Sequence record: OR670491
Reading direction: 5' to 3' (one strand)
From: Escherichia phage vB_EcoM_JNE01
DNA length: 64,000 nucleotides
In this document: piece by piece, positions 1 to 64,000 of the stretch
Position numbering within the stretch: the first letter of the stretch is position 1
Layout of the letters: every line of letters begins with the position of its first letter
Made by a program: the position numbers and the translations under genes
Notes under the pieces: model-generated
What the model saw: the letters and a program-made list of their open reading frames with translations, nothing else
The model's database searches: none
Told to the model about the DNA's origin: nothing

Positions 1-111
1 ATTTTGTGTCGTGATACACTTTTTTATTCTTGTGTGTACTAGTGTAGTATATAAGTTAGTTCCGTTCTTTAAAGATTTGCACAGTAAAATCCGTGCTAAG
101 AAGAGAGGTGA

Positions 112-468
112 GTGATGTTATCATTTGCGGGTCAGATTATCGTCATGGGTATTACATTATTATTCACGGTGAATAGTATTATTTTACTCGGTAAGTACTT
201 TAATATTCGTCCAATGAATAAGTTGTACGATAAATTAAAAGAAGATAATCCATTCTATGTATTTTTATCTGTAGCAATTGGCATAGGTTTCGTTTTAGAA
301 GTTATTGGTTTAATTGCATCTGCACCAGTTGTGATTGTTTTTGGAATCTTTTCTGCTACATGTGGGTTATTATTATTTTCTTTAGGTTTAATACTCGACC
401 TATCGATTAACATTGGTATTAAACTTAAGAAGTTTCATGAAAAGCAACTTCAGAGGGACGTAAAATGA
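112..468 (+). CDS. hypothetical multi-pass membrane protein
   Basis: ORF with GAGG-type RBS upstream; translation dominated by several helix-length hydrophobic stretches; stop overlaps next start (ATGA). Confidence 0.5.
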   Translation: MMLSFAGQIIVMGITLLFTVNSIILLGKYFNIRPMNKLYDKLKEDNPFYVFLSVAIGIGFVLEVIGLIASAPVVIVFGIFSATCGLLLFSLGLILDLSINIGIKLKKFHEKQLQRDVK

Positions 469-836
469 CATACCGTGAGTACTTCCTAATTGTTCATATC
501 TTATTTTTTACCGTATTTTCTGTTGTAGGGTTGATGTATTATTTTTGTATTCAACCAGTGTACAATTACTTCCAGAAGACTACTGACACAAAGGTTGTTG
601 GTACAATTGCTGCAATCCTATTATATATGTTGAGTATCCTTCTTATAATTGGTGAAGTATTTTTTGATGGTATGCCAAATTCAGACGGTTTGCTTATTCA
701 TGAGTTTATAACTGGTTTATATTGTTTAGTTGGGTTTATTGCATTTGTGATTTTTACAGTGTACAGGATCTATAAATTTTTCATGTATCTTGGTGGACTA
801 CACGATTCTATTCGTCAGAAACGTATGGGGGAATAA
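465..836 (+). CDS. hypothetical multi-pass membrane protein
   Basis: ORF translationally coupled to upstream gene; several hydrophobic helix-length segments; followed by hairpin terminator. Confidence 0.5.
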   Translation: MTYREYFLIVHILFFTVFSVVGLMYYFCIQPVYNYFQKTTDTKVVGTIAAILLYMLSILLIIGEVFFDGMPNSDGLLIHEFITGLYCLVGFIAFVIFTVYRIYKFFMYLGGLHDSIRQKRMGE

Positions 837-842
837 AAAAAT

Positions 843-875
843 ACCCAGTACTGAAATATTGTACTGGGTATTTTA
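843..875 (+). terminator. rho-independent terminator (acccagtac...gtactgggt + T-run)
   Basis: perfect 9-bp inverted repeat followed by ATTTT, directly after stop of 465..836. Confidence 0.5.
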
Positions 876-882
876 ATATATT

Positions 883-1236
883 ATGAGATTCATTAAAGCG
901 AGCTTGCAATCACAAAAGAAATGTCAAATTATAATTGAACACGATGGTTTGAAGATATCAGCATTTGATTTTGGAAGTACTAAACATTCTATTTGCTTTA
1001 ATGATCCTGACAACGCAGTGTATTGTCTTATGATTAAAGTAAACTACTTACATAAACTTATAACAGAACCTGAATATTTTGTTCGTTTCAAAAACTTTAG
1101 TACAGAGAAACTACATGAGATATATAGAATTTCAATGATTGCATATACATTTTTGGGAATACCTGATGATGAACTTGATGTGACATTCCCTGGTGAAGCT
1201 AAAATACCTAAAGAATCATTTTGGAAGGATTTATGA
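883..1236 (+). CDS. hypothetical protein
   Basis: ORF from track; no recognisable motif; weak RBS. Confidence 0.4.
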   Translation: MRFIKASLQSQKKCQIIIEHDGLKISAFDFGSTKHSICFNDPDNAVYCLMIKVNYLHKLITEPEYFVRFKNFSTEKLHEIYRISMIAYTFLGIPDDELDVTFPGEAKIPKESFWKDL

Positions 1237-1874
1237 AACACAGACTTAATAAGTTTTACACTGACTATTTCAAAGATGTAAATGCATTCTTTAAAAAATA
1301 CAAGATGCATACTAAAAATGCACAGAACAGACGAAACCCAGCATTTGCCAGACCAAGTAGAAATATTACTTCATGTACACCTACGTGCTCAACGAAAAAG
1401 ATGTTAAGTGCCAAAGGTATAAAGATAGCTTATATTGAAGCATATAAAGATAATGCACGTTTGAATAGTACTGATGATATTAAATTCAGTTCTGTTAAAA
1501 TGAAAATTGGTGATATTCAGTGTGAAATGGCTGTTGATTTGGAATACAATCTGGAAATCAGAATGTATGTAGCTCACGATAGTTCACGAAAAGTGGAATT
1601 AATGGGAATAACATCTTATATTTGTAAAGATACAGATGGATTTGCATTGAAAACTTCAACGTTCAACGTTGATTCGGTAGATGATCTCGATGGTGCATTA
1701 AATCATCTGATGAGTTCTGAATGTACAGACGAACTAATGTTCCAGTACTCACTGTTGTATAAAGATATTGACCAGTACATTGAAATGTGCAAAGTACTAC
1801 AACGTGTATATGATATGTACATGAAGACTGGAAAACTAACTGCATTTATTTTATATAACGCAGTAGAGGTATGA
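1233..1874 (+). CDS. hypothetical protein, outlying member of the FQxS-motif family
   Basis: ATG overlapping upstream stop (ATGA); contains DELMFQYSLLYKD matching the motif of the 44-64 kb array; track ORF starts at TTG 1221. Confidence 0.5.
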   Translation: MKHRLNKFYTDYFKDVNAFFKKYKMHTKNAQNRRNPAFARPSRNITSCTPTCSTKKMLSAKGIKIAYIEAYKDNARLNSTDDIKFSSVKMKIGDIQCEMAVDLEYNLEIRMYVAHDSSRKVELMGITSYICKDTDGFALKTSTFNVDSVDDLDGALNHLMSSECTDELMFQYSLLYKDIDQYIEMCKVLQRVYDMYMKTGKLTAFILYNAVEV

Positions 1875-1875
1875 T

Positions 1876-2085
1876 ATGGAAAAGTTTTATAGTTCACTAC
1901 TTCTATCTACTGAACTTGTATCATTTATGGTGTGCAAGACTAAGAAAGATTATTACATTAATAATCCAAATCCTTTAAATGATATAGAGCTATCACTTAA
2001 ATTTGTAAATTGTACTGAAAATATATTAAAGTACAACAATAAAGTTTATTTTAATGTATTGAAATTGATATTTGTATATAACTAA
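1876..2085 (+). CDS. small hypothetical protein, outlying member of the EYY/LIYKY small-protein family
   Basis: C-terminal VYFNVLKLIFVYN resembles conserved C-termini of the 13.5-17.4 kb array; followed by terminator. Confidence 0.4.
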   Translation: MEKFYSSLLLSTELVSFMVCKTKKDYYINNPNPLNDIELSLKFVNCTENILKYNNKVYFNVLKLIFVYN

Positions 2086-2088
2086 AAA

Positions 2089-2115
2089 GCCAGTACAAAG
2101 TACTGGCTTTATTTT
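2089..2115. terminator. bidirectional rho-independent terminator between convergent gene blocks
   Basis: gccagtac-aaa-gtactggc hairpin flanked by A-run upstream and T-run downstream; lies between plus gene end 2085 and minus gene end 2114. Confidence 0.6.
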
Positions 2116-3319
2116 ATATACCACGACTGGGTATTTGATATAATTGGAATTTAGTGTAGTAATCAGAAACTGTTGTCCCGGCTGCTTGTGGGATATAGCC
2201 ACTCAAATACACATCCCCTTGATTATCCATATACACTGTTGTACATTCACTTGAACAGAATAACTCGGTGTTAGATACTTTAGGAGCATCAACTGGTGTT
2301 ACAAATGTAGTACTTGATGTTGTATTACCGCGACCGAGCTTACCATACGTGTTTATACCACACATATAAAGTGAATCGGCAGTTTTAACCGTAAGCCCAC
2401 CATATGTTAATGAATTTGATTTCATTTCCATATCATCTGATATTGGTAGAGTGGAGATAGTGGATAATACTGTCCAAGAATTAGCGGATGAACCATTACC
2501 CAAGTTACCATCGGACTGAATCCCACTTGCACGAACTGTATATGTATTATTCGTGTTGTGTTTATATACAACCCATGATGCACTCCCACCGAGTTCATAA
2601 TGTATAACAGTATTGTTGGCGAATGCACCCATTTGTGTCCATACTCTAATGTTAGTTGCATTATTACTTATACCAAGCGAACCCCATGTGTTTTGACCAG
2701 TGACCCAAAGTGTTTTATCAATTTTCTGCACAATCACTGCACTTGAACCTGTTTTAACACTATCAACATTCGTATTAATTGACGTAAAAGTTGATAATCT
2801 AGTGGTTGTGTTATTACCAAAATATCCCTGTGTATTCGTCCCCATTCCATATAGCGTACCATTTTCAAGTAAAACAAAAATACCCTCACCTACAAGTTGA
2901 ATGTCCTTAATTTGGGACAATTGTGTAGCATTGAATACTGATGTAAAATATGAAGTACAATCAGTATAAGTACTGGCAGTACTTAAACCTGCACCAATAG
3001 CTTTACCAACCCCACTGTAATAAAATTTATTATCTTCAGTTTGGATTAAATTAAAAGTACCTTGGGCTGTTCTGAAACGTTTTACATTTTGGTATATTAA
3101 AGTCCATTCTTTTACTTTCGCATTATGTACACCATTCCCGAATCCATAGTTTTGTGAAGTAGTTCCACCTATACCCATTAAGTCTCCATTTTTATATAAT
3201 AGTAAGAGTGCTGTTGCTGGAATTACTGACGCACTATAACCATTGTACATAAAGATTTCTTTCACTTCAGGAACTTTCATTTTATTAGCGTATTTAACCA
3301 TTCTTGCAAAAGGTAACAT
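2114..3319 (-). CDS. RCC1-like beta-propeller repeat protein, paralogue 1 of 9 (possible virion adhesin/fibre-type protein)
   Basis: 401-aa ORF; N-terminus MLPFARMVKYAN shared with array; G/N/S/T/Y-rich with GxNxxGxxG-type repeats; AGGAGG RBS. Confidence 0.7.
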   Translation of the reverse strand: MLPFARMVKYANKMKVPEVKEIFMYNGYSASVIPATALLLLYKNGDLMGIGGTTSQNYGFGNGVHNAKVKEWTLIYQNVKRFRTAQGTFNLIQTEDNKFYYSGVGKAIGAGLSTASTYTDCTSYFTSVFNATQLSQIKDIQLVGEGIFVLLENGTLYGMGTNTQGYFGNNTTTRLSTFTSINTNVDSVKTGSSAVIVQKIDKTLWVTGQNTWGSLGISNNATNIRVWTQMGAFANNTVIHYELGGSASWVVYKHNTNNTYTVRASGIQSDGNLGNGSSANSWTVLSTISTLPISDDMEMKSNSLTYGGLTVKTADSLYMCGINTYGKLGRGNTTSSTTFVTPVDAPKVSNTELFCSSECTTVYMDNQGDVYLSGYIPQAAGTTVSDYYTKFQLYQIPSRGI

Positions 3320-3396
3320 AAAATCCTCCTTTATTCATTATACTATATTTAGCCAAAAAGGAAAAGCCAGTACTTGAGTACTGGCATTATAAAGAA
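3320..3396 (-). promoter_or_regulatory. conserved inter-cassette junction: terminator hairpin, TATAAT-like element, AGGAGG RBS
   Basis: minus-strand reading: gccagtactcaagtactggc hairpin + T-run, then aaatatagtataatgaataaaggagg before ATG; near-identical copies between array genes. Confidence 0.55.
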
Positions 3397-4572
3397 TCAA
3401 ATTGTAGGAAGTAGGAATTCTTTCATAACAGATGAACTACTCGCACTGACATTATCTGGTGATTTCCCTGCGTAGTATAATTTATTATTAATGAACATAT
3501 ATAATGTTGCATCATTCCCTGCAACAAGAGAAACCTCTTTATTAAAAACAACACCACTAGGTAAAATTGCTTCAACGAATGAACCTGATTCGCGTGTGGT
3601 ATTATTTGCTAATTGACCATTGTTATTATAACCAGTACTATAAATTTTACCTGAACTATAATACACAAGCCCACGTGTACTAGTGTTTTCTATACGAAGG
3701 AATTCACTATCATCTGGAACTGAAGTTGATAAAGTTGCATTTAACTTATAAGCGGATGTTGTATTATTATTACCCAACTGACCATAACCTTGATATCCTA
3801 GTGTATACATAGGACATGATTCTGGTGTACCTTTAGTTATAACACCAAAATAATTCGAACTACAAAAAGCGTCTATAACTTCTGTAACAGGTGTACCCTT
3901 ATATTGAACCCAAGGGAATACATATGATTGTTGTTTGCCATTCCCTAAAGTACCAGAGCTTGTTGTTCCGGTACGCCATATTGTATCATCAAGTTTAATA
4001 ATCCAGTTAGCAGATGTTATAGATGAACAGAATTTTTTAACATTATCAATTAAGTATGTAAATTTATTATAATATGATGCAGTGTTTAGCCCAAACTTAG
4101 CACCAGTATTATCACCTAACAAATATAAACTATTATCAGTACCTAAAATGACAGCATAATCATAACCTACATATATCTCTTTTATTTTTGAAATACCAAA
4201 TTGTGTAAAATAGCTTGTACATTCAGTGAATGTTGTTACTGTATTTGTTGTATTATTACCTAACCATTTATCAAAACCACTAAAAAAGAATCTATCATCA
4301 TTTGTGCGTATTAGACAAAAAGCGTTCCCTGTACTACACCAGAAATCTTTAACATTGCTATATATTTTTGTCCATTCCTGTACCTGTGTCGTATTACCTA
4401 GACCAAAAATACCACCATTTTGAAGACCGATGGCCCATACTGAACCATTTTTATCAAGTAGCATTGTAGTTGTAAATGAGTATCCAGATGATGGTGTAAC
4501 CAATTTAACAAAATTTGGGATATATGGCACGACCTTATTTCCGTACTTAGCCATCCTTGCAAAAGGTAACAT
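3397..4572 (-). CDS. RCC1-like beta-propeller repeat protein, paralogue 2 of 9
   Basis: 391-aa ORF; N-terminus MLPFARMAKYGN; motifs such as GYNNNGQLANN and GYQGYGQLGNN. Confidence 0.7.
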   Translation of the reverse strand: MLPFARMAKYGNKVVPYIPNFVKLVTPSSGYSFTTTMLLDKNGSVWAIGLQNGGIFGLGNTTQVQEWTKIYSNVKDFWCSTGNAFCLIRTNDDRFFFSGFDKWLGNNTTNTVTTFTECTSYFTQFGISKIKEIYVGYDYAVILGTDNSLYLLGDNTGAKFGLNTASYYNKFTYLIDNVKKFCSSITSANWIIKLDDTIWRTGTTSSGTLGNGKQQSYVFPWVQYKGTPVTEVIDAFCSSNYFGVITKGTPESCPMYTLGYQGYGQLGNNNTTSAYKLNATLSTSVPDDSEFLRIENTSTRGLVYYSSGKIYSTGYNNNGQLANNTTRESGSFVEAILPSGVVFNKEVSLVAGNDATLYMFINNKLYYAGKSPDNVSASSSSVMKEFLLPTI

Positions 4573-4646
4573 AATTTCTCTCCTTTATTCATTATAATGT
4601 ATTTACCCAAAAAAAGAAATGCCAGTACTGGAGTACTGGCATTATA
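4573..4646 (-). promoter_or_regulatory. conserved inter-cassette junction (hairpin terminator + promoter-like element + RBS)
   Basis: gccagtactggagtactggc hairpin at about 4621-4640 and conserved junction sequence. Confidence 0.5.
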
Positions 4647-5990
4647 TTATTGTAAAGGTATTTCAGTTAAGGTGCTATATTGTGTTCCGTTATATATACC
4701 CCTCCAGTATAATTTACCTTCAGTACTAATAACTAATAAACCATATGTTGTAAACCCTAGAGTTCCTCCGACATACATAGCATCTTTTATTCTAATACCA
4801 ATGTCTTCATATGTAAACTCTGATACTTCACCAGCATTCCACGCTGGACTGTAATAATAATCAGTATAAACACCATGTGCTTTATATAGGGACGTCAATC
4901 CAGGTTCAAAAATTACAGTTCCGCAGTAGTTCATTCTTATTTTAGTACTGGATGAAGTTGGTATATTACCAAAAATATTATCTTTTAACCCAGTAGTTAG
5001 AACGTTGAAACCACCACCAATGGAGTTAACGTTATTCACGCCACTTAGACTCATACCAACGTTGTATCCCATGCAATACACACTACTGCTACCATTCCAG
5101 TAAGAAAAACCGCCGCCACGACCACAACGATATAATTGTGAATTTGAACAGTACATCATACCTTCGTTTGATGCGTCATAGTCGTCTGCTGTTCCAATTG
5201 TAGCTACAGTAGTCCAAGTTTTAATTACTTGGTTTGCACTAGCTGGTGTTTGTATGCCATATCTGATATTATATCCCTTACCGACTATGGTCCCATCTAA
5301 TAATTTGGCATACAGTACTGGTCTAGCCCCATTATAATAAACGTTATTATGTGACATATCAATTGTACTTCGTAATGAAACTGCTTTTTGTGTCAATTGG
5401 TTATCTTTAGTAAAAGATGAAAAGTAGTAATCTGCTGTGGAGTTGTTTATTAAACCCTGAAAGGACTGACCCATATACCAGACTTCTCCGTTTGAGTTCA
5501 ATGCTGCCAAAATACAACTATATTTGGATGTGTACCCAGTATTAGTGCCTGGACCTTTATCATACCCACCACTGAATACCATATCAACGACATCACCAAC
5601 GCTAGTGAAATATGACGAAACATCGATGAATCCAGATGTTAAAAATGGTGCAGTCGTCATCCCTGTATTTGTGAATATTCCATTTGCATATACACCACAA
5701 AAATTATACGAACCATCAATATCCTGTACTATGATACCATTAGAAAGTAACCAAAAGTTTTTTACATTTTTACGAACCAATTCAACACCTGCACCATTAT
5801 TAGGAGTTATTCCAAATGTAATTGCTTTAGTTGTGCCCATGCCATATAAATTCCCATTGGTTGCTAATATTGCACCAAGCCAGTTTCCACCTCCATTACT
5901 ATTACGACCCATACCAATGGAATCGAATTTCTTTACAGTTGGAGCTTCTACTGTATTCCCATAATCAAATAATCTAACAAAAGGTAACAT
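4647..5990 (-). CDS. RCC1-like beta-propeller repeat protein, paralogue 3 of 9
   Basis: 447-aa ORF; N-terminus MLPFVRLFDYGN; Gly/Asn/Thr/Tyr-rich repeats. Confidence 0.65.
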   Translation of the reverse strand: MLPFVRLFDYGNTVEAPTVKKFDSIGMGRNSNGGGNWLGAILATNGNLYGMGTTKAITFGITPNNGAGVELVRKNVKNFWLLSNGIIVQDIDGSYNFCGVYANGIFTNTGMTTAPFLTSGFIDVSSYFTSVGDVVDMVFSGGYDKGPGTNTGYTSKYSCILAALNSNGEVWYMGQSFQGLINNSTADYYFSSFTKDNQLTQKAVSLRSTIDMSHNNVYYNGARPVLYAKLLDGTIVGKGYNIRYGIQTPASANQVIKTWTTVATIGTADDYDASNEGMMYCSNSQLYRCGRGGGFSYWNGSSSVYCMGYNVGMSLSGVNNVNSIGGGFNVLTTGLKDNIFGNIPTSSSTKIRMNYCGTVIFEPGLTSLYKAHGVYTDYYYSPAWNAGEVSEFTYEDIGIRIKDAMYVGGTLGFTTYGLLVISTEGKLYWRGIYNGTQYSTLTEIPLQ

Positions 5991-6062
5991 ATATTCCTCC
6001 TTTATTCATTATACTATATTTAGCCAAAAAGGAAAAGCCAGTACTTGAGTACTGGCTTTATG
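5991..6062 (-). promoter_or_regulatory. conserved inter-cassette junction (hairpin terminator + promoter-like element + RBS)
   Basis: gccagtacttgagtactggc hairpin at about 6037-6056; junction identical to 3320-3396 over most of its length. Confidence 0.5.
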
Positions 6063-7214
6063 TCAATAAACATCCCAAGGTAATGGTGTCTTTCTAAACC
6101 CATACCTAGTTGCGTTCTGCCCATCTCCGGCTATGTATCTACCAGTACCACACTGATATAATTCAGTACTGCTACATATCGCACCACCAATAGTACCACT
6201 ACCCCACTGAGTTATATTGGAATATAATATTGGCAAATCACTACATTTAGTATATAATGCAACAGTAGCAGCACCACTCGCACCACCAAAAACACTTCGG
6301 TTCGAACCCGTGTAATATATACCATCTGGACTCATAAATGCGGAAGTATAAGTTGTACTACAATCCACTGGACTTCTTATATTATTAAGATCACTTGGGT
6401 ATACCCTAGCACCATATGTGTATACATTACCTGTAGTAGTAATACCATTACCTAACTGACCATTATTTTGTCCACCACATGTAACTAACGATCCACTACC
6501 AGAAACAATGGCAGTAGCATTATAAGAAGTACCTATAACAATAGAAGCTCCCGCCAATAGGTATGGGGCAGGAACTCCGGCTGCATTCCCCTGACCTAAT
6601 TCACCATTGACATTTCTTCCCCATCCGTATACAGAAGTGGTATCCAATTGGCATAGTACTGAACCATAACTAAACGTATATCGTATATCCTTCACTGCCG
6701 ATGGTAAACCACTAACTTTAGTTGCAACACTAATAACGCCAGAAACGCCTGTTACTCCAGCGTTCGCGTTCAGATTACGTCCATATGCATATAAAGAGCC
6801 ATCAGCAGTTTTAATATGCATCATGCCATCTGTGCAATATAATGTATCTATACTACCCACTGCAACCTCTCCCATACTGGACGTTATATCGTTCCACCCA
6901 AGCGTTGTAGTACTAGAAATTAAGTTATTTCCGGCGTAAAGTATTCTATTATCATTAGTAACTACTACTGTATAATTGGCAGTAACGCCAATTAATCTAA
7001 CTTTCTCGTATATCTTAGACCACATTCCTATTGAATTTGTGTTAGTATCCAGAAACCCCAACTGACCAGCGGTATTATATCCAATACCCCACACATCACC
7101 TTCACTATCCAATAACACTTCATGGGAAAAACCAATCTTAAAATCTTTTATCGTTGGTGTTTCTGGAACAGGTTTAATATTTCCGTACTTAACCATTCTA
7201 GCAAAAGGTAACAT
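6063..7214 (-). CDS. RCC1-like beta-propeller repeat protein, paralogue 4 of 9
   Basis: 383-aa ORF; N-terminus MLPFARMVKYGN; clear RCC1-type motifs WGIGYNTAGQLGF, GWGRNVNGELGQGN, CGGQNNGQLGNG. Confidence 0.75.
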   Translation of the reverse strand: MLPFARMVKYGNIKPVPETPTIKDFKIGFSHEVLLDSEGDVWGIGYNTAGQLGFLDTNTNSIGMWSKIYEKVRLIGVTANYTVVVTNDNRILYAGNNLISSTTTLGWNDITSSMGEVAVGSIDTLYCTDGMMHIKTADGSLYAYGRNLNANAGVTGVSGVISVATKVSGLPSAVKDIRYTFSYGSVLCQLDTTSVYGWGRNVNGELGQGNAAGVPAPYLLAGASIVIGTSYNATAIVSGSGSLVTCGGQNNGQLGNGITTTGNVYTYGARVYPSDLNNIRSPVDCSTTYTSAFMSPDGIYYTGSNRSVFGGASGAATVALYTKCSDLPILYSNITQWGSGTIGGAICSSTELYQCGTGRYIAGDGQNATRYGFRKTPLPWDVY

Positions 7215-7285
7215 AATTCCTCCTTTTATTTGTTATACTATATTTAATAAAAAAGAAAAGCCAGTATCAAGTACTGGCATTATTA
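7215..7285 (-). promoter_or_regulatory. conserved inter-cassette junction (hairpin terminator + promoter-like element + RBS)
   Basis: gccagtatcaagtactggc hairpin at about 7260-7278. Confidence 0.5.
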
Positions 7286-8476
7286 TTACAATTGTCTAGG
7301 TGTATCCAGAACATATCTATTTGTACTAGGACCACCATCATCATCAGTTCCGGTTGAATATATATTTTTCATATCAGCAGTTAGAAAAGTACGATACGAA
7401 CCGCGATATATTTTTATTTTATCATACATAGAATATGTTATTTCTGACGGCAATGGACATGCAGTAAATTTACCAATGGTAACATCAGAACCAACACCCA
7501 ATGTGCCAGCATAACTACTCGCATTTAAACCAGTTGCATATACACCTGCACTCGTAACTAGTATACTAGATTGTGTTGGGTATCCAGTATGAATTGAATA
7601 CAAAGTACCGGGTGGTAAGGTTGTACTATTGTTTCCTAAAACTCCATTAACAGTGCTAGATGTAGTTTTATTTCCCCATGCTCCATTATTAGCTAATCCA
7701 CCAACTAGAAACTGACGTGCTCCTGTATTTGGATTCTCCACTAAAGCACTGACTGAACCCATTGAGCATACAGTGTATTGTAACGTTTTTGTGTATGTTG
7801 TACTTGGCTGATATAAAGTATATTCATTATATAAAGTCCATGTAGTGCTGGAACTTATACCGGATGTACCACCACCAATATATAAATTATTTTGTGTATC
7901 AAAAAACATTGCACAGCTATTTGTTGACATTATTTGTGCAATATCAACATCTGGTGTTACAGCTTTAACAAATGAACCATCGGTTATTTGTTGAGTTTTT
8001 CCAGTACCATCAGCGAATTGTTTAGCCCCACTCCAACCAGTACTCCATATTGTATTATTATCCATTAAGAAAGTAAACCACGTAGTACCTGCATACATCT
8101 GTTTAATTGAAGTACTTGAACTTTGTGTGAACAAATTTTCAATATATTGGTTATAACTTAAAAATGATGTAGTACTAGTTTCTAAACCAATATAACCACC
8201 ATAGCCACAATAAAAATAATTTAAGTCATTATCTTGTACTAACAAAGTTCCTTCTGACATCCAACAATCGTTAACGTTTTCTCTAATTAATGTCCATGTT
8301 CTTAATGCAGTGTTGTTTCCTCTCCCAAACTTCCCAAAACTATTATTGCCTCGTGCGTATAGTTGACCATCAGTATAAAGTACAACAACATCACTATTGA
8401 TTGGTATTATTTTCTTAATTTGAAGAGGCTCAGGTGTAATATTTCCATAATCAAACATTCTAACAAAAGGTAACAT
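7286..8476 (-). CDS. RCC1-like beta-propeller repeat protein, paralogue 5 of 9
   Basis: 396-aa ORF; N-terminus MLPFVRMFDYGN; motif GNNSFGKFGRGNN. Confidence 0.65.
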   Translation of the reverse strand: MLPFVRMFDYGNITPEPLQIKKIIPINSDVVVLYTDGQLYARGNNSFGKFGRGNNTALRTWTLIRENVNDCWMSEGTLLVQDNDLNYFYCGYGGYIGLETSTTSFLSYNQYIENLFTQSSSTSIKQMYAGTTWFTFLMDNNTIWSTGWSGAKQFADGTGKTQQITDGSFVKAVTPDVDIAQIMSTNSCAMFFDTQNNLYIGGGTSGISSSTTWTLYNEYTLYQPSTTYTKTLQYTVCSMGSVSALVENPNTGARQFLVGGLANNGAWGNKTTSSTVNGVLGNNSTTLPPGTLYSIHTGYPTQSSILVTSAGVYATGLNASSYAGTLGVGSDVTIGKFTACPLPSEITYSMYDKIKIYRGSYRTFLTADMKNIYSTGTDDDGGPSTNRYVLDTPRQL

Positions 8477-8553
8477 AACTAATTCTCCAAATTCAAATAA
8501 TTATAATGTATTTACAAAAAAAATACCAGCACATATTTCAGTACTGGTATCAT
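8477..8553 (-). promoter_or_regulatory. inter-cassette junction (degenerate hairpin + promoter-like element)
   Basis: accagcac...gtactggt imperfect hairpin at about 8524-8550; junction more diverged than the others. Confidence 0.4.
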
Positions 8554-9735
8554 TTATGGTAAAATGATAGATTGTAACGAACTCATACCCAATGCTGGAA
8601 CACTAGCCTGTGGTGCTGGAGAATTCAATTTTGGTGATGAAACCGCATATGACATTCCTGAACCCAAATCTGGATCAAAAACTACAGCACAATAATTCCC
8701 ACTATATATAAGTCCATTCTTGTATCCTTGTGCACTTTGAATGCATTTCGTGAACGTACCAATATCTGTAGTGGCATTTATTAAGTTCCTCCCACGATAA
8801 CCGCAGGTGTATATGAAATTATCATCGCCTATGTACATACTAGAATCCCCAGAAGAACTACATAGATAAGACATATAAGCACGCATGTTTTTAGGAGCAA
8901 CTGACAATGTACCTGCATAGAATTTATTATTCGAACCCGTAATATCACCATCACCCAATGCACCAAAACTTCCCCAGCCAGTACCATAATATCTCTTATC
9001 ACTCAAGAATATAATACAGTTGTTATTACACATCTTGACTTGATATATCAATGAAGGATCAACCCCAGGGAATGATTCAGTGTATGTTAGAACAGCCAGA
9101 TCAGTACTAGCATTACATTGATGATATGTATTAGTACCAGCGGACAAGATTGTTCCATTAGCTAACAGAATTCTCGCAGTACCAGTACCAGCAGTACAAG
9201 CAACTGCACTTCCTGCACTTCCGGTGTATATTTGTCTGAAAGTAAAGAAACCAACAGTTTTACTTCCCTGCCCACTCCAACCAGTATTATCAACTCCACA
9301 CGCCCATACTGAACCATCTTCCATGATCATCATTACACCAAAGCGTTCTATTGAAATATAAACAATCTTTTTAGTATCAACTGCACGAAATCTAGAAGTT
9401 ATATCAGTCCATACCTTAACACTTACCGCCGTCGCACTGGAAGTAGGATCTTCACCAGCTATCATTATCCTCCCATTGTTAGTAAGATACATTGTCTGAC
9501 TATAACCAGTACTACAAAACTTAACACTATCAGTCTCTGGAACTTTTAACCACTCGTTGTAACGTGTTACGTTAGTGTTATTACCTAACTGATAATAGTT
9601 ATTCATCCCAGATACATATAACACACCATCCTTTATTAAACTATAAGTCGCACTATAGTCACTACAGGTATAACGTGTACCCACAGGTGGCTCAACGACG
9701 TTCCCATAATCAAACATTCTAACAAAAGGTAACAT
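8554..9735 (-). CDS. RCC1-like beta-propeller repeat protein, paralogue 6 of 9
   Basis: 393-aa ORF; N-terminus MLPFVRMFDYGN; motif GMNNYYQLGNNTN. Confidence 0.65.
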   Translation of the reverse strand: MLPFVRMFDYGNVVEPPVGTRYTCSDYSATYSLIKDGVLYVSGMNNYYQLGNNTNVTRYNEWLKVPETDSVKFCSTGYSQTMYLTNNGRIMIAGEDPTSSATAVSVKVWTDITSRFRAVDTKKIVYISIERFGVMMIMEDGSVWACGVDNTGWSGQGSKTVGFFTFRQIYTGSAGSAVACTAGTGTARILLANGTILSAGTNTYHQCNASTDLAVLTYTESFPGVDPSLIYQVKMCNNNCIIFLSDKRYYGTGWGSFGALGDGDITGSNNKFYAGTLSVAPKNMRAYMSYLCSSSGDSSMYIGDDNFIYTCGYRGRNLINATTDIGTFTKCIQSAQGYKNGLIYSGNYCAVVFDPDLGSGMSYAVSSPKLNSPAPQASVPALGMSSLQSIILP

Positions 9736-9811
9736 AATTCCCTCCTTTATTCATTATACTATATTTAATCAAAAAAAAAGAAATGTCAGTACTCAAGTAC
9801 TGGCATTGTGT
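9736..9811 (-). promoter_or_regulatory. conserved inter-cassette junction (hairpin terminator + promoter-like element + RBS)
   Basis: gtcagtactcaagtactggc hairpin at about 9785-9804. Confidence 0.5.
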
Positions 9812-18376: not shown

Positions 18377-18457
18377 CAGTATTCAGTACTACATGATGGT
18401 CTTCATCCTCCTGGGGTAACATAGTGAAGGTTATGATGGCAGTACTGAATACTCCAA
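18377..18457. repeat. 13-bp inverted repeat agtattcagtact / agtactgaatact flanking about 55 bp
   Basis: read directly from sequence. Confidence 0.5.
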
Positions 18458-18479
18458 ACTCAAGATGGATTAAGGGTGT

Positions 18480-18665
18480 AGTACTGACGGATTTTGGGTG
18501 TAGTTACCCTGGATGGATTTTGGACGTAGATATGTCTAGCCCTCCAGAAGTCTGGAAGTAAAGATGGCTATCCATCTAGACGGCTAAACGGCTAGATTTC
18601 TGGATGGCTGGACGTTTGGACGGCTAAACGGCTAAACGGCTAAACGGCTAAACGTCTGGATGTAT
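18480..18665. repeat. iteron-like cluster: TGGATGG / GGACG units, palindrome agatggctatccatct, and ggctaaacg tandem repeat (x4-5)
   Basis: cggctaaacggctaaacggctaaacggctaaacg at about 18620-18655; several tggatgg copies upstream and downstream. Confidence 0.6.
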
Positions 18666-18897
18666 GGATGGCTAAATCAAAATTTTATTTTGTTTTTTCC
18701 AATAGTTCCCCTACCGCGTGGGGATAGTTTCCCCGCAGTATCTGGTGTTAGATTTTTCTGAATCTGGAATCATTATCTTATAAACTGGGGGCAATGTCAA
18801 CGGCCTGGACGGATATTTTTAAAAATTTTTTCAGTACTGAATTTTGGGCGTAACTATGCACCCGGTGGGCTTGAGTCTTTCTCGACTTGATGGAACT

Positions 18898-18925
18898 ATT
18901 ATACAGTACTGAAAAAATAAAGCAA
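18898..18925 (-). promoter_or_regulatory. minus-strand sigma70-type promoter (TTGCTT-N16-TATAAT) reading into a CCCACCGGGTGC box
   Basis: reverse complement reads attgctttattttttcagtactgtataat; box at about 18864-18880 lies about 25 nt downstream on minus strand. Confidence 0.4.
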
Positions 18926-19290
18926 TACCCTGGAAGCAAAAAAGTTTTAATTAATTTGCTTGCTATCCTGGGCCGGACTATGGTACTATATTTCAGTACT
19001 GAGAAAGTGCGTTTACCTGCTAGGGTGCGGGAGTGTATCCTTTTTTTATATCTTGAATTTTGGACGGATCTTCCCACCCCCTGGGGTATCCGCTTTCTCG
19101 CGTCTATGTAGTAATTATACGCTTTTTCAGGATCAAGTCAATACCTAAAAACAAAATAATTGAAAATAATTTAACGCGTTTAAACGGCCCGTAACGCCCT
19201 GGAATGATTAGAATGGTGCAAATGTATAGCTTAGGTGTATTAATGCGTTAGAATGCGTCTGAGGCCGTTTTATGGGGTGTAGTAGTGATT

Positions 19291-19470
19291 TGGTTGATTC
19301 AGTACTGAATAATAGTACTCCTATATAGAAAGATAGTTCCCCTGGATTGATTCAGTACTGAATGATAGTACTGAATAATAGTACTCCTATATAGAAAGAT
19401 AGTTCCCCTGGATTGATTCAGTACTGAATGATAGTACTGAATAATAGTTCCCCTATATAGAAAGAAAACT
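19291..19470. repeat. tandem direct repeat, about 66-bp unit x about 2.5 (gattcagtactgaatgatagtactgaataatagtactcctatatagaaagatagttcccctggatt)
   Basis: near-perfect copies read directly; the minus-strand ORF 19299..19502 with internally repeated peptide is an artefact of this repeat. Confidence 0.7.
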
Positions 19471-19496
19471 ATTTTAAAAGTATTTGTAGAAAGTAC

Positions 19497-19556
19497 TTGC
19501 ACAGTACTGATAAAAGCGTATAATGTTTTACATCGAGAGCGGGAACTCTTCCCGCT
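19497..19556 (+). promoter_or_regulatory. early promoter (TTGCAC-N16-TATAAT) + 5' GC-rich stem-loop (agcggga...tcccgct)
   Basis: first copy of the recurrent promoter/5'-hairpin module. Confidence 0.6.
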
Positions 19557-19579
19557 ACACTTTAAGAGAGATTAATACG

Positions 19580-19942
19580 ATGGCGACTCAAATCACTAAA
19601 ATCATTGCTAACCTGGTTAACTTCCGCGACGATATGAAAGATCTTCCGGCGGCAACGGTTAAAACTCACATTGACGCATACCGCGAACTGATTAAAATGC
19701 TGCCGCTTAAGCGTGAACAATACGCCGCCACCGTGATGCTTGATGCGATGATCCATAAGATGATCGCCAGTGATTTAACGATGGCTTATCAGTATATGGG
19801 TGAATTGTTCGCGGTGTATAGTAAACCAGTACCAGGAATGGAAAGTACAGAAGTATTACACGGTTTAAATTTAAAACAAGATGCATGGGATAATATGCCT
19901 CGTTTCCTGGTATGGGCTGACAGTGGCAAAATTTACGAATAA
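19580..19942 (+). CDS. hypothetical early protein
   Basis: track ORF starts at 19523 inside the promoter; ATG MATQITK preceded by AAGAGAG RBS is at 19580. Confidence 0.55.
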   Translation: MATQITKIIANLVNFRDDMKDLPAATVKTHIDAYRELIKMLPLKREQYAATVMLDAMIHKMIASDLTMAYQYMGELFAVYSKPVPGMESTEVLHGLNLKQDAWDNMPRFLVWADSGKIYE

Positions 19943-19955
19943 GTTAAAAATTAGT

Positions 19956-20014
19956 TTGACAGTACTGAATAAAAGCGTATAATGTTTTACATCAGGTGGG
20001 GAATAGTTCCCCAC
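19956..20014 (+). promoter_or_regulatory. early promoter (TTGACA-N16-TATAAT) + 5' stem-loop (gtgggga...tccccac)
   Basis: read directly; module immediately upstream of gene 20035. Confidence 0.6.
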
Positions 20015-20034
20015 TATATAAGAGGATTAAAAAA

Positions 20035-20274
20035 ATGGCTAAATCAAAAATGTTCTTAGGTCACAAAAATAAAACTCATTGGAATGTAAGCCTTTGGATT
20101 AATAACGATGAGGGATTGTATCGGTTGGCCCAGGACTTTATTAACGATAGCACTAATCGCAATGATGCGGCCCGTCATATGATGTTATTTTTAGAACAGA
20201 CTGGACAAGATAAAACACCGGACGGATTCAAATATAGCACTACTGCGATCCGTGCGGCAATGGTAGGAATGTAA
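20035..20274 (+). CDS. hypothetical early protein (paralogue of 22076..22315)
   Basis: start MAKSKMF after GAGG RBS; shares GHKNKTHWNVSLWINN...TPDGFKYSTTAIRAAMVGM with 22076..22315. Confidence 0.6.
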   Translation: MAKSKMFLGHKNKTHWNVSLWINNDEGLYRLAQDFINDSTNRNDAARHMMLFLEQTGQDKTPDGFKYSTTAIRAAMVGM

Positions 20275-20360
20275 TAGAATATATTTAAAGTACTATCATT
20301 TTTTTGCGATAGTACTTTATAATAGTGTTTTATTCATACACCAACGATAAGGGCAACAGC

Positions 20361-20627
20361 ATGAATATTAAGTATTTTGCGACGCGTGAACAAGCTCGGA
20401 TCGCCGCTCGCCAGGACGGGGCAACGTTTAAAGATATGGGCGTACAATCGGAACGTGGTAAACGTTGGGCCATTGTAAAGCGTAGTACCGCCAGATCATT
20501 ACAGTACTGGTTAGCGGCCTTAAAAAGTCCCGATAGTGTATCGCGTCGAGTGGTAGAAATAAAGCTCGACCGAAAGGGCAACCGCGTGACCGTGTACCGT
20601 ACTAAAAAGATAGCAGTACTTGAATAA
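20361..20627 (+). CDS. hypothetical early protein (paralogue of 32830..33225)
   Basis: shares FATREQAR...TFKDMG...GKRWA...RKGNRVTVY with 32830..33225; internal ATG of track ORF chosen. Confidence 0.5.
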   Translation: MNIKYFATREQARIAARQDGATFKDMGVQSERGKRWAIVKRSTARSLQYWLAALKSPDSVSRRVVEIKLDRKGNRVTVYRTKKIAVLE

Positions 20628-20633
20628 AAAGTA

Positions 20634-20700
20634 CTTGCAAACTATGTTTAATGGCGTATAATGTTTTACATCGAGAGCGGGAACTCTTCCCGCCTATAAC
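20634..20700 (+). promoter_or_regulatory. early promoter + 5' stem-loop (agcgggaactcttcccgc)
   Basis: acttgcaaactatgtttaatggcgtataat then hairpin. Confidence 0.6.
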
Positions 20701-20714
20701 CTGGAGTAATAAAA

Positions 20715-20945
20715 ATGACTAATATGTATATGACTGAAGTTAAAACCGTAAAAGATACTACCACGAATAAAACTACTTACTTACAGCGGATCTGCGGTGT
20801 ATGGCAACGTATCAGCAAATCAAAGTACTTTAAATTAACATCATATGCAAATCGTTCGGATTCATTCAGTACTGAAATAAAAGGTAATAAAGTACACCAA
20901 TACGGCACTTATTATTATTACAGCCTGGACGCGATTGCAGTATAA
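20715..20945 (+). CDS. hypothetical early protein
   Basis: ORF from track with GGAG RBS. Confidence 0.5.
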   Translation: MTNMYMTEVKTVKDTTTNKTTYLQRICGVWQRISKSKYFKLTSYANRSDSFSTEIKGNKVHQYGTYYYYSLDAIAV

Positions 20946-20977
20946 GCAGTTTACAAATCTTTACAATTGCCGGTATT

Positions 20978-21005
20978 GACTTATTTTGTCAGTACTGGCA
21001 TAATG
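20978..21005 (+). promoter_or_regulatory. promoter (TTGACT-N17-CATAAT with upstream TG) reading into the CCCATAGGGTGC box
   Basis: ttgacttattttgtcagtactggcataat; box at about 21031. Confidence 0.5.
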
Positions 21006-21009
21006 TATT

Positions 21010-21165
21010 CATTGGCAGATAAGCCGTAGCCCATAGGGTGCGGGAGTGTATCTATAGAAAAATTAGTTTAGTATAGTTACAATTGTGCACCCGGTGGGTT
21101 AGCTGTTGTCATGGGGTATATTATGCCAGTACTTGATAATTCTGTCAATACTTTTTTTTTACTAT
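21010..21165. ncRNA. candidate convergently transcribed non-coding locus (plus- and minus-strand promoters facing each other across inverted CCCAYMGGGTGC boxes)
   Basis: plus promoter at 20978-21005; minus promoter at 21120-21148; no ORF; boxes at about 21031 and 21090 form an imperfect long inverted repeat; T9 run at about 21155. Confidence 0.3.
21120..21148 (-). promoter_or_regulatory. minus-strand promoter (TTGACA-N17-CATAAT)
   Basis: reverse complement reads ttgacagaattatcaagtactggcataat. Confidence 0.45.
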
Positions 21166-21189
21166 TCAGTACTGAAAACTATTTTTAAA

Positions 21190-21345
21190 AAGTACTTGCA
21201 AACTATGTTTAAAGGCGTATAATGTTTTACATCAGGACGGGGAACGAAATAAGTAACTTCCCGTTAAGTAGCCCAGGAGTAAGGCACACGAAAAACTCCC
21301 CTGATAAAATAGTTTGACAAATGTTTTTAAAAGCGTATAATACTT
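21190..21345 (+). promoter_or_regulatory. tandem early promoters separated by a conserved about 90-nt leader (caggacggggaacgaaataagtaac...aaaaactcccctgataaaatagtttgacaa)
   Basis: two TTGxxx-N16-17-TATAAT promoters; the leader between them recurs at about 31632-31760 and partially at about 23925-24010. Confidence 0.5.
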
Positions 21346-21373
21346 ACATCAACTACTGAATGAGGGTTACAAA

Positions 21374-21985
21374 ATGAAAACTATCACTACTACTACTTTC
21401 GTTATGGATTTTTCTGAATTGAACGCAGAACAACAAACGTCAGCTATCGAACTGGTTCGGGATCGTGAGCGTTCATGTGAGGATAATTTCTTTGCTGAGG
21501 GCGTTATCGAGTACTATAAAGAAACAGTACTACCAGAATACGGCATAGATGAAGCTGAATTGCAATACAGTGGTTTTTGGTCGCAAGGTGACGGTGCATC
21601 AATCAGTACTGACAGCGTGGACGCAGTGAAGTTTTTACGCAAGATTAAAGCGTTAACGAAATATCGTTCTATCCGTCACTTGTTGAATGAAGATGATTTG
21701 GCAATGAGTGTAGAACGTTCACACTCTCGCTACGCACACGAAAACACGGTAAGCGGGTACATTGAATCGGCTTACACTGATTTAACCGCAAAACAAGAAA
21801 CGTTAGTTAATGAGCTTGAGGAACTACTCACTGATACTATTCGTGAATTGTCCCGCAAGTTGTACCGTGATTTAGAGAATGCATATGAGGATCAATTCAC
21901 TACTGAAAACATTACGGCACTGATTGAGGGTAACGAATATCAATTCAATGTTATTGATGGCGTAGTGGAATCAATCGAATATTAA
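21374..21985 (+). CDS. hypothetical acidic protein
   Basis: 203-aa ORF with GAGGG RBS; strongly acidic composition. Confidence 0.55.
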   Translation: MKTITTTTFVMDFSELNAEQQTSAIELVRDRERSCEDNFFAEGVIEYYKETVLPEYGIDEAELQYSGFWSQGDGASISTDSVDAVKFLRKIKALTKYRSIRHLLNEDDLAMSVERSHSRYAHENTVSGYIESAYTDLTAKQETLVNELEELLTDTIRELSRKLYRDLENAYEDQFTTENITALIEGNEYQFNVIDGVVESIEY

Positions 21986-22075
21986 TTTAAAAAGTACTTG
22001 CAAACTAAGTTTAAAAGCGTATAATACTTTATATCGAGGCGGGGAGTGGTTCCCCGCTCAAACGAGGATTTAAAA

Positions 22076-22315
22076 ATGGCTAGTACTAAAACTTACAACG
22101 GACACAAAAACAAAACTCATTGGAATGTAAGCCTTTGGATTAATAACGGTGAGTCATTGTATCGGCTTGCTCAAAGTTGCATCGCACAAAGTAGAACTAA
22201 AGATATTGCTGCGGAATGTATGTACCGCAGATTAAAAGCCAACGGTACTACTACAACGCCGGACGGCTTTAAGTATAGCACTACTGCGATCCGTGCTGCA
22301 ATGGTTGGAATGTAA
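22076..22315 (+). CDS. hypothetical early protein (paralogue of 20035..20274)
   Basis: start MASTKTY after promoter/hairpin module; conserved block shared with 20035..20274. Confidence 0.6.
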   Translation: MASTKTYNGHKNKTHWNVSLWINNGESLYRLAQSCIAQSRTKDIAAECMYRRLKANGTTTTPDGFKYSTTAIRAAMVGM

Positions 22316-22372
22316 TATTCAGTACTGAGATAATGGCGGGTAATAGTTCCCGCCTTTACTGAGGGTTATCTA

Positions 22373-22633
22373 ATGAGTAAAGTAATTAGCTATACAGCAC
22401 TAAGCAAGACATTATCTATTAGCCAGTGCACCGATGGTTATTGGCTATTTGATGAAACGCGTGGCATGAATTTAGCGATGCGTGCAAAAACTGCTGAGGC
22501 GGCGTATATTCAAGCACTGGAATACTACCAGGAACGTTTAAAGGAAGTAGAAGAAGATTATAAAAGCCTCAAAGCGAAAGTAGATCATTTCGTCGGTCAA
22601 TTCAACGAGGAAGACGACGACAAACAATATTGA
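22373..22633 (+). CDS. hypothetical early protein
   Basis: ORF from track; upstream hairpin gcgggtaatagttcccgc. Confidence 0.5.
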   Translation: MSKVISYTALSKTLSISQCTDGYWLFDETRGMNLAMRAKTAEAAYIQALEYYQERLKEVEEDYKSLKAKVDHFVGQFNEEDDDKQY

Positions 22634-22719
22634 AAAAGTACTTGCAATTAGTTTTCAGTACTGTATAATGGTTTACATCAAAGGGAGAAATGGTTCTCCC
22701 TGGTAATGAGGAAAATAAA

Positions 22720-22941
22720 ATGGCTAATATCACTACTCTTTCCCAACTGGAAGCACTGGTGAAATCTATGCGGGAACATGCCGACAAAATCGGCGTACAA
22801 GATCCAGCCGTTTGCTTCTGCGACGAATTGAATGATGATACCCTGGTAATAGCAGAAGTCCAGGACGTTTCTAACTATTCCTCGCGTTACACTGGCGGCG
22901 TAGCAAATAAAGGCGACTTCTGTTTATACCTTACAAAATAA
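22720..22941 (+). CDS. hypothetical early protein
   Basis: start MANITT after promoter + gggagaaatggttctccc hairpin; track ORF starts upstream at 22690. Confidence 0.55.
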   Translation: MANITTLSQLEALVKSMREHADKIGVQDPAVCFCDELNDDTLVIAEVQDVSNYSSRYTGGVANKGDFCLYLTK

Positions 22942-22944
22942 CAA

Positions 22945-23046
22945 CGCGGGGAGATAATAACTCCCCGTTACTTTTTCAGTACTGAATCATTTAATAGACG
23001 GATCTCGGCACCCGGTGGGTTAGTGACTGTTTCGTCTTGATGTAGT
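22945..23046 (-). ncRNA. candidate minus-strand small RNA with CCCACCGGGTGC box, ending at a bidirectional hairpin
   Basis: minus-strand promoter at 23048-23076; no ORF; hairpin ggggag-ataataa-ctcccc at about 22947-22968 also terminates plus-strand gene 22720..22941. Confidence 0.3.
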
Positions 23047-23047
23047 A

Positions 23048-23076
23048 ATTATGCCAGTACTGGATGCACTTGTCAA
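23048..23076 (-). promoter_or_regulatory. minus-strand promoter (TTGACA-N17-CATAAT with upstream TG)
   Basis: reverse complement reads ttgacaagtgcatccagtactggcataat. Confidence 0.5.
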
Positions 23077-23184
23077 CAACTATTTTTCAAATACTTTTTA
23101 TTAAAATACTTGCAATTAGTTTTTAAACGCGTATAATGTTTTGCATAGGGGGAGCGGTTCCCCTGGTAACTAAGGAATAATAAA

Positions 23185-23421
23185 ATGCTTGAACAAATCA
23201 AATCAACGTCTGCGAATGTAACGGGAACGGTATCACACTTTACTAGTGATGAATCGCGTGGTGTTCCTTATTGTGCTGTACATGTAAACACTGATGGCAA
23301 CTACTGGTTTACGGTTTACGGATCATATTCATTTGGACGGCCAGGGCATCAAAAAATTCTGGATAAAGTACAACCAACGGGTAAAAATATCACTGCCGAA
23401 ATGTTTTATAAAAAATCATAA
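23185..23421 (+). CDS. hypothetical early protein
   Basis: ORF from track, preceded by promoter + ggggagcggttcccc hairpin. Confidence 0.55.
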   Translation: MLEQIKSTSANVTGTVSHFTSDESRGVPYCAVHVNTDGNYWFTVYGSYSFGRPGHQKILDKVQPTGKNITAEMFYKKS

Positions 23422-23505
23422 AGTACTTGCAATTAGTTTTTAGTACTGTATAATATTTTACATCGCAAGGGGAAACGGTTTCCCCTGGTAACTAAGGATA
23501 ATCAA

Positions 23506-23805
23506 ATGAAAGTTGCAATCATCGCCCTGGCTTTATCTGTATCGTCTTTCGCTGTTAACGCTTCCGTTGATGTACCGCGTGAAAAATTCATTCAGTGCAC
23601 TGTTGCAATGACTAACGAGGAAACGGCTGAGATTGTTACCAAATCCCTGGAACTGGCCCCTGCAATGTTTGCTAATGGCCCGTACCATGAAGAAGATGAT
23701 CAGGGTAGCACGACCATCTATTACGATGCAAAAAGTAAACGCGGTTCAGTTACTGTAATGGATACTGAGAAAGTTACATTCACGGGAGTAATTAATTGTT
23801 TTTAA
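23506..23805 (+). CDS. secreted or periplasmic hypothetical protein (N-terminal signal peptide)
   Basis: MKVAIIALALSVSSFAVNA-SVD: basic start, hydrophobic core, AxA-type cleavage motif. Confidence 0.6.
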   Translation: MKVAIIALALSVSSFAVNASVDVPREKFIQCTVAMTNEETAEIVTKSLELAPAMFANGPYHEEDDQGSTTIYYDAKSKRGSVTVMDTEKVTFTGVINCF

Positions 23806-23823
23806 TGAAGTACTGAATCATAA

Positions 23824-23850
23824 GCCCACTATAAGAAGTGGGCTTTTTTT
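23824..23850 (+). terminator. rho-independent terminator
   Basis: gcccact-ataagaa-gtgggc followed by T7. Confidence 0.65.
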
Positions 23851-24035
23851 ATTGTAGTACTGAATACTTTAAAAATAGTTTTGAAATAGTAGTTGACATT
23901 ACCAGGGAAAGGCGTAGAATGTATTACATCAGGACGGGGAACACTAAGTAGACCGCCAGTAAGTCGAACGAAAAACTGGACACGACCTGGAAACTTTGAT
24001 AAACTAACTTACACTTTAATTGAGGAATTAAAAAA

Positions 24036-24515
24036 ATGGCAAATGTAAAATCATTCTTTAAAGCACTGGTATCTTCTGACGTATCTATCGCCGCTGAATT
24101 GCTGGCTGACCTGGATAATGATACCATGAAAGCAGTACGCAATAATTTTAATATGGCGTACAGTGCAGCAAAAGAACTGCAAGCCAAAAAGGTAGCAGAA
24201 CTGGAAGCGGCAAAGGCAGAACGTGAAGCAGAACTGCAAGCAACAATCGAAAGCATCCAGGCGGCGGTAAGTGGATTGGATATCGAGATCGTAACCGATA
24301 TGGCACATAAAGCCCTAGCTGCAAAATACGGTGAAGTAAAAGCGGTTAAAGAAAAGAAATGGATTCAGGACCGCGTTAACGTAGTACTTGACAACGGGGA
24401 AGAATATCTTATTCCTGTACGCGGTAACTGCATTGCCGTAGTACTGGACGCGATTAACTCCAGTGGTATGACACGCGAGGAATGGATCGAAGCTCATCGC
24501 AAAGTTGAAGCATAA
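24036..24515 (+). CDS. hypothetical protein with predicted coiled-coil segment
   Basis: 159-aa ORF; alanine/glutamate/lysine-rich heptad-like stretch AKELQAKKVAELEAAKAEREAELQA. Confidence 0.55.
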   Translation: MANVKSFFKALVSSDVSIAAELLADLDNDTMKAVRNNFNMAYSAAKELQAKKVAELEAAKAEREAELQATIESIQAAVSGLDIEIVTDMAHKALAAKYGEVKAVKEKKWIQDRVNVVLDNGEEYLIPVRGNCIAVVLDAINSSGMTREEWIEAHRKVEA

Positions 24516-24536
24516 CAATAAAAGTACTGAATCACT

Positions 24537-24563
24537 AGCCCACCTTAAACGGTGGGCTTTTTT
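24537..24563 (+). terminator. rho-independent terminator
   Basis: agcccacc-ttaaac-ggtgggct followed by T6. Confidence 0.65.
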
Positions 24564-24790
24564 GTGTTTATCGTTTACCAGGCCACCAGCACCGCCTAGA
24601 AACGATTCTAACGCATTAAACTGATTATCTGATGCATTGCCCTAGCTGGTGGCGTTAAGGCTGTAAGAACGCGATTGAGAGCGTTTAAAGTATTTTGCAA
24701 AAAGTAATAAAAAGTACTTGCACGATTAAGAGATTAGCGTATAATTAATTACATCAAGGCAAGACACCTTAACTAACTGAGGATATAAAG

Positions 24791-24943
24791 ATGAATACTT
24801 ATGACCTGGATTGTTTTACTTTACAAGTAATGTCAGTATGCAGTAAGAAAGATTGGTCATCAAAGGAATTTAAAGCAGTTATCGCGTGTGCAAAACACGG
24901 CAAGACTATCAATGAAACGGCATCAATCATTGATAAACTTTAA
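24791..24943 (+). CDS. small hypothetical protein (50 aa, below ORF-track cutoff)
   Basis: hand-translated ORF downstream of promoter aaaagtacttgcac...gcgtataat with GAGGA RBS. Confidence 0.4.
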   Translation: MNTYDLDCFTLQVMSVCSKKDWSSKEFKAVIACAKHGKTINETASIIDKL

Positions 24944-24951
24944 AAAATAGT

Positions 24952-24980
24952 TTGACAATAGTTTTAAGTACTGGCATAAT
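24952..24980 (+). promoter_or_regulatory. early promoter (TTGACA-N17-CATAAT with upstream TG)
   Basis: ttgacaatagttttaagtactggcataat. Confidence 0.6.
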
Positions 24981-25012
24981 ACATACATCAACTACTGAAT
25001 AGGAATTAAAAA

Positions 25013-25240
25013 ATGGCTATTATCATTACTCGCGTATCTGGTACTACTGGCAACGAACAAGTAGTTGCAGTCATTACCAACAAGGAAGGTGCGGAATTGC
25101 AAAATGCAATGAATACCTGGGCCGTTAATGAGTTCGGTCAGTGGGCAAGTGTAGCATACATTGAAACCTATCAAGTGCCGTCGATTAGTTTAACTGATTT
25201 GGGCGTTGAGCGTATCCTTTGCCTGGATGAATTAAATTAA
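25013..25240 (+). CDS. hypothetical early protein
   Basis: ORF from track; AGGAA RBS. Confidence 0.55.
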   Translation: MAIIITRVSGTTGNEQVVAVITNKEGAELQNAMNTWAVNEFGQWASVAYIETYQVPSISLTDLGVERILCLDELN

Positions 25241-25325
25241 AAAAGTACTTGCAAAGTAAATCGAATAAAGTATAATACATTACATCAAGGGGAGAAATGG
25301 TTCTCCCCACTACAAGGAAACTAAA

Positions 25326-25469
25326 ATGAAAACTTGTCAATGTGGTCATAAATCTATTACGGGTTTTAAGCGGGGCGTTGCTCTTTGCCAGTACCATTAT
25401 AATTTACAAGTATGGGGTAAAGAATGGGCCGACCAGGTGGAAGCAGCAAAGAAAGCAAAAAGTAAGTAA
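25326..25469 (+). CDS. small cysteine-containing hypothetical protein (47 aa)
   Basis: hand-translated ORF after promoter + ggggagaaatggttctcccc hairpin; CQCGH...CQYH pattern suggests possible metal binding. Confidence 0.4.
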   Translation: MKTCQCGHKSITGFKRGVALCQYHYNLQVWGKEWADQVEAAKKAKSK

Positions 25470-25557
25470 AATATTATCACAGTACTATTGACATAGTTTG
25501 ATAGTACTGGCATAATAGATTTTATCAAGACAACATATTAATTTAAGGAATACAAAA

Positions 25558-25881
25558 ATGGCTAAAACTATCATTAACACCGTTTCCCTGGCTGCAATCC
25601 GTGCAATCAATGTTGACGGTAAACGTTGGACTGATACATATGGCAATACTTATCATTCTTGTCATGTAAGCGTTGAACTGGATAACGGTTTGAATGATCT
25701 GGCGGTTGAATCATTTACTTATGGCTATGAAGATGCATATCAACAAACGGCGTTAGATCTATTAAAGGAATCAGTAGACGGGCTTAATACTGATGAAACC
25801 TCCCTTACTCGTTTGTGCAATGATCTTAATATCCCGTTGCATTGTACTGTACAGAATGTTAAACGCAAAAAAGATCTTTAA
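25558..25881 (+). CDS. hypothetical early protein (paralogue of 32407..32730)
   Basis: shares RWTD..GNTYHSC.VS...TFTYGY...VKRKKD with 32407..32730. Confidence 0.6.
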   Translation: MAKTIINTVSLAAIRAINVDGKRWTDTYGNTYHSCHVSVELDNGLNDLAVESFTYGYEDAYQQTALDLLKESVDGLNTDETSLTRLCNDLNIPLHCTVQNVKRKKDL

Positions 25882-25961
25882 TTAGCTTTACTTTATGCAG
25901 ATACTTTGATATAGTGTCTGCATAGGGGAAAGAAATTAAATTAACTTAAGAGGATCGTATA

Positions 25962-26231
25962 ATGAAAAATATCAGTACTTTAATCGATACAGGTACTCAT
26001 GTTCGTCGGTCTATGGTTGCAACCAGTACTACAAAACAAGTACCAAGCGGTTATCTTGTATTTGTGCACGATGGTAAACTCCTGGAACGTTCAATCAATT
26101 TTGATGTTAAAAACAATTGCCGTTTTATTATCTTTAAGCGTGAGCAATATAAAATTGATTTACCAGCAAAGCCCATAAGCGGGGCGTACAACGTGCAATC
26201 ATTGTTTGAACGTCAACCATACACCTATTAA
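25962..26231 (+). CDS. hypothetical early protein
   Basis: ORF from track with AAGAGGA RBS. Confidence 0.5.
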   Translation: MKNISTLIDTGTHVRRSMVATSTTKQVPSGYLVFVHDGKLLERSINFDVKNNCRFIIFKREQYKIDLPAKPISGAYNVQSLFERQPYTY

Positions 26232-26282
26232 TCAAAACATCGTTAGCGGTCGATTTAGGCCGCGTATATTGGGGATTATACC

Positions 26283-26555
26283 ATGAACGTTAATCAAGTA
26301 CTGAATGAGATCGAAAGCATCATTAAACCAATGAAACGCATTGATGCTATGTTAACACCGGAAGAATGCCGCCTTTATGAGCGTTACAGCGTCGAACAAG
26401 TCCAGGCAATGGCTATGGCTACCCCAGCCGTTAAACCGCCTGAGAATGCGTTACAGGACGTTACAGGGGATTATATCATCAATCCAGTACTAGGGAAGAT
26501 GGCTGCAATCACCGAAGATCAACAAGATTACTTAAGTCAGTACTTAAAAGGTTAA
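26283..26555 (+). CDS. hypothetical early protein
   Basis: ORF from track. Confidence 0.45.
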   Translation: MNVNQVLNEIESIIKPMKRIDAMLTPEECRLYERYSVEQVQAMAMATPAVKPPENALQDVTGDYIINPVLGKMAAITEDQQDYLSQYLKG

Positions 26556-26560
26556 TTAAT

Positions 26561-26770
26561 ATGCTTACTGTACAGGATAAGATCGACATCTTAAAGGTTA
26601 ATATGTATGTGATTGATGCAGTACCTGGTAAAGTATTTGCATACGATGACAGTACTGTAAGCGATTTCTACTATAGCCAGGACGTGGGGGATCTTTCTGT
26701 ACAGTCGGTTATTGAAAACGTAGTTAATGCAGCGTATGAGCATTTACTTTCAAATAGTACTTGCAATTAG
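26561..26770 (+). CDS. hypothetical early protein
   Basis: ORF from track, closely following previous gene. Confidence 0.45.
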   Translation: MLTVQDKIDILKVNMYVIDAVPGKVFAYDDSTVSDFYYSQDVGDLSVQSVIENVVNAAYEHLLSNSTCN

Positions 26771-26839
26771 TTTTTAAACGCGTATAATGTTTTACATGAA
26801 GGGGAGAAATGATTCTCCCCACTAATTAAGGAATATGAA

Positions 26840-26986
26840 ATGAAAGCATCAAAAAAGAGTAATACTAAGAAAGCACGTTCAACCTTAGATGGGGTATTCC
26901 CTTTACGTTTCGTTGATGAAGTGGTGTCCTACCCGCCGGGCCTTACTCCTGAGATGGTAGAAAGTTTGCGTAAATCTAAAAAATAG
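26840..26986 (+). CDS. small basic hypothetical protein (48 aa)
   Basis: hand-translated ORF after promoter + ggggagaaatgattctcccc hairpin and AAGGAA RBS. Confidence 0.4.
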   Translation: MKASKKSNTKKARSTLDGVFPLRFVDEVVSYPPGLTPEMVESLRKSKK

Positions 26987-27067
26987 TACTTGCAATTAGT
27001 TTTTAGTACTGTATAATAGTTTACATGAAGGGGAGAAATGATTCTCCCCAATAACAGGAGAATCAAA

Positions 27068-27220
27068 ATGAAACAATACAACGCTCGGTTTGATGTTACT
27101 ATCGGTAACGGCAAAGGTCAATTCTCTTTCAGTACTCGCAAAAGTTATACAGAAAACTTCCTGCGTAATTGTGCACTGACCGCCGCTCAAATTAAACATT
27201 ACTTTCAGGCTAAAAAATGA
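27068..27220 (+). CDS. small hypothetical protein
   Basis: start MKQYNAR after promoter/hairpin and AGGAG RBS; track ORF begins upstream at 27038. Confidence 0.5.
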   Translation: MKQYNARFDVTIGNGKGQFSFSTRKSYTENFLRNCALTAAQIKHYFQAKK

Positions 27221-27306
27221 AAACATTAGCTTACTATAGTTCGGCCCTGGTCGGTGCATTGATCGCGGCGTTGTTAGTAACCTATCTATTCTTTATGGTG
27301 ATTTAA
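27217..27306 (+). CDS. small hydrophobic peptide (29 aa), possible membrane peptide
   Basis: hand-translated ORF MKTLAYYSSALVGALIAALLVTYLFFMVI; ATGA-coupled on both sides. Confidence 0.3.
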   Translation: MKTLAYYSSALVGALIAALLVTYLFFMVI

Positions 27307-27450
27307 ATGAATCCAACAGGTTTAAACTATAAAAGTTGTTCGGCGTTTACGAAAGCAAATAAAGCGAATGCACGTAAAGCGAAAGTACAAGAATACATCA
27401 AGCAAGGCATGACGCGAAAGGCGGCGATTCTAAAAGCTAAAAATAAATGA
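27307..27450 (+). CDS. small lysine-rich basic protein (47 aa)
   Basis: hand-translated ORF coupled to upstream peptide. Confidence 0.3.
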   Translation: MNPTGLNYKSCSAFTKANKANARKAKVQEYIKQGMTRKAAILKAKNK

Positions 27451-27560
27451 AAAAAGTGGTTGACTCCGGTCAGCCATTTTGCTATTATATATTCATTGAG
27501 AGATAGCTCACTAGCCCACAGGGTGCATAAGTGTATCTATTATATGAGTATTGAGTACTG
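27451..27560 (+). promoter_or_regulatory. repeat module: hairpin with embedded TTGACT -35, TATTAT -10, CCCACAGGGTGC box
   Basis: one of four full copies (also about 31468-31575, 34741-34850, 37487-37625). Confidence 0.5.
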
Positions 27561-27671
27561 AAAACTATTTTAAAAGTATTTGTAGAAAGTACTTGCAAAC
27601 TATCTCAATAAGCGTATAATGTTTTACATCGAAAGGGGAAACGGTTTCCCCTGATAATAAGGAAACAAATC

Positions 27672-28013
27672 ATGACTATCTCAATTGCTCAATCTAACTT
27701 TGAAAACGAAATCATCGCCCAGGCACTGCGTTTAAATGATGGTCGGGCCGAAATTAATTACGGTTTCAATTCAGGCGGTTGTGAAAAATATCAGTACTTT
27801 GTAACGGCTGATGGCGGTGTCCTGGGTATCAATACAGTTATTGTAAACATCCAAAAAATTAATTTCAATGATCCAGACGATAGCCAGTTTTACATCACTG
27901 GCGTAGACGTGAACTATGAGGATGACTCACTAACTGATGATCACACTGGTGAGAAGTTAGAGAGTGCATACGGTGAAGATGATTATCAGTCAGTACCGGA
28001 AGATTTTGAATAA
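27672..28013 (+). CDS. hypothetical acidic protein
   Basis: ORF from track after promoter + aggggaaacggtttcccct hairpin; acidic C-terminal third. Confidence 0.55.
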   Translation: MTISIAQSNFENEIIAQALRLNDGRAEINYGFNSGGCEKYQYFVTADGGVLGINTVIVNIQKINFNDPDDSQFYITGVDVNYEDDSLTDDHTGEKLESAYGEDDYQSVPEDFE

Positions 28014-28027
28014 TATTAAAAAAATAG

Positions 28028-28086
28028 TTTGACAATAGATTATAGTACTGTATAATAGTTTACATCAAGGGGAGAAAAACTTCTCC
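28028..28086 (+). promoter_or_regulatory. early promoter (TTGACA-N16-TATAAT) + 5' stem-loop (ggggagaaaaacttctcccc)
   Basis: read directly. Confidence 0.6.
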
Positions 28087-28110
28087 CCACTAACAGAGAG
28101 AGAAAACAAA

Positions 28111-28323
28111 ATGGCTAATATCTGCACTGTACTGAAAAATGCAAAACAAGTTTTATTTTCTGATCACGATCATTTAAACAAGGATATTACTGGCGTTCGG
28201 AATATCAAAGATGTAAAAAGTGTTATGGGTATCTATTGCAATATGAAACGTGTTGGAACGTTCGGCGACAAAGTACTATACCAGGCAGGGGATTACAATT
28301 TTACACTGACTATCATTAACTAA
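28111..28323 (+). CDS. hypothetical early protein
   Basis: ORF from track. Confidence 0.55.
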   Translation: MANICTVLKNAKQVLFSDHDHLNKDITGVRNIKDVKSVMGIYCNMKRVGTFGDKVLYQAGDYNFTLTIIN

Positions 28324-28415
28324 AAATATATTACCAGTACTATTAAATCTATTGACAACGTTTGATAGTACTGACATAATAACTTTTATCAACTACACTA
28401 CTAAGGAATTAAAAA

Positions 28416-28595
28416 ATGGCTATCATCGCAAAAACTGAAATCGTTGGTCTGGATTCTATCATCATGACGTTTGAAGATCAAAAAGGTATGTATGTAGTTT
28501 CATATGGTGATTATGTTCGGGAGTATGAAACGGTAGACGAAGCCTTTGAAAGTTATATTCGCCAGGTGAATAAAGCATACGACGACTACCGCTAA
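28416..28595 (+). CDS. small hypothetical protein (59 aa)
   Basis: hand-translated ORF after ttgacaacgtttgatagtactgacataat promoter and AAGGAA RBS. Confidence 0.45.
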   Translation: MAIIAKTEIVGLDSIIMTFEDQKGMYVVSYGDYVREYETVDEAFESYIRQVNKAYDDYR

Positions 28596-28685
28596 AATAT
28601 ATTACCAGTGCTATTGACAAAGTTTGATAGTACTGTATAATAAGTTTTATAAACAGTAGTTAACTTAACCTAAGAGAGAAATAAA

Positions 28686-28829
28686 ATGATCGCACTGGAT
28701 TCATTCATCGACGCAGTACTGGCAAAAACTGGCGAGGATCTGACCGCAGAACAATACGCGATGATCGAGCAATGTCAGCAAAACGGTAAATCGGTGAAAG
28801 ATACTGTTAAGATTATCCGCAAGATGTAA
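28686..28829 (+). CDS. small hypothetical protein (47 aa)
   Basis: hand-translated ORF after ttgacaaagtttgatagtactgtataat promoter. Confidence 0.45.
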   Translation: MIALDSFIDAVLAKTGEDLTAEQYAMIEQCQQNGKSVKDTVKIIRKM

Positions 28830-28836
28830 GATTATA

Positions 28837-28866
28837 GCCCACTGGTTAACGCTGGTGGGCTTTAAT
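28837..28866 (+). terminator. hairpin terminator containing a Chi octamer
   Basis: gcccac-tggttaacgctg-gtgggc then TTTAATCCTTT; GCTGGTGG lies in the loop/3' arm. Confidence 0.45.
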
Positions 28867-28928
28867 CCTTTACCCTATACAATGCCAGTACTCAACCGTT
28901 TATCTCGTTAGAATGCGTTACAGGACGT

Positions 28929-29132
28929 TTGACAATGATTAGCATGAAATCAGTACAAAAACAAATAGAAACATTATCAAAAATTAAACGTAAACAGTAC
29001 TCGTTAGAATATACAATCAATGGTAACTATCATCTAATGAAAGAGAATAATTTTATCGTCATTGATGAATCATTGCAAGTTATTAGTATAGTACTGAAAG
29101 CATTAATCAATGACAGAAAAAAATTAAAATAA
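28929..29132 (+). CDS. hypothetical protein (uncertain start)
   Basis: track ORF with TTG start and no clear RBS. Confidence 0.3.
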   Translation: MTMISMKSVQKQIETLSKIKRKQYSLEYTINGNYHLMKENNFIVIDESLQVISIVLKALINDRKKLK

Positions 29133-29136
29133 TCTA

Positions 29137-29165
29137 TTGACAATATCCTCCAGTACTGGCATAAT
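29137..29165 (+). promoter_or_regulatory. promoter (TTGACA-N17-CATAAT) heading a long leader with CCCATAGGGTGC box
   Basis: ttgacaatatcctccagtactggcataat; about 300-nt leader before gene 29462. Confidence 0.55.
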
Positions 29166-29221
29166 ACTTACATCAAGACGAGAACGTCGCTAACCCATAG
29201 GGTGCACAAATGTAACTATAT

Positions 29222-29300
29222 AATATCGATCAATAAATGATCAAAAAAGTACTGGATCAATTTAGCATAAGGCGTATAATTCTGATCAATTCTTGATCAA
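29222..29300. promoter_or_regulatory. cluster of five GATC sites (tgatcaa-type repeats) around a TATAAT element upstream of the TraR/DksA-like gene
   Basis: GATC at about 29228, 29239, 29255, 29284, 29295, as cgatcaat / tgatcaaa / ggatcaat / tgatcaat / tgatcaaa. Confidence 0.5.
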
Positions 29301-29461
29301 AGGCAATATACGCAGTTGAATTTATATAGACAGTACAAAGGCGTTACTATCCGTGGTAATGCTGGTGGATATGTAGTATCATATGGTTTGAATAAGATAA
29401 ACACTAGTAGTATTATTGTAGCATTACAGTACTATAGTATTTTTATAATGAGGTTAAAATA

Positions 29462-29719
29462 ATGGCAGTAGGATACGCGAAAGACGGGGCCGAACAAGAC
29501 GAGATTCACGCAGTGATTCAGGCCGCCGTTAACCACGCTAGAAAGCAAATTAACGCACAAAGAGAATCACTGGTACATTGCCTCGACTGCGGCGATAAAA
29601 TCCCTGAGAATCGACGCCAGGCCGTTATAGGGTGCATGTATTGTATTACTTGCCAGGAGGATCATGATAGTACTTTTAAAAGAGATCCGCGTAATTGTTG
29701 GCATAGATCTATGAGATAA
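29462..29719 (+). CDS. TraR/DksA-family C4 zinc-finger protein (putative RNA polymerase-binding regulator)
   Basis: CLDCGDKIPENRRQAVIGCMYCITCQ matches the TraR/DksA zinc-finger pattern CxxC...IPxxR...CxxCQ; 85 aa; GAGG RBS. Confidence 0.65.
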   Translation: MAVGYAKDGAEQDEIHAVIQAAVNHARKQINAQRESLVHCLDCGDKIPENRRQAVIGCMYCITCQEDHDSTFKRDPRNCWHRSMR

Positions 29720-29725
29720 AAAGTA

Positions 29726-29753
29726 TTGACAGTACTGAAAGATAGTGTATAAT
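29726..29753 (+). promoter_or_regulatory. early promoter (TTGACA-N16-TATAAT)
   Basis: ttgacagtactgaaagatagtgtataat. Confidence 0.6.
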
Positions 29754-29782
29754 GTTTTATATCTTAACTGAGGATAGTAATC

Positions 29783-30139
29783 ATGGGAATACAACATATC
29801 ACGCGTACTACTGACAATGGCGAGATCACTGGTTATCAGGTACAGGGCAAAGTAGCACAATTGCAGTACTGGTTTGTTAAACGTGGAATCATTGCACCGG
29901 ATCTTGATTATGACCGTGTAGCGTTTATTGATTCTCTTTATGTTGATCCTGATAGTCGGGGCAATGGTGAAGGTAACGAATTAATGAATGCCTTTATTGA
30001 TGCCGCCGATGATTCAGATTGTATCATCTTAGAATGCGATACGGGAGAAGATAACGCCTTTAATCTTAAAGAATGGTACGAAGGTTTCGGATTCGAGGTA
30101 CTGATCGATAGTGAATATCCTATCATGATTTTATCATAG
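29783..30139 (+). CDS. hypothetical early protein
   Basis: ORF from track with GAGGA RBS. Confidence 0.55.
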   Translation: MGIQHITRTTDNGEITGYQVQGKVAQLQYWFVKRGIIAPDLDYDRVAFIDSLYVDPDSRGNGEGNELMNAFIDAADDSDCIILECDTGEDNAFNLKEWYEGFGFEVLIDSEYPIMILS

Positions 30140-30217
30140 TACTTGCATTTAGTTTTCAGTACTGTTATAGTACTTGCATCAAGGGGAAACATCTTCCCCT
30201 ACTAAGAGGAAATAAAA

Positions 30218-30406
30218 ATGGAAAACTTATCAAGTATTTTAGTACAAGATGATTTCGGTAATCCTGGAAGTGCTATCATTGTTCGGGGCAATAAAGCAAC
30301 GTTTGTTATTGCTGGTGGACCCGTACAGCGTAGCATTAAAAATAATGCTGTTACCATTAATAATGTACGCTATCGCTTAGATAAAGAATTAATTCATAAA
30401 CTGTAA
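30218..30406 (+). CDS. small hypothetical protein
   Basis: ORF after promoter + aggggaaacatcttcccct hairpin. Confidence 0.5.
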   Translation: MENLSSILVQDDFGNPGSAIIVRGNKATFVIAGGPVQRSIKNNAVTINNVRYRLDKELIHKL

Positions 30407-30433
30407 TATTAATTTAATAGAGGATAACAATAA

Positions 30434-30757
30434 ATGTACATTCATACTACTATCACAAAGGAAGTCCGTTGCCAGTTCGAAAGTATTCCGGGCGTATGTT
30501 TCATCACTGGTACGTTTTCCCCTGGTGATCGTGATAATCCAGTACTGTTACAATTACGCCATCCATCATGGGATAAAGCATTTGATCTACCGTTGAATGA
30601 ATTCGCAACTACTGCTGAAAAGTACATTAAAAATATTCGCGAGAATGATCGACTATTCATTAATGCTTTTAGTGATGCCGCGTTAAGTGAGATCCATGCT
30701 GTATTGGTTGCAATCATGGAATCAATGGAGAAAACTATATTCAAACAAGGTGAATAA
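30434..30757 (+). CDS. hypothetical early protein
   Basis: ORF from track with GAGGA RBS. Confidence 0.55.
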   Translation: MYIHTTITKEVRCQFESIPGVCFITGTFSPGDRDNPVLLQLRHPSWDKAFDLPLNEFATTAEKYIKNIRENDRLFINAFSDAALSEIHAVLVAIMESMEKTIFKQGE

Positions 30758-30763
30758 AAACTA

Positions 30764-30822
30764 TTGACAATGCAATCCAGTACTGTATAATAGTTTACAT
30801 GAAGGAGAGAAATGATTCTCCC
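30764..30822 (+). promoter_or_regulatory. early promoter (TTGACA-N16-TATAAT) + 5' stem-loop (gagagaaatgattctc)
   Basis: read directly. Confidence 0.6.
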
Positions 30823-30840
30823 CACTAAGAGGAAAGAAAA

Positions 30841-31053
30841 ATGCAAGGTCAACTAATCGTTCGTAAATGGTCTGATACTAACGAAAAACCGTGGGATGTA
30901 CAATACATCGCCCCAAATGGTGAATCCAGATATCAACCAGGTGTAACGCATAGTACTGAGCAATTCGCCGCCGCTCATCGCGAACGTCTGTTACAATCAA
31001 TGCAGCAAGGTTCCGGTGAAAAATTCATTCAGGATCATTGGCTGAAAGATTAA
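30841..31053 (+). CDS. hypothetical early protein
   Basis: ORF from track. Confidence 0.55.
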   Translation: MQGQLIVRKWSDTNEKPWDVQYIAPNGESRYQPGVTHSTEQFAAAHRERLLQSMQQGSGEKFIQDHWLKD

Positions 31054-31139
31054 AAAGTACTTGCACAGTACTGAATAAAGTGTATAATGTTTTATATCGG
31101 AAGGGGAATAGTTCCCCTCCGAACAAAGAGGAAAGTATA

Positions 31140-31313
31140 ATGGTCCAGGTAGAATTAACAGTACTGAAAGATCTGTTTTATCGGATTGGTACTACTGGCG
31201 AATATCCGAAGGGTGATAATGCAAAACTTTACGTATCACTCGACTTATGGCAACGCGAACAATTAGCAACGGCCTGGCGTAAAGGCAAAGCAGATAGCGA
31301 GGTGAAAGCATGA
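31140..31313 (+). CDS. small hypothetical protein
   Basis: track ORF 31038..31313 begins with TTG inside promoter; ATG MVQVELT after AGAGGAAAG RBS at 31140. Confidence 0.5.
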   Translation: MVQVELTVLKDLFYRIGTTGEYPKGDNAKLYVSLDLWQREQLATAWRKGKADSEVKA

Positions 31314-31459
31314 AAGAATTCTTATTTGAAGTAGTGTTTCAAGGTGTCGGTAATAACCAACTGATTCGATCAAGTGGTTATAATGTTAACCAGGCATGGA
31401 ATAACATTAAACAAATGTACCCGAACGCTATCACATATCGCAACCCGAAAGAAGTTTAA
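31310..31459 (+). CDS. small hypothetical protein (49 aa)
   Basis: hand-translated ORF, ATGA-coupled to upstream gene. Confidence 0.35.
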   Translation: MKEFLFEVVFQGVGNNQLIRSSGYNVNQAWNNIKQMYPNAITYRNPKEV

Positions 31460-31467
31460 AAATAATT

Positions 31468-31575
31468 GAAAAAGGGATTGACTCCGGTCAGTCCCTTTGT
31501 TATTATATACGCATAGAAACAAATTAGCCCACCGGGTGCATAAATGTATCTATTGTTTGCTGGTGGCTAGTACTG
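31468..31575 (+). promoter_or_regulatory. repeat module: hairpin gggattgactccggtcagtccc with embedded -35, TATTAT -10, CCCACCGGGTGC box, Chi octamer
   Basis: copy of the 27451-27560 module; GCTGGTGG at about 31559. Confidence 0.5.
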
Positions 31576-31631
31576 AAAACTATTTTTAAAAAGTACTTGC
31601 ATTGTACTTAGAATCAAGTATAATGTTTTAC

Positions 31632-31760
31632 ATCAGGACGGGGAACGAAATAAGTAACCCCGTTAAGTAGTCCAGGAGTAAGACATACGAAAAACTCCCC
31701 TGATAAAATAGTTTGACAATAGAAAGTAAACGAGTATAATACTTACATCAACCACTGATA
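31632..31760 (+). promoter_or_regulatory. conserved about 90-nt leader between tandem promoters (copy of 21228-21345)
   Basis: caggacggggaacgaaataagtaaccccgttaagtagtccaggagtaagacatacgaaaaactcccctgataaaatagtttgacaa. Confidence 0.5.
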
Positions 31761-31773
31761 AGGAAACATAAAA

Positions 31774-32049
31774 ATGCGGATTCTACTGACAGCTAACGAA
31801 ATCGAACAAGTACTGACTACTAATCTGGAACAATGGAAACGTGAAGCAGATATCCAGGCGGTTCAATGCCTTAACGATAAGTTAACGCCAGATGACTTAA
31901 GCACGATTGTTGATCCACAATTTTATGAAGATATTCACGACACGTCTTTAAGCGTCGAGGATGTACTTGATAAGCACTACATTGATACTGATTTACATGT
32001 TTACGGTCGTAAAAACTTTATCACTATTCACGACATTTACAATACTTAA
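31774..32049 (+). CDS. hypothetical early protein
   Basis: ORF from track. Confidence 0.55.
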   Translation: MRILLTANEIEQVLTTNLEQWKREADIQAVQCLNDKLTPDDLSTIVDPQFYEDIHDTSLSVEDVLDKHYIDTDLHVYGRKNFITIHDIYNT

Positions 32050-32052
32050 GTA

Positions 32053-32110
32053 TTGACAAAGTATCTTAGTACTGTATAATAGTTTACATCAAGGGGGGGA
32101 ATGGTTCCCC
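32053..32110 (+). promoter_or_regulatory. early promoter (TTGACA-N16-TATAAT) + 5' stem-loop; module duplicated at 32322-32380
   Basis: ttgacaaagtatcttagtactgtataatagtttacatcaaggggg...ggttcccctcc; duplicate differs only in G-run length. Confidence 0.6.
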
Positions 32111-32135
32111 TCCTAACTAAAAGAGAGAAATAAAA

Positions 32136-32318
32136 ATGGCTAAGTGCACTATCTGTAATAAAGAAATAGTATTAGTTCCAAGTGCCCGTGAACGTGCCGC
32201 TCGGTTCGGTGGCAAAGCGTCAGACTATACAAAAATGTTTACTACCCATACAGCTTGCCAGGTAGCAAAACGTTCACAAGAAAGCGTAGAATTAATGCGT
32301 AAACTTTCCAAAAAATAA
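32136..32318 (+). CDS. small cysteine-containing hypothetical protein
   Basis: ORF from track; CTICNK...HTACQ pattern. Confidence 0.5.
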   Translation: MAKCTICNKEIVLVPSARERAARFGGKASDYTKMFTTHTACQVAKRSQESVELMRKLSKK

Positions 32319-32321
32319 GTA

Positions 32322-32380
32322 TTGACAAAGTATCTTAGTACTGTATAATAGTTTACATCAAGGGGGGGGGAATGGTTCCC
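32322..32380 (+). promoter_or_regulatory. early promoter + 5' stem-loop (duplicate of 32053-32110)
   Basis: read directly. Confidence 0.6.
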
Positions 32381-32406
32381 CTCCTAACAAAGAGAGAGAA
32401 ATAAAA

Positions 32407-32730
32407 ATGGCTATGATCCTTACCCAGAAAGTAGAACTGAAAATTGTAACCTCCTTTGACATTAAAGTTAATCGGTGGACTGATAGCCACGGCAATACTT
32501 ACCACTCCTGCTACGTGTCCGCATTGATTGGTGATCGCTGGGAAGACCTGGGACACGAAACCTTTACATACGGTTACGGCACACAAGGCGAGTACACGGG
32601 TTTAGAAATCATTAAGGAAACTGTAATAGGTTTCAACCCGAAAGAGAAAGTACTACACAGAATTGAGAAAGAGATCAACAAAGAAATTACAGTTCGCTAC
32701 TACGATGTAAAACGTAAGAAAGACATGTAA
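32407..32730 (+). CDS. hypothetical early protein (paralogue of 25558..25881)
   Basis: conserved block shared with 25558..25881. Confidence 0.6.
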   Translation: MAMILTQKVELKIVTSFDIKVNRWTDSHGNTYHSCYVSALIGDRWEDLGHETFTYGYGTQGEYTGLEIIKETVIGFNPKEKVLHRIEKEINKEITVRYYDVKRKKDM

Positions 32731-32829
32731 TAGAATCCATTTAAAGTACTATTTGACATTGCCCAGATAGTACTTTATAATAGACTCTAACTTGTAGTAC
32801 TAATTAACTTAACTAATAGGATGTACACC

Positions 32830-33225
32830 ATGATTACTAAATTCTTCGCTACCCGTGAACAAGCTCGCATCGTTGCCCGTGAGGAAGGTGAAACATTTAA
32901 AGACATGGGTAAAGATTCTCCTACTGGTAAACGCTGGGCGGTACAGTTCAAAGAGATCTCTGATATTGTGAATTCACCTGAGCCTGTACTTACAGCAGCA
33001 GAACTAAAGCAAGCTCAAGAACTGGCTGAAGTACTGAACGCTCAAGATGACTTCTTGAAAGGTTCTGATATTGAAGTTACAGTTAACGCAAATGCATGGA
33101 CTCACGCGGATCACCTGGCAAACCTTAAGCGTCCAAGTGAACTGATTCGTAACCAGAAAGAGATCCGTCATGACCGTAAAGGAAACCGTGTTACCGTATA
33201 CAGTAAACGCCGCCAGGTTATCTAA
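32830..33225 (+). CDS. hypothetical early protein (paralogue of 20361..20627)
   Basis: conserved FATREQAR / GKRWA / RKGNRVTVY blocks; start may instead be 32821. Confidence 0.5.
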   Translation: MITKFFATREQARIVAREEGETFKDMGKDSPTGKRWAVQFKEISDIVNSPEPVLTAAELKQAQELAEVLNAQDDFLKGSDIEVTVNANAWTHADHLANLKRPSELIRNQKEIRHDRKGNRVTVYSKRRQVI

Positions 33226-33289
33226 TACCTTGCAGTACTAACCAACACGGCGGGAAGACAGTTCCCGCCTTTTTTATAGGACAAACAAA

Positions 33290-33544
33290 ATGATTAAGGT
33301 TCAACTATATAAAGATAACATCTTACGGGTACACTATAAAGCACCTCAGAGAATCATCACAAAGGCCGTACAGCTTGCTAATGAGTTTATTAATGGTAAC
33401 CTATTACCTAGGAAGTTAAGCAACGGGAAACTGCGTGTAATCGACGTGGACACTAACAACAGGATAGTAATCGAGAACACAGGAAAGATAAACCTTTATG
33501 AGCATCAACAATACAATAAGAAAATAAAACTAATATCACGTTGA
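33290..33544 (+). CDS. hypothetical early protein
   Basis: ORF from track. Confidence 0.5.
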   Translation: MIKVQLYKDNILRVHYKAPQRIITKAVQLANEFINGNLLPRKLSNGKLRVIDVDTNNRIVIENTGKINLYEHQQYNKKIKLISR

Positions 33545-33597
33545 CAGTACTCAATTGTTTTAGTACTATGTACACATACCAACACGGGAGAAACAAA

Positions 33598-33816
33598 ATG
33601 AAATTATCTAAAATCGAAAAGAAAACTATTGATGAAGCAGTTAAGCACGGTTATACCTTTCGTAATGATTCACATTTTACCAATTTTCAACAAGGGTATC
33701 GTACTATTAAAAAACTAATTGACAAAGGTTTATTAGTTGAAGTCAATAACGGTAACGGTATCGAGTATCAACCAACACAGGACGCATTTTATTTTAAGAA
33801 ATATAATATTATCTAA
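33598..33816 (+). CDS. hypothetical early protein
   Basis: start MKLSKIEKK after promoter ttgacagtactcaattgttttagtactat; track ORF 33541..33816 begins inside the promoter. Confidence 0.5.
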   Translation: MKLSKIEKKTIDEAVKHGYTFRNDSHFTNFQQGYRTIKKLIDKGLLVEVNNGNGIEYQPTQDAFYFKKYNII

Positions 33817-33874
33817 TTGACAGTACTCAAATGTTTTAGTACTATATGTACATACCAACACGGGGGGAAACAAA

Positions 33875-34117
33875 ATGATTACTTTAGAAAAACGTATCAA
33901 AGAAACTACATCGCTGGTGGAACTGTTAACAGTACTCAAATGTAAAACAGCACCATTCAGCACGCCGGACTTTATTAATATGGTTGATGTTAATGGTCGC
34001 TATCGTATCACGGTCGAACAAGGAGCGGCGAAAGTATTCAGTACTAAAAACACGAAGGAAGTGATCCACGCCGTTAATGTTAAAAAAGTAGTTGCCATTG
34101 ATAGTAAAGTACTGTAA
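33875..34117 (+). CDS. hypothetical early protein
   Basis: preceded by a near-identical copy of the 33541-33597 promoter/leader. Confidence 0.55.
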   Translation: MITLEKRIKETTSLVELLTVLKCKTAPFSTPDFINMVDVNGRYRITVEQGAAKVFSTKNTKEVIHAVNVKKVVAIDSKVL

Positions 34118-34148
34118 TATAGTTTCATTAACTCAAGGAGATCATGCA

Positions 34149-34733
34149 ATGCGTAATTATACAAAATTCATCCGTACACTGTCAGAAATGGAAACCAACA
34201 AAGAGATCCTTTCAGCTTGTCGGTTAGCTGACCTGGAGATCATCGGTGCTGGTTCTTCCCGTATAGTTTTCGCTTTAAATGATCGGTTAGTGATTAAGGT
34301 CGCGAATTGTGATGCGGGTGTAGAACAAAATGAAACTGAATGTAAGGTATGGAATTTTTTAGACTATGACCGCCCTCAGTTGAAACAGTACTTTGCAAAG
34401 GTGCATATGCATTTATGCGATCCTGATAATATGTTTATCGTTATGGATCGGTTGAGTACTGCAAGCAAAGGCAGTGTGAAGCACGTAAACGCGTGCAATG
34501 AATTAAAGTACAATATTAAACGTAATGCAATCGAACGCCAGCACCGCTTTGCTGATGCACTACAACACGTTGATGATACATTATCAACACTAACGATAAG
34601 AGATATCAGAAAACAGAATATCGGCCAGGATCGTAATGGACTTATTAAAGTACTTGATTACGGTTTAACCAGCAATATCTGGAATCAGTACTATAAAAAG
34701 CGTGATGTGGCAGCAAGTAAGGTAACACGATAA
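34149..34733 (+). CDS. putative minimal protein kinase-like protein
   Basis: ordered kinase-like motifs: glycine loop IGAGSSRIVF, lysine in VIKVA, catalytic-loop-like IRDIRKQNIG, DFG-like VLDYG; start MRNYTKF after AAGGAG RBS. Confidence 0.5.
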   Translation: MRNYTKFIRTLSEMETNKEILSACRLADLEIIGAGSSRIVFALNDRLVIKVANCDAGVEQNETECKVWNFLDYDRPQLKQYFAKVHMHLCDPDNMFIVMDRLSTASKGSVKHVNACNELKYNIKRNAIERQHRFADALQHVDDTLSTLTIRDIRKQNIGQDRNGLIKVLDYGLTSNIWNQYYKKRDVAASKVTR

Positions 34734-34740
34734 AAAAGAT

Positions 34741-34850
34741 TAAAAAAAGGGATTGACTCCGGTCAGTCCCTTTGCTATTATATATCCATTGAGAGATAAC
34801 TCACTGACCCATAGGGTGCGGAAGTGTATCTATTATATAAGTATTCAGTA
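34741..34850 (+). promoter_or_regulatory. repeat module: hairpin with embedded -35, TATTAT -10, CCCATAGGGTGC box (copy of 27451-27560)
   Basis: gggattgactccggtcagtccctttgctattatat...gacccatagggtgcggaagtgtatc. Confidence 0.5.
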
Positions 34851-34955
34851 CTGAAAACTATTTTTAAAAAAGTACTTGCATTGTACTTAGAATCAAGTAT
34901 AATGTTTTATATCGAGAGGGGGAAATGGTTCTCCCTGGCAATAAGGAATAAAATC

Positions 34956-35177
34956 ATGACTACAATGACTTGCATTTACGCTTCCAATCGTCTGAATGAT
35001 GCGGCCTTTAATGTTGATTCAGAATATCAATGTTATCGGGATGAAAATAAAAAAGTTTTTGTAGTTGATAATAATGGTTTCCATATTGAATTACAATCCG
35101 GCTTCACTGGTGTTGATGGTAAATCAGTATGGGGCGTACAGGATGATAAAGGCACATATCATTTTAAACGTAATTAA
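34956..35177 (+). CDS. hypothetical early protein
   Basis: start MTTMTCIY after promoter + gggggaaatggttctccc hairpin; track ORF begins upstream at 34824. Confidence 0.5.
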   Translation: MTTMTCIYASNRLNDAAFNVDSEYQCYRDENKKVFVVDNNGFHIELQSGFTGVDGKSVWGVQDDKGTYHFKRN

Positions 35178-35180
35178 GTA

Positions 35181-35240
35181 TTGACAAAGTATATCAGTAC
35201 TGTATAATAGTTTACATCAAGGGGAGAATAGTTCTCCCCG
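35181..35240 (+). promoter_or_regulatory. early promoter + 5' stem-loop; module duplicated at 35672-35740
   Basis: ttgacaaagtatatcagtactgtataatagtttacatcaaggggagaatagttctcccc present twice. Confidence 0.6.
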
Positions 35241-35260
35241 ATACTAAAAGGAATAAAATC

Positions 35261-35665
35261 ATGACTACTACTAATCTTGCTCGGAATATCGCCAACGATA
35301 AAAATCATGCTGCAATGGTTGTTGGTTACATTGAAGCTATGCAATTCAGTACTGTACACAATGAGAACGGCGATTACCTGGAAGATTATGAATTATCAGA
35401 GCAAGCCCATCAAGCGGCAGTGATTGCATGTTCTCGCTTCATTGAGAAACACGGTAATGATCTGGAAGTAGTTCGCGGTATGTTTATTGATTACGGTTAT
35501 GAGCAAGCTGGTCATGATCTGTTCCTTACCCGCGAAGGTCACGGAACTGGTTTTTGGGATCGTGGTTTAGGTCACTATGGCGATGTATTCACGAAGTACT
35601 GCGAAGAAATCAACGTTTGCGATCCCTATGTAGGCGATGATAATCTAATCTATATGGGCGAATAA
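35261..35665 (+). CDS. hypothetical early protein
   Basis: ORF from track. Confidence 0.55.
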   Translation: MTTTNLARNIANDKNHAAMVVGYIEAMQFSTVHNENGDYLEDYELSEQAHQAAVIACSRFIEKHGNDLEVVRGMFIDYGYEQAGHDLFLTREGHGTGFWDRGLGHYGDVFTKYCEEINVCDPYVGDDNLIYMGE

Positions 35666-35671
35666 AAGTAT

Positions 35672-35740
35672 TTGACAAAGTATATCAGTACTGTATAATA
35701 GTTTACATCAAGGGGAGAATAGTTCTCCCCGATACTAAAA
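35672..35740 (+). promoter_or_regulatory. early promoter + 5' stem-loop (duplicate of 35181-35240)
   Basis: read directly. Confidence 0.6.
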
Positions 35741-35752
35741 GGAAACAAAATT

Positions 35753-36025
35753 ATGTCCAGCTACTCCGCTACTATGATCATTAAAGATATGAACGGTAAT
35801 CCTACTTCTGCTGGTGGATCATTTGGAAACATTAATTTAGATGGTCGGTTATCCATGCAATCAGCAATCGATGCAGCGAAAGAAGTTTTTAAGAATGAAT
35901 GTACTGTTAGTAAGCTGGATTATATGGGATTTGCTATCGAAAAAACTAATCGTTTTGTGGACTACAAAAAACCACTGATGATTGATACTAACCTGAAAGC
36001 AAACGAAGTGGAGTACTTATTATGA
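35753..36025 (+). CDS. hypothetical early protein
   Basis: ORF from track. Confidence 0.55.
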   Translation: MSSYSATMIIKDMNGNPTSAGGSFGNINLDGRLSMQSAIDAAKEVFKNECTVSKLDYMGFAIEKTNRFVDYKKPLMIDTNLKANEVEYLL

Positions 36026-36213
36026 CAGTTGAAGAAGTTAAAAAAGTACTGGCAGTACTACGCTATCATAATCATTGTAAGGTGAAGAATGATCCTGATT
36101 ATCTTGATTCATCCCTGGAAGAGGATACACTACAAGCAATAAGCCATATGCAAACATTAGCAAAGCGTATGACCGAAAAGAATAGACCGGACTATATCGG
36201 AAATAAAATTTAA
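36022..36213 (+). CDS. small hypothetical protein
   Basis: ATGA-coupled to upstream gene. Confidence 0.5.
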   Translation: MTVEEVKKVLAVLRYHNHCKVKNDPDYLDSSLEEDTLQAISHMQTLAKRMTEKNRPDYIGNKI

Positions 36214-36299
36214 AAAGTACTTGCATTGTAGTTAGATTAACGTATAATGTTTTACATAGAGCGGGGGAATAGTTCTCCCGCCAGTCCAGGAGATACACC

Positions 36300-36563
36300 A
36301 TGAACACTATCGAAATCACTATCAATGCACACGTATACGACAACGTAATCATGCAAACTACTATGACCGCTAATGATACCAGTACTTTGCGGAATACTGT
36401 TATTAGTGCTGTATGTGCCGCTATCGGTGATGTCGCCCTGGAAAATGCAAAACACGTAAACGATGGTTTCACTATGTGCAAACGTGATAACGCAAAACAT
36501 ATCATCGTGGAAGGTTACGGCGGTGTAGAATTTAATGTTTATATGAAAAAAGTACTTGCATAA
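36300..36563 (+). CDS. hypothetical early protein
   Basis: ORF after promoter + gcgggggaatagttctcccgcc hairpin. Confidence 0.55.
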   Translation: MNTIEITINAHVYDNVIMQTTMTANDTSTLRNTVISAVCAAIGDVALENAKHVNDGFTMCKRDNAKHIIVEGYGGVEFNVYMKKVLA

Positions 36564-36630
36564 TAACTAAAACAAAGTATAATGTTTTGCATAGGGGGAG
36601 ATATCCTCCCCCACTAAAAGGAGTAATAAA

Positions 36631-36855
36631 ATGGCTAACTTTGATGAACTGATGCGGGAAGTAGCTAACCTGGCAGAAGAGAAGAAATCATTCGATTCTA
36701 TCTATAACACCGCTCACCGTGATTCAGTACTGGCATGTAACCAGGATCAAAAAGATGAACTAATCGCCACCTATCATGAAGCATGGAAGTACTACCGACA
36801 ATGGGAGAAAGAAGAAAGTGAGTCTACCATTGACGGCCTCAATAATCTAATCTAA
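36631..36855 (+). CDS. hypothetical early protein
   Basis: ORF after promoter + gggggagatatcctccccc hairpin. Confidence 0.55.
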   Translation: MANFDELMREVANLAEEKKSFDSIYNTAHRDSVLACNQDQKDELIATYHEAWKYYRQWEKEESESTIDGLNNLI

Positions 36856-36931
36856 AAGTTTTATTTCAGTACTATTGACATAGCTTGATAGTACTGATGT
36901 AATAACTTTACTAACTACAAGGGGAAACATA

Positions 36932-37189
36932 ATGGATCAGTTCACACAATATCGGGTAAATCATCAAGCTATGGCCTACGTAGAAGACCATAAAACGTTA
37001 CCAGTACTGCAACCAGTTAAAGGCCATATCTATCGTGCAATGTCGTGGTGTACGGCCCAGGATGGCTATAAAACCGTAGCCGTTGGTATGTATTGCGGTA
37101 ATGGTGAATGGTTTGATCCAAATAATCCGGTAGCCATTGACAGTACTGAAAAAATGAAATGGGCCGACTACATCGAAGATATTTCATAA
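36932..37189 (+). CDS. hypothetical early protein
   Basis: ORF from track after ttgacatagcttgatagtactg promoter. Confidence 0.5.
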   Translation: MDQFTQYRVNHQAMAYVEDHKTLPVLQPVKGHIYRAMSWCTAQDGYKTVAVGMYCGNGEWFDPNNPVAIDSTEKMKWADYIEDIS

Positions 37190-37206
37190 AAACTATTTGA
37201 CAGTAC

Positions 37207-37265
37207 TAACCAGTAATGTATAATGTTTTACATAGAGCGGGGAATAGTTCTCCCGCCAATAGTTT
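37207..37265 (+). promoter_or_regulatory. early promoter (TTGACA-N16-TATAAT) + 5' stem-loop (gcggggaatagttctcccgc)
   Basis: read directly. Confidence 0.6.
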
Positions 37266-37278
37266 GGAGTAAAACATT

Positions 37279-37479
37279 ATGTCTATCGCTATCGCCCTGG
37301 TTGAAGTACTGAAAGAAGCTAAAGCCAACCAGATCGACGTAAAGATCCAGGAACTACAAAACGGCTTAATCGGCTGTACTTGTACCGCTGGTGGAGCGGC
37401 AGACTATCGAGAACACGAATCACTCGAATCACTGGTTCGGTATCTTACCATGATCGTTGATGATTGGAGAATCATCTAA
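37279..37479 (+). CDS. small hypothetical protein
   Basis: ORF from track. Confidence 0.5.
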   Translation: MSIAIALVEVLKEAKANQIDVKIQELQNGLIGCTCTAGGAADYREHESLESLVRYLTMIVDDWRII

Positions 37480-37486
37480 CAAAAAA

Positions 37487-37625
37487 AGAATAAAAAAAGG
37501 GATTGACTCCGGTCAGTCCCTTTGCTATTATATACGCATAGACAAAAACTAGCCCACAGGGTGCATAGGTGTATCCAAAATATATAGTTAATAACGGTGA
37601 GTAACTATCTGCTGGTGGAACTAAA
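37487..37625 (+). promoter_or_regulatory. repeat module: hairpin with embedded -35, TATTAT -10, CCCACAGGGTGC box, Chi octamer
   Basis: copy of 27451-27560 module; GCTGGTGG at about 37611. Confidence 0.5.
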
Positions 37626-37643
37626 ACTATTAATAAAAAAGTA

Positions 37644-37672
37644 TTGACAAAGTATATCAGTACTGCAATAAT
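37644..37672 (+). promoter_or_regulatory. early promoter (TTGACA, variant -10)
   Basis: ttgacaaagtatatcagtactgcaataat. Confidence 0.5.
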
Positions 37673-37725
37673 GTATCTCGTAGGGCGGCAATGGTGCGAC
37701 GGCCCACAAAGTTAGGAGATTCAAA

Positions 37726-38058
37726 ATGACTACTTCAATCGCTATCGTTAAAGCTTTCATCCGTACTAATGTTTCCTCTGTATTCATCGACGGCCTCGAC
37801 CGTAACGTAGAATACTCAATCATTATCGCACAAACGGCAAACGGTTCTCGGTACATCCTGAATGATAGTGAAGCAAATCACTACTACTTCACTAAAGCCA
37901 CTGGCTTTAAACGCATCGATGCTGATGTAGTATACGCTAAGATGAATAAGCTGGTAGACAAGATTAACGCTAAAGGTACTATAGATTTACAGTACTGGAC
38001 CGAAACCGATCCAGAATATGGATCTCACCGCTACCTGAATCCAGGTATCAAAATGTAA
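37726..38058 (+). CDS. hypothetical early protein
   Basis: ORF from track. Confidence 0.55.
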   Translation: MTTSIAIVKAFIRTNVSSVFIDGLDRNVEYSIIIAQTANGSRYILNDSEANHYYFTKATGFKRIDADVVYAKMNKLVDKINAKGTIDLQYWTETDPEYGSHRYLNPGIKM

Positions 38059-38147
38059 AAAGTACTTGCATAGTACTTAGATTCATGTATAATGTTTTAC
38101 ATAGAGAGGGGGAAATGGTTCTCCCTCCTAAATTAAGGAGTATTGTC

Positions 38148-38549
38148 ATGACTTTTTCTATCAATTCTTATGCTGACGTTTTAGTACTGGCTCGGACTTT
38201 TGGTAAAGATGCACTGGAGTACGCTGTAAGTAATGGCACTATCCAACCGGAACAGTGCCGCATCATTGGAAACTGCAAACGTTGGGCGGTTTCCAATACT
38301 ATTGCACTGGAAAACTTCCACGATGGCAACAATGAATATTCTGTTGATGTAGTATTCGAAGCCGTTGATCTCGGCGGTATCTATAATACTAACCTGAATG
38401 ATGTGCGTATCGTTCGCACTGGGTTCGGTGCTTATGATGTATCTATTCGTGAAGCTATGAACACCGGATACATTAGCAAGGACTTACTTGCTCACATCAT
38501 GCAGCTGTGTACGGAACGTAACGAAGCACGCACTATCTTAGGACTGTAA
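38148..38549 (+). CDS. hypothetical early protein
   Basis: start MTFSINSY after promoter + gggggaaatggttctccc hairpin and AAGGAG RBS; track ORF begins at 38085. Confidence 0.55.
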   Translation: MTFSINSYADVLVLARTFGKDALEYAVSNGTIQPEQCRIIGNCKRWAVSNTIALENFHDGNNEYSVDVVFEAVDLGGIYNTNLNDVRIVRTGFGAYDVSIREAMNTGYISKDLLAHIMQLCTERNEARTILGL

Positions 38550-38617
38550 GCGTTACACATCACCAAACATCATAGGCCGCCTTGTAGCGGCCTTAACTAT
38601 ATCAGGAGTACATACAC

Positions 38618-38827
38618 ATGATCTATACAGTATACAGCGTTCTAGGCACTATTGCAGGCGTACATGATAACGTCGATAGTGCTATGCGTACAGTACTGCA
38701 ACAGGTTCCACTAAAGCCTAAGACCATTAAGCAGATGACAGCACGACTAACCAGGGCGACGGCTGGCGTGGAAGTATGGCAGGACTATGGGGATACACAG
38801 ATAATCGTAAGCGTAACGAAGGATTAA
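38618..38827 (+). CDS. small hypothetical protein
   Basis: ORF with AGGAG RBS after stem-loop ggccgc-cttgta-gcggcc. Confidence 0.5.
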   Translation: MIYTVYSVLGTIAGVHDNVDSAMRTVLQQVPLKPKTIKQMTARLTRATAGVEVWQDYGDTQIIVSVTKD

Positions 38828-39002
38828 TGCGTAAAAGGATTTAGTACTGATGCATTTTAAATTTTAGTCATTTTTTAAAAACTACGCAAAAAAACTAAAC
38901 CAATACCTTAGCGTAATAGTTTAGGGATTGGACTATGTTTTTATGCGTGGGGGGGCTAGTATGGGGTAACCTTAGCTCGATCGTGAAGTAGCCCATAGGG
39001 TA

Positions 39003-39030
39003 TTGACTTTTTATATGGAACGTGTAAAAT
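39003..39030 (+). promoter_or_regulatory. promoter (TTGACT-N16-TAAAAT) for the LGTNYQE array
   Basis: ttgactttttatatggaacgtgtaaaat followed by AAGGAG RBS and GTG start. Confidence 0.5.
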
Positions 39031-39060
39031 CTGAATGATATAAATTATCAAGGAGTCCCC

Positions 39061-39291
39061 GTGAAAAACTTAAGTAAAGATGAATACGATGAGTTACTTA
39101 TACGAACTGTTAATAAAGCCTTTGGAGCCGCTACACCGTTGATACGTTTGGATTACTTCCTTTCGGCTACTCTAGGAACTAACTATCAGGATTTTTGGAT
39201 AGATAAGTATATTGCACAACTAAAAGAAGATATAACTTACAAGGTAGTCAATTACACTATACAAAACGCTATTACTAAAGGTAACAAATGA
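39061..39291 (+). CDS. small protein, LGTNYQE-motif family (member 1)
   Basis: GTG start after AAGGAG; motif LSATLGTNYQDFWIDKYI. Confidence 0.6.
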   Translation: MKNLSKDEYDELLIRTVNKAFGAATPLIRLDYFLSATLGTNYQDFWIDKYIAQLKEDITYKVVNYTIQNAITKGNK

Positions 39292-39515
39292 AAGTCATAA
39301 CACAAACACAAGCGTATTCACTTATGCTGCTTTACATGGATGACTTAACCAGTATCTCCCGTGACCTCAATCCTTTGATTAGGGGTCATCTGCAATGTGA
39401 GATTCGCATGTTGGCTGTACTGGGGACCAACTTTCAACTGGAGTACGTTGAAGAATATCTTTACGCACTGAAGAGGTATATTGCACATGAAGCACATCTC
39501 GCCGGACGAACATGA
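39288..39515 (+). CDS. small protein, LGTNYQE-motif family
   Basis: ATGA coupling; motif AVLGTNFQLEYVEEYL. Confidence 0.6.
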   Translation: MKVITQTQAYSLMLLYMDDLTSISRDLNPLIRGHLQCEIRMLAVLGTNFQLEYVEEYLYALKRYIAHEAHLAGRT

Positions 39516-39705
39516 AGAAATCATTAGAAAACTCACACAGCAAGCATTAAATCTGTATAACGATCCATCTAAAACATGGTATGAAAATAGAATCGCAGTG
39601 AGTGACTTATGGGTTCTGCACTTTATCGGGACACAGTATCAAGAAAGGTATCTGGATCACTTGATTGGACATTTACTGCAAGGAATTATAATTAAATGCG
39701 AATGA
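39487..39705 (+). CDS. small protein, LGTNYQE-motif family
   Basis: motif HFIGTQYQERYLDHLI; start MKHISPDEHEE (ATG) chosen over upstream TTG. Confidence 0.55.
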   Translation: MKHISPDEHEEIIRKLTQQALNLYNDPSKTWYENRIAVSDLWVLHFIGTQYQERYLDHLIGHLLQGIIIKCE

Positions 39706-39944
39706 AAATCCTAAGCGAAGTAGAATTTTCTGAAAGAATGAAACTAGGAAGAAACGCCAGATTAAAAGTCTACGATGAAGTGGAGTTAACTAACACACAA
39801 AGAGCCGTAAAGCGTATGGAAATAACATTACCTTACTTCCTTGGGACGAACTATCAGGAAACGATGATAATGAACTATATAAATGAACTTAAAATTCATA
39901 TCCATGAAACATATCAAGGTGTACTGAATGAAAAAACTAAGTAA
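39702..39944 (+). CDS. small protein, LGTNYQE-motif family
   Basis: motif YFLGTNYQETMIMNYI; ATGA coupling. Confidence 0.55.
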   Translation: MKILSEVEFSERMKLGRNARLKVYDEVELTNTQRAVKRMEITLPYFLGTNYQETMIMNYINELKIHIHETYQGVLNEKTK

Positions 39945-40170
39945 TTACGATTACTTCAAACTATTGGACGGCATCAAAGGTGACATACGTTTAATTCATC
40001 AAACTGAATACATTCCAAGGGACGATAGGATTATTATTGTATCAGAAATGAAACTCAAACTCCTTGTGGGAACCGATAGACAGAATATCGCGGTGGACTT
40101 ACTTATATCATCCTTACGCAATAAGATATGGAACCAATATAATGAAGACAATCGACATAAAGGAATTTAA
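39928..40170 (+). CDS. small protein, LGTNYQE-motif family
   Basis: motif LLVGTDRQNIAVDLLI. Confidence 0.55.
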   Translation: MKKLSNYDYFKLLDGIKGDIRLIHQTEYIPRDDRIIIVSEMKLKLLVGTDRQNIAVDLLISSLRNKIWNQYNEDNRHKGI

Positions 40171-40369
40171 CATTAGACTGGCTCGAACTCGTGCACTAAG
40201 ACAACAGATTTTCTACGATACAAACACACCACAAACCAAAAAGGATGTTGCAATATCAGAGATTAACATGTATAGTACCTTGGGAACGCAATACCAAGAG
40301 ATGTACGTCCAAGAGCATGTACTGAACTTAAAAAAGGAAATCCAACATGAAATACATCGATGCCGCTGA
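40142..40369 (+). CDS. small protein, LGTNYQE-motif family
   Basis: motif STLGTQYQEMYVQEHV; family-type start MKTIDIKEF at internal ATG of track ORF 40064..40369. Confidence 0.55.
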   Translation: MKTIDIKEFNIRLARTRALRQQIFYDTNTPQTKKDVAISEINMYSTLGTQYQEMYVQEHVLNLKKEIQHEIHRCR

Positions 40370-40586
40370 AAAACAACGTAGATTAATGGAATCGCTTAAA
40401 GCATGTAAAAAGATTTTCAATGACTATACGATTACACATGAAGAACGAATGGTGCTAATCGCTGAAACCCGCGTTCTGGTTATGCTGGGAACATCTGAAC
40501 AGGAAGGTGCAGTTGAAATCTTACTTAAGGAAATGCAATTCCACTTAAAACGAAGAGGCAAAGATGAAACACTTGACAAGCGATGA
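40347..40586 (+). CDS. small protein, LGTNYQE-motif family
   Basis: motif VMLGTSEQEGAVEILL. Confidence 0.55.
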   Translation: MKYIDAAEKQRRLMESLKACKKIFNDYTITHEERMVLIAETRVLVMLGTSEQEGAVEILLKEMQFHLKRRGKDETLDKR

Positions 40587-40851
40587 ATTGAATGCTAAAT
40601 TAAACCATGCGTTCACAGTAAGAACCAGAATTATGATGAACAAGAATTACAGCATAAACGAAAAACGTATCCTCTGTGTAGAAGCTACGATGGGTGTACT
40701 GTTGGGAACCACTAAGCAAGAGCATCACGTTAATCTTGTTATCTCGGAGTTACTCCAGGAAATCAAAGGTAAAATCTATATTCAAAATATGAGTAAAGCT
40801 ATCCACAGAAAGGATATTGACTCTATCGTATCTTTAAACAGAGAAATTTAA
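40564..40851 (+). CDS. small protein, LGTNYQE-motif family
   Basis: motif VLLGTTKQEHHVNLVI. Confidence 0.55.
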   Translation: MKHLTSDELNAKLNHAFTVRTRIMMNKNYSINEKRILCVEATMGVLLGTTKQEHHVNLVISELLQEIKGKIYIQNMSKAIHRKDIDSIVSLNREI

Positions 40852-41105
40852 TGCAAAATGAAATGATATACTTAACGAACGATGAACTAAAAGTAAGGCT
40901 CGTTAAATCCAGAAGAGATACCAATAACATCCCAAAAGACCCTATGCAATCACCCGCAGAAAGGAGTGCTGAAGTATTATATGCACAACTCTTGTACTTT
41001 CTAGGAACTGATAGACAAGAACATTACGTTCAATCCTGGCTTAGATACACTAAAATTACTATTCAAGAAAAGCTACATGAACAAGAATTTCCTAAGTCGG
41101 AGTAA
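40851..41105 (+). CDS. small protein, LGTNYQE-motif family
   Basis: motif YFLGTDRQEHYVQSWL. Confidence 0.55.
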   Translation: MQNEMIYLTNDELKVRLVKSRRDTNNIPKDPMQSPAERSAEVLYAQLLYFLGTDRQEHYVQSWLRYTKITIQEKLHEQEFPKSE

Positions 41106-41109
41106 TAGA

Positions 41110-41334
41110 ATGCAAAAACCTAAACCACTAGGAACAGCAGAATACATTGAACTAATGGCAGTGAACTTCTCTGCATTTAAGAAACTGCTACAAGAATCAA
41201 AGAATGATTTAGAGTATAAGATTAAGGGTTCTGATTTAAGATTGTTACTTACTCTAGGAACAGACATTCAGGATAAATCTGTTCAAGAGCATATCAGAGC
41301 ACTTACACATAGCATCTGTCATAAACATTCCTAA
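41110..41334 (+). CDS. small protein, LGTNYQE-motif family
   Basis: motif LTLGTDIQDKSVQEHI; ATG with GGAG RBS; track ORF starts upstream at 41077. Confidence 0.55.
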   Translation: MQKPKPLGTAEYIELMAVNFSAFKKLLQESKNDLEYKIKGSDLRLLLTLGTDIQDKSVQEHIRALTHSICHKHS

Positions 41335-41348
41335 ATCGGAGAAATACA

Positions 41349-41576
41349 ATGCAAGCCCAAATCAAAACTCTAACATCTAAAATGTATCACGATGGTTTAA
41401 TGAAGAGATCACCACAGCTACTGGAAATTTCCTCAAGCGATAAAAGTGATGAAGAGATTGAAATGCTCATGCAGGAAGTCAGACTAGATATCACGATAGG
41501 CACTGATGCACAATCAGAATACATTGGTTATTATATTGATTGTACTAAAGATTACATCAAGAGCCTATGCCAATGA
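41349..41576 (+). CDS. small protein, LGTNYQE-motif family
   Basis: motif ITIGTDAQSEYIGYYI. Confidence 0.55.
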   Translation: MQAQIKTLTSKMYHDGLMKRSPQLLEISSSDKSDEEIEMLMQEVRLDITIGTDAQSEYIGYYIDCTKDYIKSLCQ

Positions 41577-41624
41577 CATATTAGTACTGAATACTTAGTA
41601 CTAAATTTTAATTAGGAAAATAAA

Positions 41625-41978
41625 ATGAAAAACATTTGGGGAATTGAAAGTACTAGTACTAAACAAAATGATTTAGCACTTTCAGCGATTGGAGTGGAGT
41701 TTATTAATCTACAAGGAAAGACATTCTTTTTATCGTGTTCTTCTGATGATGACATTAATATGTGTTTTGAATTAGATAAACATAACATTTCTTTATCGTA
41801 CATTAAAAGTGAAGGATTATTATTATATAGAGTGTATGACACTTGTAGTACTATCAGTACTGTTTATTACATCCAGAATAATACTGGAATGATATTAGAT
41901 CAAAATGGAAATGAACACAATCTATTTGGTTTATCTTATAGGGATAGTTCTTATTTAATTTCAAAGATTATGGAGTAA
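41625..41978 (+). CDS. hypothetical protein (non-family insert in the array)
   Basis: 117-aa ORF with AGGAAA RBS; no family motif. Confidence 0.5.
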   Translation: MKNIWGIESTSTKQNDLALSAIGVEFINLQGKTFFLSCSSDDDINMCFELDKHNISLSYIKSEGLLLYRVYDTCSTISTVYYIQNNTGMILDQNGNEHNLFGLSYRDSSYLISKIME

Positions 41979-41981
41979 TTA

Positions 41982-42206
41982 ATGCACACAATAACACCAA
42001 AAGAACTATGGCGTAGGCTAGGACTAACTGCTACTAACTCTAGTCCAATCAGGACTGACCCAAATCTGACTGTCCTAGAGAAGCGTGTTTTAATGCATGA
42101 ATTACAATTGCACAAAACCATAGGAACAAACTACCAGGAACAGTTCGTTGGAATTTACCTTAAGAGTTTACAAGATTTAATTAAACAGAATAAAAGGACA
42201 TTATGA
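41982..42206 (+). CDS. small protein, LGTNYQE-motif family
   Basis: motif KTIGTNYQEQFVGIYL. Confidence 0.6.
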   Translation: MHTITPKELWRRLGLTATNSSPIRTDPNLTVLEKRVLMHELQLHKTIGTNYQEQFVGIYLKSLQDLIKQNKRTL

Positions 42207-42442
42207 GCATCATCTCAATAACCCAAGATGAACTATTACGTAGGATAGGACTAACAACTGCCAGTGCTATTGCAATTCGTAATAATCCAAACTTTACAGT
42301 ACTAGAAAAGTACGCTCTAATGTACGAAGTAAAATTGAATGCTATTTTAGGAACAAACTACCAAGAACAGTTCATTGAAAGTTACGTAAATGCCTTAAAA
42401 GATTTAATTGAACATAATAAAAAGGAATATACCAGAATATGA
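42203..42442 (+). CDS. small protein, LGTNYQE-motif family
   Basis: motif AILGTNYQEQFIESYV; close paralogue of 41982..42206. Confidence 0.6.
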   Translation: MSIISITQDELLRRIGLTTASAIAIRNNPNFTVLEKYALMYEVKLNAILGTNYQEQFIESYVNALKDLIEHNKKEYTRI

Positions 42443-42684
42443 GAATCATTACATCTCAACAGTACAGAAACATTATGCTCAATACTATCCCTGATTGCAG
42501 GGCAATAGATAAACTAACCTTAAGACCTGATGAGCGAAAGTGCAAGTACTATGAACTTATGTACTTTAACTTACTGGGTACTAACTATCAAGAGCATCAT
42601 ATTAAAGCGTACTTAAATGTTTTAAAGGAGAGCACTGAATACCTTATTGAACAATCTAAGAAAGCTAAAAAGAGACAGAAATGA
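42439..42684 (+). CDS. small protein, LGTNYQE-motif family
   Basis: motif NLLGTNYQEHHIKAYL. Confidence 0.6.
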   Translation: MRIITSQQYRNIMLNTIPDCRAIDKLTLRPDERKCKYYELMYFNLLGTNYQEHHIKAYLNVLKESTEYLIEQSKKAKKRQK

Positions 42685-42941
42685 CAGCAATGAAAGAATT
42701 AAGACACGAAGATTACTTTACTTTTATTTCAAAGCACAACCAACAGTACAAAGAATTTAAAGAGCAGAGTACTTCCCATTATGAGTACTGTGTATTAAGT
42801 ACTGATTATACTTTAGGTTTTACAGTAGGAACTACATTACAGGAATACTCTATTGGTTTGCACTTAAATGCTTTAGAAAGATTAATTCAAAGTAAAGTCC
42901 TAGAACATGAACAAGAAAATAAAAATACTAACAAAAAGTGA
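42681..42941 (+). CDS. small protein, LGTNYQE-motif family
   Basis: motif FTVGTTLQEYSIGLHL. Confidence 0.55.
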   Translation: MTAMKELRHEDYFTFISKHNQQYKEFKEQSTSHYEYCVLSTDYTLGFTVGTTLQEYSIGLHLNALERLIQSKVLEHEQENKNTNKK

Positions 42942-43146
42942 ATACGCAGATATCATTTTCAATACTATGCACAAATACCAGTACTTAAAAGATAATTACG
43001 ATTCTATAGAGTTAGAAGTTAAAAAAGCAGACTTAGATGTATTAATAGCTTTAGGTACTAATTATCAAAAGTACAGTACTCCAAGATTAATAGAAGCATT
43101 ACTACAAGAGGTCCAAAGTAAATGCAATGACAATGACAATGAATAA
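42907..43146 (+). CDS. small protein, LGTNYQE-motif family
   Basis: motif IALGTNYQKYSTPRLI. Confidence 0.55.
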   Translation: MNKKIKILTKSEYADIIFNTMHKYQYLKDNYDSIELEVKKADLDVLIALGTNYQKYSTPRLIEALLQEVQSKCNDNDNE

Positions 43147-43393
43147 GAACATAGTAGTAATACAGTACATGAGTTCTGTGCAGTACAAAAATGAAATTGC
43201 TAAAATGCAGAGCAATAGTACAGAAGACCGTTCTAAGTACTTGTGGTTAGTACAATCCAGAGAAATCGTTTTAAATAAATTTATAGGGACAGATGCACAA
43301 GAGTATTGCTTAGAGCAGTACATTGAAGCGTTGATGATGCACATCAGAGGTCTTAAGAAATTACGTTACAGTATTGACAGTACCAGAAAGTAG
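43127..43393 (+). CDS. small protein, LGTNYQE-motif family
   Basis: motif KFIGTDAQEYCLEQYI. Confidence 0.55.
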   Translation: MTMTMNKNIVVIQYMSSVQYKNEIAKMQSNSTEDRSKYLWLVQSREIVLNKFIGTDAQEYCLEQYIEALMMHIRGLKKLRYSIDSTRK

Positions 43394-43442
43394 TGCTATA
43401 GTACCTGTACATTCAAGGTACGTTCAATAAAGGGTAGAGGTT

Positions 43443-43679
43443 ATGATTAAATTAGCATTCGGTATTGTAGTACTGGCACTTGCAATCAGCTTAGGTCTAG
43501 CTGCACTGGAAGTTAATGAATTAGAAGAGATGCATTGCACAAAGACAGGACAGAGTAGAGTTGAAACGGTTTTGATTCCCGTAACGGTTATTGTGAATAA
43601 TATGCCCATCACGAATCTGATTCCTACCCTAACGACAACGTATCAGTACACTTGCGATGACGGAGAGCGATGGAGATAA
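43443..43679 (+). CDS. small secreted/membrane-anchored hypothetical protein
   Basis: N-terminal hydrophobic signal-like segment MIKLAFGIVVLALAISLGLAALEV; GAGG RBS; not a family member. Confidence 0.5.
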   Translation: MIKLAFGIVVLALAISLGLAALEVNELEEMHCTKTGQSRVETVLIPVTVIVNNMPITNLIPTLTTTYQYTCDDGERWR

Positions 43680-43921
43680 TGCATTACAAACATCTTCCAG
43701 AAATGGAATTCAGACGCATGTCCAAGTCAATCAGACAAAAATACATTGCAACACAAAGGTACAACCTAAAGTACAAGCACAATATTCATGACGAACGATT
43801 GCTGTACGTAGTAGGGACAGAGTATCAGGATAGGGTTGTTAATTCATATTTGTACGCCCTAAAAGAGTACATCCTATATCTTTGTAATAACAACAATAAC
43901 AGTACAAAGGACATAAAATGA
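43679..43921 (+). CDS. small protein, LGTNYQE-motif family
   Basis: motif YVVGTEYQDRVVNSYL; ATG with GGAG RBS chosen (track start 43670). Confidence 0.55.
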   Translation: MHYKHLPEMEFRRMSKSIRQKYIATQRYNLKYKHNIHDERLLYVVGTEYQDRVVNSYLYALKEYILYLCNNNNNSTKDIK

Positions 43922-44238
43922 AATTTAATATCCTAAGAGTATCAAAAAGAGCGATTTATGCATATGAGTTTAATTATGATCAATTTGATGTAGATATCAT
44001 TTTGTACAAGAACAGCCAAGGTGAAATGCTTTTTAAGTACCAAAATAGTGAAGCAGATAATATTCCTTTACCGGATTTAACCAAAATGCAAGAGGATGAA
44101 TTCTTTCAGCAGAGCTTAGTATATGATATTGATTTTTATAGTATAGATATTCTTTTAGCTTTACAGAAAAAGATGCACGAAATCTTTAATGATTTAGTCC
44201 AGGGTGATGATAGCACAAGGTTCGTATTCTATGTTTAG
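43918..44238 (+). CDS. FQxS-motif family protein (first member of main array)
   Basis: motif QEDEFFQQSLVYDID; ATGA coupling. Confidence 0.55.
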   Translation: MKFNILRVSKRAIYAYEFNYDQFDVDIILYKNSQGEMLFKYQNSEADNIPLPDLTKMQEDEFFQQSLVYDIDFYSIDILLALQKKMHEIFNDLVQGDDSTRFVFYV

Positions 44239-44434
44239 AAACATAGATCCCAATCAGTACGCAACAATGTACAGAGATTATTGGATGCAAAGTTCCAGTA
44301 CCAAGTCCCTTGCGGAATTTCGTATGATATATTTTCTTGGTACAGAGAATCAAGAAGAAACGATGCTGGACTATATTGAAGTACTAAAGGTTGAAGTACA
44401 AGATGAATACATATTAGGGGTTATGGAGCAGTGA
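44231..44434 (+). CDS. small protein, LGTNYQE-motif family
   Basis: motif YFLGTENQEETMLDYI; internal ATG of track ORF 44204..44434. Confidence 0.5.
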   Translation: MFRNIDPNQYATMYRDYWMQSSSTKSLAEFRMIYFLGTENQEETMLDYIEVLKVEVQDEYILGVMEQ

Positions 44435-44925
44435 AATCGAGATTCGTTTCAGAGTTCAGTACAGACACGGTGTACGCTAAGGATTTAGTACAGTTATTAA
44501 TTTCATTGCTCAAGGCTAAGGATAATTCAGAAGTTCAAGATTTGTGTAGTTCTTGTATCCGATATGCAGGTGGTAATTTGTATATTAATATAGATGGATT
44601 AGATCGTCCTATATATAAACAATCAAAATTCATCCAAAGTTGGACATACATTGATTTTGATAGTACATATTCGGCGTACACAAAAAGAAGTACAAAAACC
44701 TTTTTTACAATCCAGGGTAAAACGTATAATTTATTAAAAGAGCCATTAACAGAAGAAATGTATTTCCAGATGCAATGCTTAGGATTAAGTACAGAAGCGT
44801 TAAATGCTTATGTGCTTATTGATGCTATGGATTATTTAGATTTAGATAAGTACGTTCCAGACGGATGGAGAATGTCTTTACCTTCGTTATTTGCAGTGTA
44901 CAATACAATACATGGGGAACCTTAA
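44431..44925 (+). CDS. FQxS-motif family protein
   Basis: GTG start after GGAG; motif TEEMYFQMQCLGLSTEALNAYVLIDAM. Confidence 0.55.
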   Translation: MKSRFVSEFSTDTVYAKDLVQLLISLLKAKDNSEVQDLCSSCIRYAGGNLYINIDGLDRPIYKQSKFIQSWTYIDFDSTYSAYTKRSTKTFFTIQGKTYNLLKEPLTEEMYFQMQCLGLSTEALNAYVLIDAMDYLDLDKYVPDGWRMSLPSLFAVYNTIHGEP

Positions 44926-45436
44926 AGTGAATTTTAATGTAATTGATGTTCCTGAATTAGCAAAGAAGATTCAAACAATCCTGTACATAGGTAGTTCAAT
45001 ACGAAGTACAGGTGATTTCATCAGGACAGATAAAGTAAGAATGCAAGGTATGCGTTCATCATATGATGTTAAAGGTATGTGTACATTTGATATGGTCTAT
45101 ACAAAATACGGAAAGGAAAAGAATGCAGTATGTTTATTATCGTTTCCACCGAACCCTATAGCACCGAGAAATCCTAACAATACATTATGGTACGAGCAAG
45201 GTGCAGATACAGTAGAGTTCAAGGGTGTATTTTATGATGTAGAAGATATTCCAGCAACAGAAGAAGGAGCATTCCAGTACAGCTTATTATATCCAGATGA
45301 TGTAATATTTTATAAGAAGTTATTTTGGGAGTTAAACAATTTACCTCATTACACCCCTAATTTTTCAATAGATCTGGAGTGCATTGATACCGTATACGAA
45401 AGTTTAATGGAGTTCATTAGTTATGAAGTACAGTAA
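44912..45436 (+). CDS. FQxS-motif family protein
   Basis: motif TEEGAFQYSLLYPDD; internal ATG of track ORF 44891..45436. Confidence 0.5.
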   Translation: MGNLKVNFNVIDVPELAKKIQTILYIGSSIRSTGDFIRTDKVRMQGMRSSYDVKGMCTFDMVYTKYGKEKNAVCLLSFPPNPIAPRNPNNTLWYEQGADTVEFKGVFYDVEDIPATEEGAFQYSLLYPDDVIFYKKLFWELNNLPHYTPNFSIDLECIDTVYESLMEFISYEVQ

Positions 45437-46004
45437 CCCAGAAGAGACAGTATTTGAGTACACATATGAAAATGCTGTAGAGCTTTGTACAAAATTAAAA
45501 GAAGTCCTTCAAATTTACAATTCCATTGTAAATGACCCAAAGAATAAAGATAAAAATGTAATCCAATTAAATGCATTTTGTTCCATAAACATAGCAAAAG
45601 ACCATTCAGAATTACAGGTCCGTAAAACACAAGATAACGAGGACAAATTCAGATTCATCAGGAATTATCCAATATCAGATGTATTATCATATCTTAGTTT
45701 TCCACCTGGTCCTTGTTTGAGTAAAGAAGATACGGATTCATTTTGGTATAATAGTACATTCCAGTACATGGGTATTAATAACAAGGGTTCAGATGCAACG
45801 GACAGGATTGAAGTGAATCAAAGTCCTAAAAGTGCAGAGGAATTCTTTCAGTACAGTACCCTTATGCATCCAAGAACAATTTTTTATTCATGCGTTTTAG
45901 ATGCTTTGAAGAGTTCAGGTTTAGATTTACCGCATTTACGTTTCAACCCACAGAGCATTCCTAGTGTGTGGGAAATGTTAAAGAACGAGCCGCCTGTGTC
46001 GTAA
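45423..46004 (+). CDS. FQxS-motif family protein
   Basis: motif SAEEFFQYSTLMHPR; followed by hairpin + T7 terminator. Confidence 0.55.
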   Translation: MKYSNPEETVFEYTYENAVELCTKLKEVLQIYNSIVNDPKNKDKNVIQLNAFCSINIAKDHSELQVRKTQDNEDKFRFIRNYPISDVLSYLSFPPGPCLSKEDTDSFWYNSTFQYMGINNKGSDATDRIEVNQSPKSAEEFFQYSTLMHPRTIFYSCVLDALKSSGLDLPHLRFNPQSIPSVWEMLKNEPPVS

Positions 46005-46023
46005 GATACGGGCTTTTTTTGTA

Positions 46024-46052
46024 TTGACAAAAGCAAAAGTACCAAGTACAAT
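46024..46052 (+). promoter_or_regulatory. internal array promoter (TTGACA-N17-TACAAT)
   Basis: ttgacaaaagcaaaagtaccaagtacaat after T-run terminator. Confidence 0.55.
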
Positions 46053-46080
46053 ACAGATATATTAATAAAAGGAACATACC

Positions 46081-46647
46081 ATGCAACCAGTACAACCAGT
46101 ACAACCAGTACCTAAAGTGCCTAAAGTGCATCTAGTAGCCGATTTCGAAGTACCACAAACGTTCGAAGAGTGCAATGCGTACATCGACAAGGTGCTTTGT
46201 ATTTTCAAGGCATTCATTGAAGATGACATTCCATCCTTTGATTACGAACATCCCAGCCAAGGGTACGCAAACATGTACACAAGGAATAACATGAGTGGTA
46301 TTATTCCTCACATCACGAGTACAACGTTTTGGTACACAGATAGTTCAAAGAAATCAAAAGATTTCCTTGTACGCGATTTGAATTTAAACGAACCTTCATC
46401 AGTACCTATGCTGTTTGAGCCTATTCAATCCAAAGAAGAGTATTTTCAGTACAGCACCTTGTATACAGCATTTGAGTTATTTTGTATTCAGATGTACGCA
46501 AGAACAAATGCTTATATTAAAGATAATCCAATCAATTTCAAAAGTGCCAAGATTGTCCATCCTGTATTTGCTGATTTATATGATTCAGTGTATTCAGGTA
46601 AAAAGCCAAAGTACACCACAACAGCGTATAGAGCGTTTCGTCCTTAA
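46081..46647 (+). CDS. FQxS-motif family protein
   Basis: motif SKEEYFQYSTLYTAFE; N-terminal tandem repeat MQPVQPVQPVPKVPKV. Confidence 0.55.
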   Translation: MQPVQPVQPVPKVPKVHLVADFEVPQTFEECNAYIDKVLCIFKAFIEDDIPSFDYEHPSQGYANMYTRNNMSGIIPHITSTTFWYTDSSKKSKDFLVRDLNLNEPSSVPMLFEPIQSKEEYFQYSTLYTAFELFCIQMYARTNAYIKDNPINFKSAKIVHPVFADLYDSVYSGKKPKYTTTAYRAFRP

Positions 46648-46656
46648 GGAGCTATA

Positions 46657-47268
46657 ATGAGTTACATGAGTTCGCACAGATTATTAGATGTGTTAAAGGA
46701 GCATCTTGTTTTCCTTCAGGACAAGTTACGTTCCTTTTCAGAGACATTCCCGGAGGGTAGTAAGTTGGTAGTTCCTTTTCGTGCACCCAATGTGAATGAC
46801 CAGTTCATAGTACACATCAGTACAGATAATATTTCGTTGCGTATTATCAATTCAGATTTAGATTTATTCGGTGTAAGATTCAATACAAAACAAACGGTAT
46901 CGAGTTCGTCCCTGAACAAATGGGATTTTTGTATTGCTCACCCTAATAAAGCTGAAGAGATTTGGATACAAATCAGTGCAGATGGTCATGAGAGATCGCA
47001 TTTTGCGTATTATCCTAAAACAGATAAGTTCCCAGAATCAGTGTATTACAAGAGAACAGATTATGAAACATTGGATTCATTTTTGTTCCAGCAGCAGATG
47101 TTTGAAGGCGTAAGAAATCAAGATGAAATCCAGAAGGACATTGATACAATCCTTGATATCCAAAGTTATCTTGATGAAGACATGTACGTATATCATGGTA
47201 ATTCAGTTATTTTTGAAAATGTATTACCGTCCTTTATCAATGCATTACAAGATATTAAGGTGTTTTAA
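46657..47268 (+). CDS. hypothetical protein (weak FQxS-like motif)
   Basis: 203-aa ORF with AAGGAG RBS; motif DSFLFQQQMFEG. Confidence 0.5.
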   Translation: MSYMSSHRLLDVLKEHLVFLQDKLRSFSETFPEGSKLVVPFRAPNVNDQFIVHISTDNISLRIINSDLDLFGVRFNTKQTVSSSSLNKWDFCIAHPNKAEEIWIQISADGHERSHFAYYPKTDKFPESVYYKRTDYETLDSFLFQQQMFEGVRNQDEIQKDIDTILDIQSYLDEDMYVYHGNSVIFENVLPSFINALQDIKVF

Positions 47269-47501
47269 TGATTTTATTCAATACAGGTCCGTGTTCCTTA
47301 GAAGTGATGTTTTCAAGAAATCGTTTATGGAATCAAAAATTCAGGGACGATACGTTGTTTCACAGGATGGTACAAACCTTCGAAAACGAGAAAGAAGAAG
47401 AATACATACACAGAATCATGTACATAGCAGTCCTCAGTACACCTGAATATTACGAGCGTTTGAGAGCGTTCAATTCCACAATACCAAAGGAGCCTAAGTG
47501 A
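47268..47501 (+). CDS. small hypothetical protein
   Basis: ORF coupled to flanking genes; overlaps alternative-frame ORF 47123..47446, judged less likely. Confidence 0.4.
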   Translation: MILFNTGPCSLEVMFSRNRLWNQKFRDDTLFHRMVQTFENEKEEEYIHRIMYIAVLSTPEYYERLRAFNSTIPKEPK

Positions 47502-47899
47502 CAACCATGAAACCAGTACCGTTAAGATATCAATTTTGTGCTTACGCAGTGCAAATGTACAGTTCAGAAGGTATATGTCAATACGAGTTTGATATTGAGT
47601 CACAGGAGACGAATGAAGAGGTGTACACGGTACGTTACCTTTACGGGAAGTACACCTTCGCTATCAAAGACAAGCACAGAAACATATCCCCTGTTCCTAA
47701 TTTTGTACACGAACCGGAGTTGGAGTTCCAGTACAGCACCTTAAGAGATGACATTCCTGTGCACAAGAAGATGCAGGATGTGCTGATAAAGTTCGTAGAA
47801 TGTGTTATGGCGGTTGACAATTACCCGAATATCCTGTACATTACCTTTGATAGTTACGAAATCTTAGAAGATATGTTCGAGGGATGGGAATTATGTTAA
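47498..47899 (+). CDS. FQxS-motif family protein
   Basis: GTG start after AAGGAG; motif PELEFQYSTLRDD. Confidence 0.5.
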   Translation: MTTMKPVPLRYQFCAYAVQMYSSEGICQYEFDIESQETNEEVYTVRYLYGKYTFAIKDKHRNISPVPNFVHEPELEFQYSTLRDDIPVHKKMQDVLIKFVECVMAVDNYPNILYITFDSYEILEDMFEGWELC

Positions 47900-48087
47900 G
47901 TGAAAATCAGACCAAAATAATTGACAGGATGGTATCCCTGCATATCAGTCAGTACCTTTATGATTCCAGAAGAGGTATTGATACATGGGACATTACAATG
48001 CAATGCATCAGGCTTTTTTATTCGGATTTTAATAATGGATTAAAATGGCTCCAAGAGAGAAAAGATGAGAAAGTACACCAGACATGA
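47884..48087 (+). CDS. small hypothetical protein
   Basis: ORF from track. Confidence 0.4.
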   Translation: MGIMLSENQTKIIDRMVSLHISQYLYDSRRGIDTWDITMQCIRLFYSDFNNGLKWLQERKDEKVHQT

Positions 48088-48265
48088 GTTTATAGTAGAA
48101 ATTCAGGAAGTATTTCAGAGGTGGAAAGCCTTGGGTTTAGAGAATTTTCCGTATCAGGATTTTAAATTATTACATTTTTGGGGTAGTAATATGCAGGACG
48201 CTGTATTAAAAGAGTACCTAAAAGAGATGCAGTACAAGATACAGTACAAGAAGGAACAACAATGA
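48065..48265 (+). CDS. small protein with degenerate LGTNYQE-like motif
   Basis: LLHFWGSNMQDAVLKEYLKEMQYKI resembles family motif. Confidence 0.4.
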   Translation: MRKYTRHEFIVEIQEVFQRWKALGLENFPYQDFKLLHFWGSNMQDAVLKEYLKEMQYKIQYKKEQQ

Positions 48266-48486
48266 GTCCAAATCCAAGTCATGAAGTTGCATTTGATTCG
48301 AGTATAGTACATTTAGTTGTAGAAATGGTTAATGAAGATTTCAAACATGAAATTAACAAAGACCGATGGGAAATGCTTTTGGAGTTCATATTACAAAACA
48401 TCAGGTCGTATTGGACGGAGGCAGTACGAGAAGAGATGTTTTGGAGGGGTGAAATTCAAATGATAAATAACGGCATTTTGGAATAA
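48262..48486 (+). CDS. small hypothetical protein
   Basis: ATGA-coupled ORF. Confidence 0.4.
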   Translation: MSPNPSHEVAFDSSIVHLVVEMVNEDFKHEINKDRWEMLLEFILQNIRSYWTEAVREEMFWRGEIQMINNGILE

Positions 48487-48690
48487 CATGAGGGGGCGGT
48501 TTTACAGGCCGATGTTTTAGGGGTCAAAAAAATTTCCGCTTTAACAAGGTGGAGATTATCTTTTATATATCCTGTTAGAATTGTGCATAAGCGTAGAAGG
48601 AATTTTCGAAAAAGAAAAAAAGACGCGACGCAGGCACGATTCGGGCTGGGAATATATTTCTTTATCTTGTATTTTAATTTGGAGTTCATT

Positions 48691-49035
48691 ATGGATTTTG
48701 ATTATTCGATTTACAGTATAAAGTACCATGATTCTTTTGAATTGTATTGTAATCTTGTAAAGGGTGATAGCAAGCACGATTGTGAGCAATTCCTGCGATA
48801 CGATGGGAAACAATTTCATTTCTATGATTACTGTACTGGAGATAAAGAAGAAGTACCAGATTATACGGGGCTGGATGATGCAGAACTATTTCAGGCTAGA
48901 CTTGTATTTGATTCGAGATTAGTTTGCAGTATTGAAGAGATGATTCCTTTACAACAGGAATTAAAAGAACATTCCGAAAAGAAAGTCCAGTACGGATATG
49001 ATCATCGTTATTACTTTAATCTAGAGGATAAGTAA
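48691..49035 (+). CDS. FQxS-motif family protein, short A-type
   Basis: start MDFDYSIY after GGAG; motif DDAELFQARLVFD; track ORF begins upstream at 48583. Confidence 0.55.
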   Translation: MDFDYSIYSIKYHDSFELYCNLVKGDSKHDCEQFLRYDGKQFHFYDYCTGDKEEVPDYTGLDDAELFQARLVFDSRLVCSIEEMIPLQQELKEHSEKKVQYGYDHRYYFNLEDK

Positions 49036-49511
49036 TGAGTTTAGAAAGTGCACTGGAATTAGGTCGAAGGATAGTTCCTATTATTAATTTCTACCAAAAG
49101 AATTTATATAAGCTAGGATACTTCAATGATGAAATCCTGACTCCAGAAGAACTGGAGTTGGGATACATGTGTATGTTAGCCTTTGGTCAGTATCATACTA
49201 GTGGTGATTGTGATATGAACCTTAGTGGTGGATATCTTGATTTCGAAAGGAATAGTGCACTCCAATTCGTAGACAGAAATGGTTCAGTACAACGTATTGA
49301 ACCGGAAGAGTTTAAAGAATTTAGTACTATGACAGAGGATATGTATTTCCAGTTAAGTACTCTTTACAGTTCAGAAGCACTTGATGCAATGATACTTTTT
49401 GATTACTTATATGGCAGTGATGTTCCTAACTTCGTGTATCTAAGTCTTACTCGCTTGGATATTCTGGAAGAATTATATGAACAGGATTTATTAAAACAGG
49501 TACATATGTAA
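49035..49511 (+). CDS. FQxS-motif family protein, long B-type
   Basis: N-terminus MSLESALELG; motif TEDMYFQLSTLYSSEALDAMILFDYL. Confidence 0.6.
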   Translation: MSLESALELGRRIVPIINFYQKNLYKLGYFNDEILTPEELELGYMCMLAFGQYHTSGDCDMNLSGGYLDFERNSALQFVDRNGSVQRIEPEEFKEFSTMTEDMYFQLSTLYSSEALDAMILFDYLYGSDVPNFVYLSLTRLDILEELYEQDLLKQVHM

Positions 49512-49864
49512 TGGAATTTGAATTTGTAATATCGACACATAGTTTCAAGTTACAGCGTCAGTACTTTTGTAATTTAAACAAAGGTGATATGATACACGCA
49601 GGGAATGAATATCTTCATTACAGTAGTGGTAAATTTACATTTGTTAATTACGATAATTATCTTAATCCACATGAAGAGATGCTGGATTATACAGTACTAC
49701 CAGATGGTGAACTATTTCAGCAGTCCCTGGTATTTGATAAGAAGTACATTTGTTCTTTTGAGGATGTTTGTGCTTTGCAGAAGATCATAAAAGAATACGA
49801 CAAGAGTATTTCTGGGCGTGATATAATAATTAAGGAATATAAGTTCAACCTAGAGGATATGTAA
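49511..49864 (+). CDS. FQxS-motif family protein, short A-type
   Basis: motif PDGELFQQSLVFDKKY...LQKII. Confidence 0.6.
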   Translation: MEFEFVISTHSFKLQRQYFCNLNKGDMIHAGNEYLHYSSGKFTFVNYDNYLNPHEEMLDYTVLPDGELFQQSLVFDKKYICSFEDVCALQKIIKEYDKSISGRDIIIKEYKFNLEDM

Positions 49865-50301
49865 TGAGTTTAGAAAGAGCATTAGAAATTGCTGAGTTGA
49901 TTGATTTGTGCAGAACTAAAATCAAAACTGACTGCCTCAATGGATATCTATACCAGGAAGGCAATTCATATTTCCGAAGTTTATTTGATGAAAGTTCTGA
50001 TAGTATTGAAATGTATGATGATAAGTTAGATACCAGATATACTGTTGAATGCGATGTTAGTTTAGAAGATAATTACATATTCTTTTGTAAGAACTCTAGT
50101 ATTGCATTAAGTTATAATGAGCTTCTCCCTTATTCAGTACTTGAAGGTAATTGGGGTAGTCCAGAATATTACTTCCAGCAAAGTACTATCTACAGTGAAG
50201 AAGTTCTTGATAAACTAGTCATTTTGTGGTACTTTAATAACACTAGTCCCAATAACTTCTACATGGACTTGGACATATTAGATGTAATGAAAGGGGGATA
50301 A
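49864..50301 (+). CDS. FQxS-motif family protein, long B-type
   Basis: N-terminus MSLERALEIA; motif SPEYYFQQSTIYSEEVLDKLVILWYF. Confidence 0.6.
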   Translation: MSLERALEIAELIDLCRTKIKTDCLNGYLYQEGNSYFRSLFDESSDSIEMYDDKLDTRYTVECDVSLEDNYIFFCKNSSIALSYNELLPYSVLEGNWGSPEYYFQQSTIYSEEVLDKLVILWYFNNTSPNNFYMDLDILDVMKGG

Positions 50302-50303
50302 AC

Positions 50304-50783
50304 GTGTCATTTGAAAGTGCCTTTATGGAAGCCCAACGAATCCATGAGTACATGATTCGTATTATTAATGATGATAATCCAAATATAACAAAGTACTGTG
50401 ATGCATCATGGACTGAGTACTACCTATGTACACCAGCACAAAAAAATTACATGTTGGATTCAAATACTCGTATTCTACATTTATGCCCTGGTAGTAATCA
50501 CTTCTACTGTTGTCGTACAGCAGAGCACAGTACTATGGAGTTCAGTAGGAGTAGTCCTATTATTTTTTATAACTGGAATGTAGAGGGTTCTAACTATACT
50601 GACTGTACACACCAGATAGATGCAGAAGTACTGGATGAGCCGTGGGATTCTTCTGATTATTATTTTCAGATGAGCACTGTGTACGAAGAAGATGTACTTG
50701 ACACTTTAGTACTGATGTGGTACTTTAAGCACAGAACAGATTATCCAGATTTCTATCTGGAGTACTTCCACGACATAGGCTAA
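50304..50783 (+). CDS. FQxS-motif family protein, long B-type
   Basis: GTG start after AAAGGGGGA; N-terminus MSFESAFMEA; motif SSDYYFQMSTVYEEDVLDTLVLMWYF. Confidence 0.6.
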   Translation: MSFESAFMEAQRIHEYMIRIINDDNPNITKYCDASWTEYYLCTPAQKNYMLDSNTRILHLCPGSNHFYCCRTAEHSTMEFSRSSPIIFYNWNVEGSNYTDCTHQIDAEVLDEPWDSSDYYFQMSTVYEEDVLDTLVLMWYFKHRTDYPDFYLEYFHDIG

Positions 50784-50792
50784 GAGGATTAT

Positions 50793-51341
50793 ATGGATTA
50801 CACATTTAATGGTTTAGAGTACAGGCACTGTATTGCAATGGCTAAAGTACTGGAGTACGTTGTTACCAGATTGCAATGCAATGAATTTCTTAAGCGAAAT
50901 ATCTTATATCTAAATTCCGATGGTTACTTGTGCCATATTAATGATTTTGTTGACTTTGGTTGGGGCGTTCGTATTGACAAAGATACCATATCAAGAGCCG
51001 GATGCAGGGGTGCAGTTCTTACGCACTGTATTTGTTTTTCTCCTGATAGTAGATCTGTTATTATCAATCACGACAGTCAAAAATATTTTCTGGGTCTGGA
51101 CAATGGAGATTTGGAAGCGTGGTTCTTCCAGAACATTTTAGTACTTGAACCTATGAAAGTACTATATATGGTAGTGTTTAATTATTTGTACAACATTAAA
51201 TGCATAGATTCATTTGATATAGAAATGAGTCTTATGCGTATTATCAATCAAATACCTGAACTCCAGCGTATTACAGAAGAACCGTACTTCAACGATTTCA
51301 CAGAATTATATCGTATGCACAGCTTTGAAGGAGATGAATAA
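50793..51341 (+). CDS. FQxS-motif family protein (divergent)
   Basis: motif GDLEAWFFQNILVLEP; AAGAGGA RBS. Confidence 0.5.
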   Translation: MDYTFNGLEYRHCIAMAKVLEYVVTRLQCNEFLKRNILYLNSDGYLCHINDFVDFGWGVRIDKDTISRAGCRGAVLTHCICFSPDSRSVIINHDSQKYFLGLDNGDLEAWFFQNILVLEPMKVLYMVVFNYLYNIKCIDSFDIEMSLMRIINQIPELQRITEEPYFNDFTELYRMHSFEGDE

Positions 51342-51823
51342 TGTCATTTAAAGGAGCACTTGAAAAAGCTAATACTATTTTCGAGTACTATAAACTATTT
51401 CGTAATGGTGACTTGGATGATCTTTTTCAATGCAGCGATTTTTCTAATTCATACTTTCATACCAATAGTGATGGTAAGACATGGATAGTATACAGTACTA
51501 GTGGATCACGTGAAACTATTGAGTACTGCTGCAATCCAGACAGGGATTATATCTCGTACTGTCATAATTCTGAATATATTAATCTTGAGTTATGGACACA
51601 TGATGACAGTACTTACATGAAGACAACTGTTGATGGTGATGAGTTAAATGCCATGTACCAAGATTGGTTATCAGAAGATTATTACTTCCAGCAAAGTACT
51701 TTGCACAAGGAAATGTATCTTGATGCTATGGTAGTTCTTTCTTATCTTCGTTCTAAGAATTTAAGTCCTTTTTATTTGAATTTAGGTTATCTTGAAGAAA
51801 TCAAGAAGTCAATGCAAGGGTAA
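51341..51823 (+). CDS. FQxS-motif family protein, long B-type
   Basis: N-terminus MSFKGALEKA; motif SEDYYFQQSTLHKEMYLDAMVVLSYL. Confidence 0.6.
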   Translation: MSFKGALEKANTIFEYYKLFRNGDLDDLFQCSDFSNSYFHTNSDGKTWIVYSTSGSRETIEYCCNPDRDYISYCHNSEYINLELWTHDDSTYMKTTVDGDELNAMYQDWLSEDYYFQQSTLHKEMYLDAMVVLSYLRSKNLSPFYLNLGYLEEIKKSMQG

Positions 51824-51826
51824 TCA

Positions 51827-52174
51827 ATGAAAACTGAAATAGATGTAACTAACTTTTCGTACCACGGTACACTGTATTGTATTTTTAAACTCAAGAACAA
51901 AGATGTATCAATTCGTGCTCTTTATAATATTTGTACTACCGAAACTGAATACGATTTGTACATAGTTAAAGATGAACGTGGTGAGCGTGGTAGGATTCCT
52001 AATTACGCTGAATGTTCATACAGGGATGAATATGAAGCTTTTATGTTCCAGGAATCATTAGTATGGGAGAAGGATGTTGATTTCTTCTTAGTAAAAGAAA
52101 TCCAAGAGTACTTCCAACGTAATCACGAAAAGTTTATAAATGATGATTCCAAATTTACTTTAACACTAGGATAA
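51827..52174 (+). CDS. FQxS-motif family protein, short A-type
   Basis: motif YEAFMFQESLVWEKD...EIQEYF. Confidence 0.55.
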   Translation: MKTEIDVTNFSYHGTLYCIFKLKNKDVSIRALYNICTTETEYDLYIVKDERGERGRIPNYAECSYRDEYEAFMFQESLVWEKDVDFFLVKEIQEYFQRNHEKFINDDSKFTLTLG

Positions 52175-52177
52175 TTT

Positions 52178-52570
52178 ATGACATTCGAAGATTCACAAAG
52201 AATTGTAAGTAAATGTATGGAATTAATAAAAGAATTAAAAGAAGTAACAGAATATGATCTATCATTTGCTGAACAAAATGAATTCAAGATTGATGGTTCT
52301 TTTTACTACAATCCCCTTTGGGATAAAAAAATCACATTCTTCTCAAAAGAGGGTTATAAAACAGATTATCCCCTAGAGCCAGAGCACGATCCTAGTACTG
52401 AAGAAGGTTTCTTTCAGTTGAGTTTACTTTACAATGATGATATAGTTCTAATGTACGCGATGTTCGATGCGTTCAAAAAGAGCGATTACGAAGAAATTTT
52501 CTTCCCTAATTATCGTTACCGTGTTGAACTAACTGGGATGGTGAAATGCAAAGTCAAAGTGGAGGAATAG
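52178..52570 (+). CDS. FQxS-motif family protein, long B-type
   Basis: N-terminus MTFEDSQRIV; motif TEEGFFQLSLLYNDDIVLMYAMFDAF. Confidence 0.6.
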   Translation: MTFEDSQRIVSKCMELIKELKEVTEYDLSFAEQNEFKIDGSFYYNPLWDKKITFFSKEGYKTDYPLEPEHDPSTEEGFFQLSLLYNDDIVLMYAMFDAFKKSDYEEIFFPNYRYRVELTGMVKCKVKVEE

Positions 52571-52571
52571 T

Positions 52572-52883
52572 GTGACACACGATGAATATAAAAGAGTCAT
52601 TACTGTGCAGAGTTCACTCCTTGATATAACTAAGGAGGATGCTGCATATGCACTTGTTTGTAAGAATATTCTTTCTGATTACCAAGATTTCTTTACGAAG
52701 AAATACACTGCTCGTTCTGTTTTGTTCACGGTGTACTTGGTAGGGGAAGAACAAATCCAAGAAATGAAAATAAACGAGTACTGTATAAATTTACACGCGA
52801 TATTCTTCAGAGTAGGTAAAAACGGTTCTAACTCATACGCTGCCAGATGTTTCAGTACTGGATACGTTGAATTACTCCCATAG
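52572..52883 (+). CDS. hypothetical protein (no family motif)
   Basis: GTG start after GGAGGAA RBS. Confidence 0.45.
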   Translation: MTHDEYKRVITVQSSLLDITKEDAAYALVCKNILSDYQDFFTKKYTARSVLFTVYLVGEEQIQEMKINEYCINLHAIFFRVGKNGSNSYAARCFSTGYVELLP

Positions 52884-52885
52884 GA

Positions 52886-52913
52886 TTGACACTTGGGAGT
52901 TTTGTGCTATAAT
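52886..52913 (+). promoter_or_regulatory. internal array promoter (TTGACA-N16-TATAAT)
   Basis: ttgacacttgggagttttgtgctataat. Confidence 0.55.
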
Positions 52914-52929
52914 ATTTTTAGAGGTACTT

Positions 52930-53241
52930 ATGACAACATATACAGTTGAGGTTAGCAGTTACGGGACGTACACGTACAGGGCAGGTGTAGTAGGTAAATT
53001 AGATCAGATCCTTGCATACGATGCATTTGAAGATTTCTGGTACATTCCATATCCTAATGAACGCAAATACGCTGATATCAGTGAAATCTTTAAGATGAAT
53101 GAAGAAGAGTTGTTTCAATTCTCATTAGTATGGGAACATAAAATCCCAATGGAAGTCGTTCTTGCACTGAATCCTATCATCATGAATTTAGTACTGAATT
53201 GTGAAACGCCCCGCAACATGAAGATTACATTTGAGGTGTAA
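52930..53241 (+). CDS. FQxS-motif family protein, short A-type
   Basis: start MTTYTVEV after promoter and AGAGG RBS; motif NEEELFQFSLVWEHK. Confidence 0.55.
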   Translation: MTTYTVEVSSYGTYTYRAGVVGKLDQILAYDAFEDFWYIPYPNERKYADISEIFKMNEEELFQFSLVWEHKIPMEVVLALNPIIMNLVLNCETPRNMKITFEV

Positions 53242-53712
53242 ATGATTAATTTAGAGAATAGCAGGACTTTAGCGAATAAGGTTATTACAATTGTTCAGTA
53301 CTACCATACAAACAGGCATCTTCTTACTGAGAATGTTCTGGTAGTTAGTAGGAGTGAAGATTTCGATGTAGATGCCTTAAAGGTATGTGAATGTATTTCT
53401 GAAGATAATTTAACAGAATACAGTGCTCGTTATCAGTACATGTGCTACAATAAGATGAGACGCTTGCACATTTCGAGTGACATGTACCCAACTAAAGATG
53501 AATTCGAAGAATTTGATATCACCAAAGATGAGTGCATGTATGCCTGTACTGAAGAAGGTTTCTTTCAATTAGAGACAATGTATTACCCTGAAGTTGTTGA
53601 AATTATTGCAGCTTTTGGTTTCATTTATAATAGCGATATTAACGTTGACTTCTATCTGGACTTAGATTATCTGGATTATCTTTATGCTGAGGCTACTAAA
53701 AATGAACATTAA
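53242..53712 (+). CDS. FQxS-motif family protein, long B-type
   Basis: N-terminus MINLENSRTLA; motif TEEGFFQLETMYYPEVVEIIAAFGFI. Confidence 0.6.
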   Translation: MINLENSRTLANKVITIVQYYHTNRHLLTENVLVVSRSEDFDVDALKVCECISEDNLTEYSARYQYMCYNKMRRLHISSDMYPTKDEFEEFDITKDECMYACTEEGFFQLETMYYPEVVEIIAAFGFIYNSDINVDFYLDLDYLDYLYAEATKNEH

Positions 53713-54238
53713 TATTAACAATCCAGAATCACTTGAGTACTTTTATTCTTTTATTACTAAAGCAGTTCCTTTGATCAAACAATCATTTCTCGAAGGTACT
53801 GAAGATAAACTTCTGAATTCTAAGTACACTATTGATGGCACAGTCCAAGAAAAATCTTCAGCGTTTCAGTCATGTGAAGTGCGTAATGTATTTTGTAAAA
53901 GCGAAGTGCCTGTTATCATTGGGACAAGTGTGTCTAATTCTTTTATGACAGTAGATGATGATGGTAAAATTCTACGTTTCGAGTACACAAGAAAAAGTAA
54001 TGTCTTTGAGTTATTCACTAATACAAAATACAAGTTCAGTTCTTCGTGTAACGCATTTCTTATTCCTGAATATAATTACACAGAATTTGAAGAACAATGT
54101 TTCCAGTTGCGTTGTACCGATGAGAACTGTGAACTAATGATTTTCTTAATGAAACTAAGAATGGTTATGAATAATACATTTGCAATGTACTTACCGTTCT
54201 TAAAAGTAAATGAAGTATTCAATGAAGGTGTACTGTGA
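53702..54238 (+). CDS. FQxS-motif family protein (divergent)
   Basis: motif FEEQCFQLRCTDENCELMIFLMKL; internal ATG of track ORF 53684..54238. Confidence 0.5.
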   Translation: MNININNPESLEYFYSFITKAVPLIKQSFLEGTEDKLLNSKYTIDGTVQEKSSAFQSCEVRNVFCKSEVPVIIGTSVSNSFMTVDDDGKILRFEYTRKSNVFELFTNTKYKFSSSCNAFLIPEYNYTEFEEQCFQLRCTDENCELMIFLMKLRMVMNNTFAMYLPFLKVNEVFNEGVL

Positions 54239-54444
54239 GTAAAATAAAGTACATCAATGATGATTACATTATGAAGAACGCTATTAAGTACTTCAGTAAT
54301 TCTGCCAATCAGGGTGACAATCTTAAGATGGTGGAGATTCGTGTACTCATATACTTAGGAACACAACACCAGGAAAAATTGATTGCAGAATATCTTGATT
54401 CACTAAAACGACATGTAGAGAAAATTTATTATGGAATACAATGA
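54235..54444 (+). CDS. small protein, LGTNYQE-motif family (outlying copy inside FQxS array)
   Basis: motif IYLGTQHQEKLIAEYL. Confidence 0.55.
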   Translation: MSKIKYINDDYIMKNAIKYFSNSANQGDNLKMVEIRVLIYLGTQHQEKLIAEYLDSLKRHVEKIYYGIQ

Positions 54445-54931
54445 AGTTTTGAAGTTATACGAAGATATTTGTACTGCAATTAAAGTTGTGGAACTTGATA
54501 CAAAGAATCCAAATCCCAAGTTACATACACAGATAGTTAGTCCAGTAGCTTCCTTCCGTAAGATATTAATAAAATCAGACTACGAGATGGAACACTTAAT
54601 GTTTGTACATGATGAGAAGTTGACTAATATTGTACCGAACTCTCATTTCGAACAAGCAATGCATACGTTCATGTCATTCCACAAGGACAGTACTAAAATC
54701 ATGTTACACAGTGATATATACACTGAGTATGATATTGTTCCTGTGGAGTTGAATGCTGACAGTTATTTTCAGTACAGTTTTGTGTACGACGAGACGCTAC
54801 TGATGATGCAGTTTCTTTCTAATCTATACATGCAGAACGATGACCTTCCGAACTTCATTAAGATTAATATTTCATATCTCAAGATGCCACAGTACTTAAA
54901 GATTAAGGAATACTACAGTGATTTACTCTGA
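54431..54931 (+). CDS. FQxS-motif family protein
   Basis: motif NADSYFQYSFVYDETLLMMQFL. Confidence 0.55.
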   Translation: MEYNEVLKLYEDICTAIKVVELDTKNPNPKLHTQIVSPVASFRKILIKSDYEMEHLMFVHDEKLTNIVPNSHFEQAMHTFMSFHKDSTKIMLHSDIYTEYDIVPVELNADSYFQYSFVYDETLLMMQFLSNLYMQNDDLPNFIKINISYLKMPQYLKIKEYYSDLL

Positions 54932-55460
54932 ATACAATTCGTTAATTGAAACTATTGAAAAGTCCAGACGTGCTCATACGTTAATGGTTAAGTACGATAT
55001 TAATAAGTATAAGAAATTTAGTATTCAAGAACTTGAACTCGGTGAAAATACAAGGAAATTTCTTTCTTATAGTGGTAGAATGTTTATCTCTCTTAATTTC
55101 TTTGAGAATCCAGATTTGGAATTGATGCGTTCTATGGTTACATCAATGGACGATAAAATACAAAGTATCTATTTCCGTAATGGCAAGAAGATGGAAATCC
55201 ATGTGTACTATCAGTGTGATGACCGTTTATCATATGATATTACAAACTATCCACAATTCAGTACTTCAGACGATGCAGCTTTATTCCAGTACAGTACTCT
55301 GTACAGTAATTTTGATTTCATGTGCTTGTACATAATCAATGCCCTACGAGAACTGGACTATAACAATTACAACATCAACTGCTCTGTAATGCAGGACGAT
55401 GGTTTCGATGAAGGTATTGATGAGTTACTTACATATCTAAATGAGTACATTAATGAATAA
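54918..55460 (+). CDS. FQxS-motif family protein
   Basis: motif SDDAALFQYSTLYSNFDFMCLYII. Confidence 0.55.
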   Translation: MIYSEYNSLIETIEKSRRAHTLMVKYDINKYKKFSIQELELGENTRKFLSYSGRMFISLNFFENPDLELMRSMVTSMDDKIQSIYFRNGKKMEIHVYYQCDDRLSYDITNYPQFSTSDDAALFQYSTLYSNFDFMCLYIINALRELDYNNYNINCSVMQDDGFDEGIDELLTYLNEYINE

Positions 55461-55513
55461 AATAGAAATAAAATCTTTTTGTAATAGTTTTATAAAAGAT
55501 CTGGAGTACTAAT

Positions 55514-55882
55514 ATGAAACAGGTATTTCGTTATACGTATTACACTACAAAAAAGCAATTGGTTTCTTTATTTGGTTTCAAGACTTTGAAGACAAATGCA
55601 TATCAAAGGGTATTCATTGGCATTGATGATAATGGTTTCTTTCAATTACTGTCCAATGAAAGTGATAAGTCCTATACTATCCCTGACACTACTGTACTGG
55701 GAGAAGGTGAATTATTCCAGTTGAGTACTGTATGGGATGATTCAGAATATGCATGTAATTTTGAGAATTTTGTTCAGTACCAGAAAATATTACGAACTGA
55801 TTTTGAGAACTACCCAGTGAAAGTATTAAGTACTGGAAACGAACAATACAGACAAAAAGTGGTTGAACTTGATGCGTATTGA
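55514..55882 (+). CDS. FQxS-motif family protein, short A-type
   Basis: motif GEGELFQLSTVWDDSE...YQKIL. Confidence 0.55.
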   Translation: MKQVFRYTYYTTKKQLVSLFGFKTLKTNAYQRVFIGIDDNGFFQLLSNESDKSYTIPDTTVLGEGELFQLSTVWDDSEYACNFENFVQYQKILRTDFENYPVKVLSTGNEQYRQKVVELDAY

Positions 55883-56405
55883 AACAATAAGAACACACAG
55901 TGCAGAAACATTCTTTGATATTTGGCTTGTCCAGGAGCTAATGACTATTGGTTCTATTCCTACGAAATTATTAAATTACACACATAACAATAGTAATTCT
56001 GTACCACACCAATCAATTACCGATAGTAGTGGTGTGGTGTACATGCGTAGTAGTACTAATATTAATAATATAAAAAGTGCATACAATAATTCATGTGGCT
56101 TCTTTACTTATAAATCCGATACTCACCCATCATTCAGTACTATATTACAGGGGAATGTAATTTATCTTGACATGTTGAAACCACAAGAGTATACTGACGA
56201 TGTAATTAATGAAATTAGTACTGCAACAGATCCGAATCTGGTAATTGCTTCTATGGTATTCTCTTACATGAGATACAGTGCTATGCCGTGTACGTGGGCT
56301 TCAGCACCTGATCTCAGGAGATATTTAAATTCACTCCTAGGCACAAACTTCAGAGAACATTTAAATGCACGACGATTTATACAAAATAAACTACAGATTG
56401 AGTAG
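55872..56405 (+). CDS. hypothetical protein with C-terminal LGTNFRE motif
   Basis: C-terminal YLNSLLGTNFREHLNARRFI resembles LGTNYQE family; ATG chosen over TTG 55863. Confidence 0.45.
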   Translation: MRIETIRTHSAETFFDIWLVQELMTIGSIPTKLLNYTHNNSNSVPHQSITDSSGVVYMRSSTNINNIKSAYNNSCGFFTYKSDTHPSFSTILQGNVIYLDMLKPQEYTDDVINEISTATDPNLVIASMVFSYMRYSAMPCTWASAPDLRRYLNSLLGTNFREHLNARRFIQNKLQIE

Positions 56406-56718
56406 AAAAGAACTTATACTCAGGATTGGTTATGATGCACGTAAAAAATGTCACAATAATATCATGTACAACAGTACTGAACGTTTTCTTTTTTGTGTTG
56501 GATTTACAAGGTACTTCATTGATGACTTTACGGAGTTAGGTGAAGGGGAACTATTCCAGAACATGTGTGTTCTTCCTGATTACATTAATGTAGATATATA
56601 TGACTTAGTAAAGTATCAGAAAGCATTAAAGTACTTATACAATAACTATCCATGTACACCAGATCCTAAAACTATAGGTTATGAGGTTTATCACTTACCA
56701 GGAAATCTAATATGTTAG
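56365..56718 (+). CDS. FQxS-motif family protein, short A-type (paralogue of 55514..55882)
   Basis: motif LGEGELFQNMCVLPD...YQKAL; N-terminus aligns with 55514..55882. Confidence 0.5.
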   Translation: MHDDLYKINYRLSRKELILRIGYDARKKCHNNIMYNSTERFLFCVGFTRYFIDDFTELGEGELFQNMCVLPDYINVDIYDLVKYQKALKYLYNNYPCTPDPKTIGYEVYHLPGNLIC

Positions 56719-57296
56719 ATAAAGATAAAAAACTACTGTCCCCAAGAAATAATCATTTAAAATTAGATACATTAGAAGAAGCTATCCAATGCGGTAAACA
56801 GTTAGTTGAACTAATCAATGCAATTGAAAATGATGAAATACCACAGATTCAACGCTGTGAAGAAGAATTTGAGGGTGATGGCGATCCTTACTATTACAAT
56901 TTTAGAAAGGAAGATGCTAGAACATCTGAATACGAAAGTGCACTATATACAGTACAAGGTGATTACGACACAAGTGAATACGATCCATGTTTTCAGGGTG
57001 GATTCCTCAGTACTAGTTTAAAATCAGATATAATTGTAGTTGACTGGTATGTACACAGAGATGGTAGTTTAGAGGATAATAATGAACTTCGTCTCGATGC
57101 ATCAGGTATTGAATTTACTGAAGAGTCATTCTTCATGCACAGTACATTGTACTCTCAGTACTGCACTGGTGTTATGGTACTGGCGAAGTACTTAAACCAA
57201 GAACTCAAAAAACCTATCTATCTGGACTTAGATATGCTAGAACAAGCATACAAGTACCACCTTCAAGCCAAATCAAAAAAGGCATCTAAAAAATAG
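56712..57296 (+). CDS. FQxS-motif family protein (FM.S variant)
   Basis: motif TEESFFMHSTLYSQY. Confidence 0.5.
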   Translation: MLDKDKKLLSPRNNHLKLDTLEEAIQCGKQLVELINAIENDEIPQIQRCEEEFEGDGDPYYYNFRKEDARTSEYESALYTVQGDYDTSEYDPCFQGGFLSTSLKSDIIVVDWYVHRDGSLEDNNELRLDASGIEFTEESFFMHSTLYSQYCTGVMVLAKYLNQELKKPIYLDLDMLEQAYKYHLQAKSKKASKK

Positions 57297-57326
57297 TTGA
57301 CCTTCCTCCTTCTCTTGTGATATAAT
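57297..57326 (+). promoter_or_regulatory. internal array promoter (TTGACC-N18-TATAAT)
   Basis: ttgaccttcctccttctcttgtgatataat. Confidence 0.45.
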
Positions 57327-57360
57327 TCTTTTAATATCTTTTTAATGGAGTTATATCACA

Positions 57361-57834
57361 ATGAGCACTCATTTTCTTTGCACTTATCAATCAGCATTTG
57401 CTTTAGCTCAAAAAATCGAATTCCTTTACCATACATTCATTTCCTTCGAGGATGATGAACACATCCAAGTAGGTTCAGAAAGACTTGATTTCAAGGAAAG
57501 TCATAACCAAATTATATATAAAAAATGTTTGTTATTCAGTGTAAATGAAAATTCAGTGAATATCAGGACAAATATAGACCCTTATGTTTGTTATTCCCCA
57601 ACAATAAAGAGATATAAATTATCTACTGCAAGGGGTTATTCAAATGATTATGAAGCTGTTGACATTTTCAGTGAAGAAGATTACTTCATGAATTTGTGTT
57701 TGTTCCCTGAACTGGACGTATATAATCTTACTATCATTTCATACTTCAAGTTAAAGGGCATGGGTTCATTCTATATGGATCTGGATTGCGTTAATGAATT
57801 GTATGAGCATTTTTCTGGAGTACATAATGTATAA
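57361..57834 (+). CDS. FQxS-motif family protein (variant)
   Basis: motif SEEDYFMNLCLFPELD. Confidence 0.5.
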   Translation: MSTHFLCTYQSAFALAQKIEFLYHTFISFEDDEHIQVGSERLDFKESHNQIIYKKCLLFSVNENSVNIRTNIDPYVCYSPTIKRYKLSTARGYSNDYEAVDIFSEEDYFMNLCLFPELDVYNLTIISYFKLKGMGSFYMDLDCVNELYEHFSGVHNV

Positions 57835-58315
57835 GAATGTAATGATGACCGACTACGATTCAGTACTGAAATTTGCAGAAATCGTAACCAAAATACACTT
57901 TGAAGCTTACACTGATAATCCATTCGGTGGTTTATTTTATAAGAAATTCGACTCATACGAACGACCAATCCTCGCTGATCTAAATTATGTAAATGATGAG
58001 AATGCAATGGAACGATATTGTGAGTACTTCAAAGATAGTGATTTCAGTTTAAAAAGTGCATATATGTCATACGCACCTGGAACTGATATATCCATTAATG
58101 ATGGCTATGATAAAGTCCTATACAAATCTGAAGATTTACCAAAGGATTATAGTGAGGATTCATATTTTCAGTACTTATGTATACATGATATCAATACTGT
58201 GAATGTATTATTCTTCTATACTATTCTTCGTAAGAAATATCAGTTGACTAAATGTTTCTTTTTGGATTTTGAATTAATGTCCGATGCAGTACTGGAGTAT
58301 CTCAATGCCGATTGA
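57827..58315 (+). CDS. FQxS-motif family protein
   Basis: motif SEDSYFQYLCIHDINTVNVLFFYTIL; ATG after GGAG chosen (track start 57794; 57842 also possible). Confidence 0.5.
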   Translation: MYKNVMMTDYDSVLKFAEIVTKIHFEAYTDNPFGGLFYKKFDSYERPILADLNYVNDENAMERYCEYFKDSDFSLKSAYMSYAPGTDISINDGYDKVLYKSEDLPKDYSEDSYFQYLCIHDINTVNVLFFYTILRKKYQLTKCFFLDFELMSDAVLEYLNAD

Positions 58316-58646
58316 AATCGAGTTCATGGTTGATTCGGATTATGATTGTTTTATTATCCAGACTAAGTACAAAGATGACTTGTACTTAGTTTATATTCAC
58401 GATAATTCACAGTTCTATATGCATAGAAAAGTATCCAAAACATACACACAAGAAAAGAAAATCAAAAACTATACCAAACTAAGTACAGAAGAACTATTCC
58501 AAATGAGTTGTTCTGACGACTATGATGTGCATTTGATAAAAGAATTACAATTACCGCTTCTTAAATTCCAAAAAGAATGTAATCCTGTATTTGCAAAGCA
58601 CTTTGGTATCCCGTGGGATTATACAACATTTATGTACGAAGGATAA
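58305..58646 (+). CDS. FQxS-motif family protein, short A-type
   Basis: motif STEELFQMSCSDDYD; ATG after GGAG chosen (track start 58284). Confidence 0.5.
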   Translation: MPIEIEFMVDSDYDCFIIQTKYKDDLYLVYIHDNSQFYMHRKVSKTYTQEKKIKNYTKLSTEELFQMSCSDDYDVHLIKELQLPLLKFQKECNPVFAKHFGIPWDYTTFMYEG

Positions 58647-58649
58647 GAT

Positions 58650-59045
58650 ATGAAAACAATGCATGTAATTTTACGTGTTGAAACTGCTTTACGTGTTGAT
58701 ACTTCTCTTAAATATGCCAATAATTCATATGATTCAGTAGTATATGAACGTTGGGTTAAGCTTGACAAGACGAACACTTTACGCTATATTTCTAATACAA
58801 ATAAATTCGATGTGAACTCCGAGAACGTTCCTAGGCTCGCTCACATGAGTTCTGAAGAGGTATTTCAGTACTCCTTAGTGCACAAGCATAGTGCTGATTT
58901 GAAGGTTCTGAAGGCCGTTCAGGAGGCTCTATTGGAGAATAACAGGACTCGTTACGTTACAATTGAGGTGGATGCACCGGATTATATGTTAGATGATGAC
59001 GAATTCTATGAGAAACATTTCCCTAAGAAACAATGGAGGGATTAA
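58650..59045 (+). CDS. FQxS-motif family protein
   Basis: motif SSEEVFQYSLVHKHS. Confidence 0.55.
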   Translation: MKTMHVILRVETALRVDTSLKYANNSYDSVVYERWVKLDKTNTLRYISNTNKFDVNSENVPRLAHMSSEEVFQYSLVHKHSADLKVLKAVQEALLENNRTRYVTIEVDAPDYMLDDDEFYEKHFPKKQWRD

Positions 59046-59513
59046 ATGCGAAAGTACAATGATGCTATGCGTTTCGCACGTGATAGTCTAAATGCACTCA
59101 CGTACCTTGTACTGAACGAAGATAAACTACCAAAAGAGTTTGACGTTCGTTATCCAGCCCGTAACGTTATGGTTACATGGCACGGTGCTTATAGTGTTAG
59201 TGTTTCGTCGGCAGGAGATCCATCACCTTATGTAGCTTCCATATTTGAAAAAGCCAGAACAAACTATGTGTACTTCGCTAAGAACACTAATACTGTTAAT
59301 TTCATCGCTAAAGACCGTAACTTGTGCAAGATGCAAGTACTGACAGAATTAAGTCCAGAGAATTTCTTTCAACAGAGTCTTCTTTATCCAGAAGATGCAG
59401 TACTTGCATTGTTTATGATTTCGTACTATAATTTGAACAGTACTATCGGTTCGTTCTCCTACGAGGTTGCTGACATGAAGCACTTCATTAAAACACTGAA
59501 GGGATTAAAATGA
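59046..59513 (+). CDS. FQxS-motif family protein
   Basis: motif SPENFFQQSLLYPEDAVLALFMISYY. Confidence 0.55.
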   Translation: MRKYNDAMRFARDSLNALTYLVLNEDKLPKEFDVRYPARNVMVTWHGAYSVSVSSAGDPSPYVASIFEKARTNYVYFAKNTNTVNFIAKDRNLCKMQVLTELSPENFFQQSLLYPEDAVLALFMISYYNLNSTIGSFSYEVADMKHFIKTLKGLK

Positions 59514-60055
59514 ATATTGAAGGTATAGATAAAATTGTCCAAATGTACAAGTTCTTATTATATGCTCGTAAGAATATGGAAGCACATAAAATTTGGTTTG
59601 ATGCACCTGATGATGAATATATGTTGATTAGAAATATCGCTGCGGGTACTGATTTTTATGGAAAGGGTGATGGACTAATATTTACAATTCGCCCTGAAGT
59701 TCAGGGTGATCATAACCGACGAAACCCCAATAGTGCTTCACATTACAAGCACATACTACGCGATGATAATTTCTTCATTAGCTCAAGTGAAAGTGATTTA
59801 TGTGATGATATTTTCATTAGTTATTTGGATGAACCTGTTATAATCAAAATGCCAAGTACTGAAGAAGAGGAATTTCAGTTCTCATTAATTCATGATGACA
59901 AGACTATGTTTATATATTATCTACAGAAAGCATTGAAAGGTATTATACCAAATGATGTATGGGTTGGTGGTTATTATGATAGAATCATAAACTACGATTT
60001 CAGTACTGTACTAAGTCTCATTAACACTGATAAGATGAAATATGGAAAATATTAA
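59510..60055 (+). CDS. FQxS-motif family protein
   Basis: motif TEEEEFQFSLIHDDK; ATGA coupling. Confidence 0.55.
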   Translation: MNIEGIDKIVQMYKFLLYARKNMEAHKIWFDAPDDEYMLIRNIAAGTDFYGKGDGLIFTIRPEVQGDHNRRNPNSASHYKHILRDDNFFISSSESDLCDDIFISYLDEPVIIKMPSTEEEEFQFSLIHDDKTMFIYYLQKALKGIIPNDVWVGGYYDRIINYDFSTVLSLINTDKMKYGKY

Positions 60056-60560
60056 AACACCTAAGCATATTATTAAAGTACTTGAATTCATGTTAACTAA
60101 AGTACAAAAAACAATAGAGAATGGTATTAAAAAATCTATATACGTTAATGGAAAAGATTCTCTACTTATTATCCATCCTGATGGTCAATGCACTTTGCAG
60201 TACAATACTGACCGTAAAATCACTATGTTAAATGAAAACCTTCAGTACGTAAGTGATAGTGTTTCAAGGATTATCATCAGGGGTGATACATTCTTCCTAT
60301 CTTCACCGAACTCAATGAAGTTGTATCCAGTCAACGATGTTATTGAATATGAGGATGCAGAAAAATATGATTTGACTGGTTTCAAGACCGAAGAAGGTCG
60401 CTTCATGTTAAGTACACTTCTTGATCAAGATGCAATGAACATCCTGGAAATTGATGCTGCTATCGGTCACTTAATCCCAGCTAATCAATACATTAGCTTA
60501 AGAACCAATGCCATGTACAGCGAAGCAATGCGTGCTATAAGACGTGATTTCAACATATAA
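60042..60560 (+). CDS. FQxS-motif family protein (FM.S variant)
   Basis: motif TEEGRFMLSTLLDQDAMNILEIDAAI; followed by terminator. Confidence 0.5.
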   Translation: MENIKTPKHIIKVLEFMLTKVQKTIENGIKKSIYVNGKDSLLIIHPDGQCTLQYNTDRKITMLNENLQYVSDSVSRIIIRGDTFFLSSPNSMKLYPVNDVIEYEDAEKYDLTGFKTEEGRFMLSTLLDQDAMNILEIDAAIGHLIPANQYISLRTNAMYSEAMRAIRRDFNI

Positions 60561-60581
60561 GACCCTTATGGGTCTTTTTGT
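60560..60581 (+). terminator. rho-independent terminator
   Basis: agaccc-ttat-gggtct followed by TTTTTG. Confidence 0.6.
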
Positions 60582-60590
60582 GTTTAGGGC

Positions 60591-60619
60591 TTTACAGAGC
60601 GTTCTAGACGTGTTATAAT
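60591..60619 (+). promoter_or_regulatory. internal array promoter (TTTACA-N17-TATAAT)
   Basis: tttacagagcgttctagacgtgttataat, then AGAGG RBS. Confidence 0.5.
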
Positions 60620-60649
60620 GCGTATATATTAATTGTTTAAGAGGCTATA

Positions 60650-61189
60650 ATGGAAAAAATACTCATAGTTCATGACATTATAAAAGAGATGGCAACATTA
60701 CATGAAAGCGATAAAGTTGTTTCTAATCCCACTTCAATAACAAACTGCTTTTTAATGAGAAAGATGCACTACGGTGTGAACTTACTACTCAAGGCAGAAT
60801 CGGCAACGTACTTCACCTTTTCAGTGTATAGTAGTTCATTCCAAATAGATGATAGTACTGAGACAAAAATCCTGATAGATGGCTCTAACAAATGGGTGTT
60901 TATTGAAAGTGCTGAAAACTGTATCCCGTGCTTAGAGGCTGACTACGCAGATATTAAACTTGATCTAATTGAAAGTACTGACATTGAGAGTACATACTTT
61001 CAGATGTGTACTTTACATGATACTTCTATTGTAGATGCATTAGTACTTGAATTCTTACTTCGTGATTGGATTAAGAATAGTTCACTAGGAAGATTCTACG
61101 TTGGTTATGTCAATAAAATGCGTGATTTAACTGTTCAAGAGTTGAAAGAACTTCTGGACGCATTAAGGAAATTAAATGCTGAATCGTGA
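60650..61189 (+). CDS. FQxS-motif family protein
   Basis: motif DIESTYFQMCTLHDTSIVDALVLEFLL. Confidence 0.55.
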   Translation: MEKILIVHDIIKEMATLHESDKVVSNPTSITNCFLMRKMHYGVNLLLKAESATYFTFSVYSSSFQIDDSTETKILIDGSNKWVFIESAENCIPCLEADYADIKLDLIESTDIESTYFQMCTLHDTSIVDALVLEFLLRDWIKNSSLGRFYVGYVNKMRDLTVQELKELLDALRKLNAES

Positions 61190-61745
61190 TATACTCTGTA
61201 AAATTAGTTCTGCACTTCATAAAGTTGGTACTAAGTACGATATCCCTGGTGAGAAAGATAAGTGGATTGATATTGAGGATGTGTACCGTATCGTAATCAG
61301 TCCTAGTACTGAATACACGTATAACATCTGTAGTATCAATACCATTAACTACAACCCAAGAATGGGTCTTCAACACATCATCATTGCATCCTATGTAGGT
61401 ACTAGCAGAGTTTATACTGATAACATTGGATACTATAGTCCGCATATGTTTTCTATACGTTGTGCAAGGGACAACCAAATAGCAGCGGTTGAATTGTATA
61501 ATGAGACTGAGTACGCGAATGAAGTGATGGATATCCCAGTTGATCTTCAAAACTTAAAAGAGCGAGAATCTTCATGGTTCCAGTACTCTTTACTTGACAA
61601 CTACAAGATTTATGATACTATGTGCTTAATGTACGATGTGAACAAGATTTTACCTAAAGGGGAAATCTTAATGTACGAGGCATTTGTTAATCTCAAAGAT
61701 GAAGAACTCCAAAAAATTTACGAGGAATTAATCAAACATGTCTAA
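61176..61745 (+). CDS. FQxS-motif family protein
   Basis: motif ERESSWFQYSLLDNYK. Confidence 0.55.
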   Translation: MLNRDILCKISSALHKVGTKYDIPGEKDKWIDIEDVYRIVISPSTEYTYNICSINTINYNPRMGLQHIIIASYVGTSRVYTDNIGYYSPHMFSIRCARDNQIAAVELYNETEYANEVMDIPVDLQNLKERESSWFQYSLLDNYKIYDTMCLMYDVNKILPKGEILMYEAFVNLKDEELQKIYEELIKHV

Positions 61746-62316
61746 CATCATTGATGCTATTCAAAATCCAAATCACAAAATTCTGTGCAATATCATTGCT
61801 GATATGAAGCAGCATTTGATTAAAATGAAAAACACAGATACACCTGTGAACTTCAACAAACAATTACAGCACGGGTTGAACTTGAGCTTAAAGTTGAAGC
61901 AGAAGATGACATATGATAATTACATCTTGAACGCAGGTGGTCCGCGTGCTATTGTATTTGTCAATAACGGTTTCAGTACTGATGCGGTGCATGATATCAA
62001 TGTTGACCATTACATCAATAATAGAAATTTCGTTGTTATTGATGCACCATGTGATAAAGTTGTACTTACTACGGATACAGGATACCGTAAAGTTAAAATT
62101 CTTCGCAGTACGGATGACGTACAAGGTAAAGTCTTTCAGATGATTACCGTTGAAGATACCGACAGTATTGATGCATTATTACTGGTATCAGCTTTACACG
62201 AACTAATTATTGGTAGTGCAATGAAATTGATTATTGATATTGATACCGTCAATAAATTATCAATTGACTCTCTACAGAAAGTACACGAAACTGTACAGGG
62301 ATTACTTAATGAATAA
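61738..62316 (+). CDS. FQxS-motif family protein
   Basis: motif VQGKVFQMITVEDTDSIDALLLVSAL. Confidence 0.5.
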   Translation: MSNIIDAIQNPNHKILCNIIADMKQHLIKMKNTDTPVNFNKQLQHGLNLSLKLKQKMTYDNYILNAGGPRAIVFVNNGFSTDAVHDINVDHYINNRNFVVIDAPCDKVVLTTDTGYRKVKILRSTDDVQGKVFQMITVEDTDSIDALLLVSALHELIIGSAMKLIIDIDTVNKLSIDSLQKVHETVQGLLNE

Positions 62317-62857
62317 TTTTCAAAATATGTACGACATGTGTAAGATTATGTCAAATTTCAGTACTAAGATTAAATCGGCTCCAGTAGCGGAAGTTCACAT
62401 GTCCGAACGCTACTACACGTTCCGAGTATCCAGTACTGGTGACAGTATTCGACTGTTCTTAAATGACCGACAGCAATTGTTTGATGTAGTCATTGTAGAC
62501 CATACTACAAAGGGAAAATATGCATACAATATGTATGCAAAAAATCGTTGGTTAGTAATTCGTAATACAATGCAACGATTACGTGCAGCTACAGATATAA
62601 ACAGTACTGGTGATGATTACGATATTACTAACATTTTAGATGAATCTGTTTTTAATTTTGAAATAGATTTATCTGTTGATGATCCATTCCTGCGTGACCT
62701 TTACAAATTACACGGGTGCGTTGTTCGTGGTACACAAGATATCAAAGCTGTGTCAATTGAGGTATCCAGAATTCATGAACACAATGTGAACCTGGAATCA
62801 TTGATTGATAAGATGAATACCAATTTCTTCTTTTGGAAGTGTAAGGATGAACTATGA
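62309..62857 (+). CDS. hypothetical protein (weak family resemblance)
   Basis: internal ATG MNNFQNMYD overlapping upstream stop; track ORF starts at 62234. Confidence 0.4.
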   Translation: MNNFQNMYDMCKIMSNFSTKIKSAPVAEVHMSERYYTFRVSSTGDSIRLFLNDRQQLFDVVIVDHTTKGKYAYNMYAKNRWLVIRNTMQRLRAATDINSTGDDYDITNILDESVFNFEIDLSVDDPFLRDLYKLHGCVVRGTQDIKAVSIEVSRIHEHNVNLESLIDKMNTNFFFWKCKDEL

Positions 62858-63306
62858 CACGCGATGAGTGTATCCTATTATGTAAAGTTGTAGAGAAGAT
62901 CTTAAGTGATCCTTCTCTTGAAAATAGTAAAGTACTGAAAAATAAAACACGCAGGTCGTGGACTGATATTGCACTTGTAAGTGATGATATCAATGTTGGA
63001 ACTTTGTGGCCTTCGAGAACATATACACTAACAAGTGCAATACACGAAGAAAGTGTAGATTATGTAGGTGAGAAAACTTTCATCTACGGTAGTACTACAC
63101 CAGTAATGCATATCATTGATTTAGTTGATATGGATGACTTTGATTCGTTATATCTTCAGTACTCTTCGACATATAATACTGAATTAATTTATCAATTGGT
63201 TCTTATTTCGAGGATTAGTTATTTGATTAAAAATAACAATGATTATTCTTCGCTTTCACTTACGTTCGAATTACTACCTTATGCAGAGGAATTCTTAAAT
63301 GAGTAA
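62854..63306 (+). CDS. FQxS-motif family protein (variant LQYS)
   Basis: motif FDSLYLQYSSTYNTELIYQLVLI; ATGA coupling. Confidence 0.5.
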   Translation: MTRDECILLCKVVEKILSDPSLENSKVLKNKTRRSWTDIALVSDDINVGTLWPSRTYTLTSAIHEESVDYVGEKTFIYGSTTPVMHIIDLVDMDDFDSLYLQYSSTYNTELIYQLVLISRISYLIKNNNDYSSLSLTFELLPYAEEFLNE

Positions 63307-63784
63307 TATCAGTGCACAAGATTACGTTAAGATTTACAATTTCATGAATAGCTTCTTTGGTCCTGAAACTAAAGAAGTACAACTAACTAAGAACTTACAG
63401 TTAGGTGTATACAGTAATACTTATGTAGGTATTAAGAATACATCAAGTACCACTGAATTTAATACAGATATGTTTCGTATTATCCGTAATACACATAATC
63501 GTGAAATTAGTACATTAACACCTAATACAATGATAGCTGAACCTCCGACGAAAAATATCAATGTTATCACATTCAATTCAGATAATGTCGTTGAGATTCC
63601 AGAATTTACTTCATTTGATGAATTACAGTTTCAGTTGAGTACTCTATATAAAAATGAAAGTATCCTGACATTCTTATCATATCTTAATAGTATTAATAAT
63701 AATTATGTGGTTTATTTTGGTTCAATCCAGTCTATTAGTATTACACAGGAATTAATTGATTACATTGATAGTCTGGAGGAATAA
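63299..63784 (+). CDS. FQxS-motif family protein
   Basis: motif SFDELQFQLSTLYKNESILTFLSYL. Confidence 0.55.
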   Translation: MSNISAQDYVKIYNFMNSFFGPETKEVQLTKNLQLGVYSNTYVGIKNTSSTTEFNTDMFRIIRNTHNREISTLTPNTMIAEPPTKNINVITFNSDNVVEIPEFTSFDELQFQLSTLYKNESILTFLSYLNSINNNYVVYFGSIQSISITQELIDYIDSLEE

Positions 63785-64000
63785 TGGAACTCAATTTCAG
63801 TACTTTACTAAAGTTCATCCATCCAGTACTTTGGGTACTAAAGAATAGAAAATCAGAACATGATACTGTTCAGTACAGTAATGATTACTACAGTATATTG
63901 TGCGGGGTTTATGCTGATGGTGGTTCCATTATTATGGAGTACAAAGAAGCTAGTGCAAGGGGAACCAATCTAAGAATCGAATTACGTCTACCACTGTACG
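63784..64000 (+). CDS. hypothetical protein, 3'-truncated by window end
   Basis: ORF MELNFSTLLKF... open to the end of the window; array continues beyond. Confidence 0.4.
   Translation, partial: MELNFSTLLKFIHPVLWVLKNRKSEHDTVQYSNDYYSILCGVYADGGSIIMEYKEASARGTNLRIELRLPLY

Follow-up and report, generated by a model that had tools for sequence, protein, structure and literature searches.

Positions 39061-44434 of the window analysed here, a 64,000-nt stretch of the Escherichia phage vB_EcoM_JNE01 genome (record OR670491) belonging to an Asteriusvirus jumbo coliphage whose closest relative is Turkey5, are packed with short genes. A preliminary description had taken these for about 19 tandem paralogues of an ~80-aa protein. 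The locus thus raises two questions: are the genes members of one maintained family, and what could the phage gain from so many diverged copies of a single small protein?

The array was found to contain exactly 19 copies, all on the + strand, each carrying the motif G-[TS]-x-x-Q. Their lengths are 74-101 aa from the first listed start and 72-95 aa with the start codons preferred here; with two dispersed copies added, the 21 copies span 66-95 aa. The view that nearly every ORF is a member stood for the 19 copies, but not for three interspersed ORFs (41625-41978, 43443-43679 and 43918-44238), which lie within the array and are not members of the small-protein family. The features are as follows.

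38963, no strand: right-hand end of the left direct terminal repeat (DTR), inferred from homology to fEgEco12 only
39003-39030, +: sigma-70-like promoter, TTGACT-16-TAAAAT, 10/12, consensus match only
39061-39291, +: copy 1, 76 aa, GTG start, LGTNYQD, 34.6 bits leave-one-out
39288-39515, +: copy 2, 75 aa, LGTNFQL, profile match
39487-39705, +: copy 3, 72 aa from ATG 39487 (longest ORF from TTG 39481), IGTQYQE
39702-39944, +: copy 4, 80 aa, LGTNYQE, profile match
39928-40170, +: copy 5, 80 aa, VGTDRQN, 26.5 bits
40142-40369, +: copy 6, 75 aa from ATG 40142 (longest ORF from 40064), LGTQYQE
40347-40586, +: copy 7, 79 aa, LGTSEQE, profile match
40564-40851, +: copy 8, 95 aa, LGTTKQE, last ~10 codons a 3' remnant of a lost neighbour copy
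40851-41105, +: copy 9, 84 aa, LGTDRQE, protein modelled with AF2
41110-41334, +: copy 10, 74 aa from ATG 41110 (longest ORF from 41077), LGTDIQD
41349-41576, +: copy 11, 75 aa, IGTDAQS, pI 4.6
41625-41978, +: non-family ORF, 117 aa, no match to the small-family model, the FQxS model or PHROGs
41982-42206, +: copy 12, 74 aa, IGTNYQE, pI 10.0
42203-42442, +: copy 13, 79 aa, LGTNYQE, profile match
42439-42684, +: copy 14, 81 aa, LGTNYQE, profile match
42690-42941, +: copy 15, 83 aa from ATG 42690 (longest ORF from 42681), VGTTLQE
42907-43146, +: copy 16, 79 aa, LGTNYQK, profile match
43139-43393, +: copy 17, 84 aa from ATG 43139 (longest ORF from 43127), IGTDAQE
43374-43402, +: second strong sigma-70-like site, TTGACA-17-TATAGT, extended TG, 11/12, ahead of the non-family ORF 43443-43679, consensus match only
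43443-43679, +: non-family ORF, 78 aa, hydrophobic N-terminal segment, phrog_8826
43679-43921, +: copy 18, 80 aa from ATG 43679 (longest ORF from 43670), VGTEYQD
43918-44238, +: FQxS-family member within the first array, 106 aa, FQxS model E 1.8e-14, phrog_13866
44207-44434, +: copy 19, 75 aa, LGTENQE, pI 4.2, 25.9 bits
48065-48265, +: copy 20, dispersed, within the FQxS array, 66 aa, WGSNMQD, E 8e-8, phrog_4148
54235-54444, +: copy 21, dispersed, within the FQxS array, 69 aa, GTG start, LGTQHQE, E 3e-11, phrog_4148

Scored with a model of the remaining 20, each copy reached between 25.7 and 63.4 bits (E from 1e-7 to 3e-19), and 200 shuffles per sequence never exceeded 15.0 bits. The independent public model phrog_4148 was matched along its whole length by all 21 copies (best E 3.2e-20; profile columns 1-73 of 74). 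The copies proposed at 48065 and 54235 were recovered (E 8e-8 and 3e-11) by a model built without either. A further one, proposed at the C-terminus of the 55872 ORF (55863-56405), was not borne out (2 bits, E about 4): only 12 residues match (LNSLLGTNFREH), the invariant Q is replaced by R, and membership is not demonstrable. The Turkey5 orthologues of copies 3 (in PQ471516.1), 6 and 16 are without annotation.

Reading frames are intact in 19/19 array copies, 13 of them are preceded by a Shine-Dalgarno-like motif, and the GTG of copy 1 has an AAGGAG ribosome-binding site 5 nt before it. Internal ATGs at 40142, 41110, 39487, 39702, 42690, 43139, 43679 and 44207 are the likelier starts; once they are adopted, the common N-terminus noticed earlier is regained, in the form MK-x-[LI]-[ST]. 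The overlaps between genes also proved real: neighbours share the 4 nt ATGA at four junctions, a single nucleotide at one and 8-35 nt at eight; only three gaps of at least 14 nt interrupt the 5.4 kb. Because the genes are packed so tightly, their translation is probably coupled. The dN/dS ratio of the array was 0.29-0.30 in the comparison with Turkey5, and six other pairs of phages gave 0.27-0.38; that it lies at 0.27-0.38 over the seven pairs argues against the possibility, envisaged at the outset, that the ORFs are not translated.

As to the identity of the family, searches of Pfam, NCBIfam, PADLOC and PDB sequences gave no match past threshold, in agreement with the initial failure to place the motif. 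Nothing spoke for the expansion of a domain characterised earlier, the sole family match being the unannotated cluster phrog_4148. That cluster and the window's 21 copies are the same protein family; it was generated automatically, carries no annotation, be it on the fold, on the arrangement in arrays, on the place in the genome or on evolution, and no description of it was found in the literature searched. When 1.84 billion proteins were searched exhaustively with a profile, only 86 clusters were returned, and Asteriusvirus phages are the only cultured ones to carry the family. We concluded that the gene family is real, selectively maintained and, among cultured phages, restricted to Asteriusvirus.

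Structure prediction of a monomer, suggested in the preliminary description as a check, gave a very confident three-helix bundle for copy 9 (AF2, pLDDT 96.1, pTM 0.81), with helices at residues 10-25, 35-48 and 56-79 and a beta-bridge between residues 6 and 53. Fold searches with this model returned only generic helical bundles and no specific fold relative. In the model, LGTxxQE makes up the tight turn that links helix 2 to helix 3 and the first turn of helix 3, and its T bridges to the N-terminal MK-x-L strand. The T-x-x-Q pattern would be a helix N-capping box, and a second one, [ST]-x-x-E, would open helix 1. A comparison of 120 copies drawn from five phages found Q in all 120, T in 118, G in 110 and L62 in 112; the helix-1 cap is S, T, N or D in 99 of the 110 copies having a residue there, and the conserved hydrophobic positions show helical periodicity. 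Given its location, the motif looks most simply like a fold-defining element rather than a catalytic site; alternatively, a functional site common to the copies could be built from the invariant Q together with the nearby conserved E, N/D and E8.

Over positions 17757-39059 the window matches fEgEco12 1-21089 at 91-96%. In fEgEco12 the DTR measures 20,993 bp, a length borne out by PhageTerm and by restriction digests (PMC13070987), and corresponds to window 17757-38963, a boundary placed by homology. The array begins 98 nt beyond this inferred end of the ~21-kb left DTR, and there is good support for its being the opening operon of the unique genome region. The promoter-like site at 39003-39030 lies inside the 233-nt gap ahead of copy 1, in a segment 96% conserved with fEgEco12 up to 39059, and no + strand terminator-like site was found between the upstream genes and this promoter, or before the array. 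The earlier suggestion of few promoters agrees with the consensus scan, which gave one good sigma-70-like site before the array and one more inside. The DTR contains, on the strand that also encodes the array, 14 perfect TTGACA-16/17-TATAAT sites, and 103 promoter-like sites against 67 ± 8.7 expected; the array is not enriched in such sites (29 versus 34.4 expected).

Paralogues in the window are 23-53% identical (copies 12 and 13 are the closest pair, at 53%) and their pI varies from 4.2 to 10.0. The dN/dS ratio is 0.19 for core and motif columns versus 0.41 for variable columns, and the latter value implies that the surface of each copy is itself conserved. A pooled test detected no positive selection, variable positions included, and so gives no demonstration of a fast arms race. 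Taken together, identity, pI range and conserved variable columns suggest one scaffold with different surfaces. Host RNA polymerase would make the copies early, as promoter consensus and position suggest, and they would act in the cytoplasm as small binding proteins, each presenting its own surface to a target of its own, be it a host protein or a host-defence protein; with distinct targets, the array would constitute a host-takeover or counter-defence repertoire. Neither homology searches (Pfam, NCBIfam, PADLOC, PDB sequences) nor fold searches gave a pointer to a binding function. The array of the related phage phAPEC6 is gp462-gp489, and none of the proteins listed in its virion proteome falls between gp347 and gp549, although mass spectrometry easily misses small proteins. 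That the array is a lineage-specific multigene family of Asteriusvirus, encoding a non-virion protein predicted to be a three-helix bundle, is well supported; the whole explanation, including an early intracellular battery of binding proteins for host takeover or counter-defence, is tentative and has somewhat less than an even chance of being right.

The targets need not be of host origin. Directly downstream lies the FQxS family, with at least 35 copies of 105-200 aa, and the small proteins might be its adaptors, chaperones, inhibitors or regulatory subunits in a two-component repertoire. The two families are interleaved, with an FQxS gene (43918-44238) in the small-protein array and small-protein genes (48065 and 54235) in the FQxS array, and 121Q and fEgEco12 show the same interleaving; given this arrangement, the partners could be phage proteins. 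Both arrays were also replaced together in the window/Turkey5 lineage, and a metagenomic protein of 269 aa (P0077) combines the small domain with a ~200-aa extension. The match of that extension to FQxS is however marginal (E 0.007) and the fusion may be an assembly or gene-calling artefact. Moreover, the copy numbers are unequal (21 small-protein genes against at least 35 FQxS genes in the window; 31 against 34 or more for the first 50 kb of fEgEco12), each family sits mostly unpaired in its own block, the two are unrelated (hhalign probability 0.1%) and FQxS is itself without known function or fold. We regard such a partnership as unlikely.

Returning to the proposed repertoire of binding proteins, one has to ask whether the copies are needed at all, since their number is variable. 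Related phages carry 20-31 copies per genome, and relative to Turkey5 one copy was lost by a 173-bp deletion: the junction at window 40819/40820 joins positions 4820 and 4994 of the Turkey5 locus, which retains an extra intact copy at 4822-5040. The window's array is alignable to only 6-11% of other arrays, whereas the flank is 89-97% identical; this version, shared with Turkey5, is near-unalignable with those of other phages next to a repeat 97% identical. At synonymous sites the divergence from fEgEco12 rises from 0.12 in the repeat to 0.63 in the array, where a conserved island (43528-43677, in ORF 43443-43679) is 85% identical to 121Q. Copy number would thus change by neighbour-to-neighbour deletion or duplication, and whole array versions may be swapped between phages by recombination, with the first start codon as breakpoint. 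Turnover of this kind, the recent loss of a copy with no obvious compensation, a constraint about twofold weaker than that of the neighbouring genes (dN/dS 0.14-0.20) and a virion structure that does not need the region would all suit evolutionary debris, i.e. recombination duplicates that a very large genome tolerates in this region and that now do little or nothing. Yet every comparison puts dN/dS well below 1, variable positions included; the intact frames and Shine-Dalgarno-like motifs described above, the persistence of at least 20 copies in all six genomes examined and two metagenomic contigs, and the roughly conserved order of copies across deeply diverged versions make debris quite improbable.

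Small nucleic-acid-binding regulators, of helix-turn-helix or ribbon-helix-helix type, tuning phage or host transcription, are a very improbable alternative. Cro/C1-type proteins (Pfam HTH_26/HTH_3) resemble the array protein in size, all-helical content and an L-G-T turn after hydrophobic residues (hydrophobic-x-x-L-G-T), and the N-terminal beta-strand recalls ribbon-helix-helix proteins. The HTH_26 matches are weak, below threshold and limited to 2/21 members (best E 0.023); HipB antitoxin and RacA were matched by one member each (E 0.0035-0.0068) and a PADLOC HTH model by one (E 0.02). The predicted helices are however much longer, charge is heterogeneous and the fold search returned no HTH protein. 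Packaged proteins, e.g. internal head proteins injected with the DNA, are brought to mind by the virion-associated RCC1-like 'DNA condensation' proteins encoded by other paralogue arrays of the same phages, but are already largely refuted and barely credible, as gp462-gp489 are absent from the 62 virion proteins of phAPEC6 despite detection of a 4.7-kDa protein.

The array has parallels elsewhere. SPO1 gp37-gp60 and the T5 pre-early genes are host-takeover modules located in or next to the long terminal repeats of large virulent phages. They too gather many small, non-structural, co-oriented genes at an end of the genome, behind very strong promoters of the host type. Their genes are unrelated, whereas the array has ~20 paralogues; it is located immediately beyond the repeat, and only a single, moderate promoter-like site belongs to it. 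Host shut-off would be extended to the array only by analogy. Bacterial polymorphic-toxin loci contain tandem diverged immunity genes, and phage anti-defence genes cluster. Such runs of small, diverged, independently conserved paralogues fit one scaffold with many targets; the array being without toxin gene, known immunity or anti-defence domain or associated regulator, the analogy is one of logic only. African swine fever virus and poxviruses have terminal multigene families. Bacillus phage G presents a ~35-copy zinc-ribbon expansion (PMC7824862). These last families consist, like the array, of tandem diverged paralogues of a small domain at a variable genome end, with strain-dependent copy number and local gain and loss; host and fold differ, the array protein being a predicted three-helix bundle and not a zinc ribbon, an ankyrin or another domain already known. 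To conclude, the Asteriusvirus array is one more case of the gene-family expansion already known from large viruses.

The 39061-44434 region contains 19 ORFs on the + strand. They are 74-101 aa long if translation begins at the first available start codon and 72-95 aa with the starts preferred here, and all of them carry the motif G-[TS]-x-x-Q at roughly two-thirds of their length. A profile built from these 19 copies and run against the 359 ORFs of the window picked up two ORFs outside its training set, 54235-54444 (E 3e-11) and 48065-48265 (E 8e-8); apart from these two and the trainers, none scored better than E 0.06. When each copy was scored against a model of the other 20, values ranged from 25.7 to 63.4 bits, the best of 200 shuffles per sequence being at most 15.0 bits, and an independent public profile, phrog_4148, matched 21 of 21 copies (best E 3.2e-20, profile positions 1-73 of 74). 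The homology of the small proteins is thus not a by-eye artefact, and by profile matching the family is the unannotated cluster phrog_4148. The profile search, the leave-one-out scores and phrog_4148 all confirm the figure of about 19 tandem paralogues proposed in a preliminary description made from the sequence alone. Its list of further copies stood for 48065 and 54235 but not for the C-terminus of ORF 55863-56405, where only 12 residues are shared (LNSLLGTNFREH), an R replaces the invariant Q and the score is 2 bits.

With 19 copies within 5.4 kb, the array is a tandem multigene family, defined as at least three adjacent genes with significant mutual homology. Three other ORFs are found inside it, one of them from the FQxS family, a second expanded family situated immediately downstream (at least 35 copies of 105-200 aa in the window):

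41625-41978, + strand: ORF outside the small-protein family
43443-43679, + strand: ORF outside the family, 78 aa with a hydrophobic N-terminus, phrog_8826
43918-44238, + strand: ORF belonging to the FQxS family

The overlapping gene packing previously claimed was also found: neighbouring genes overlap by ATGA at four junctions, by 1 nt at one and by 8-35 nt at eight, and only three gaps of at least 14 nt exist in the 5.4-kb array. Thirteen of the 19 array copies, and 14 of all 21, are preceded by a Shine-Dalgarno-like motif.

The number of copies varies among related phages, as listed below.

Copy number of the small-protein family
Window: 21 copies
Turkey5: at least 20 copies in the array
Salmonella phage SD-1_S14: 24 copies
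121Q: 26 copies
phAPEC6: 29 copies
fEgEco12: 31 copies

Comparison with Escherichia phage Turkey5 (PQ471516.1), the nearest record (96.4% identity over the array), revealed a clean 173-bp deletion in the window, with its junction at 40819/40820, corresponding to positions 4821-4993 of the Turkey5 locus (L001). One copy was lost and its last ~10 codons are now fused to the 40564-40851 gene, which explains the odd, chimeric C-terminal tail of that protein; this is direct evidence that copy number changes by local deletion. The array-region genes of Turkey5 are all annotated as 'hypothetical protein', and current GenBank annotation misses overlapping copies: three of the 20 array copies have no CDS in the Turkey5 record (L001 3482-3706, 4065-4370 and 7110-7346) and another three are given too late a start, apparently because the gene caller suppressed overlapping genes.

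The window comes from an Asteriusvirus, i.e. a member of the 121Q/PBECO4-type jumbo myoviruses of E. coli and Salmonella, with genomes of ~350 kb. Searched exhaustively with the profile, 1.84 billion cluster representatives gave 86 proteins at E <=1e-3, nearly all spanning 44-96 aa, with G-[TS]-x-x-Q present in 82 of them. An indexed search of 5.8 billion clusters returned 29 clusters, none of them named, and many of these lie on contigs of ~350-386 kb; two metagenomic contigs display the same gene series and architecture as the window. Among 50,697 cultured-phage records, the two queries that found matches (a window copy and P0082, a weak metagenomic hit that maps back to Asteriusvirus) hit Escherichia and Salmonella Asteriusvirus genomes only, and a metagenomic variant, P0058, matched none. 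Judging from these searches, the family is restricted to Asteriusvirus among cultured phages. We found no prior description of it, nor expression data, in the literature searched (jumbo-phage reviews and the CBB, Sharanji, fEgEco12, phAPEC6 and pangenome papers); the fEgEco12 paper remarks only that blocks of hypothetical or accessory genes vary among Asteriusvirus genomes.

The variation between phages is sharply bounded. The paralogues of the window are 23-53% identical to each other, and their positional counterparts in 121Q, phAPEC6 and SD-1 reach only 26-73% identity, the order being roughly kept. At the DNA level, the window and 121Q are collinear at 85-95% until 39059, where similarity collapses. 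The arrays of fEgEco12, 121Q, phAPEC6 and SD-1 align with each other over 89-97% of their length at 80-94% identity, whereas the window array is alignable with those four over 6-11% only, against 89-97% identity in the repeat flank. For the four array genes that remain reciprocal best hits with fEgEco12, synonymous divergence is 0.63, compared with 0.12 in the repeat. In the FQxS array, too, Turkey5 is the only match, while many phages match the left part of the window at 85-98%. Most simply read, these alignments point to a block of at least 25 kb that exists in the genus in two or more anciently diverged forms, swapped by recombination at a breakpoint on the start codon of the first array gene. 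The phrog_8826 gene (43443-43679), preceded by a strong extended -10 promoter-like site (43374-43402), shows 85% DNA identity to 121Q and forms a conserved island in the replaced cassette.

The position of that breakpoint relates to the genome end. Window positions 17757-39059 align with positions 1-21089 of fEgEco12 at 91-96% identity, and the termini of the latter, determined experimentally, are 20,993-bp direct terminal repeats (PMC13070987). By homology, therefore, the 17.8-39.0 kb segment would be the terminal repeat, with 17757 as the physical left genome end and a boundary near 38963. With its start codon at 39061, the array begins 98 nt past this putative boundary, on the same strand as the repeat; the fEgEco12 array likewise starts just past its repeat, at 21091. 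The repeat (17757-38963) contains ~55 small, densely packed genes on the + strand, together with 14 perfect TTGACA-16/17-TATAAT sites on that strand, 103 promoter-like sites (67 ± 8.7 in shuffles) and 25 terminator-like sites or hairpins (12.7 ± 3.8 in shuffles), which suggests an unusually strong early region for the host RNA polymerase.

Two other features of the repeat can be mentioned. A 28-nt perfect hairpin (AAAGGGATTGACTCCGGTCAGTCCCTTT) is present in four copies on the + strand (27453-27480, 31471-31498, 34746-34773 and 37496-37523), within repeated intergenic elements of ~200 bp; it has a -35-like TTGACT in its stem, followed by a TATTAT box with an extended TG, and might constitute a regulated promoter or a combined terminator-promoter unit. 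A 213-aa ORF (34092-34733) gave a weak, below-threshold Pfam match to Pkinase (E 0.004); its fEgEco12 orthologue is annotated as a serine/threonine kinase.

In the 233-nt gap preceding the first array gene there is one sigma-70-like site (39003-39030, 10/12); no + strand terminator was found before the array, and promoter-like sites are not enriched within it (29 versus 34.4 expected). For these reasons the array looks like one long translationally coupled operon, presumably transcribed from the 39003-39030 promoter and possibly by read-through as well; its expression would then be early and ensured by the host polymerase.

What could a battery of such genes be for? Our tentative reading, plausible though somewhat short of probable, is that the small proteins are made early by the host polymerase and would act as intracellular binders built on one scaffold, each copy having its own host or defence target. 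Alternatively, they could be partners of the FQxS proteins, with which they share interleaved genes in both arrays and joint replacement of the two arrays. A metagenomic protein, P0077 (269 aa), is in the same vein: it consists of an N-terminal small-family domain (phrog_4148, E 1.2e-10) and a ~200-aa extension with a marginal FQxS match (E 0.007), and may link the two families as a Rosetta stone, or may be an artefact of gene calling. However, the copy numbers of the two families do not match and their genes are mostly segregated in separate blocks, so that we consider a partnership unlikely. The two families are not homologous to one another (hhalign probability of 0.1%).

That the copies are functionless duplicates is very unlikely, given their persistence and the purifying selection acting on them. 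The pooled dN/dS against Turkey5 was 0.30 (34 synonymous and 41 non-synonymous changes), and in seven phage pairs the array genes were at 0.27-0.38, versus 0.14-0.20 for the terminal-repeat genes of the same pairs. Such values, well below 1, argue against the notion that the ORFs are not translated and show that the small-protein genes are real and selectively maintained. Sorting 137 orthologue pairs by alignment column gave 0.19 for the core and motif and 0.41 for the variable positions. The small proteins thus accept roughly double the amino-acid changes seen in neighbouring genes, and the variable surface of each copy is itself conserved. The pooled dN/dS provided no evidence of positive selection of the arms-race type, even at variable columns with their 0.41.

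Conservation among the 21 copies is low (mean column identity of 27%) save for the invariant G and Q and a T present in at least 90% of them. Over 120 copies from five phages, the best conserved positions are Q (120/120), T (118), L62 (112), E/D39 (111) and G (110), other ones being L46, I66, E8, E52 and K69, and the conserved hydrophobic residues are spaced with a helical periodicity. Structure prediction on a monomer, a check suggested in the preliminary description, yielded a confident three-helix bundle: AlphaFold2, run on the paralogue alignment for the 40851-41105 protein, gave a mean pLDDT of 96.1 and a pTM of 0.81 (very confident), with helices at 10-25, 35-48 and 56-79 and single beta-bridge residues at 6, in the N-terminal MK-x-L segment, and at 53, the T of the motif. 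As read from the predicted secondary-structure string rather than from model coordinates, the LGT motif would correspond to the turn between helices 2 and 3, docked on the N-terminus, together with the first turn of helix 3. The T-x-x-Q follows an N-capping-box pattern; a second capping box, a conserved [ST]-x-x-E, opens helix 1, with S, T, N or D at the cap in 99 of the 110 copies having a residue there. Since the motif would thus be a turn and a helix start with a capping pattern, it is most simply viewed as fold-defining, though these residues could also build a functional site common to the copies.

As the preliminary description had it, the motif could not be placed in a characterised family. 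With Pfam-A no match reached the cut-off (the best, to DAM-like-phage1 with one member, was at 16.2 bits versus 27) and each family was matched by at most two of the 21 members; NCBIfam gave single-member matches only, at E 0.0035 or weaker; the PADLOC defence-system profiles gave three single-member matches (best E 0.00033), none above threshold; a profile search of PDB sequences likewise gave nothing above threshold. A match to interferon-omega (E 0.0053) was judged to be due to chance, as no stretch passes alone. The Cro/C1 helix-turn-helix profile HTH_26 matched two of the 21 members below threshold (best E 0.023), and membership of that group was rejected: there was no shared above-threshold profile match and no compact HTH fold in which short helices 2-3 pack into a DNA-reading head. 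More generally, it is highly improbable that the small proteins are nucleic-acid-binding regulators of the HTH or RHH type, because the geometry of the model, the fold search and the charge spread all count against it; pI values going from 4.2 to 10.0 argue against a common nucleic-acid-binding, or DNA-mimic, property. None of the three non-family ORFs of the array was recognised as an HTH regulator.

The idea that the small proteins are packaged in the virion is extremely unlikely: of the 62 proteins in the phAPEC6 virion proteome, none falls between gp347 and gp549, though a 4.7-kDa protein was detected (PMC7247149), and the array homologues of this related phage, gp462-gp489, are not among the virion proteins, which indicates that the small proteins are non-structural.

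To sum up its nature, the array is a neatly organised, real multigene family with an unplaced predicted fold. By position it resembles the host-takeover modules that SPO1 and T5 have near their terminal repeats: it shares with such early modules a genome-end location and co-orientation with the repeat, the boundary here being that derived from fEgEco12. As a lineage-specific expansion of a small domain in a jumbo phage it is comparable to the ~35 zinc ribbons of phage G (PMC7824862), and it is alike in kind to the terminal multigene families of large eukaryotic DNA viruses. Other arrays were noted in the window. On the - strand, 2114-13382 encodes about nine paralogues of ~360-450 aa, with matches to RCC1-repeat beta-propellers in the two tested; the phAPEC6 'DNA condensation proteins' gp003-009, gp549 and gp551, which are homologous to these paralogues, were found to be virion-associated by mass spectrometry (PMC7247149). 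On the + strand, 13484-17439 consists of 18 back-to-back ORFs, 17 of 59-81 aa plus one of 224 aa (14733-15407), stops just before the putative genome terminus, and may be another small-protein array.

What intrigues most about the locus is how sharply the cassette is replaced and that it is paired with another large family. Together, the two expanded families occupy ~7% of the ~350-kb genome (~25 kb, 39-64 kb of the window), and this block is the most variable examined in a genus that is otherwise conserved and is under phage-therapy development. A bolder proposal, which we hold to be quite unlikely, is that the small-protein and FQxS families form a ~25-kb two-component combinatorial repertoire, existing as a few anciently diverged haplotypes which, with the first start codon as breakpoint, are swapped whole between near-identical phages and set which E. 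coli strains or defences can be overcome; such a repertoire would be the phage equivalent of the variable gene families with which large eukaryotic viruses evade immunity, involving two folds without known relatives. If the small proteins are host- or defence-directed binders, each phage would carry 20-31 natural inhibitors on a tiny, confidently predicted scaffold, and the abrupt switch between haplotypes would become a candidate for what determines host range. Even without such a role, the locus documents how jumbo-phage genomes grow and turn over through local duplication, deletion and cassette exchange.

Follow-up and report, generated by a model that had tools for sequence, protein, structure and literature searches.

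The window is the whole 64,000-nt stretch of phage DNA that was analysed. Its final 20 kb, 43918–64000, carries a + strand tandem array that encodes about 35 highly diverged versions of a single small, uncharacterised protein of jumbo phages, here called the FQ family after its central motif. We give a probability of roughly 55% to the reading that these proteins are diversified early binders for host takeover or counter-defence, built on one scaffold, with the FQ motif as the framework of that fold. The source is a RaK2-like jumbo coliphage with 96.7% identity to Escherichia phage Turkey5. The array comprises 33 strong and two weak members (the latter at 47498–47899 and 62854–63306), besides four ORFs outside the family and some small ORFs, and continues beyond the window end, as the original prediction had supposed: by synteny, HMM matches in Turkey5 extend ~4.4 kb further.

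Iterative and leave-one-out HMMs united 33 + strand ORFs of 43918–64000 into a single family, with every member recognised across most of its own length. Four array ORFs, 46657–47268, 52572–52883, 55863–56405 and 62234–62857, fail family membership by HMM. The motif consensus is [ST]-E-E-x-[YLF]-F-Q-x-S-[TL]-[VLI]-[YHF]. Its strict hexapeptide, FQ.S[TLC][LVIM], is present in 20 of the 40 + strand ORFs that reach 100 aa, where 2000 residue shuffles gave 0.04 (maximum 2), and is missing from all 23 minus-strand ORFs, which confirms that the motif-bearing paralogue array is real. The motif lies 39–71 residues from the C-terminus (median 52). Two size classes are found, a short one (~10–11 members, 103–133 aa, motif form ELFQxSLV[FW]) and a long one (~24–25 members, 145–194 aa, motif form YFQxSTLY).

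All member genes lie on the + strand, and the E values given are leave-one-out HMM values, with scores from a window-only HMM and a broader HMM named separately. The array opens with a short member at 43918–44238 (106 aa; QEDEFFQQSLVY at 44089–44124; E 4.5e-8), whose PBECO4 orthologue has 50% identity. Long members follow at 44431–44925 (164 aa; TEEMYFQMQCLG; E 7e-9), 44891–45436 (at most 181 aa, a maximal ORF from TTG; TEEGAFQYSLLY; E 5.3e-11), 45423–46004 (193 aa; SAEEFFQYSTLM; E 2.3e-11) and 46081–46647 (188 aa; SKEEYFQYSTLY; E 7.2e-7); the true start of 44891–45436 is probably downstream of the TTG, the Turkey5 CDS being annotated shorter. The weak member 47498–47899 (133 aa; EPELEFQYSTLR) scores E 0.2 with the window-only HMM and 1e-3 with the broader one. 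The short member 48583–49035 (DDAELFQARLVF; E 6.7e-7) likely starts at ATG 48691 (114 aa), judging from the RBS and the Turkey5 CDS, and is 40% identical to the short member 49511–49864 (117 aa; PDGELFQQSLVF; E 1.1e-8; PBECO4 orthologue 58% identical). The long member 49035–49511 (158 aa; TEDMYFQLSTLY; E 1.9e-12) lies between these two, both it and 49511–49864 being modelled below. Further long members are 49864–50301 (145 aa; SPEYYFQQSTIY; E 6.1e-12), 50304–50783 (159 aa; SSDYYFQMSTVY; E 1e-9), 50793–51341 (182 aa; LEAWFFQNILVL; E 1.6e-5) and 51341–51823 (160 aa; SEDYYFQQSTLH; E 1e-12).

The next genes are a short member at 51827–52174 (115 aa; YEAFMFQESLVW; E 4.7e-3, broader HMM 2.6e-8), a 130-aa member with the N-terminal helix of the long type at 52178–52570 (TEEGFFQLSLLY; E 9.9e-11) and a short member at 52867–53241 (NEEELFQFSLVW; E 2.4e-7), whose true start is likely ATG 52930 (103 aa) on the basis of the Turkey5 CDS length. 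They are followed by the long members 53242–53712 (156 aa; TEEGFFQLETMY; E 2.7e-5), 53684–54238 (184 aa; FEEQCFQLRCTD; E 9.7e-3, broader HMM 1.6e-8), 54431–54931 (166 aa; NADSYFQYSFVY; E 3.4e-7) and 54918–55460 (180 aa; DDAALFQYSTLY; E 1.7e-7), and by the short members 55514–55882 (122 aa; GEGELFQLSTVW; E 4.4e-6) and 56365–56718 (117 aa; GEGELFQNMCVL; E 3e-5). Met takes the place of Gln in the long members 56712–57296 (194 aa; TEESFFMHSTLY; E 2.1e-9), 57361–57834 (157 aa; SEEDYFMNLCLF; E 1.1e-10) and, further on, 60042–60560 (172 aa; TEEGRFMLSTLL; E 7.1e-7). Between them lie the long member 57794–58315 (173 aa; SEDSYFQYLCIH; E 5.4e-8), the short members 58284–58646 (120 aa; STEELFQMSCSD; E 9e-6) and 58650–59045 (131 aa; SSEEVFQYSLVH; E 2.3e-8), and the long members 59046–59513 (155 aa; SPENFFQQSLLY; E 2.5e-11; pI 8.9, one of only two basic members of the family) and 59510–60055 (181 aa; TEEEEFQFSLIH; E 1.1e-8). 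The remaining long members are 60650–61189 (179 aa; IESTYFQMCTLH; E 1.4e-7), 61176–61745 (189 aa; RESSWFQYSLLD; E 2e-4, broader HMM 1.1e-11), 61738–62316 (192 aa; VQGKVFQMITVE; E 3.2e-6) and 63299–63784 (161 aa; FDELQFQLSTLY; E 3.6e-8), together with the weak member 62854–63306 (150 aa; FDSLYLQYSSTY, with Leu in place of Phe; HMM E 2.3e-3, broader HMM 7.6e-4). Two members of the window are located away from the array. The first, at 1221–1874 (217 aa; TDELMFQYSLLY; E 3.9e-4, broader HMM 6.8e-8; phrog_34359), adjoins an RCC1-like gene array and has an orthologue in metagenome contigs with the same neighbourhood; the second, weak one at 14733–15407 (224 aa; SEDEMFQWSTII) has a motif match and is detected by the broader HMM only (E 2.6e-3).

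Conservation was assessed over 94 members from this phage, PBECO4 and Klebsiella phage RaK2. The motif Phe is kept in 94 of 94 and the Gln in 91 of 94, with Met as the sole substitute; among 146 database relatives, all of them single-domain proteins of 93–215 aa, FQ is present in 140 and FM in four. Outside the motif the mean identity drifts to 13%. The remainder of each protein, first described as poorly conserved, is weakly but detectably homologous: homology extends over the whole length, the N-terminal helix is conserved in the long class, and aromatic and aliphatic positions are conserved in the strands, notably their aromatics, and in helix 2.

The predicted domain is a compact alpha/beta fold that combines a three-stranded beta meander with the FQ helix, a longer second helix and a beta strand; long members are predicted to have an additional N-terminal and C-terminal helix. 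Structure prediction had been proposed as a check, and two member proteins were modelled with AlphaFold from shallow alignments of 33–35 sequences. The same core appears in both, with the motif in helix 101–108 of 49035–49511 (pLDDT 79, pTM 0.73) and in helix 65–73 of 49511–49864 (pLDDT 69, block pLDDT 96). In each model confidence peaks in the motif helix, with block means of ~92 and ~96. The models suggest that [ST]-E-E would be the N-cap and acidic first turn of the FQ helix, the aromatic residue and Phe its hydrophobic face, and S-[TL]-[VLI]-aromatic the turn leading into helix 2. Since its parts can be read in this way, the motif would be a fold framework that is preserved as surfaces and loops diverge, and a framework role for Phe and Gln may be proposed from the models. 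Met as the sole substitute for Gln points to packing rather than recognition. Conservation of five polar motif positions ([ST], E, E, Q and S) exceeds the demands of a mere framework, and these residues could belong to a binding or catalytic site common to the family.

The original prediction took the motif for a short linear docking or processing site shared by divergent proteins. A linear site of this kind in otherwise unrelated proteins is not supported, given the whole-length homology and the placement of the motif in a confident helix and not in a disordered linker; most likely, as far as the models tell, the motif belongs to a folded domain, as a conserved helix of its core, rather than being a loose peptide. 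Processing at a YFQ|S-type protease site seems hardly tenable. E-x-x-Y-F-Q superficially resembles the TEV site, but TEV and 3C-like proteases require S, G or A at P1′, and the position following the motif Gln holds bulky, varied residues (Y 27, L 16, Q 11 and M 9 of 94). The models moreover show the motif as a well-ordered helix, Gln is replaced by Met in some members, and the family does not figure in the virion proteome of phAPEC6, in which the substrates of a prohead protease would be expected.

Could the FQ helix instead be a surface that plugs all paralogues into one common hub, a host or phage protein, with the variable remainder recruiting targets, so that the array is an adaptor library? 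The candidate host hubs are the sliding clamp, a protease or chaperone, and RNA polymerase. We regard this as rather unlikely. It would account for the near-invariant F and Q and the conserved [ST]-E-E and S while all else drifts, and the helix boundaries of the models suggest that E(i) and Q(i+4) share a helical-wheel face away from the aromatic one. Some members read Q-L-S-L-L or Q-x-S-L-[LV]-aromatic and so resemble the beta-clamp-binding peptides QL[SD]LF and QLxLxL. However, the invariant Phe before Gln and the acidic pair have no counterpart in those motifs, position 4 of the clamp motif is T in about half of the members, as often as L, and the FQ motif is internal and predicted to be helical, so that the clamp likeness first noted is not supported. 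The motif also sits within the best-folded part of the models, and the replacement of Gln by Met only fits packing. On the other side, RaK2 is reported to lack a homologue of the T4 clamp gp45 (PMC3622015), which speaks for a docking helix.

It was also considered that the peptide motif might be a by-product of a DNA-level repeat, which had been named beforehand as a refuting outcome; the repeat would be a genome-wide AGTACT/CAGTAC word or a recombination site. Over the whole window the palindrome AGTACT shows a 14-fold excess, and it biases codon choice within the motif. GTAC is present in the 18-nt motif core of 18 of 34 members in the window, 14 of 36 in PBECO4 and 16 of 24 in RaK2 (expected ~5, 5 and 2), the motif Gln is CAG in 27–28 of 31–32 cases, and a Tyr after it is always TAC in the window (9 to 10 members, by count). 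However, the Phe, which lies beyond the word, is invariant with its codons split equally (TTT 17, TTC 17), Ser is encoded by both AGY and TCN, about half of the members keep F-Q-x-S without GTAC, and the motif DNA repeats are only 60–85% identical. Dipeptides S-T, Q-Y, K-Y and V-L show this codon-pair skew all over the window, so the word influences which codons are used but does not create the motif. A DNA-repeat origin can be given almost no credence, being largely refuted by the codon data. Because Phe is split equally between TTT and TTC and Ser uses both codon families, selection on the motif acts at the protein level.

The array family is old, has grown by tandem duplication and is confined to RaK2-like jumbo phages (the Asteriusvirus group and Alcyoneusvirus). 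It is one very large family for a phage, as had been claimed, with ~35 members here, ~38 in Turkey5, which carries one extra member, 41 in the PBECO4 locus and at least 25–28 in one 40-kb locus of RaK2. PBECO4 orthologues are collinear and 30–58% identical, closer than any paralogue in the window; from one lineage to another the array stays stable and collinear and does not behave as a fast "accordion". Against Turkey5, the pN/pS of the family is 0.30, which argues that its ORFs are real genes, and roughly double the 0.155 obtained for 40 nearby genes outside the family. Selection is purifying overall, and the family evolves faster than its neighbours. For 50304–50783 the ratio is 1.6 on small counts, and the DNA identity of 50793–51341 to Turkey5 is as low as 88%.

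A two-gene short-plus-long cassette has been duplicated as a unit, and the junctions 49009–49058 and 49838–49887 are 84% identical. A long gene repeatedly comes next after a short one, with stop/start overlap or a start no more than 4 bases from the stop. Both observations would suit self-assembly, with the conserved helix as a homo- or hetero-oligomer interface, for instance in short-plus-long pairs, and the array as subunits of mixed complexes. This is distinctly improbable given ~10 short against ~25 long members, many long genes adjoining each other.

The array genes form tight operons, and consensus sigma-70 promoters and terminators fall exactly in the rare intergenic gaps. A terminator hairpin with T-run (45992–46013) and the promoter TTGACA-17-TACAAT (46024–46052) precede gene 46081; a perfect promoter with TG, TTGACA-16-TATAAT (52886–52913, 12/12 matches), is followed by an RBS and ATG 52930; TTGACC-18-TATAAT with TG (57297–57326, 11/12 matches) lies in the gap before gene 57361; and a terminator hairpin (60559–60576) and TTTACA-17-TATAAT with TG (60591–60619) lie upstream of gene 60650, all on the + strand. 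Promoter-like sites overall are not above shuffles (71 versus 96), so their placement in gaps alone is suggestive. Another promoter-like site, AGTACTTGCA-N-TATAAT, is found at 59399 inside gene 59046–59513. Host RNA polymerase would probably transcribe the tightly coupled operons from these promoters soon after infection, and early expression of the array genes may be inferred from this layout. The equivalent small-ORF region of the related phage CBB has been proposed as an early host-take-over region (PMC5259590). The proteins are small, mostly acidic (median pI 4.9), cytoplasmic (GRAVY about zero or negative in all members) and non-virion, none of phAPEC6 gp402c–gp466c, the syntenic array, being among the 62 virion proteins of that phage.

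What, then, do these proteins do? BFVD structural matches are to uncharacterised proteins only, from SP27, 121Q, RaK2 and GAP32; PHROGs divides the family among at least 27 "unknown function" families; and neither the passages on paralogues and families in two papers on this phage clade nor the papers found by full-text searches describe the family, its motif or its size. The family makes up a large share of the paralogues in the corresponding region of this clade. Small enzymes or ligand binders, with E-E...Q..S as the active or ligand-binding site, would explain the conserved polar residues, but 35–41 paralogous enzymes of 105–200 aa in one phage are implausible, three window members have Met for Gln, and no similarity to enzyme families or folds was found; we consider this very unlikely. 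Strings of non-identical immunity genes beside polymorphic toxins, such as esaG arrays (PMC9484751), are likewise tandem, small, diverged single-domain cytoplasmic binders. Unlike them, the FQ array has no adjoining toxin gene and consists of phage-encoded, putatively early genes, and it showed no similarity, by Pfam or by fold, to SUKH, DUF600 or other immunity families.

The multigene families of large DNA viruses, ASFV MGF110/360/505 and the poxvirus Bcl-2-like and ankyrin/PRANC families, are likewise dozens of same-orientation tandem paralogues that share a conserved scaffold at very low pairwise identity, and non-structural accessory genes whose copy number differs between relatives. The FQ array differs in its bacterial host, in a predicted fold that is unrelated and without known relatives, and in being collinear and old rather than rapidly expanding; a target or immune-evasion role of the array is hypothetical. 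By analogy with these families, a binder or counter-defence function is suggested for the FQ family. The array would then be a panel of diversified binders or inhibitors. Its paralogues would each act on a different host factor, neutralising or redirecting it for host take-over or counter-defence.

The DNA at 43918-64000 matches Escherichia phage Turkey5 (a 351-kb circular record) over its full length at 96.7% identity, and the Turkey5 genes under this match are annotated as 'hypothetical protein' throughout. PBECO4, 121Q, phAPEC6 and other Asteriusvirus-type jumbo coliphages match the same region at the DNA level in small patches only. The window is AT-rich (G+C 32-40%), and scans for tRNA, tmRNA and Rfam families found none anywhere in 1-64000. 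The ORFs of the array are densely packed on the + strand, encode 105-200 aa and carry strings of the form acidic-x-F-Q-x-S-[TL]-[LV]-aromatic. In a six-frame regex scan, these strings were confined to + strand coding frames, with two more outside the array, at 1221-1874 and 14733-15407. A profile HMM built from 25 ORFs with the motif, then iterated over the full set of 255 ORFs of 50 aa or more in the window, converged on 34 members, to which a broader HMM added three weak ones. Each member was found by a model built from the remaining members (E 1e-12 to 1e-2), in alignments usually of 80-160 residues, which is most of each protein. Of 40 ORFs, 20 contain the strict hexapeptide FQ.S[TLC][LVIM], compared with 0.04 when residues are shuffled. 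By the iterated and leave-one-out HMMs, 43918-64000 holds 33 strong and two weak members, all on the + strand, within 20 kb. The original prediction of one very large family, here called the FQ family, therefore stands, and so does its claim that the array runs past the window end, since Turkey5, with 37-38 members, has about 4.4 kb more array beyond that point.

Scattered through the array are four ORFs that are not members, along with a few small ORFs. No family HMM recognises the four, at 46657-47268, 52572-52883, 55863-56405 and 62234-62857; two fall into other 'unknown' PHROGs (31297, 11429), while the remaining pair has no match of any kind. They may be unrelated insertions, or members too diverged for detection.

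Except at a few gaps, the array genes overlap by 1-41 nt or are spaced by less than 10 nt. The best sigma-70 consensus matches lie in or beside the gaps, two of them after terminator hairpins; the four sites are at 45992-46052, 52886-52913 (12 of 12 consensus matches), 57297-57326 and 60559-60619. In the related phage CBB, the equivalent region, with short hypothetical ORFs downstream of RpoD-like promoters, has been proposed as the early host-take-over region (PMC5259590). Literature searches found no transcriptome for these phage genera. The syntenic array of phAPEC6 comprises gp402c-gp466c, and none of these products is among the 62 virion proteins detected by mass spectrometry (PMC7247149 Table 1).

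Two other families were observed in the window. One, of about 65-88 aa (phrog_4148), has the C-terminal pattern [LV]-G-T-x-x-Q-E-x-x-I-x-x-Y-L-x-x-L; it occupies 42439-43921, just upstream of the FQ array, and also the 192-nt 'gaps' of the array at 44239-44430 and 54239-54430. The other consists of nine tandem paralogues of 358-447 aa on the - strand at 2114-13382, with RCC1-like beta-propeller repeats (Pfam RCC1 / WD40_RLD, phrog_4219). These are probably the counterparts of the phAPEC6 'DNA condensation' proteins (gp003-010, gp549 and gp551), which are present in the phAPEC6 virion.

A motif kept among so many tandem genes could in principle be the by-product of a nucleotide-level repeat, as the original prediction had allowed. 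The invariant Phe is encoded by TTT and TTC 17 times each, the conserved Ser by AGY in 17 cases and by TCN in 8, and the motif Leu, Val and Thr codons vary freely; DNA repeats at the motif reach only 60-85% identity, with differences at third positions. Comparison of the window with Turkey5 gives the FQ family 265 non-synonymous and 210 synonymous differences and a pN/pS of about 0.30, which indicates that its members are real, constrained genes. The corresponding value for 40 neighbouring non-family genes is 0.155, so that FQ proteins evolve about twice as fast as those of their neighbours. The mixed Phe and Ser codons, the diverged repeats and the pN/pS value place the conservation at the protein level, and a DNA artefact is close to excluded. 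The motif does show a codon bias: CAG encodes 27-28 of the 31-32 motif Gln residues (64:86 elsewhere), a Tyr following it is always TAC, and GTAC occurs in 18 of 34 motif cores, with about 5 expected. We considered this CAG bias as a special feature of the motif, but a genome-wide (A)GTAC codon-pair skew accounts for at least part of it. The codons of S-T, Q-Y, K-Y and V-L dipeptides outside the motif are likewise skewed to spell GTAC, and the skew towards CAG and TAC is at least partly caused by this genome-wide DNA word; CAG is still preferred, about 18 to 4, where the codon after the motif Gln is not TAC. The AGTACT/GTAC word skews the codon choice of the motif but is not its origin, because about half of the members lack the word and still have F-Q-x-S, and the Phe is outside the word.

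The AGTACT palindrome occurs at 307 sites in the window against 21.5 expected, which is a 14-fold excess and about one site per 200 bp. CAGTAC is found 352 times (30 in dinucleotide shuffles), and CAGTACTG is present in 61 copies against 0.7 expected, for example at 18139, 19502, 22656, 29151, 30778 and 31066, with hairpins at 846, 4623 and 11039. The word falls in all three frames, at 9.6 per kb of non-coding and 3.7 per kb of coding DNA, and AGTACT is similarly enriched, 9-12-fold, in the related loci of Turkey5, PBECO4, phAPEC6 and RaK2. In the region of small + strand ORFs at 18000-38100, about 25 sigma-70-like promoters contain it: in 18 copies the arrangement is AGTACTTGCA-N12-18-TATAAT, and in six it is TTGACA-N6-10-CAGTACTG, immediately adjoining the -10 box (examples on the + strand are 19492, 20630, 21191, 22637 and 31056; 18125, 29137 and 30764). 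Among the word-bearing promoters inspected, several have a GGGRAA...TTCCC hairpin downstream, in the leader. From its placement, the word together with these promoters looks like an operator or a shared regulatory module of early promoters. The interval 44000-48000, though inside the FQ array, has a single AGTACT site, against 11-36 in each other 4-kb bin, and could be a segment of different history. Full-text literature searches found no mention of the word. It is embedded in the early promoters and may be the sign of a regulatory or recognition system at the DNA level, as yet undescribed, in this clade.

In an alignment of 94 motif sequences from three phages (the window phage, PBECO4 and RaK2), F is invariant (94/94) and Q is present in 91, the remaining three having Met. 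S is kept in 76, [TL] in 81 and [VLI] in 87, and the first and second acidic positions are E or D in 79 and 76 sequences, respectively. Beyond the motif, aromatic and aliphatic residues are also conserved at positions within the predicted strands and helix 2. Among database relatives, FQ is found in 140 of 146 and FM in 4; Met is a near-isostere of Gln. That the conserved polar residues of the motif form an active or ligand site appears highly improbable to us.

The paralogue alignment was used as input for AlphaFold2. The model of a long member (49035-49511; pLDDT 79, pTM 0.73) comprises a helix at 3-23, a poorly predicted insert, strands at 67-71, 76-79 and 85-88, a helix at 101-108 that carries the motif (E-D-M-Y-F-Q-L-S), a helix at 113-126, a strand at 133-137 and a helix at 138-157. 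The model of a short member (49511-49864) has the same core without the terminal helices, and confidence peaks at its motif helix (65-73), a block with pLDDT 96. In these models, [ST]-E-E is placed as the N-cap and acidic first turn, and S-[TL]-[VLI]-aromatic as the turn into helix 2.

The original prediction suggested that the motif is a short linear docking or cleavage peptide, and this part found no support: the motif is the best-ordered helix of a folded domain whose carriers are homologous throughout. A linear motif would be expected in a disordered or flexible region, yet the motif helix has the highest pLDDT in both models (block means 92 and 96); it would also be expected in otherwise non-homologous carriers, yet leave-one-out alignments extend over most of the protein and there are conserved positions beyond the motif. 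Beta-clamp-binding motifs follow the consensus QL[SD]LF or QLxLxL, in which the fourth residue is Leu. In the corresponding register of the 94 sequences, Y, L, Q or M stands at position 2 and V, L or I at position 5; position 4 is T in 43, L in 38 and C in 9, so that the clamp Leu is Thr in about half. Protease sites of the TEV/3C type have Gln at P1, a small P1' residue (S, G or A) and an accessible linker. Here the P1' equivalent is large and variable (Y 27, L 16, Q 11 and M 9 of 94), the motif is helical and ordered in the models, and Gln is replaced by Met in some members; the protease-site reading is close to excluded. Taken together, the ordered helix, the homology throughout, the variable residue after Gln, the Thr in place of the clamp Leu and the replacement of Gln by Met only leave the peptide idea unsupported. 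That the folded helix is itself a docking site shared by all members is unlikely. It is decidedly unlikely that the FQ helix would be a common docking module plugging about 40 paralogues into one host hub, for which the F-box/PRANC motif is the analogue and by which the array would become an adaptor library on an unprecedented fold. If true, a hub such as a protease, a chaperone, the sliding clamp or RNA polymerase would be redirected to many host targets.

The FQ proteins are acidic, with a median pI of 4.9 and with 27 of the 35 lying below 5.5; every member has a GRAVY near zero or negative. Pfam gave nothing below E 0.006, with scattered sub-threshold matches none of which is common to more than two members; NCBIfam profiles gave no match, and a profile search of PDB sequences gave none of significance (best E 0.21). 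Matches in BFVD are uncharacterised proteins only, of SP27, 121Q, RaK2 and, weakly, GAP32. One member matches phrog_13246, 'replisome organizer' (E 0.008), which was treated as chance since the other 34 members lack this match, and a SUKH/immunity-protein identity was rejected for want of a sequence or fold match.

When 1.84 billion representative proteins were searched exhaustively with the family profile, only 142 relatives were found; all are short (93-215 aa) and single-domain, so that there are no informative fusions. A word-seeded search of 5.8 billion proteins gave only nine matches, without names or Pfam domains, and one distant database match was traced back to the same phage group. 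By tblastn at relaxed E-values, the family is present in 44-45 of 50,697 phage records, all of them jumbo phages of Escherichia, Salmonella or Klebsiella. GAP32 and CBB were not reached by BLAST with the FQ family, GAP32 having only its weak BFVD structural matches.

In PBECO4, the syntenic array numbers 38-41 members. For most members in the window there is a collinear orthologue in PBECO4 (30-58% identity), to which they are closer than to any paralogue in the window, and therefore most duplications are older than that split. Klebsiella phage RaK2 belongs to another genus, Alcyoneusvirus; in this phage, one 40-kb locus holds at least 25-28 members with the same motif, and there is no 1:1 orthology. 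Turkey5 has an extra short member (L001, the Turkey5 locus, 25468-25818; ...AAKLFQIHTIW...) between the counterparts of 54918-55460 and 55514-55882, where the window has a 53-nt gap; from the sequences, this is a gene gain or loss between phages about 97% identical. A 50-nt repeat at 49009-49058 and 49838-49887, 84% identical, covers the junction between a short gene and the long gene that follows it, stop and start included (...NLED[KM]* MSLE[SR]AL...), from which it follows that a short-long pair was the unit of one duplication. Self-assembly of the products of such pairs is very unlikely as an account of the array.

The best overall explanation, to which we assign a probability of roughly 0.55, is that the paralogues would be a diversified panel of early host-directed binders on one scaffold, acting in take-over or counter-defence. 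This explanation is suggested by a conserved rigid framework with diverging surfaces, by the tandem layout and probable early promoters, and by acidic, non-virion products that evolve faster than their neighbours'. The family, fold and framework parts of it are well supported; the host-directed binding we infer by analogy with tandem multigene families of accessory genes in viruses. The FQ array resembles these in its many same-strand tandem paralogues (33+2 in 20 kb), in products that are not in the virion, as judged from the related phage phAPEC6, in varying content (the extra Turkey5 member, 41 members in PBECO4 and the lack of 1:1 orthology in RaK2) and in faster evolution (pN/pS 0.30 vs 0.155).

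Full-text literature searches found no description of the FQ family, its motif, size or fold. The RaK2 paper states that about 10% of RaK2 proteins are paralogues (PMC3622015), and the CBB paper lists 22 paralogous ORFs (PMC5259590). The unity of the family appears to have gone unrecognised until now, because PHROGs divide it among at least 27 'unknown function' groups; its predicted fold likewise has no known counterpart. The array is thus a new, uncharacterised family of a known kind, the tandem multigene family of a large virus. To our knowledge, it is unusually large for a phage. In these phages, with their 350-kb genomes, roughly 7% of all genes belong to the family (41 HMM matches among 551 annotated features in PBECO4, about 38 of 584 in Turkey5). 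Once it is recognised, dozens of 'hypothetical proteins' in each genome become a single object for experiment, with clear mutational handles (F, Q and the two E residues) and a natural target for deletion. If the members are indeed binders for counter-defence or host take-over, the array would offer a ready catalogue of proteins that inhibit E. coli and Klebsiella factors, and would help to explain the large genomes of these phages.

Follow-up and report, generated by a model that had tools for sequence, protein, structure and literature searches.

Positions 48691 to 53712 of the 64,000-nucleotide stretch analyzed here (the window; Escherichia phage vB_EcoM_JNE01, OR670491) are part of a long array of paralogous genes, the FQxS array, in the early-gene region. 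With moderate confidence, we read this segment as a piece of an old birth-and-death array, possibly of early host-interaction proteins, and not as the outcome of an obligate A-B operon having been amplified many times over. The claim of an amplified two-gene unit, made in a preliminary description of this DNA, is of lesser importance and only partly right: the subtypes, a nonrandom order of A before B, and identity at gene junctions hold, but partner trees, gene order in relatives, and nonspecific overlaps go against it. JNE01 is a ~350-kb Asteriusvirus-like Escherichia coli jumbo phage with 96% identity to phage Turkey5. Asteriusvirus and Alcyoneusvirus jumbo phages are phage therapy candidates, and over 80% of the genes in their genomes carry the label “hypothetical.” With about 35 to 45 genes, the FQxS family makes up roughly 7% of all genes; it lies in the early region that host RNA polymerase would transcribe, and between 96%-identical phages, its gene content turns over and amino acid changes are locally concentrated. 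If it were a host takeover or counter-defense library, it would account for a considerable share of what these phages encode as “dark” coding capacity, and host range may be affected.

Within the window, the array has about 35 members (34 to 38), tightly packed on a single strand over ~20 kb, and in the Turkey5 locus it extends beyond the window end. Members are short (A), mid-length (B), or long (L); between them lie three small genes from a different family and a few open reading frames (ORFs) that are unrelated. Most of the proteins are acidic (pI 4 to 5) and share the motif [ST]-E-E-x-[YF]-F-Q-x-S-[TL]-[LVI]-Y, located 40 to 50 residues from the C terminus; every gene has its own Shine-Dalgarno (SD) sequence. 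Paralogues are 20 to 51% identical (blastp), and [FY]Qx[STC] is present in 92 of 112 retrieved family proteins. All eight ORFs making up the four pairs of the preliminary description were recovered (Table 1), and the gene calls in this segment agree with the Turkey5 annotation.

Table 1. Coordinates of the array, its genes in the segment of interest, and neighboring features
Feature	Position	Strand	Details
Whole FQxS-family array	43918..63784, running past window end	+	ORF list, motif scan, iterated HMMs, alignment
Sigma-70-like promoter, 11/12	46024..46052	+	Right after terminator-like hairpin 45992-46013
Aa, A type, 114 aa	48691..49035	+	ELFQAR; pI 4.6; phrog_15629, 1.5e-30
Ba, B type, 158 aa	49035..49511	+	MSLESALE...; MYFQLSTLY; charge -17; TAATG overlap with Aa
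Ab, A type, 117 aa	49511..49864	+	phrog_15629, 7.6e-39; TAATG overlap with upstream B gene
Bb, B type, 145 aa	49864..50301	+	YYFQQSTIY; phrog_9317, 1.4e-41
Bc, B type, 159 aa	50304..50783	+	GTG start; no A gene before it; dN/dS hot spot begins
Long member L, 182 aa	50793..51341	+	WFFQNI; phrog_22855, 6e-28
Bd, B type, 160 aa	51341..51823	+	TAATG overlap with upstream long gene; dN/dS about 1.0
Ac, A type, 115 aa	51827..52174	+	phrog_32253, 3.7e-12; orthologue slurp01 23573
b, short B-like, 130 aa	52178..52570	+	GFFQLSLLY; weak B score; phrog_9317, 7.5e-5; 3-nt spacer after Ac
Unrelated ORF, 103 aa	52572..52883	+	Without motif; ORF list, blastp, HMM scores
Sigma-70-type promoter, perfect	52886..52913	+	TTGACA-16-TG-TATAAT; 17 nt upstream of A gene 52930
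Ad, A type, 103 aa	52930..53241	+	ELFQFSLVWE; ORF list, HMM scores
Be, B type, 156 aa	53242..53712	+	GFFQLETMY; abuts Ad, no overlap
Remnant of A-type gene	55453..55512	+	19 in-frame codons, MNKIEIKSFCNSFIKDLEY*; comparison with Turkey5
Later module, present in all lineages	55514..59513	+	A(55514), L?(55872), A(56365), B(56712), B(57361), L(57794), A(58284/58305), A(58650), B(59046); order A L A B B L A A B
Sigma-70-like promoter, 11/12 with TG	57297..57326	+	Upstream of 57361
Terminator-like hairpin, then sigma-70-like promoter	60559..60619	+	Hairpin 60559-60576; promoter 60591-60619; upstream of 60650

The FQxS family is specific to jumbo phages. A HMMER search of 1.84 billion representatives with the B/L profile matched only 103 clusters, and BFVD matches were confined to proteins of 121Q, SP27, and RaK2. 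When 43 members were compared with Pfam, nothing came near any cutoff and no family recurred; 10 members matched none of the PADLOC anti-phage defense HMMs, and the predicted structure had no counterpart among solved folds in the PDB. A relationship to MAM33/p32 (PF02330, p32/gC1qBP/MAM33 acidic proteins) was rejected, as there was neither a Pfam HMM match nor a clear fold match. The published work that we found on jumbo phages does not single out the family (PHROGs 9317, 12674, 15629, 13866, 22855, and others).

Two subtypes had been described among these genes, and blastp, HMM scores, and PHROGs all separate them, but further long types exist. A genes encode 103 to 131 amino acids (aa) and B genes 145 to 194 aa; a longer, heterogeneous set of proteins (165 to 205 aa) makes up about half of the ~35 members, and the types number more than two. 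By blastp, the A cluster holds 43918, 48691, 49511, 55514, and 56365 (plus 52930/58650), and the B cluster holds 44431, 49035, 49864, 50304, 51341, 53242, 56712, 57361, and 59046. HMMs seeded with either type scored their own type at 98 to 193 bits and the other at 0 to 15 bits. The A types match phrog_15629, 13866, 32253, and 34600, and the B types match phrog_12674 and phrog_9317 (the latter at 1.4e-41 to 2e-13); these matches cover most of each profile, and all the profiles are labeled “unknown function.” The A types also carry a motif of their own, a conserved Q in the helix after FQxS. Single-chain AF2 models of the products of 49511 (A; pLDDT 71) and 49864 (B; pLDDT 80, pTM 0.75) predict a beta-meander, the FQxS helix, a long helix, and a strand for A, and the same order of elements with an additional N-terminal helix (MSLExALExAxxI) and C-terminal helix for B. 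At the sequence level, there is weak support for homology of the two types: only 23 columns around the motif were aligned by hhalign (E value of 1.5e-3, probability of 17%), and the B/L profile retrieved no A types in the large-library search. The array of the Klebsiella phage RaK2 contains both A-like and B-like genes. A and B are two long-established subfamilies, distinct already in RaK2, and because both types occur there, we regard the array as ancient and not as a recent amplification.

Comparison with related phages likewise led us to reject recent tandem amplification, since the paralogues have diverged to the extent given above, the array is collinear with that of slurp01, and RaK2 shares it. 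Genomic accordions, of which poxvirus K3L is an example, resemble the FQxS array in their tandem viral copies, their arms-race rationale, and the gain or loss of copies between close relatives, but accordion copies are near identical and recent, whereas FQxS paralogues are 20 to 40% identical (58% for the most recent pair) and largely collinear in order. Segmental amplification of a counter-defense gene, T4 tifA against toxIN, is the subject of a preprint (bioRxiv 10.1101/2022.04.14.488369). Gene order in the FQxS array is largely kept across genera-level divergence, and copy differences among relatives consist of single-gene presence or absence only. In the orthologous block, the types are ordered AAAA BBBBB A - B in slurp01, AAAAA BBBB A B B in Turkey3, and A ? 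A - BBBBB in A4. The A B A B look of positions 48691 to 50301 appears to be an arrangement specific to the Turkey5-like lineage, in a comparison that spans two deep lineages (Turkey5-like versus PBECO4-like) and polarizes neither order as ancestral.

The youngest events that we could identify affected single genes or B genes only. They include a B-only duplication in slurp01 (21252 and 22658, 58% identity), the deletion of one A gene in the window with no B lost alongside, and the translocation of the L gene 50793, whose orthologue lies ~9 genes further downstream in slurp01, Turkey3, and A4. The deleted A gene is intact in Turkey5 (112 aa), and the deletion sits at a 6-nt microhomology. We propose that the array would evolve by birth and death through single-gene or small-segment duplications, microhomology deletions, and translocation, and that paralogues would also recombine with one another at their conserved 5′ ends.

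A tentative alternative is that a larger module of short A, B, and long L genes underwent ancient segmental duplication, followed by single-gene duplications within each module; in this view, what remains visible of the process would be the succession of an A-run, a B-run, and an L-run. The module pattern repeats in every lineage, reading A x B L L..., A B / A B B L B / A b / A B L x L L and then A L A B B L / A A B L L in JNE01, and AAAA BBBBB / A - B L x L L / A A B B L / A A B L in slurp01. Single-gene tandem duplication alone would hardly yield such interleaved subfamilies. Because A and B are interleaved in conserved modules (A A B B L and A A B L), the simplest explanation is that some very old duplications spanned more than one gene, and some of them probably spanned segments with both types. 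However, co-phylogeny between modules is undetectable, with a signal probably saturated at 20 to 30% identity, and the best paralogues of 43918, 44431, and 44912 fall in different modules.

It is unlikely that the A and B proteins are partners in a two-component complex, encoded by a translationally coupled operon, and that the array was built by repeated two-gene duplication and divergence. The separable subtypes would fit such a history, and B directly follows A at 6 of 9 A genes, versus 2.0 expected by permutation (P value of about 0.002 for the whole array and 0.005 within the A/B zone). In all four lineages (JNE01, slurp01, Turkey3, and A4), 56365 lies next to 56712 and 58650 next to 59046, and the predicted A fold lacks the terminal helices of B, which makes complementation in trans conceivable. 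In the first two units (48691/49035 and 49511/49864), a ~45-nt junction is ~90% identical between flanks of 50 to 60% identity, although part of this identity is explained by the 5′ ends of B genes, which are kept at the nucleotide level across all lineages. The alternation of A and B noted earlier is partial: four genes had been skipped, and with these included, the genes run A B A B B L B A b - A B. The 1-nt overlap of stop and start (TAATG), described as a property of all the pairs, is present in the first two but not in the 51827/52178 and 52930/53242 pairs. It also occurs at B-to-A (49511) and L-to-B (51341) junctions, and close spacing therefore characterizes the entire array and is not specific to pairs.

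Phylogeny does not bear out the duplication of pairs as units. The A genes 48691 and 49511 are sisters (99% clade), but their B partners are not: 49864 groups with 50304, 51341, and five slurp01 B genes (68 to 81% bootstrap) to the exclusion of 49035. The partner trees are noncongruent, and the similarities of A genes and partner B genes across seven pairs are not significantly correlated (Mantel r = 0.16, P value = 0.27). This rejection is moderate, as the trees are neighbor-joining trees of proteins 20 to 40% identical, with modest support (61 to 81%) at key nodes; 48691, for example, clusters with slurp01 20883 at 61% bootstrap. The orthologues of 49511 and 49864 (slurp01 20530 and 21748, respectively; each with 57% identity and 100% bootstrap) are two genes apart in slurp01, and runs of the AAAA BBBBB kind are found in three lineages. 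The A:B ratio in the block also varies (4:6 in JNE01, 5:6 in slurp01, 6:6 in Turkey3, and 2:5 in A4), an A gene was lost while B was retained, B duplicated alone, and in RaK2, only one of six A-like genes directly precedes a B-like gene. Some functional link between A and B may exist; it is conceivable because A-to-B adjacency is nonrandom and because a B gene of the 49035/53242/24192 group comes after an A gene in each lineage examined.

Near-consensus sigma-70 promoters number 30 on the plus strand and 5 on the minus strand, and 22 are located 17 to 58 nt upstream of a start codon. The promoter scan found none directly upstream of 48691. The perfect promoter upstream of 52930 would divide the segment into two transcription units, and slurp01, A4, and Turkey3 have a promoter at the position equivalent to the one upstream of 57361. 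Host sigma-70 RNA polymerase would transcribe the array early from these internal promoters. Compared with Turkey5, most array genes are under purifying selection (dN/dS of 0.05 to 0.5), but a hot spot contains 81 nonsynonymous and 21 synonymous differences, versus 247 and 237 elsewhere (Fisher P value = 9e-8), and dS within it is not elevated. The L gene 50793 has 45 nonsynonymous and 13 synonymous differences. The FQxS core would be a scaffold and the variable beta region a specificity surface, and the block from 50304 to 52174 would be diversifying now.

Possibly, these proteins are early, nonvirion products that act as diversified binders of host components or defense factors; what points to such an anti-defense or host-interaction role is the context of the genes, the acidity of the proteins, their turnover, and the dN/dS hot spot alone. 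We consider it improbable that they are early effectors of a new fold in which A pairs with B or L as combinatorial hetero-oligomers, forming a ~40-copy anti-host library with 50304 to 52174 under positive selection; such a library would neutralize many host defense or housekeeping targets.

Other viral families offer partial parallels. Lineage-specific paralogue expansions in jumbo phages also comprise dozens of diverged tandem copies of a small protein in one clade; FQxS proteins, unlike the zinc ribbon proteins of such an expansion, have no recognizable domain and fall into distinct short and long subfamilies. Large eukaryotic DNA viruses carry multigene families (ASFV MGF360/505 and poxvirus ankyrin/BTB) that are thought to modulate host responses. 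Like the FQxS array, these are old, diverged paralogue arrays of variable copy number, with terminal or regional clustering; they differ in hosts, folds, and mechanisms, and the likeness is one of analogy only.

The internal protein (IP) locus of T4 is polymorphic and hypervariable, and T4 IPs are basic. The FQxS family shares with it a conserved 5′ end and N terminus (MSLExALE in B, conserved with its DNA across lineages), a hypervariable remainder, and a gene content that is polymorphic between relatives, and the B N terminus could be imagined as a capsid-targeting sequence of packaged, injected proteins. This is very unlikely, as the conserved B N terminus has no (L/I)xE protease cleavage motif, FQxS proteins are acidic, consensus sigma-70 promoters suggest early and not late expression, and the RaK2 virion proteins detected by mass spectrometry all map to two other genome clusters (PMC3622015). 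We give almost no credence to the view that the short A ORFs are functionless, decaying remnants of truncated B or L genes, as their shorter length, the terminal helices missing from the model, and the one 19-codon remnant might suggest, since the A genes have dN/dS values of 0.09 to 0.38 versus Turkey5 (except 51827, at 0.70), their own SD sequences, orthologues throughout the Asteriusvirus lineages and A-like counterparts in RaK2, and form a coherent subfamily with its own conserved Q.

From 43918 to the end of the window, the plus strand is packed with open reading frames (ORFs) of 100 to 205 amino acids (aa), most of which carry [FY]-Q-x-[STC] about 40 to 50 residues from the C terminus. 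All-against-all blastp grouped these FQxS genes (named here by start coordinate) into two clear clusters, the short A type and the mid-length B type. HMMs built from the clusters scored their own type at 98 to 193 bits versus 0 to 15 bits for the other, and PHROGs assigned A and B to separate families, none with a known function. Because blastp clusters, HMM scores, and PHROGs all split A from B, the two subtypes distinguished in the preliminary description are real, with about half of the array consisting of longer, heterogeneous members (L) outside both clusters. The regular alternation described for 48691-53712 (+) was not found: the genes instead run A B A B B L B A b - A B, where b is the weakly B-like gene 52178 (only 130 aa) and the dash is 52572, an ORF without relation to the FQxS family. 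The A>B association in the window is nevertheless above chance, since a B gene directly follows six of the nine A genes versus 2.0 predicted by label permutation (P ~0.002 for the whole array; P = 0.005 within the A/B zone).

A megablast search with 48000-56000 returned a single near-identical record, that of Escherichia phage Turkey5 (351 kb), matching the whole query (100%) at 96.0% identity; every Turkey5 gene across the region is annotated as a hypothetical protein. The search also returned patchy matches (76 to 80%) to about 30 Asteriusvirus-type jumbo coliphages (slurp01, PBECO4, 121Q, SP27, etc.). GC content is 32 to 40%, and tRNA genes are absent.

Coordinates and gene orders of array features and neighboring families (single numbers are positions; loci are L001, Turkey5; L002, slurp01; L003, A4; L004, Turkey3; L005, RaK2)
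Feature	Source	Position or gene order	Remark
A cluster	window	43918, 48691, 49511, 55514, 56365; 52930, 58650	blastp; 52930 and 58650 linked to each other
B cluster	window	44431, 49035, 49864, 50304, 51341, 53242, 56712, 57361, 59046; 52178	blastp; 52178 loosely joined
Block matching 48691-53712	slurp01	A A A A B B B B B A - B
Block matching 48691-53712	Turkey3	A A A A A B B B B A B B
Block matching 48691-53712	A4	A ? A - B B B B B
Gene 50793	window	50793-51341	phrog_22855
50793 orthologue	L002	30685-31248
50793 orthologue	L003	19323-19955
50793 orthologue	L004	21923-22480
FQxS array	L005	13583-44061	record 245.6-276.1 kb
TAATG 1-nt overlaps	window	49035 (A>B), 49864 (A>B), 49511 (B>A), 51341 (L>B), 47268
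B genes sharing the 5' end	window	49035, 49864
B genes sharing the 5' end	L002	21748, 22215
B genes sharing the 5' end	L003	9591, 10075
Intact extra A-type gene	L001	19442-19780
Remnant of A-type gene	window	55453-55512	19 in-frame codons, MNKIEIKSFCNSFIKDLEY then stop; deletion junction at microhomology AGAAAT
TEV-like motif	P0048		STEEVYFQGSTLY
TEV-like motif	P0067		SEEGYFQGSTVY
TEV-like motif	L005	32823-33314
Promoters inside array	window	46024, 52886, 57297, 60591	52886 is 12/12 with extended -10; two paired with terminator-like hairpins
Fifth promoter	window	43374	directly upstream of array
Terminator-like hairpins	window	48497-48511, 48531-48557	in the gap before 48691
Third multigene family	window	39061-43921	array directly upstream of FQxS array
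Third-family copies	window	44204-44434, 48065-48265, 54235-54444	three, within FQxS array

The preliminary description suggested repeated amplification of a two-gene A-B unit, and we compared the syntenic arrays of slurp01, A4, Turkey3, and RaK2. The window array is mostly collinear with that of slurp01 (reciprocal best hits, 25 to 57% identity). The slurp01 orthologues of 49511 and 49864 (20530 and 21748; 57% identity and 100% bootstrap each) are not adjacent, with one A gene and one B gene between them. Gene 50793 lies among the B genes in the window and about nine genes downstream in slurp01, A4, and Turkey3, where its orthologues follow that of 59510. This difference is a translocation within the array, and the block therefore differs by rearrangement between two deep lineages. 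The later modules (A A B B L followed by A A B L) are kept in all four phages (window, slurp01, A4, and Turkey3). RaK2 (Alcyoneusvirus, JQ513383) has at least 35 FQxS genes across ORF363 to ORF439, including A-like, B-like, and long members, so the array and the A/B split predate the genus split. As in the window, long members fill the distal half of the RaK2 array; a B-like gene directly follows only one of its six A-like genes.

Phylogeny likewise gave no sign that pairs duplicated as units. In the neighbor-joining tree, 48691 and 49511 form one 99% clade with slurp01 20883, 20530, and 19507, while of their B partners, 49864 groups with 50304, 51341, and five slurp01 B genes (68 to 81% bootstrap) and 49035 falls outside. 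Sister A genes thus have non-sister B partners, and across seven pairs A-A similarity was not correlated with partner B-B similarity (Mantel r = 0.16, P = 0.27). The youngest paralogue pair anywhere consists of B genes only (slurp01 21252 and 22658, 58% identity). As for the junctions, the one-nucleotide stop/start overlap ascribed to the A-B pairs is present at 48691/49035 and 49511/49864 but not at 51827/52178 (3-nt spacer) or 52930/53242 (no overlap). Since TAATG also occurs at B>A and L>B junctions, tight packing is a property of the whole array and not of A-B pairs; the Shine-Dalgarno sequence of each gene sits within the tail of the gene before.

Gene order elsewhere, trees, the Mantel test, and the junctions therefore leave repeated A-B unit amplification unsupported as the source of the pattern, and the preliminary claim of A/B amplification holds only in part. 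Two distinct subfamilies would be most easily interleaved by very old multi-gene duplications, which are possible, and the first two pairs may go back to one old duplication of a unit or to gene conversion. In these two units, a 45-nt junction is ~90% identical, versus 50 to 60% in the flanks. We downgraded this identity as evidence of unit duplication because nucleotide-level conservation of the 5' end of B genes (ATGAGTTTAGAAAG.GCA) extends to orthologues and paralogues in all lineages: the first ~23 nt (ATGAGTTTAGAAAG.GCA.T.GA) are near-identical in genes whose proteins are otherwise 30 to 57% identical, and only ~20 nt on the A side are peculiar to the first two units. The conserved 5' end is possibly a recombination or gene-conversion box, or else a translation-initiation constraint. 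A4 9591 is an apparent chimera of two 5'-end types.

The FQxS family is narrowly distributed. An exhaustive HMMER search with a B/L profile against 1.84 billion representative proteins recovered only 103 clusters (E < 1e-3), and a word-indexed homologue search recovered just 8 and 12 close relatives; [FY]Qx[STC] was present in 92 of 112 retrieved proteins, with [ST]EEx[YF]FQxS[TL][LVI]Y as the family motif. No match was found in Pfam (10 members, then all 43), in PADLOC, or in a sequence-profile search of the PDB, and a BFVD structure search matched nothing outside the family, its hits being uncharacterized proteins of 121Q, SP27, and RaK2. Two distant representatives among the retrieved homologues, P0048 and P0053, had no tblastn match in isolate phages and come from uncultured relatives. 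Published work on RaK2, on CBB, and on the comparative genomics of jumbo phages refers to paralogues in general terms only, and no account of the FQxS family was found in the literature on Asteriusvirus, RaK2, and jumbo-phage paralogues. The family is one more lineage-specific multigene expansion of large viruses, itself undescribed in the papers found.

In the AlphaFold2 model of the B-type 49864 (pLDDT 80, pTM 0.75), an N-terminal helix precedes eight strands, after which come the short FQxS helix (pLDDT above 90), a long helix, a strand, and finally a helix at the C terminus; the model of the A-type 49511 (pLDDT 71) has the same core but lacks both terminal helices. When the A and B profiles were compared with hhalign, the alignment was confined to 23 columns surrounding the motif (E = 1.5e-3, probability 17%), and the merging of iterated HMMs was therefore not taken as proof of full-length homology. 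A and B apparently share an ancestor, as judged from the motif, the predicted secondary-structure order, and their common array rather than from full-length similarity. The motif E-E-x-Y-F-Q-(G/S/x)-S matches the recognition consensus of TEV protease, ExxYxQ(G/S). A protease site at EExYFQ(G/S) was judged unlikely, and the resemblance is probably a coincidence because the motif sits within the model's most confident helix. In practice, it still poses a risk for expression constructs that are TEV-cleavable.

Most array members have dN/dS values of 0.05 to 0.5 against Turkey5 and are therefore functional genes; a pseudogene reading was rejected. Four consecutive genes (50304-52174) show 81 nonsynonymous to 21 synonymous differences from Turkey5, versus 247:237 for all other array genes together (Fisher P = 9e-8). 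With dS normal, the comparison points to faster protein change here and not to the import of divergent DNA; the 50793 protein is just 78% identical between these 96%-identical phages. An extra A-type gene, intact in Turkey5, has been lost from the window, leaving a remnant that still holds the Shine-Dalgarno sequence for the next gene.

Near-consensus sigma-70 promoters number 30 on the plus strand versus 5 on the minus strand of the window, 22 of them 17 to 58 nt 5' of a start codon; the one 5' of 57361 also precedes its orthologues in slurp01, A4, and Turkey3. The 204-nt gap before 48691 (48487-48690) contains two hairpins and no recognizable sigma-70 promoter; its slurp01 equivalent has TTGAAA-17-TATAAT at L002 19616. 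Host RNA polymerase would presumably transcribe the array early, as several polycistronic units, one of which would begin at 52930. Most products are acidic (pI 4 to 5), with B types carrying a net charge of -12 to -18. A packaged, IP-like protein reading was rejected; the virion proteins of RaK2 are all encoded in two other clusters of its genome (PMC3622015). Accelerated protein change, together with genes gained or lost among close relatives, fits a birth-and-death family, whose products might act early in host interaction or counter-defense, a role that we propose only tentatively and consider rather doubtful.

Several further observations concern the surroundings. Sigma-70 promoters are very dense at 13432-37672 (+), with 12/12 matches (TTGACA-16-TATAAT) at 14 sites, nearly all in short intergenic gaps 30 to 58 nt before small genes; the same pattern lies upstream of the RaK2 array (L005 739-14619). 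In the A4 array, A4_348 (L003 7064-7600; 181 aa, B-like HMM score 26) is annotated as a DNA ligase, which looks like a mis-annotation, and A4_379 (L003 21131-22543; 470 aa) as a methyl-accepting chemotaxis protein. A second large paralogue array at 2114-13382 (-) comprises ~10 tandem genes of ~360 to 450 aa, and the two members tested are RCC1-repeat (beta-propeller) proteins (PF00415, 1e-7 and 6e-10; RCC1-like domain, 1.5e-20 and 8e-26). A third multigene family, of 66- to 101-aa proteins, has 21 members by iterated HMM (E values of 1e-18 to 1e-26).
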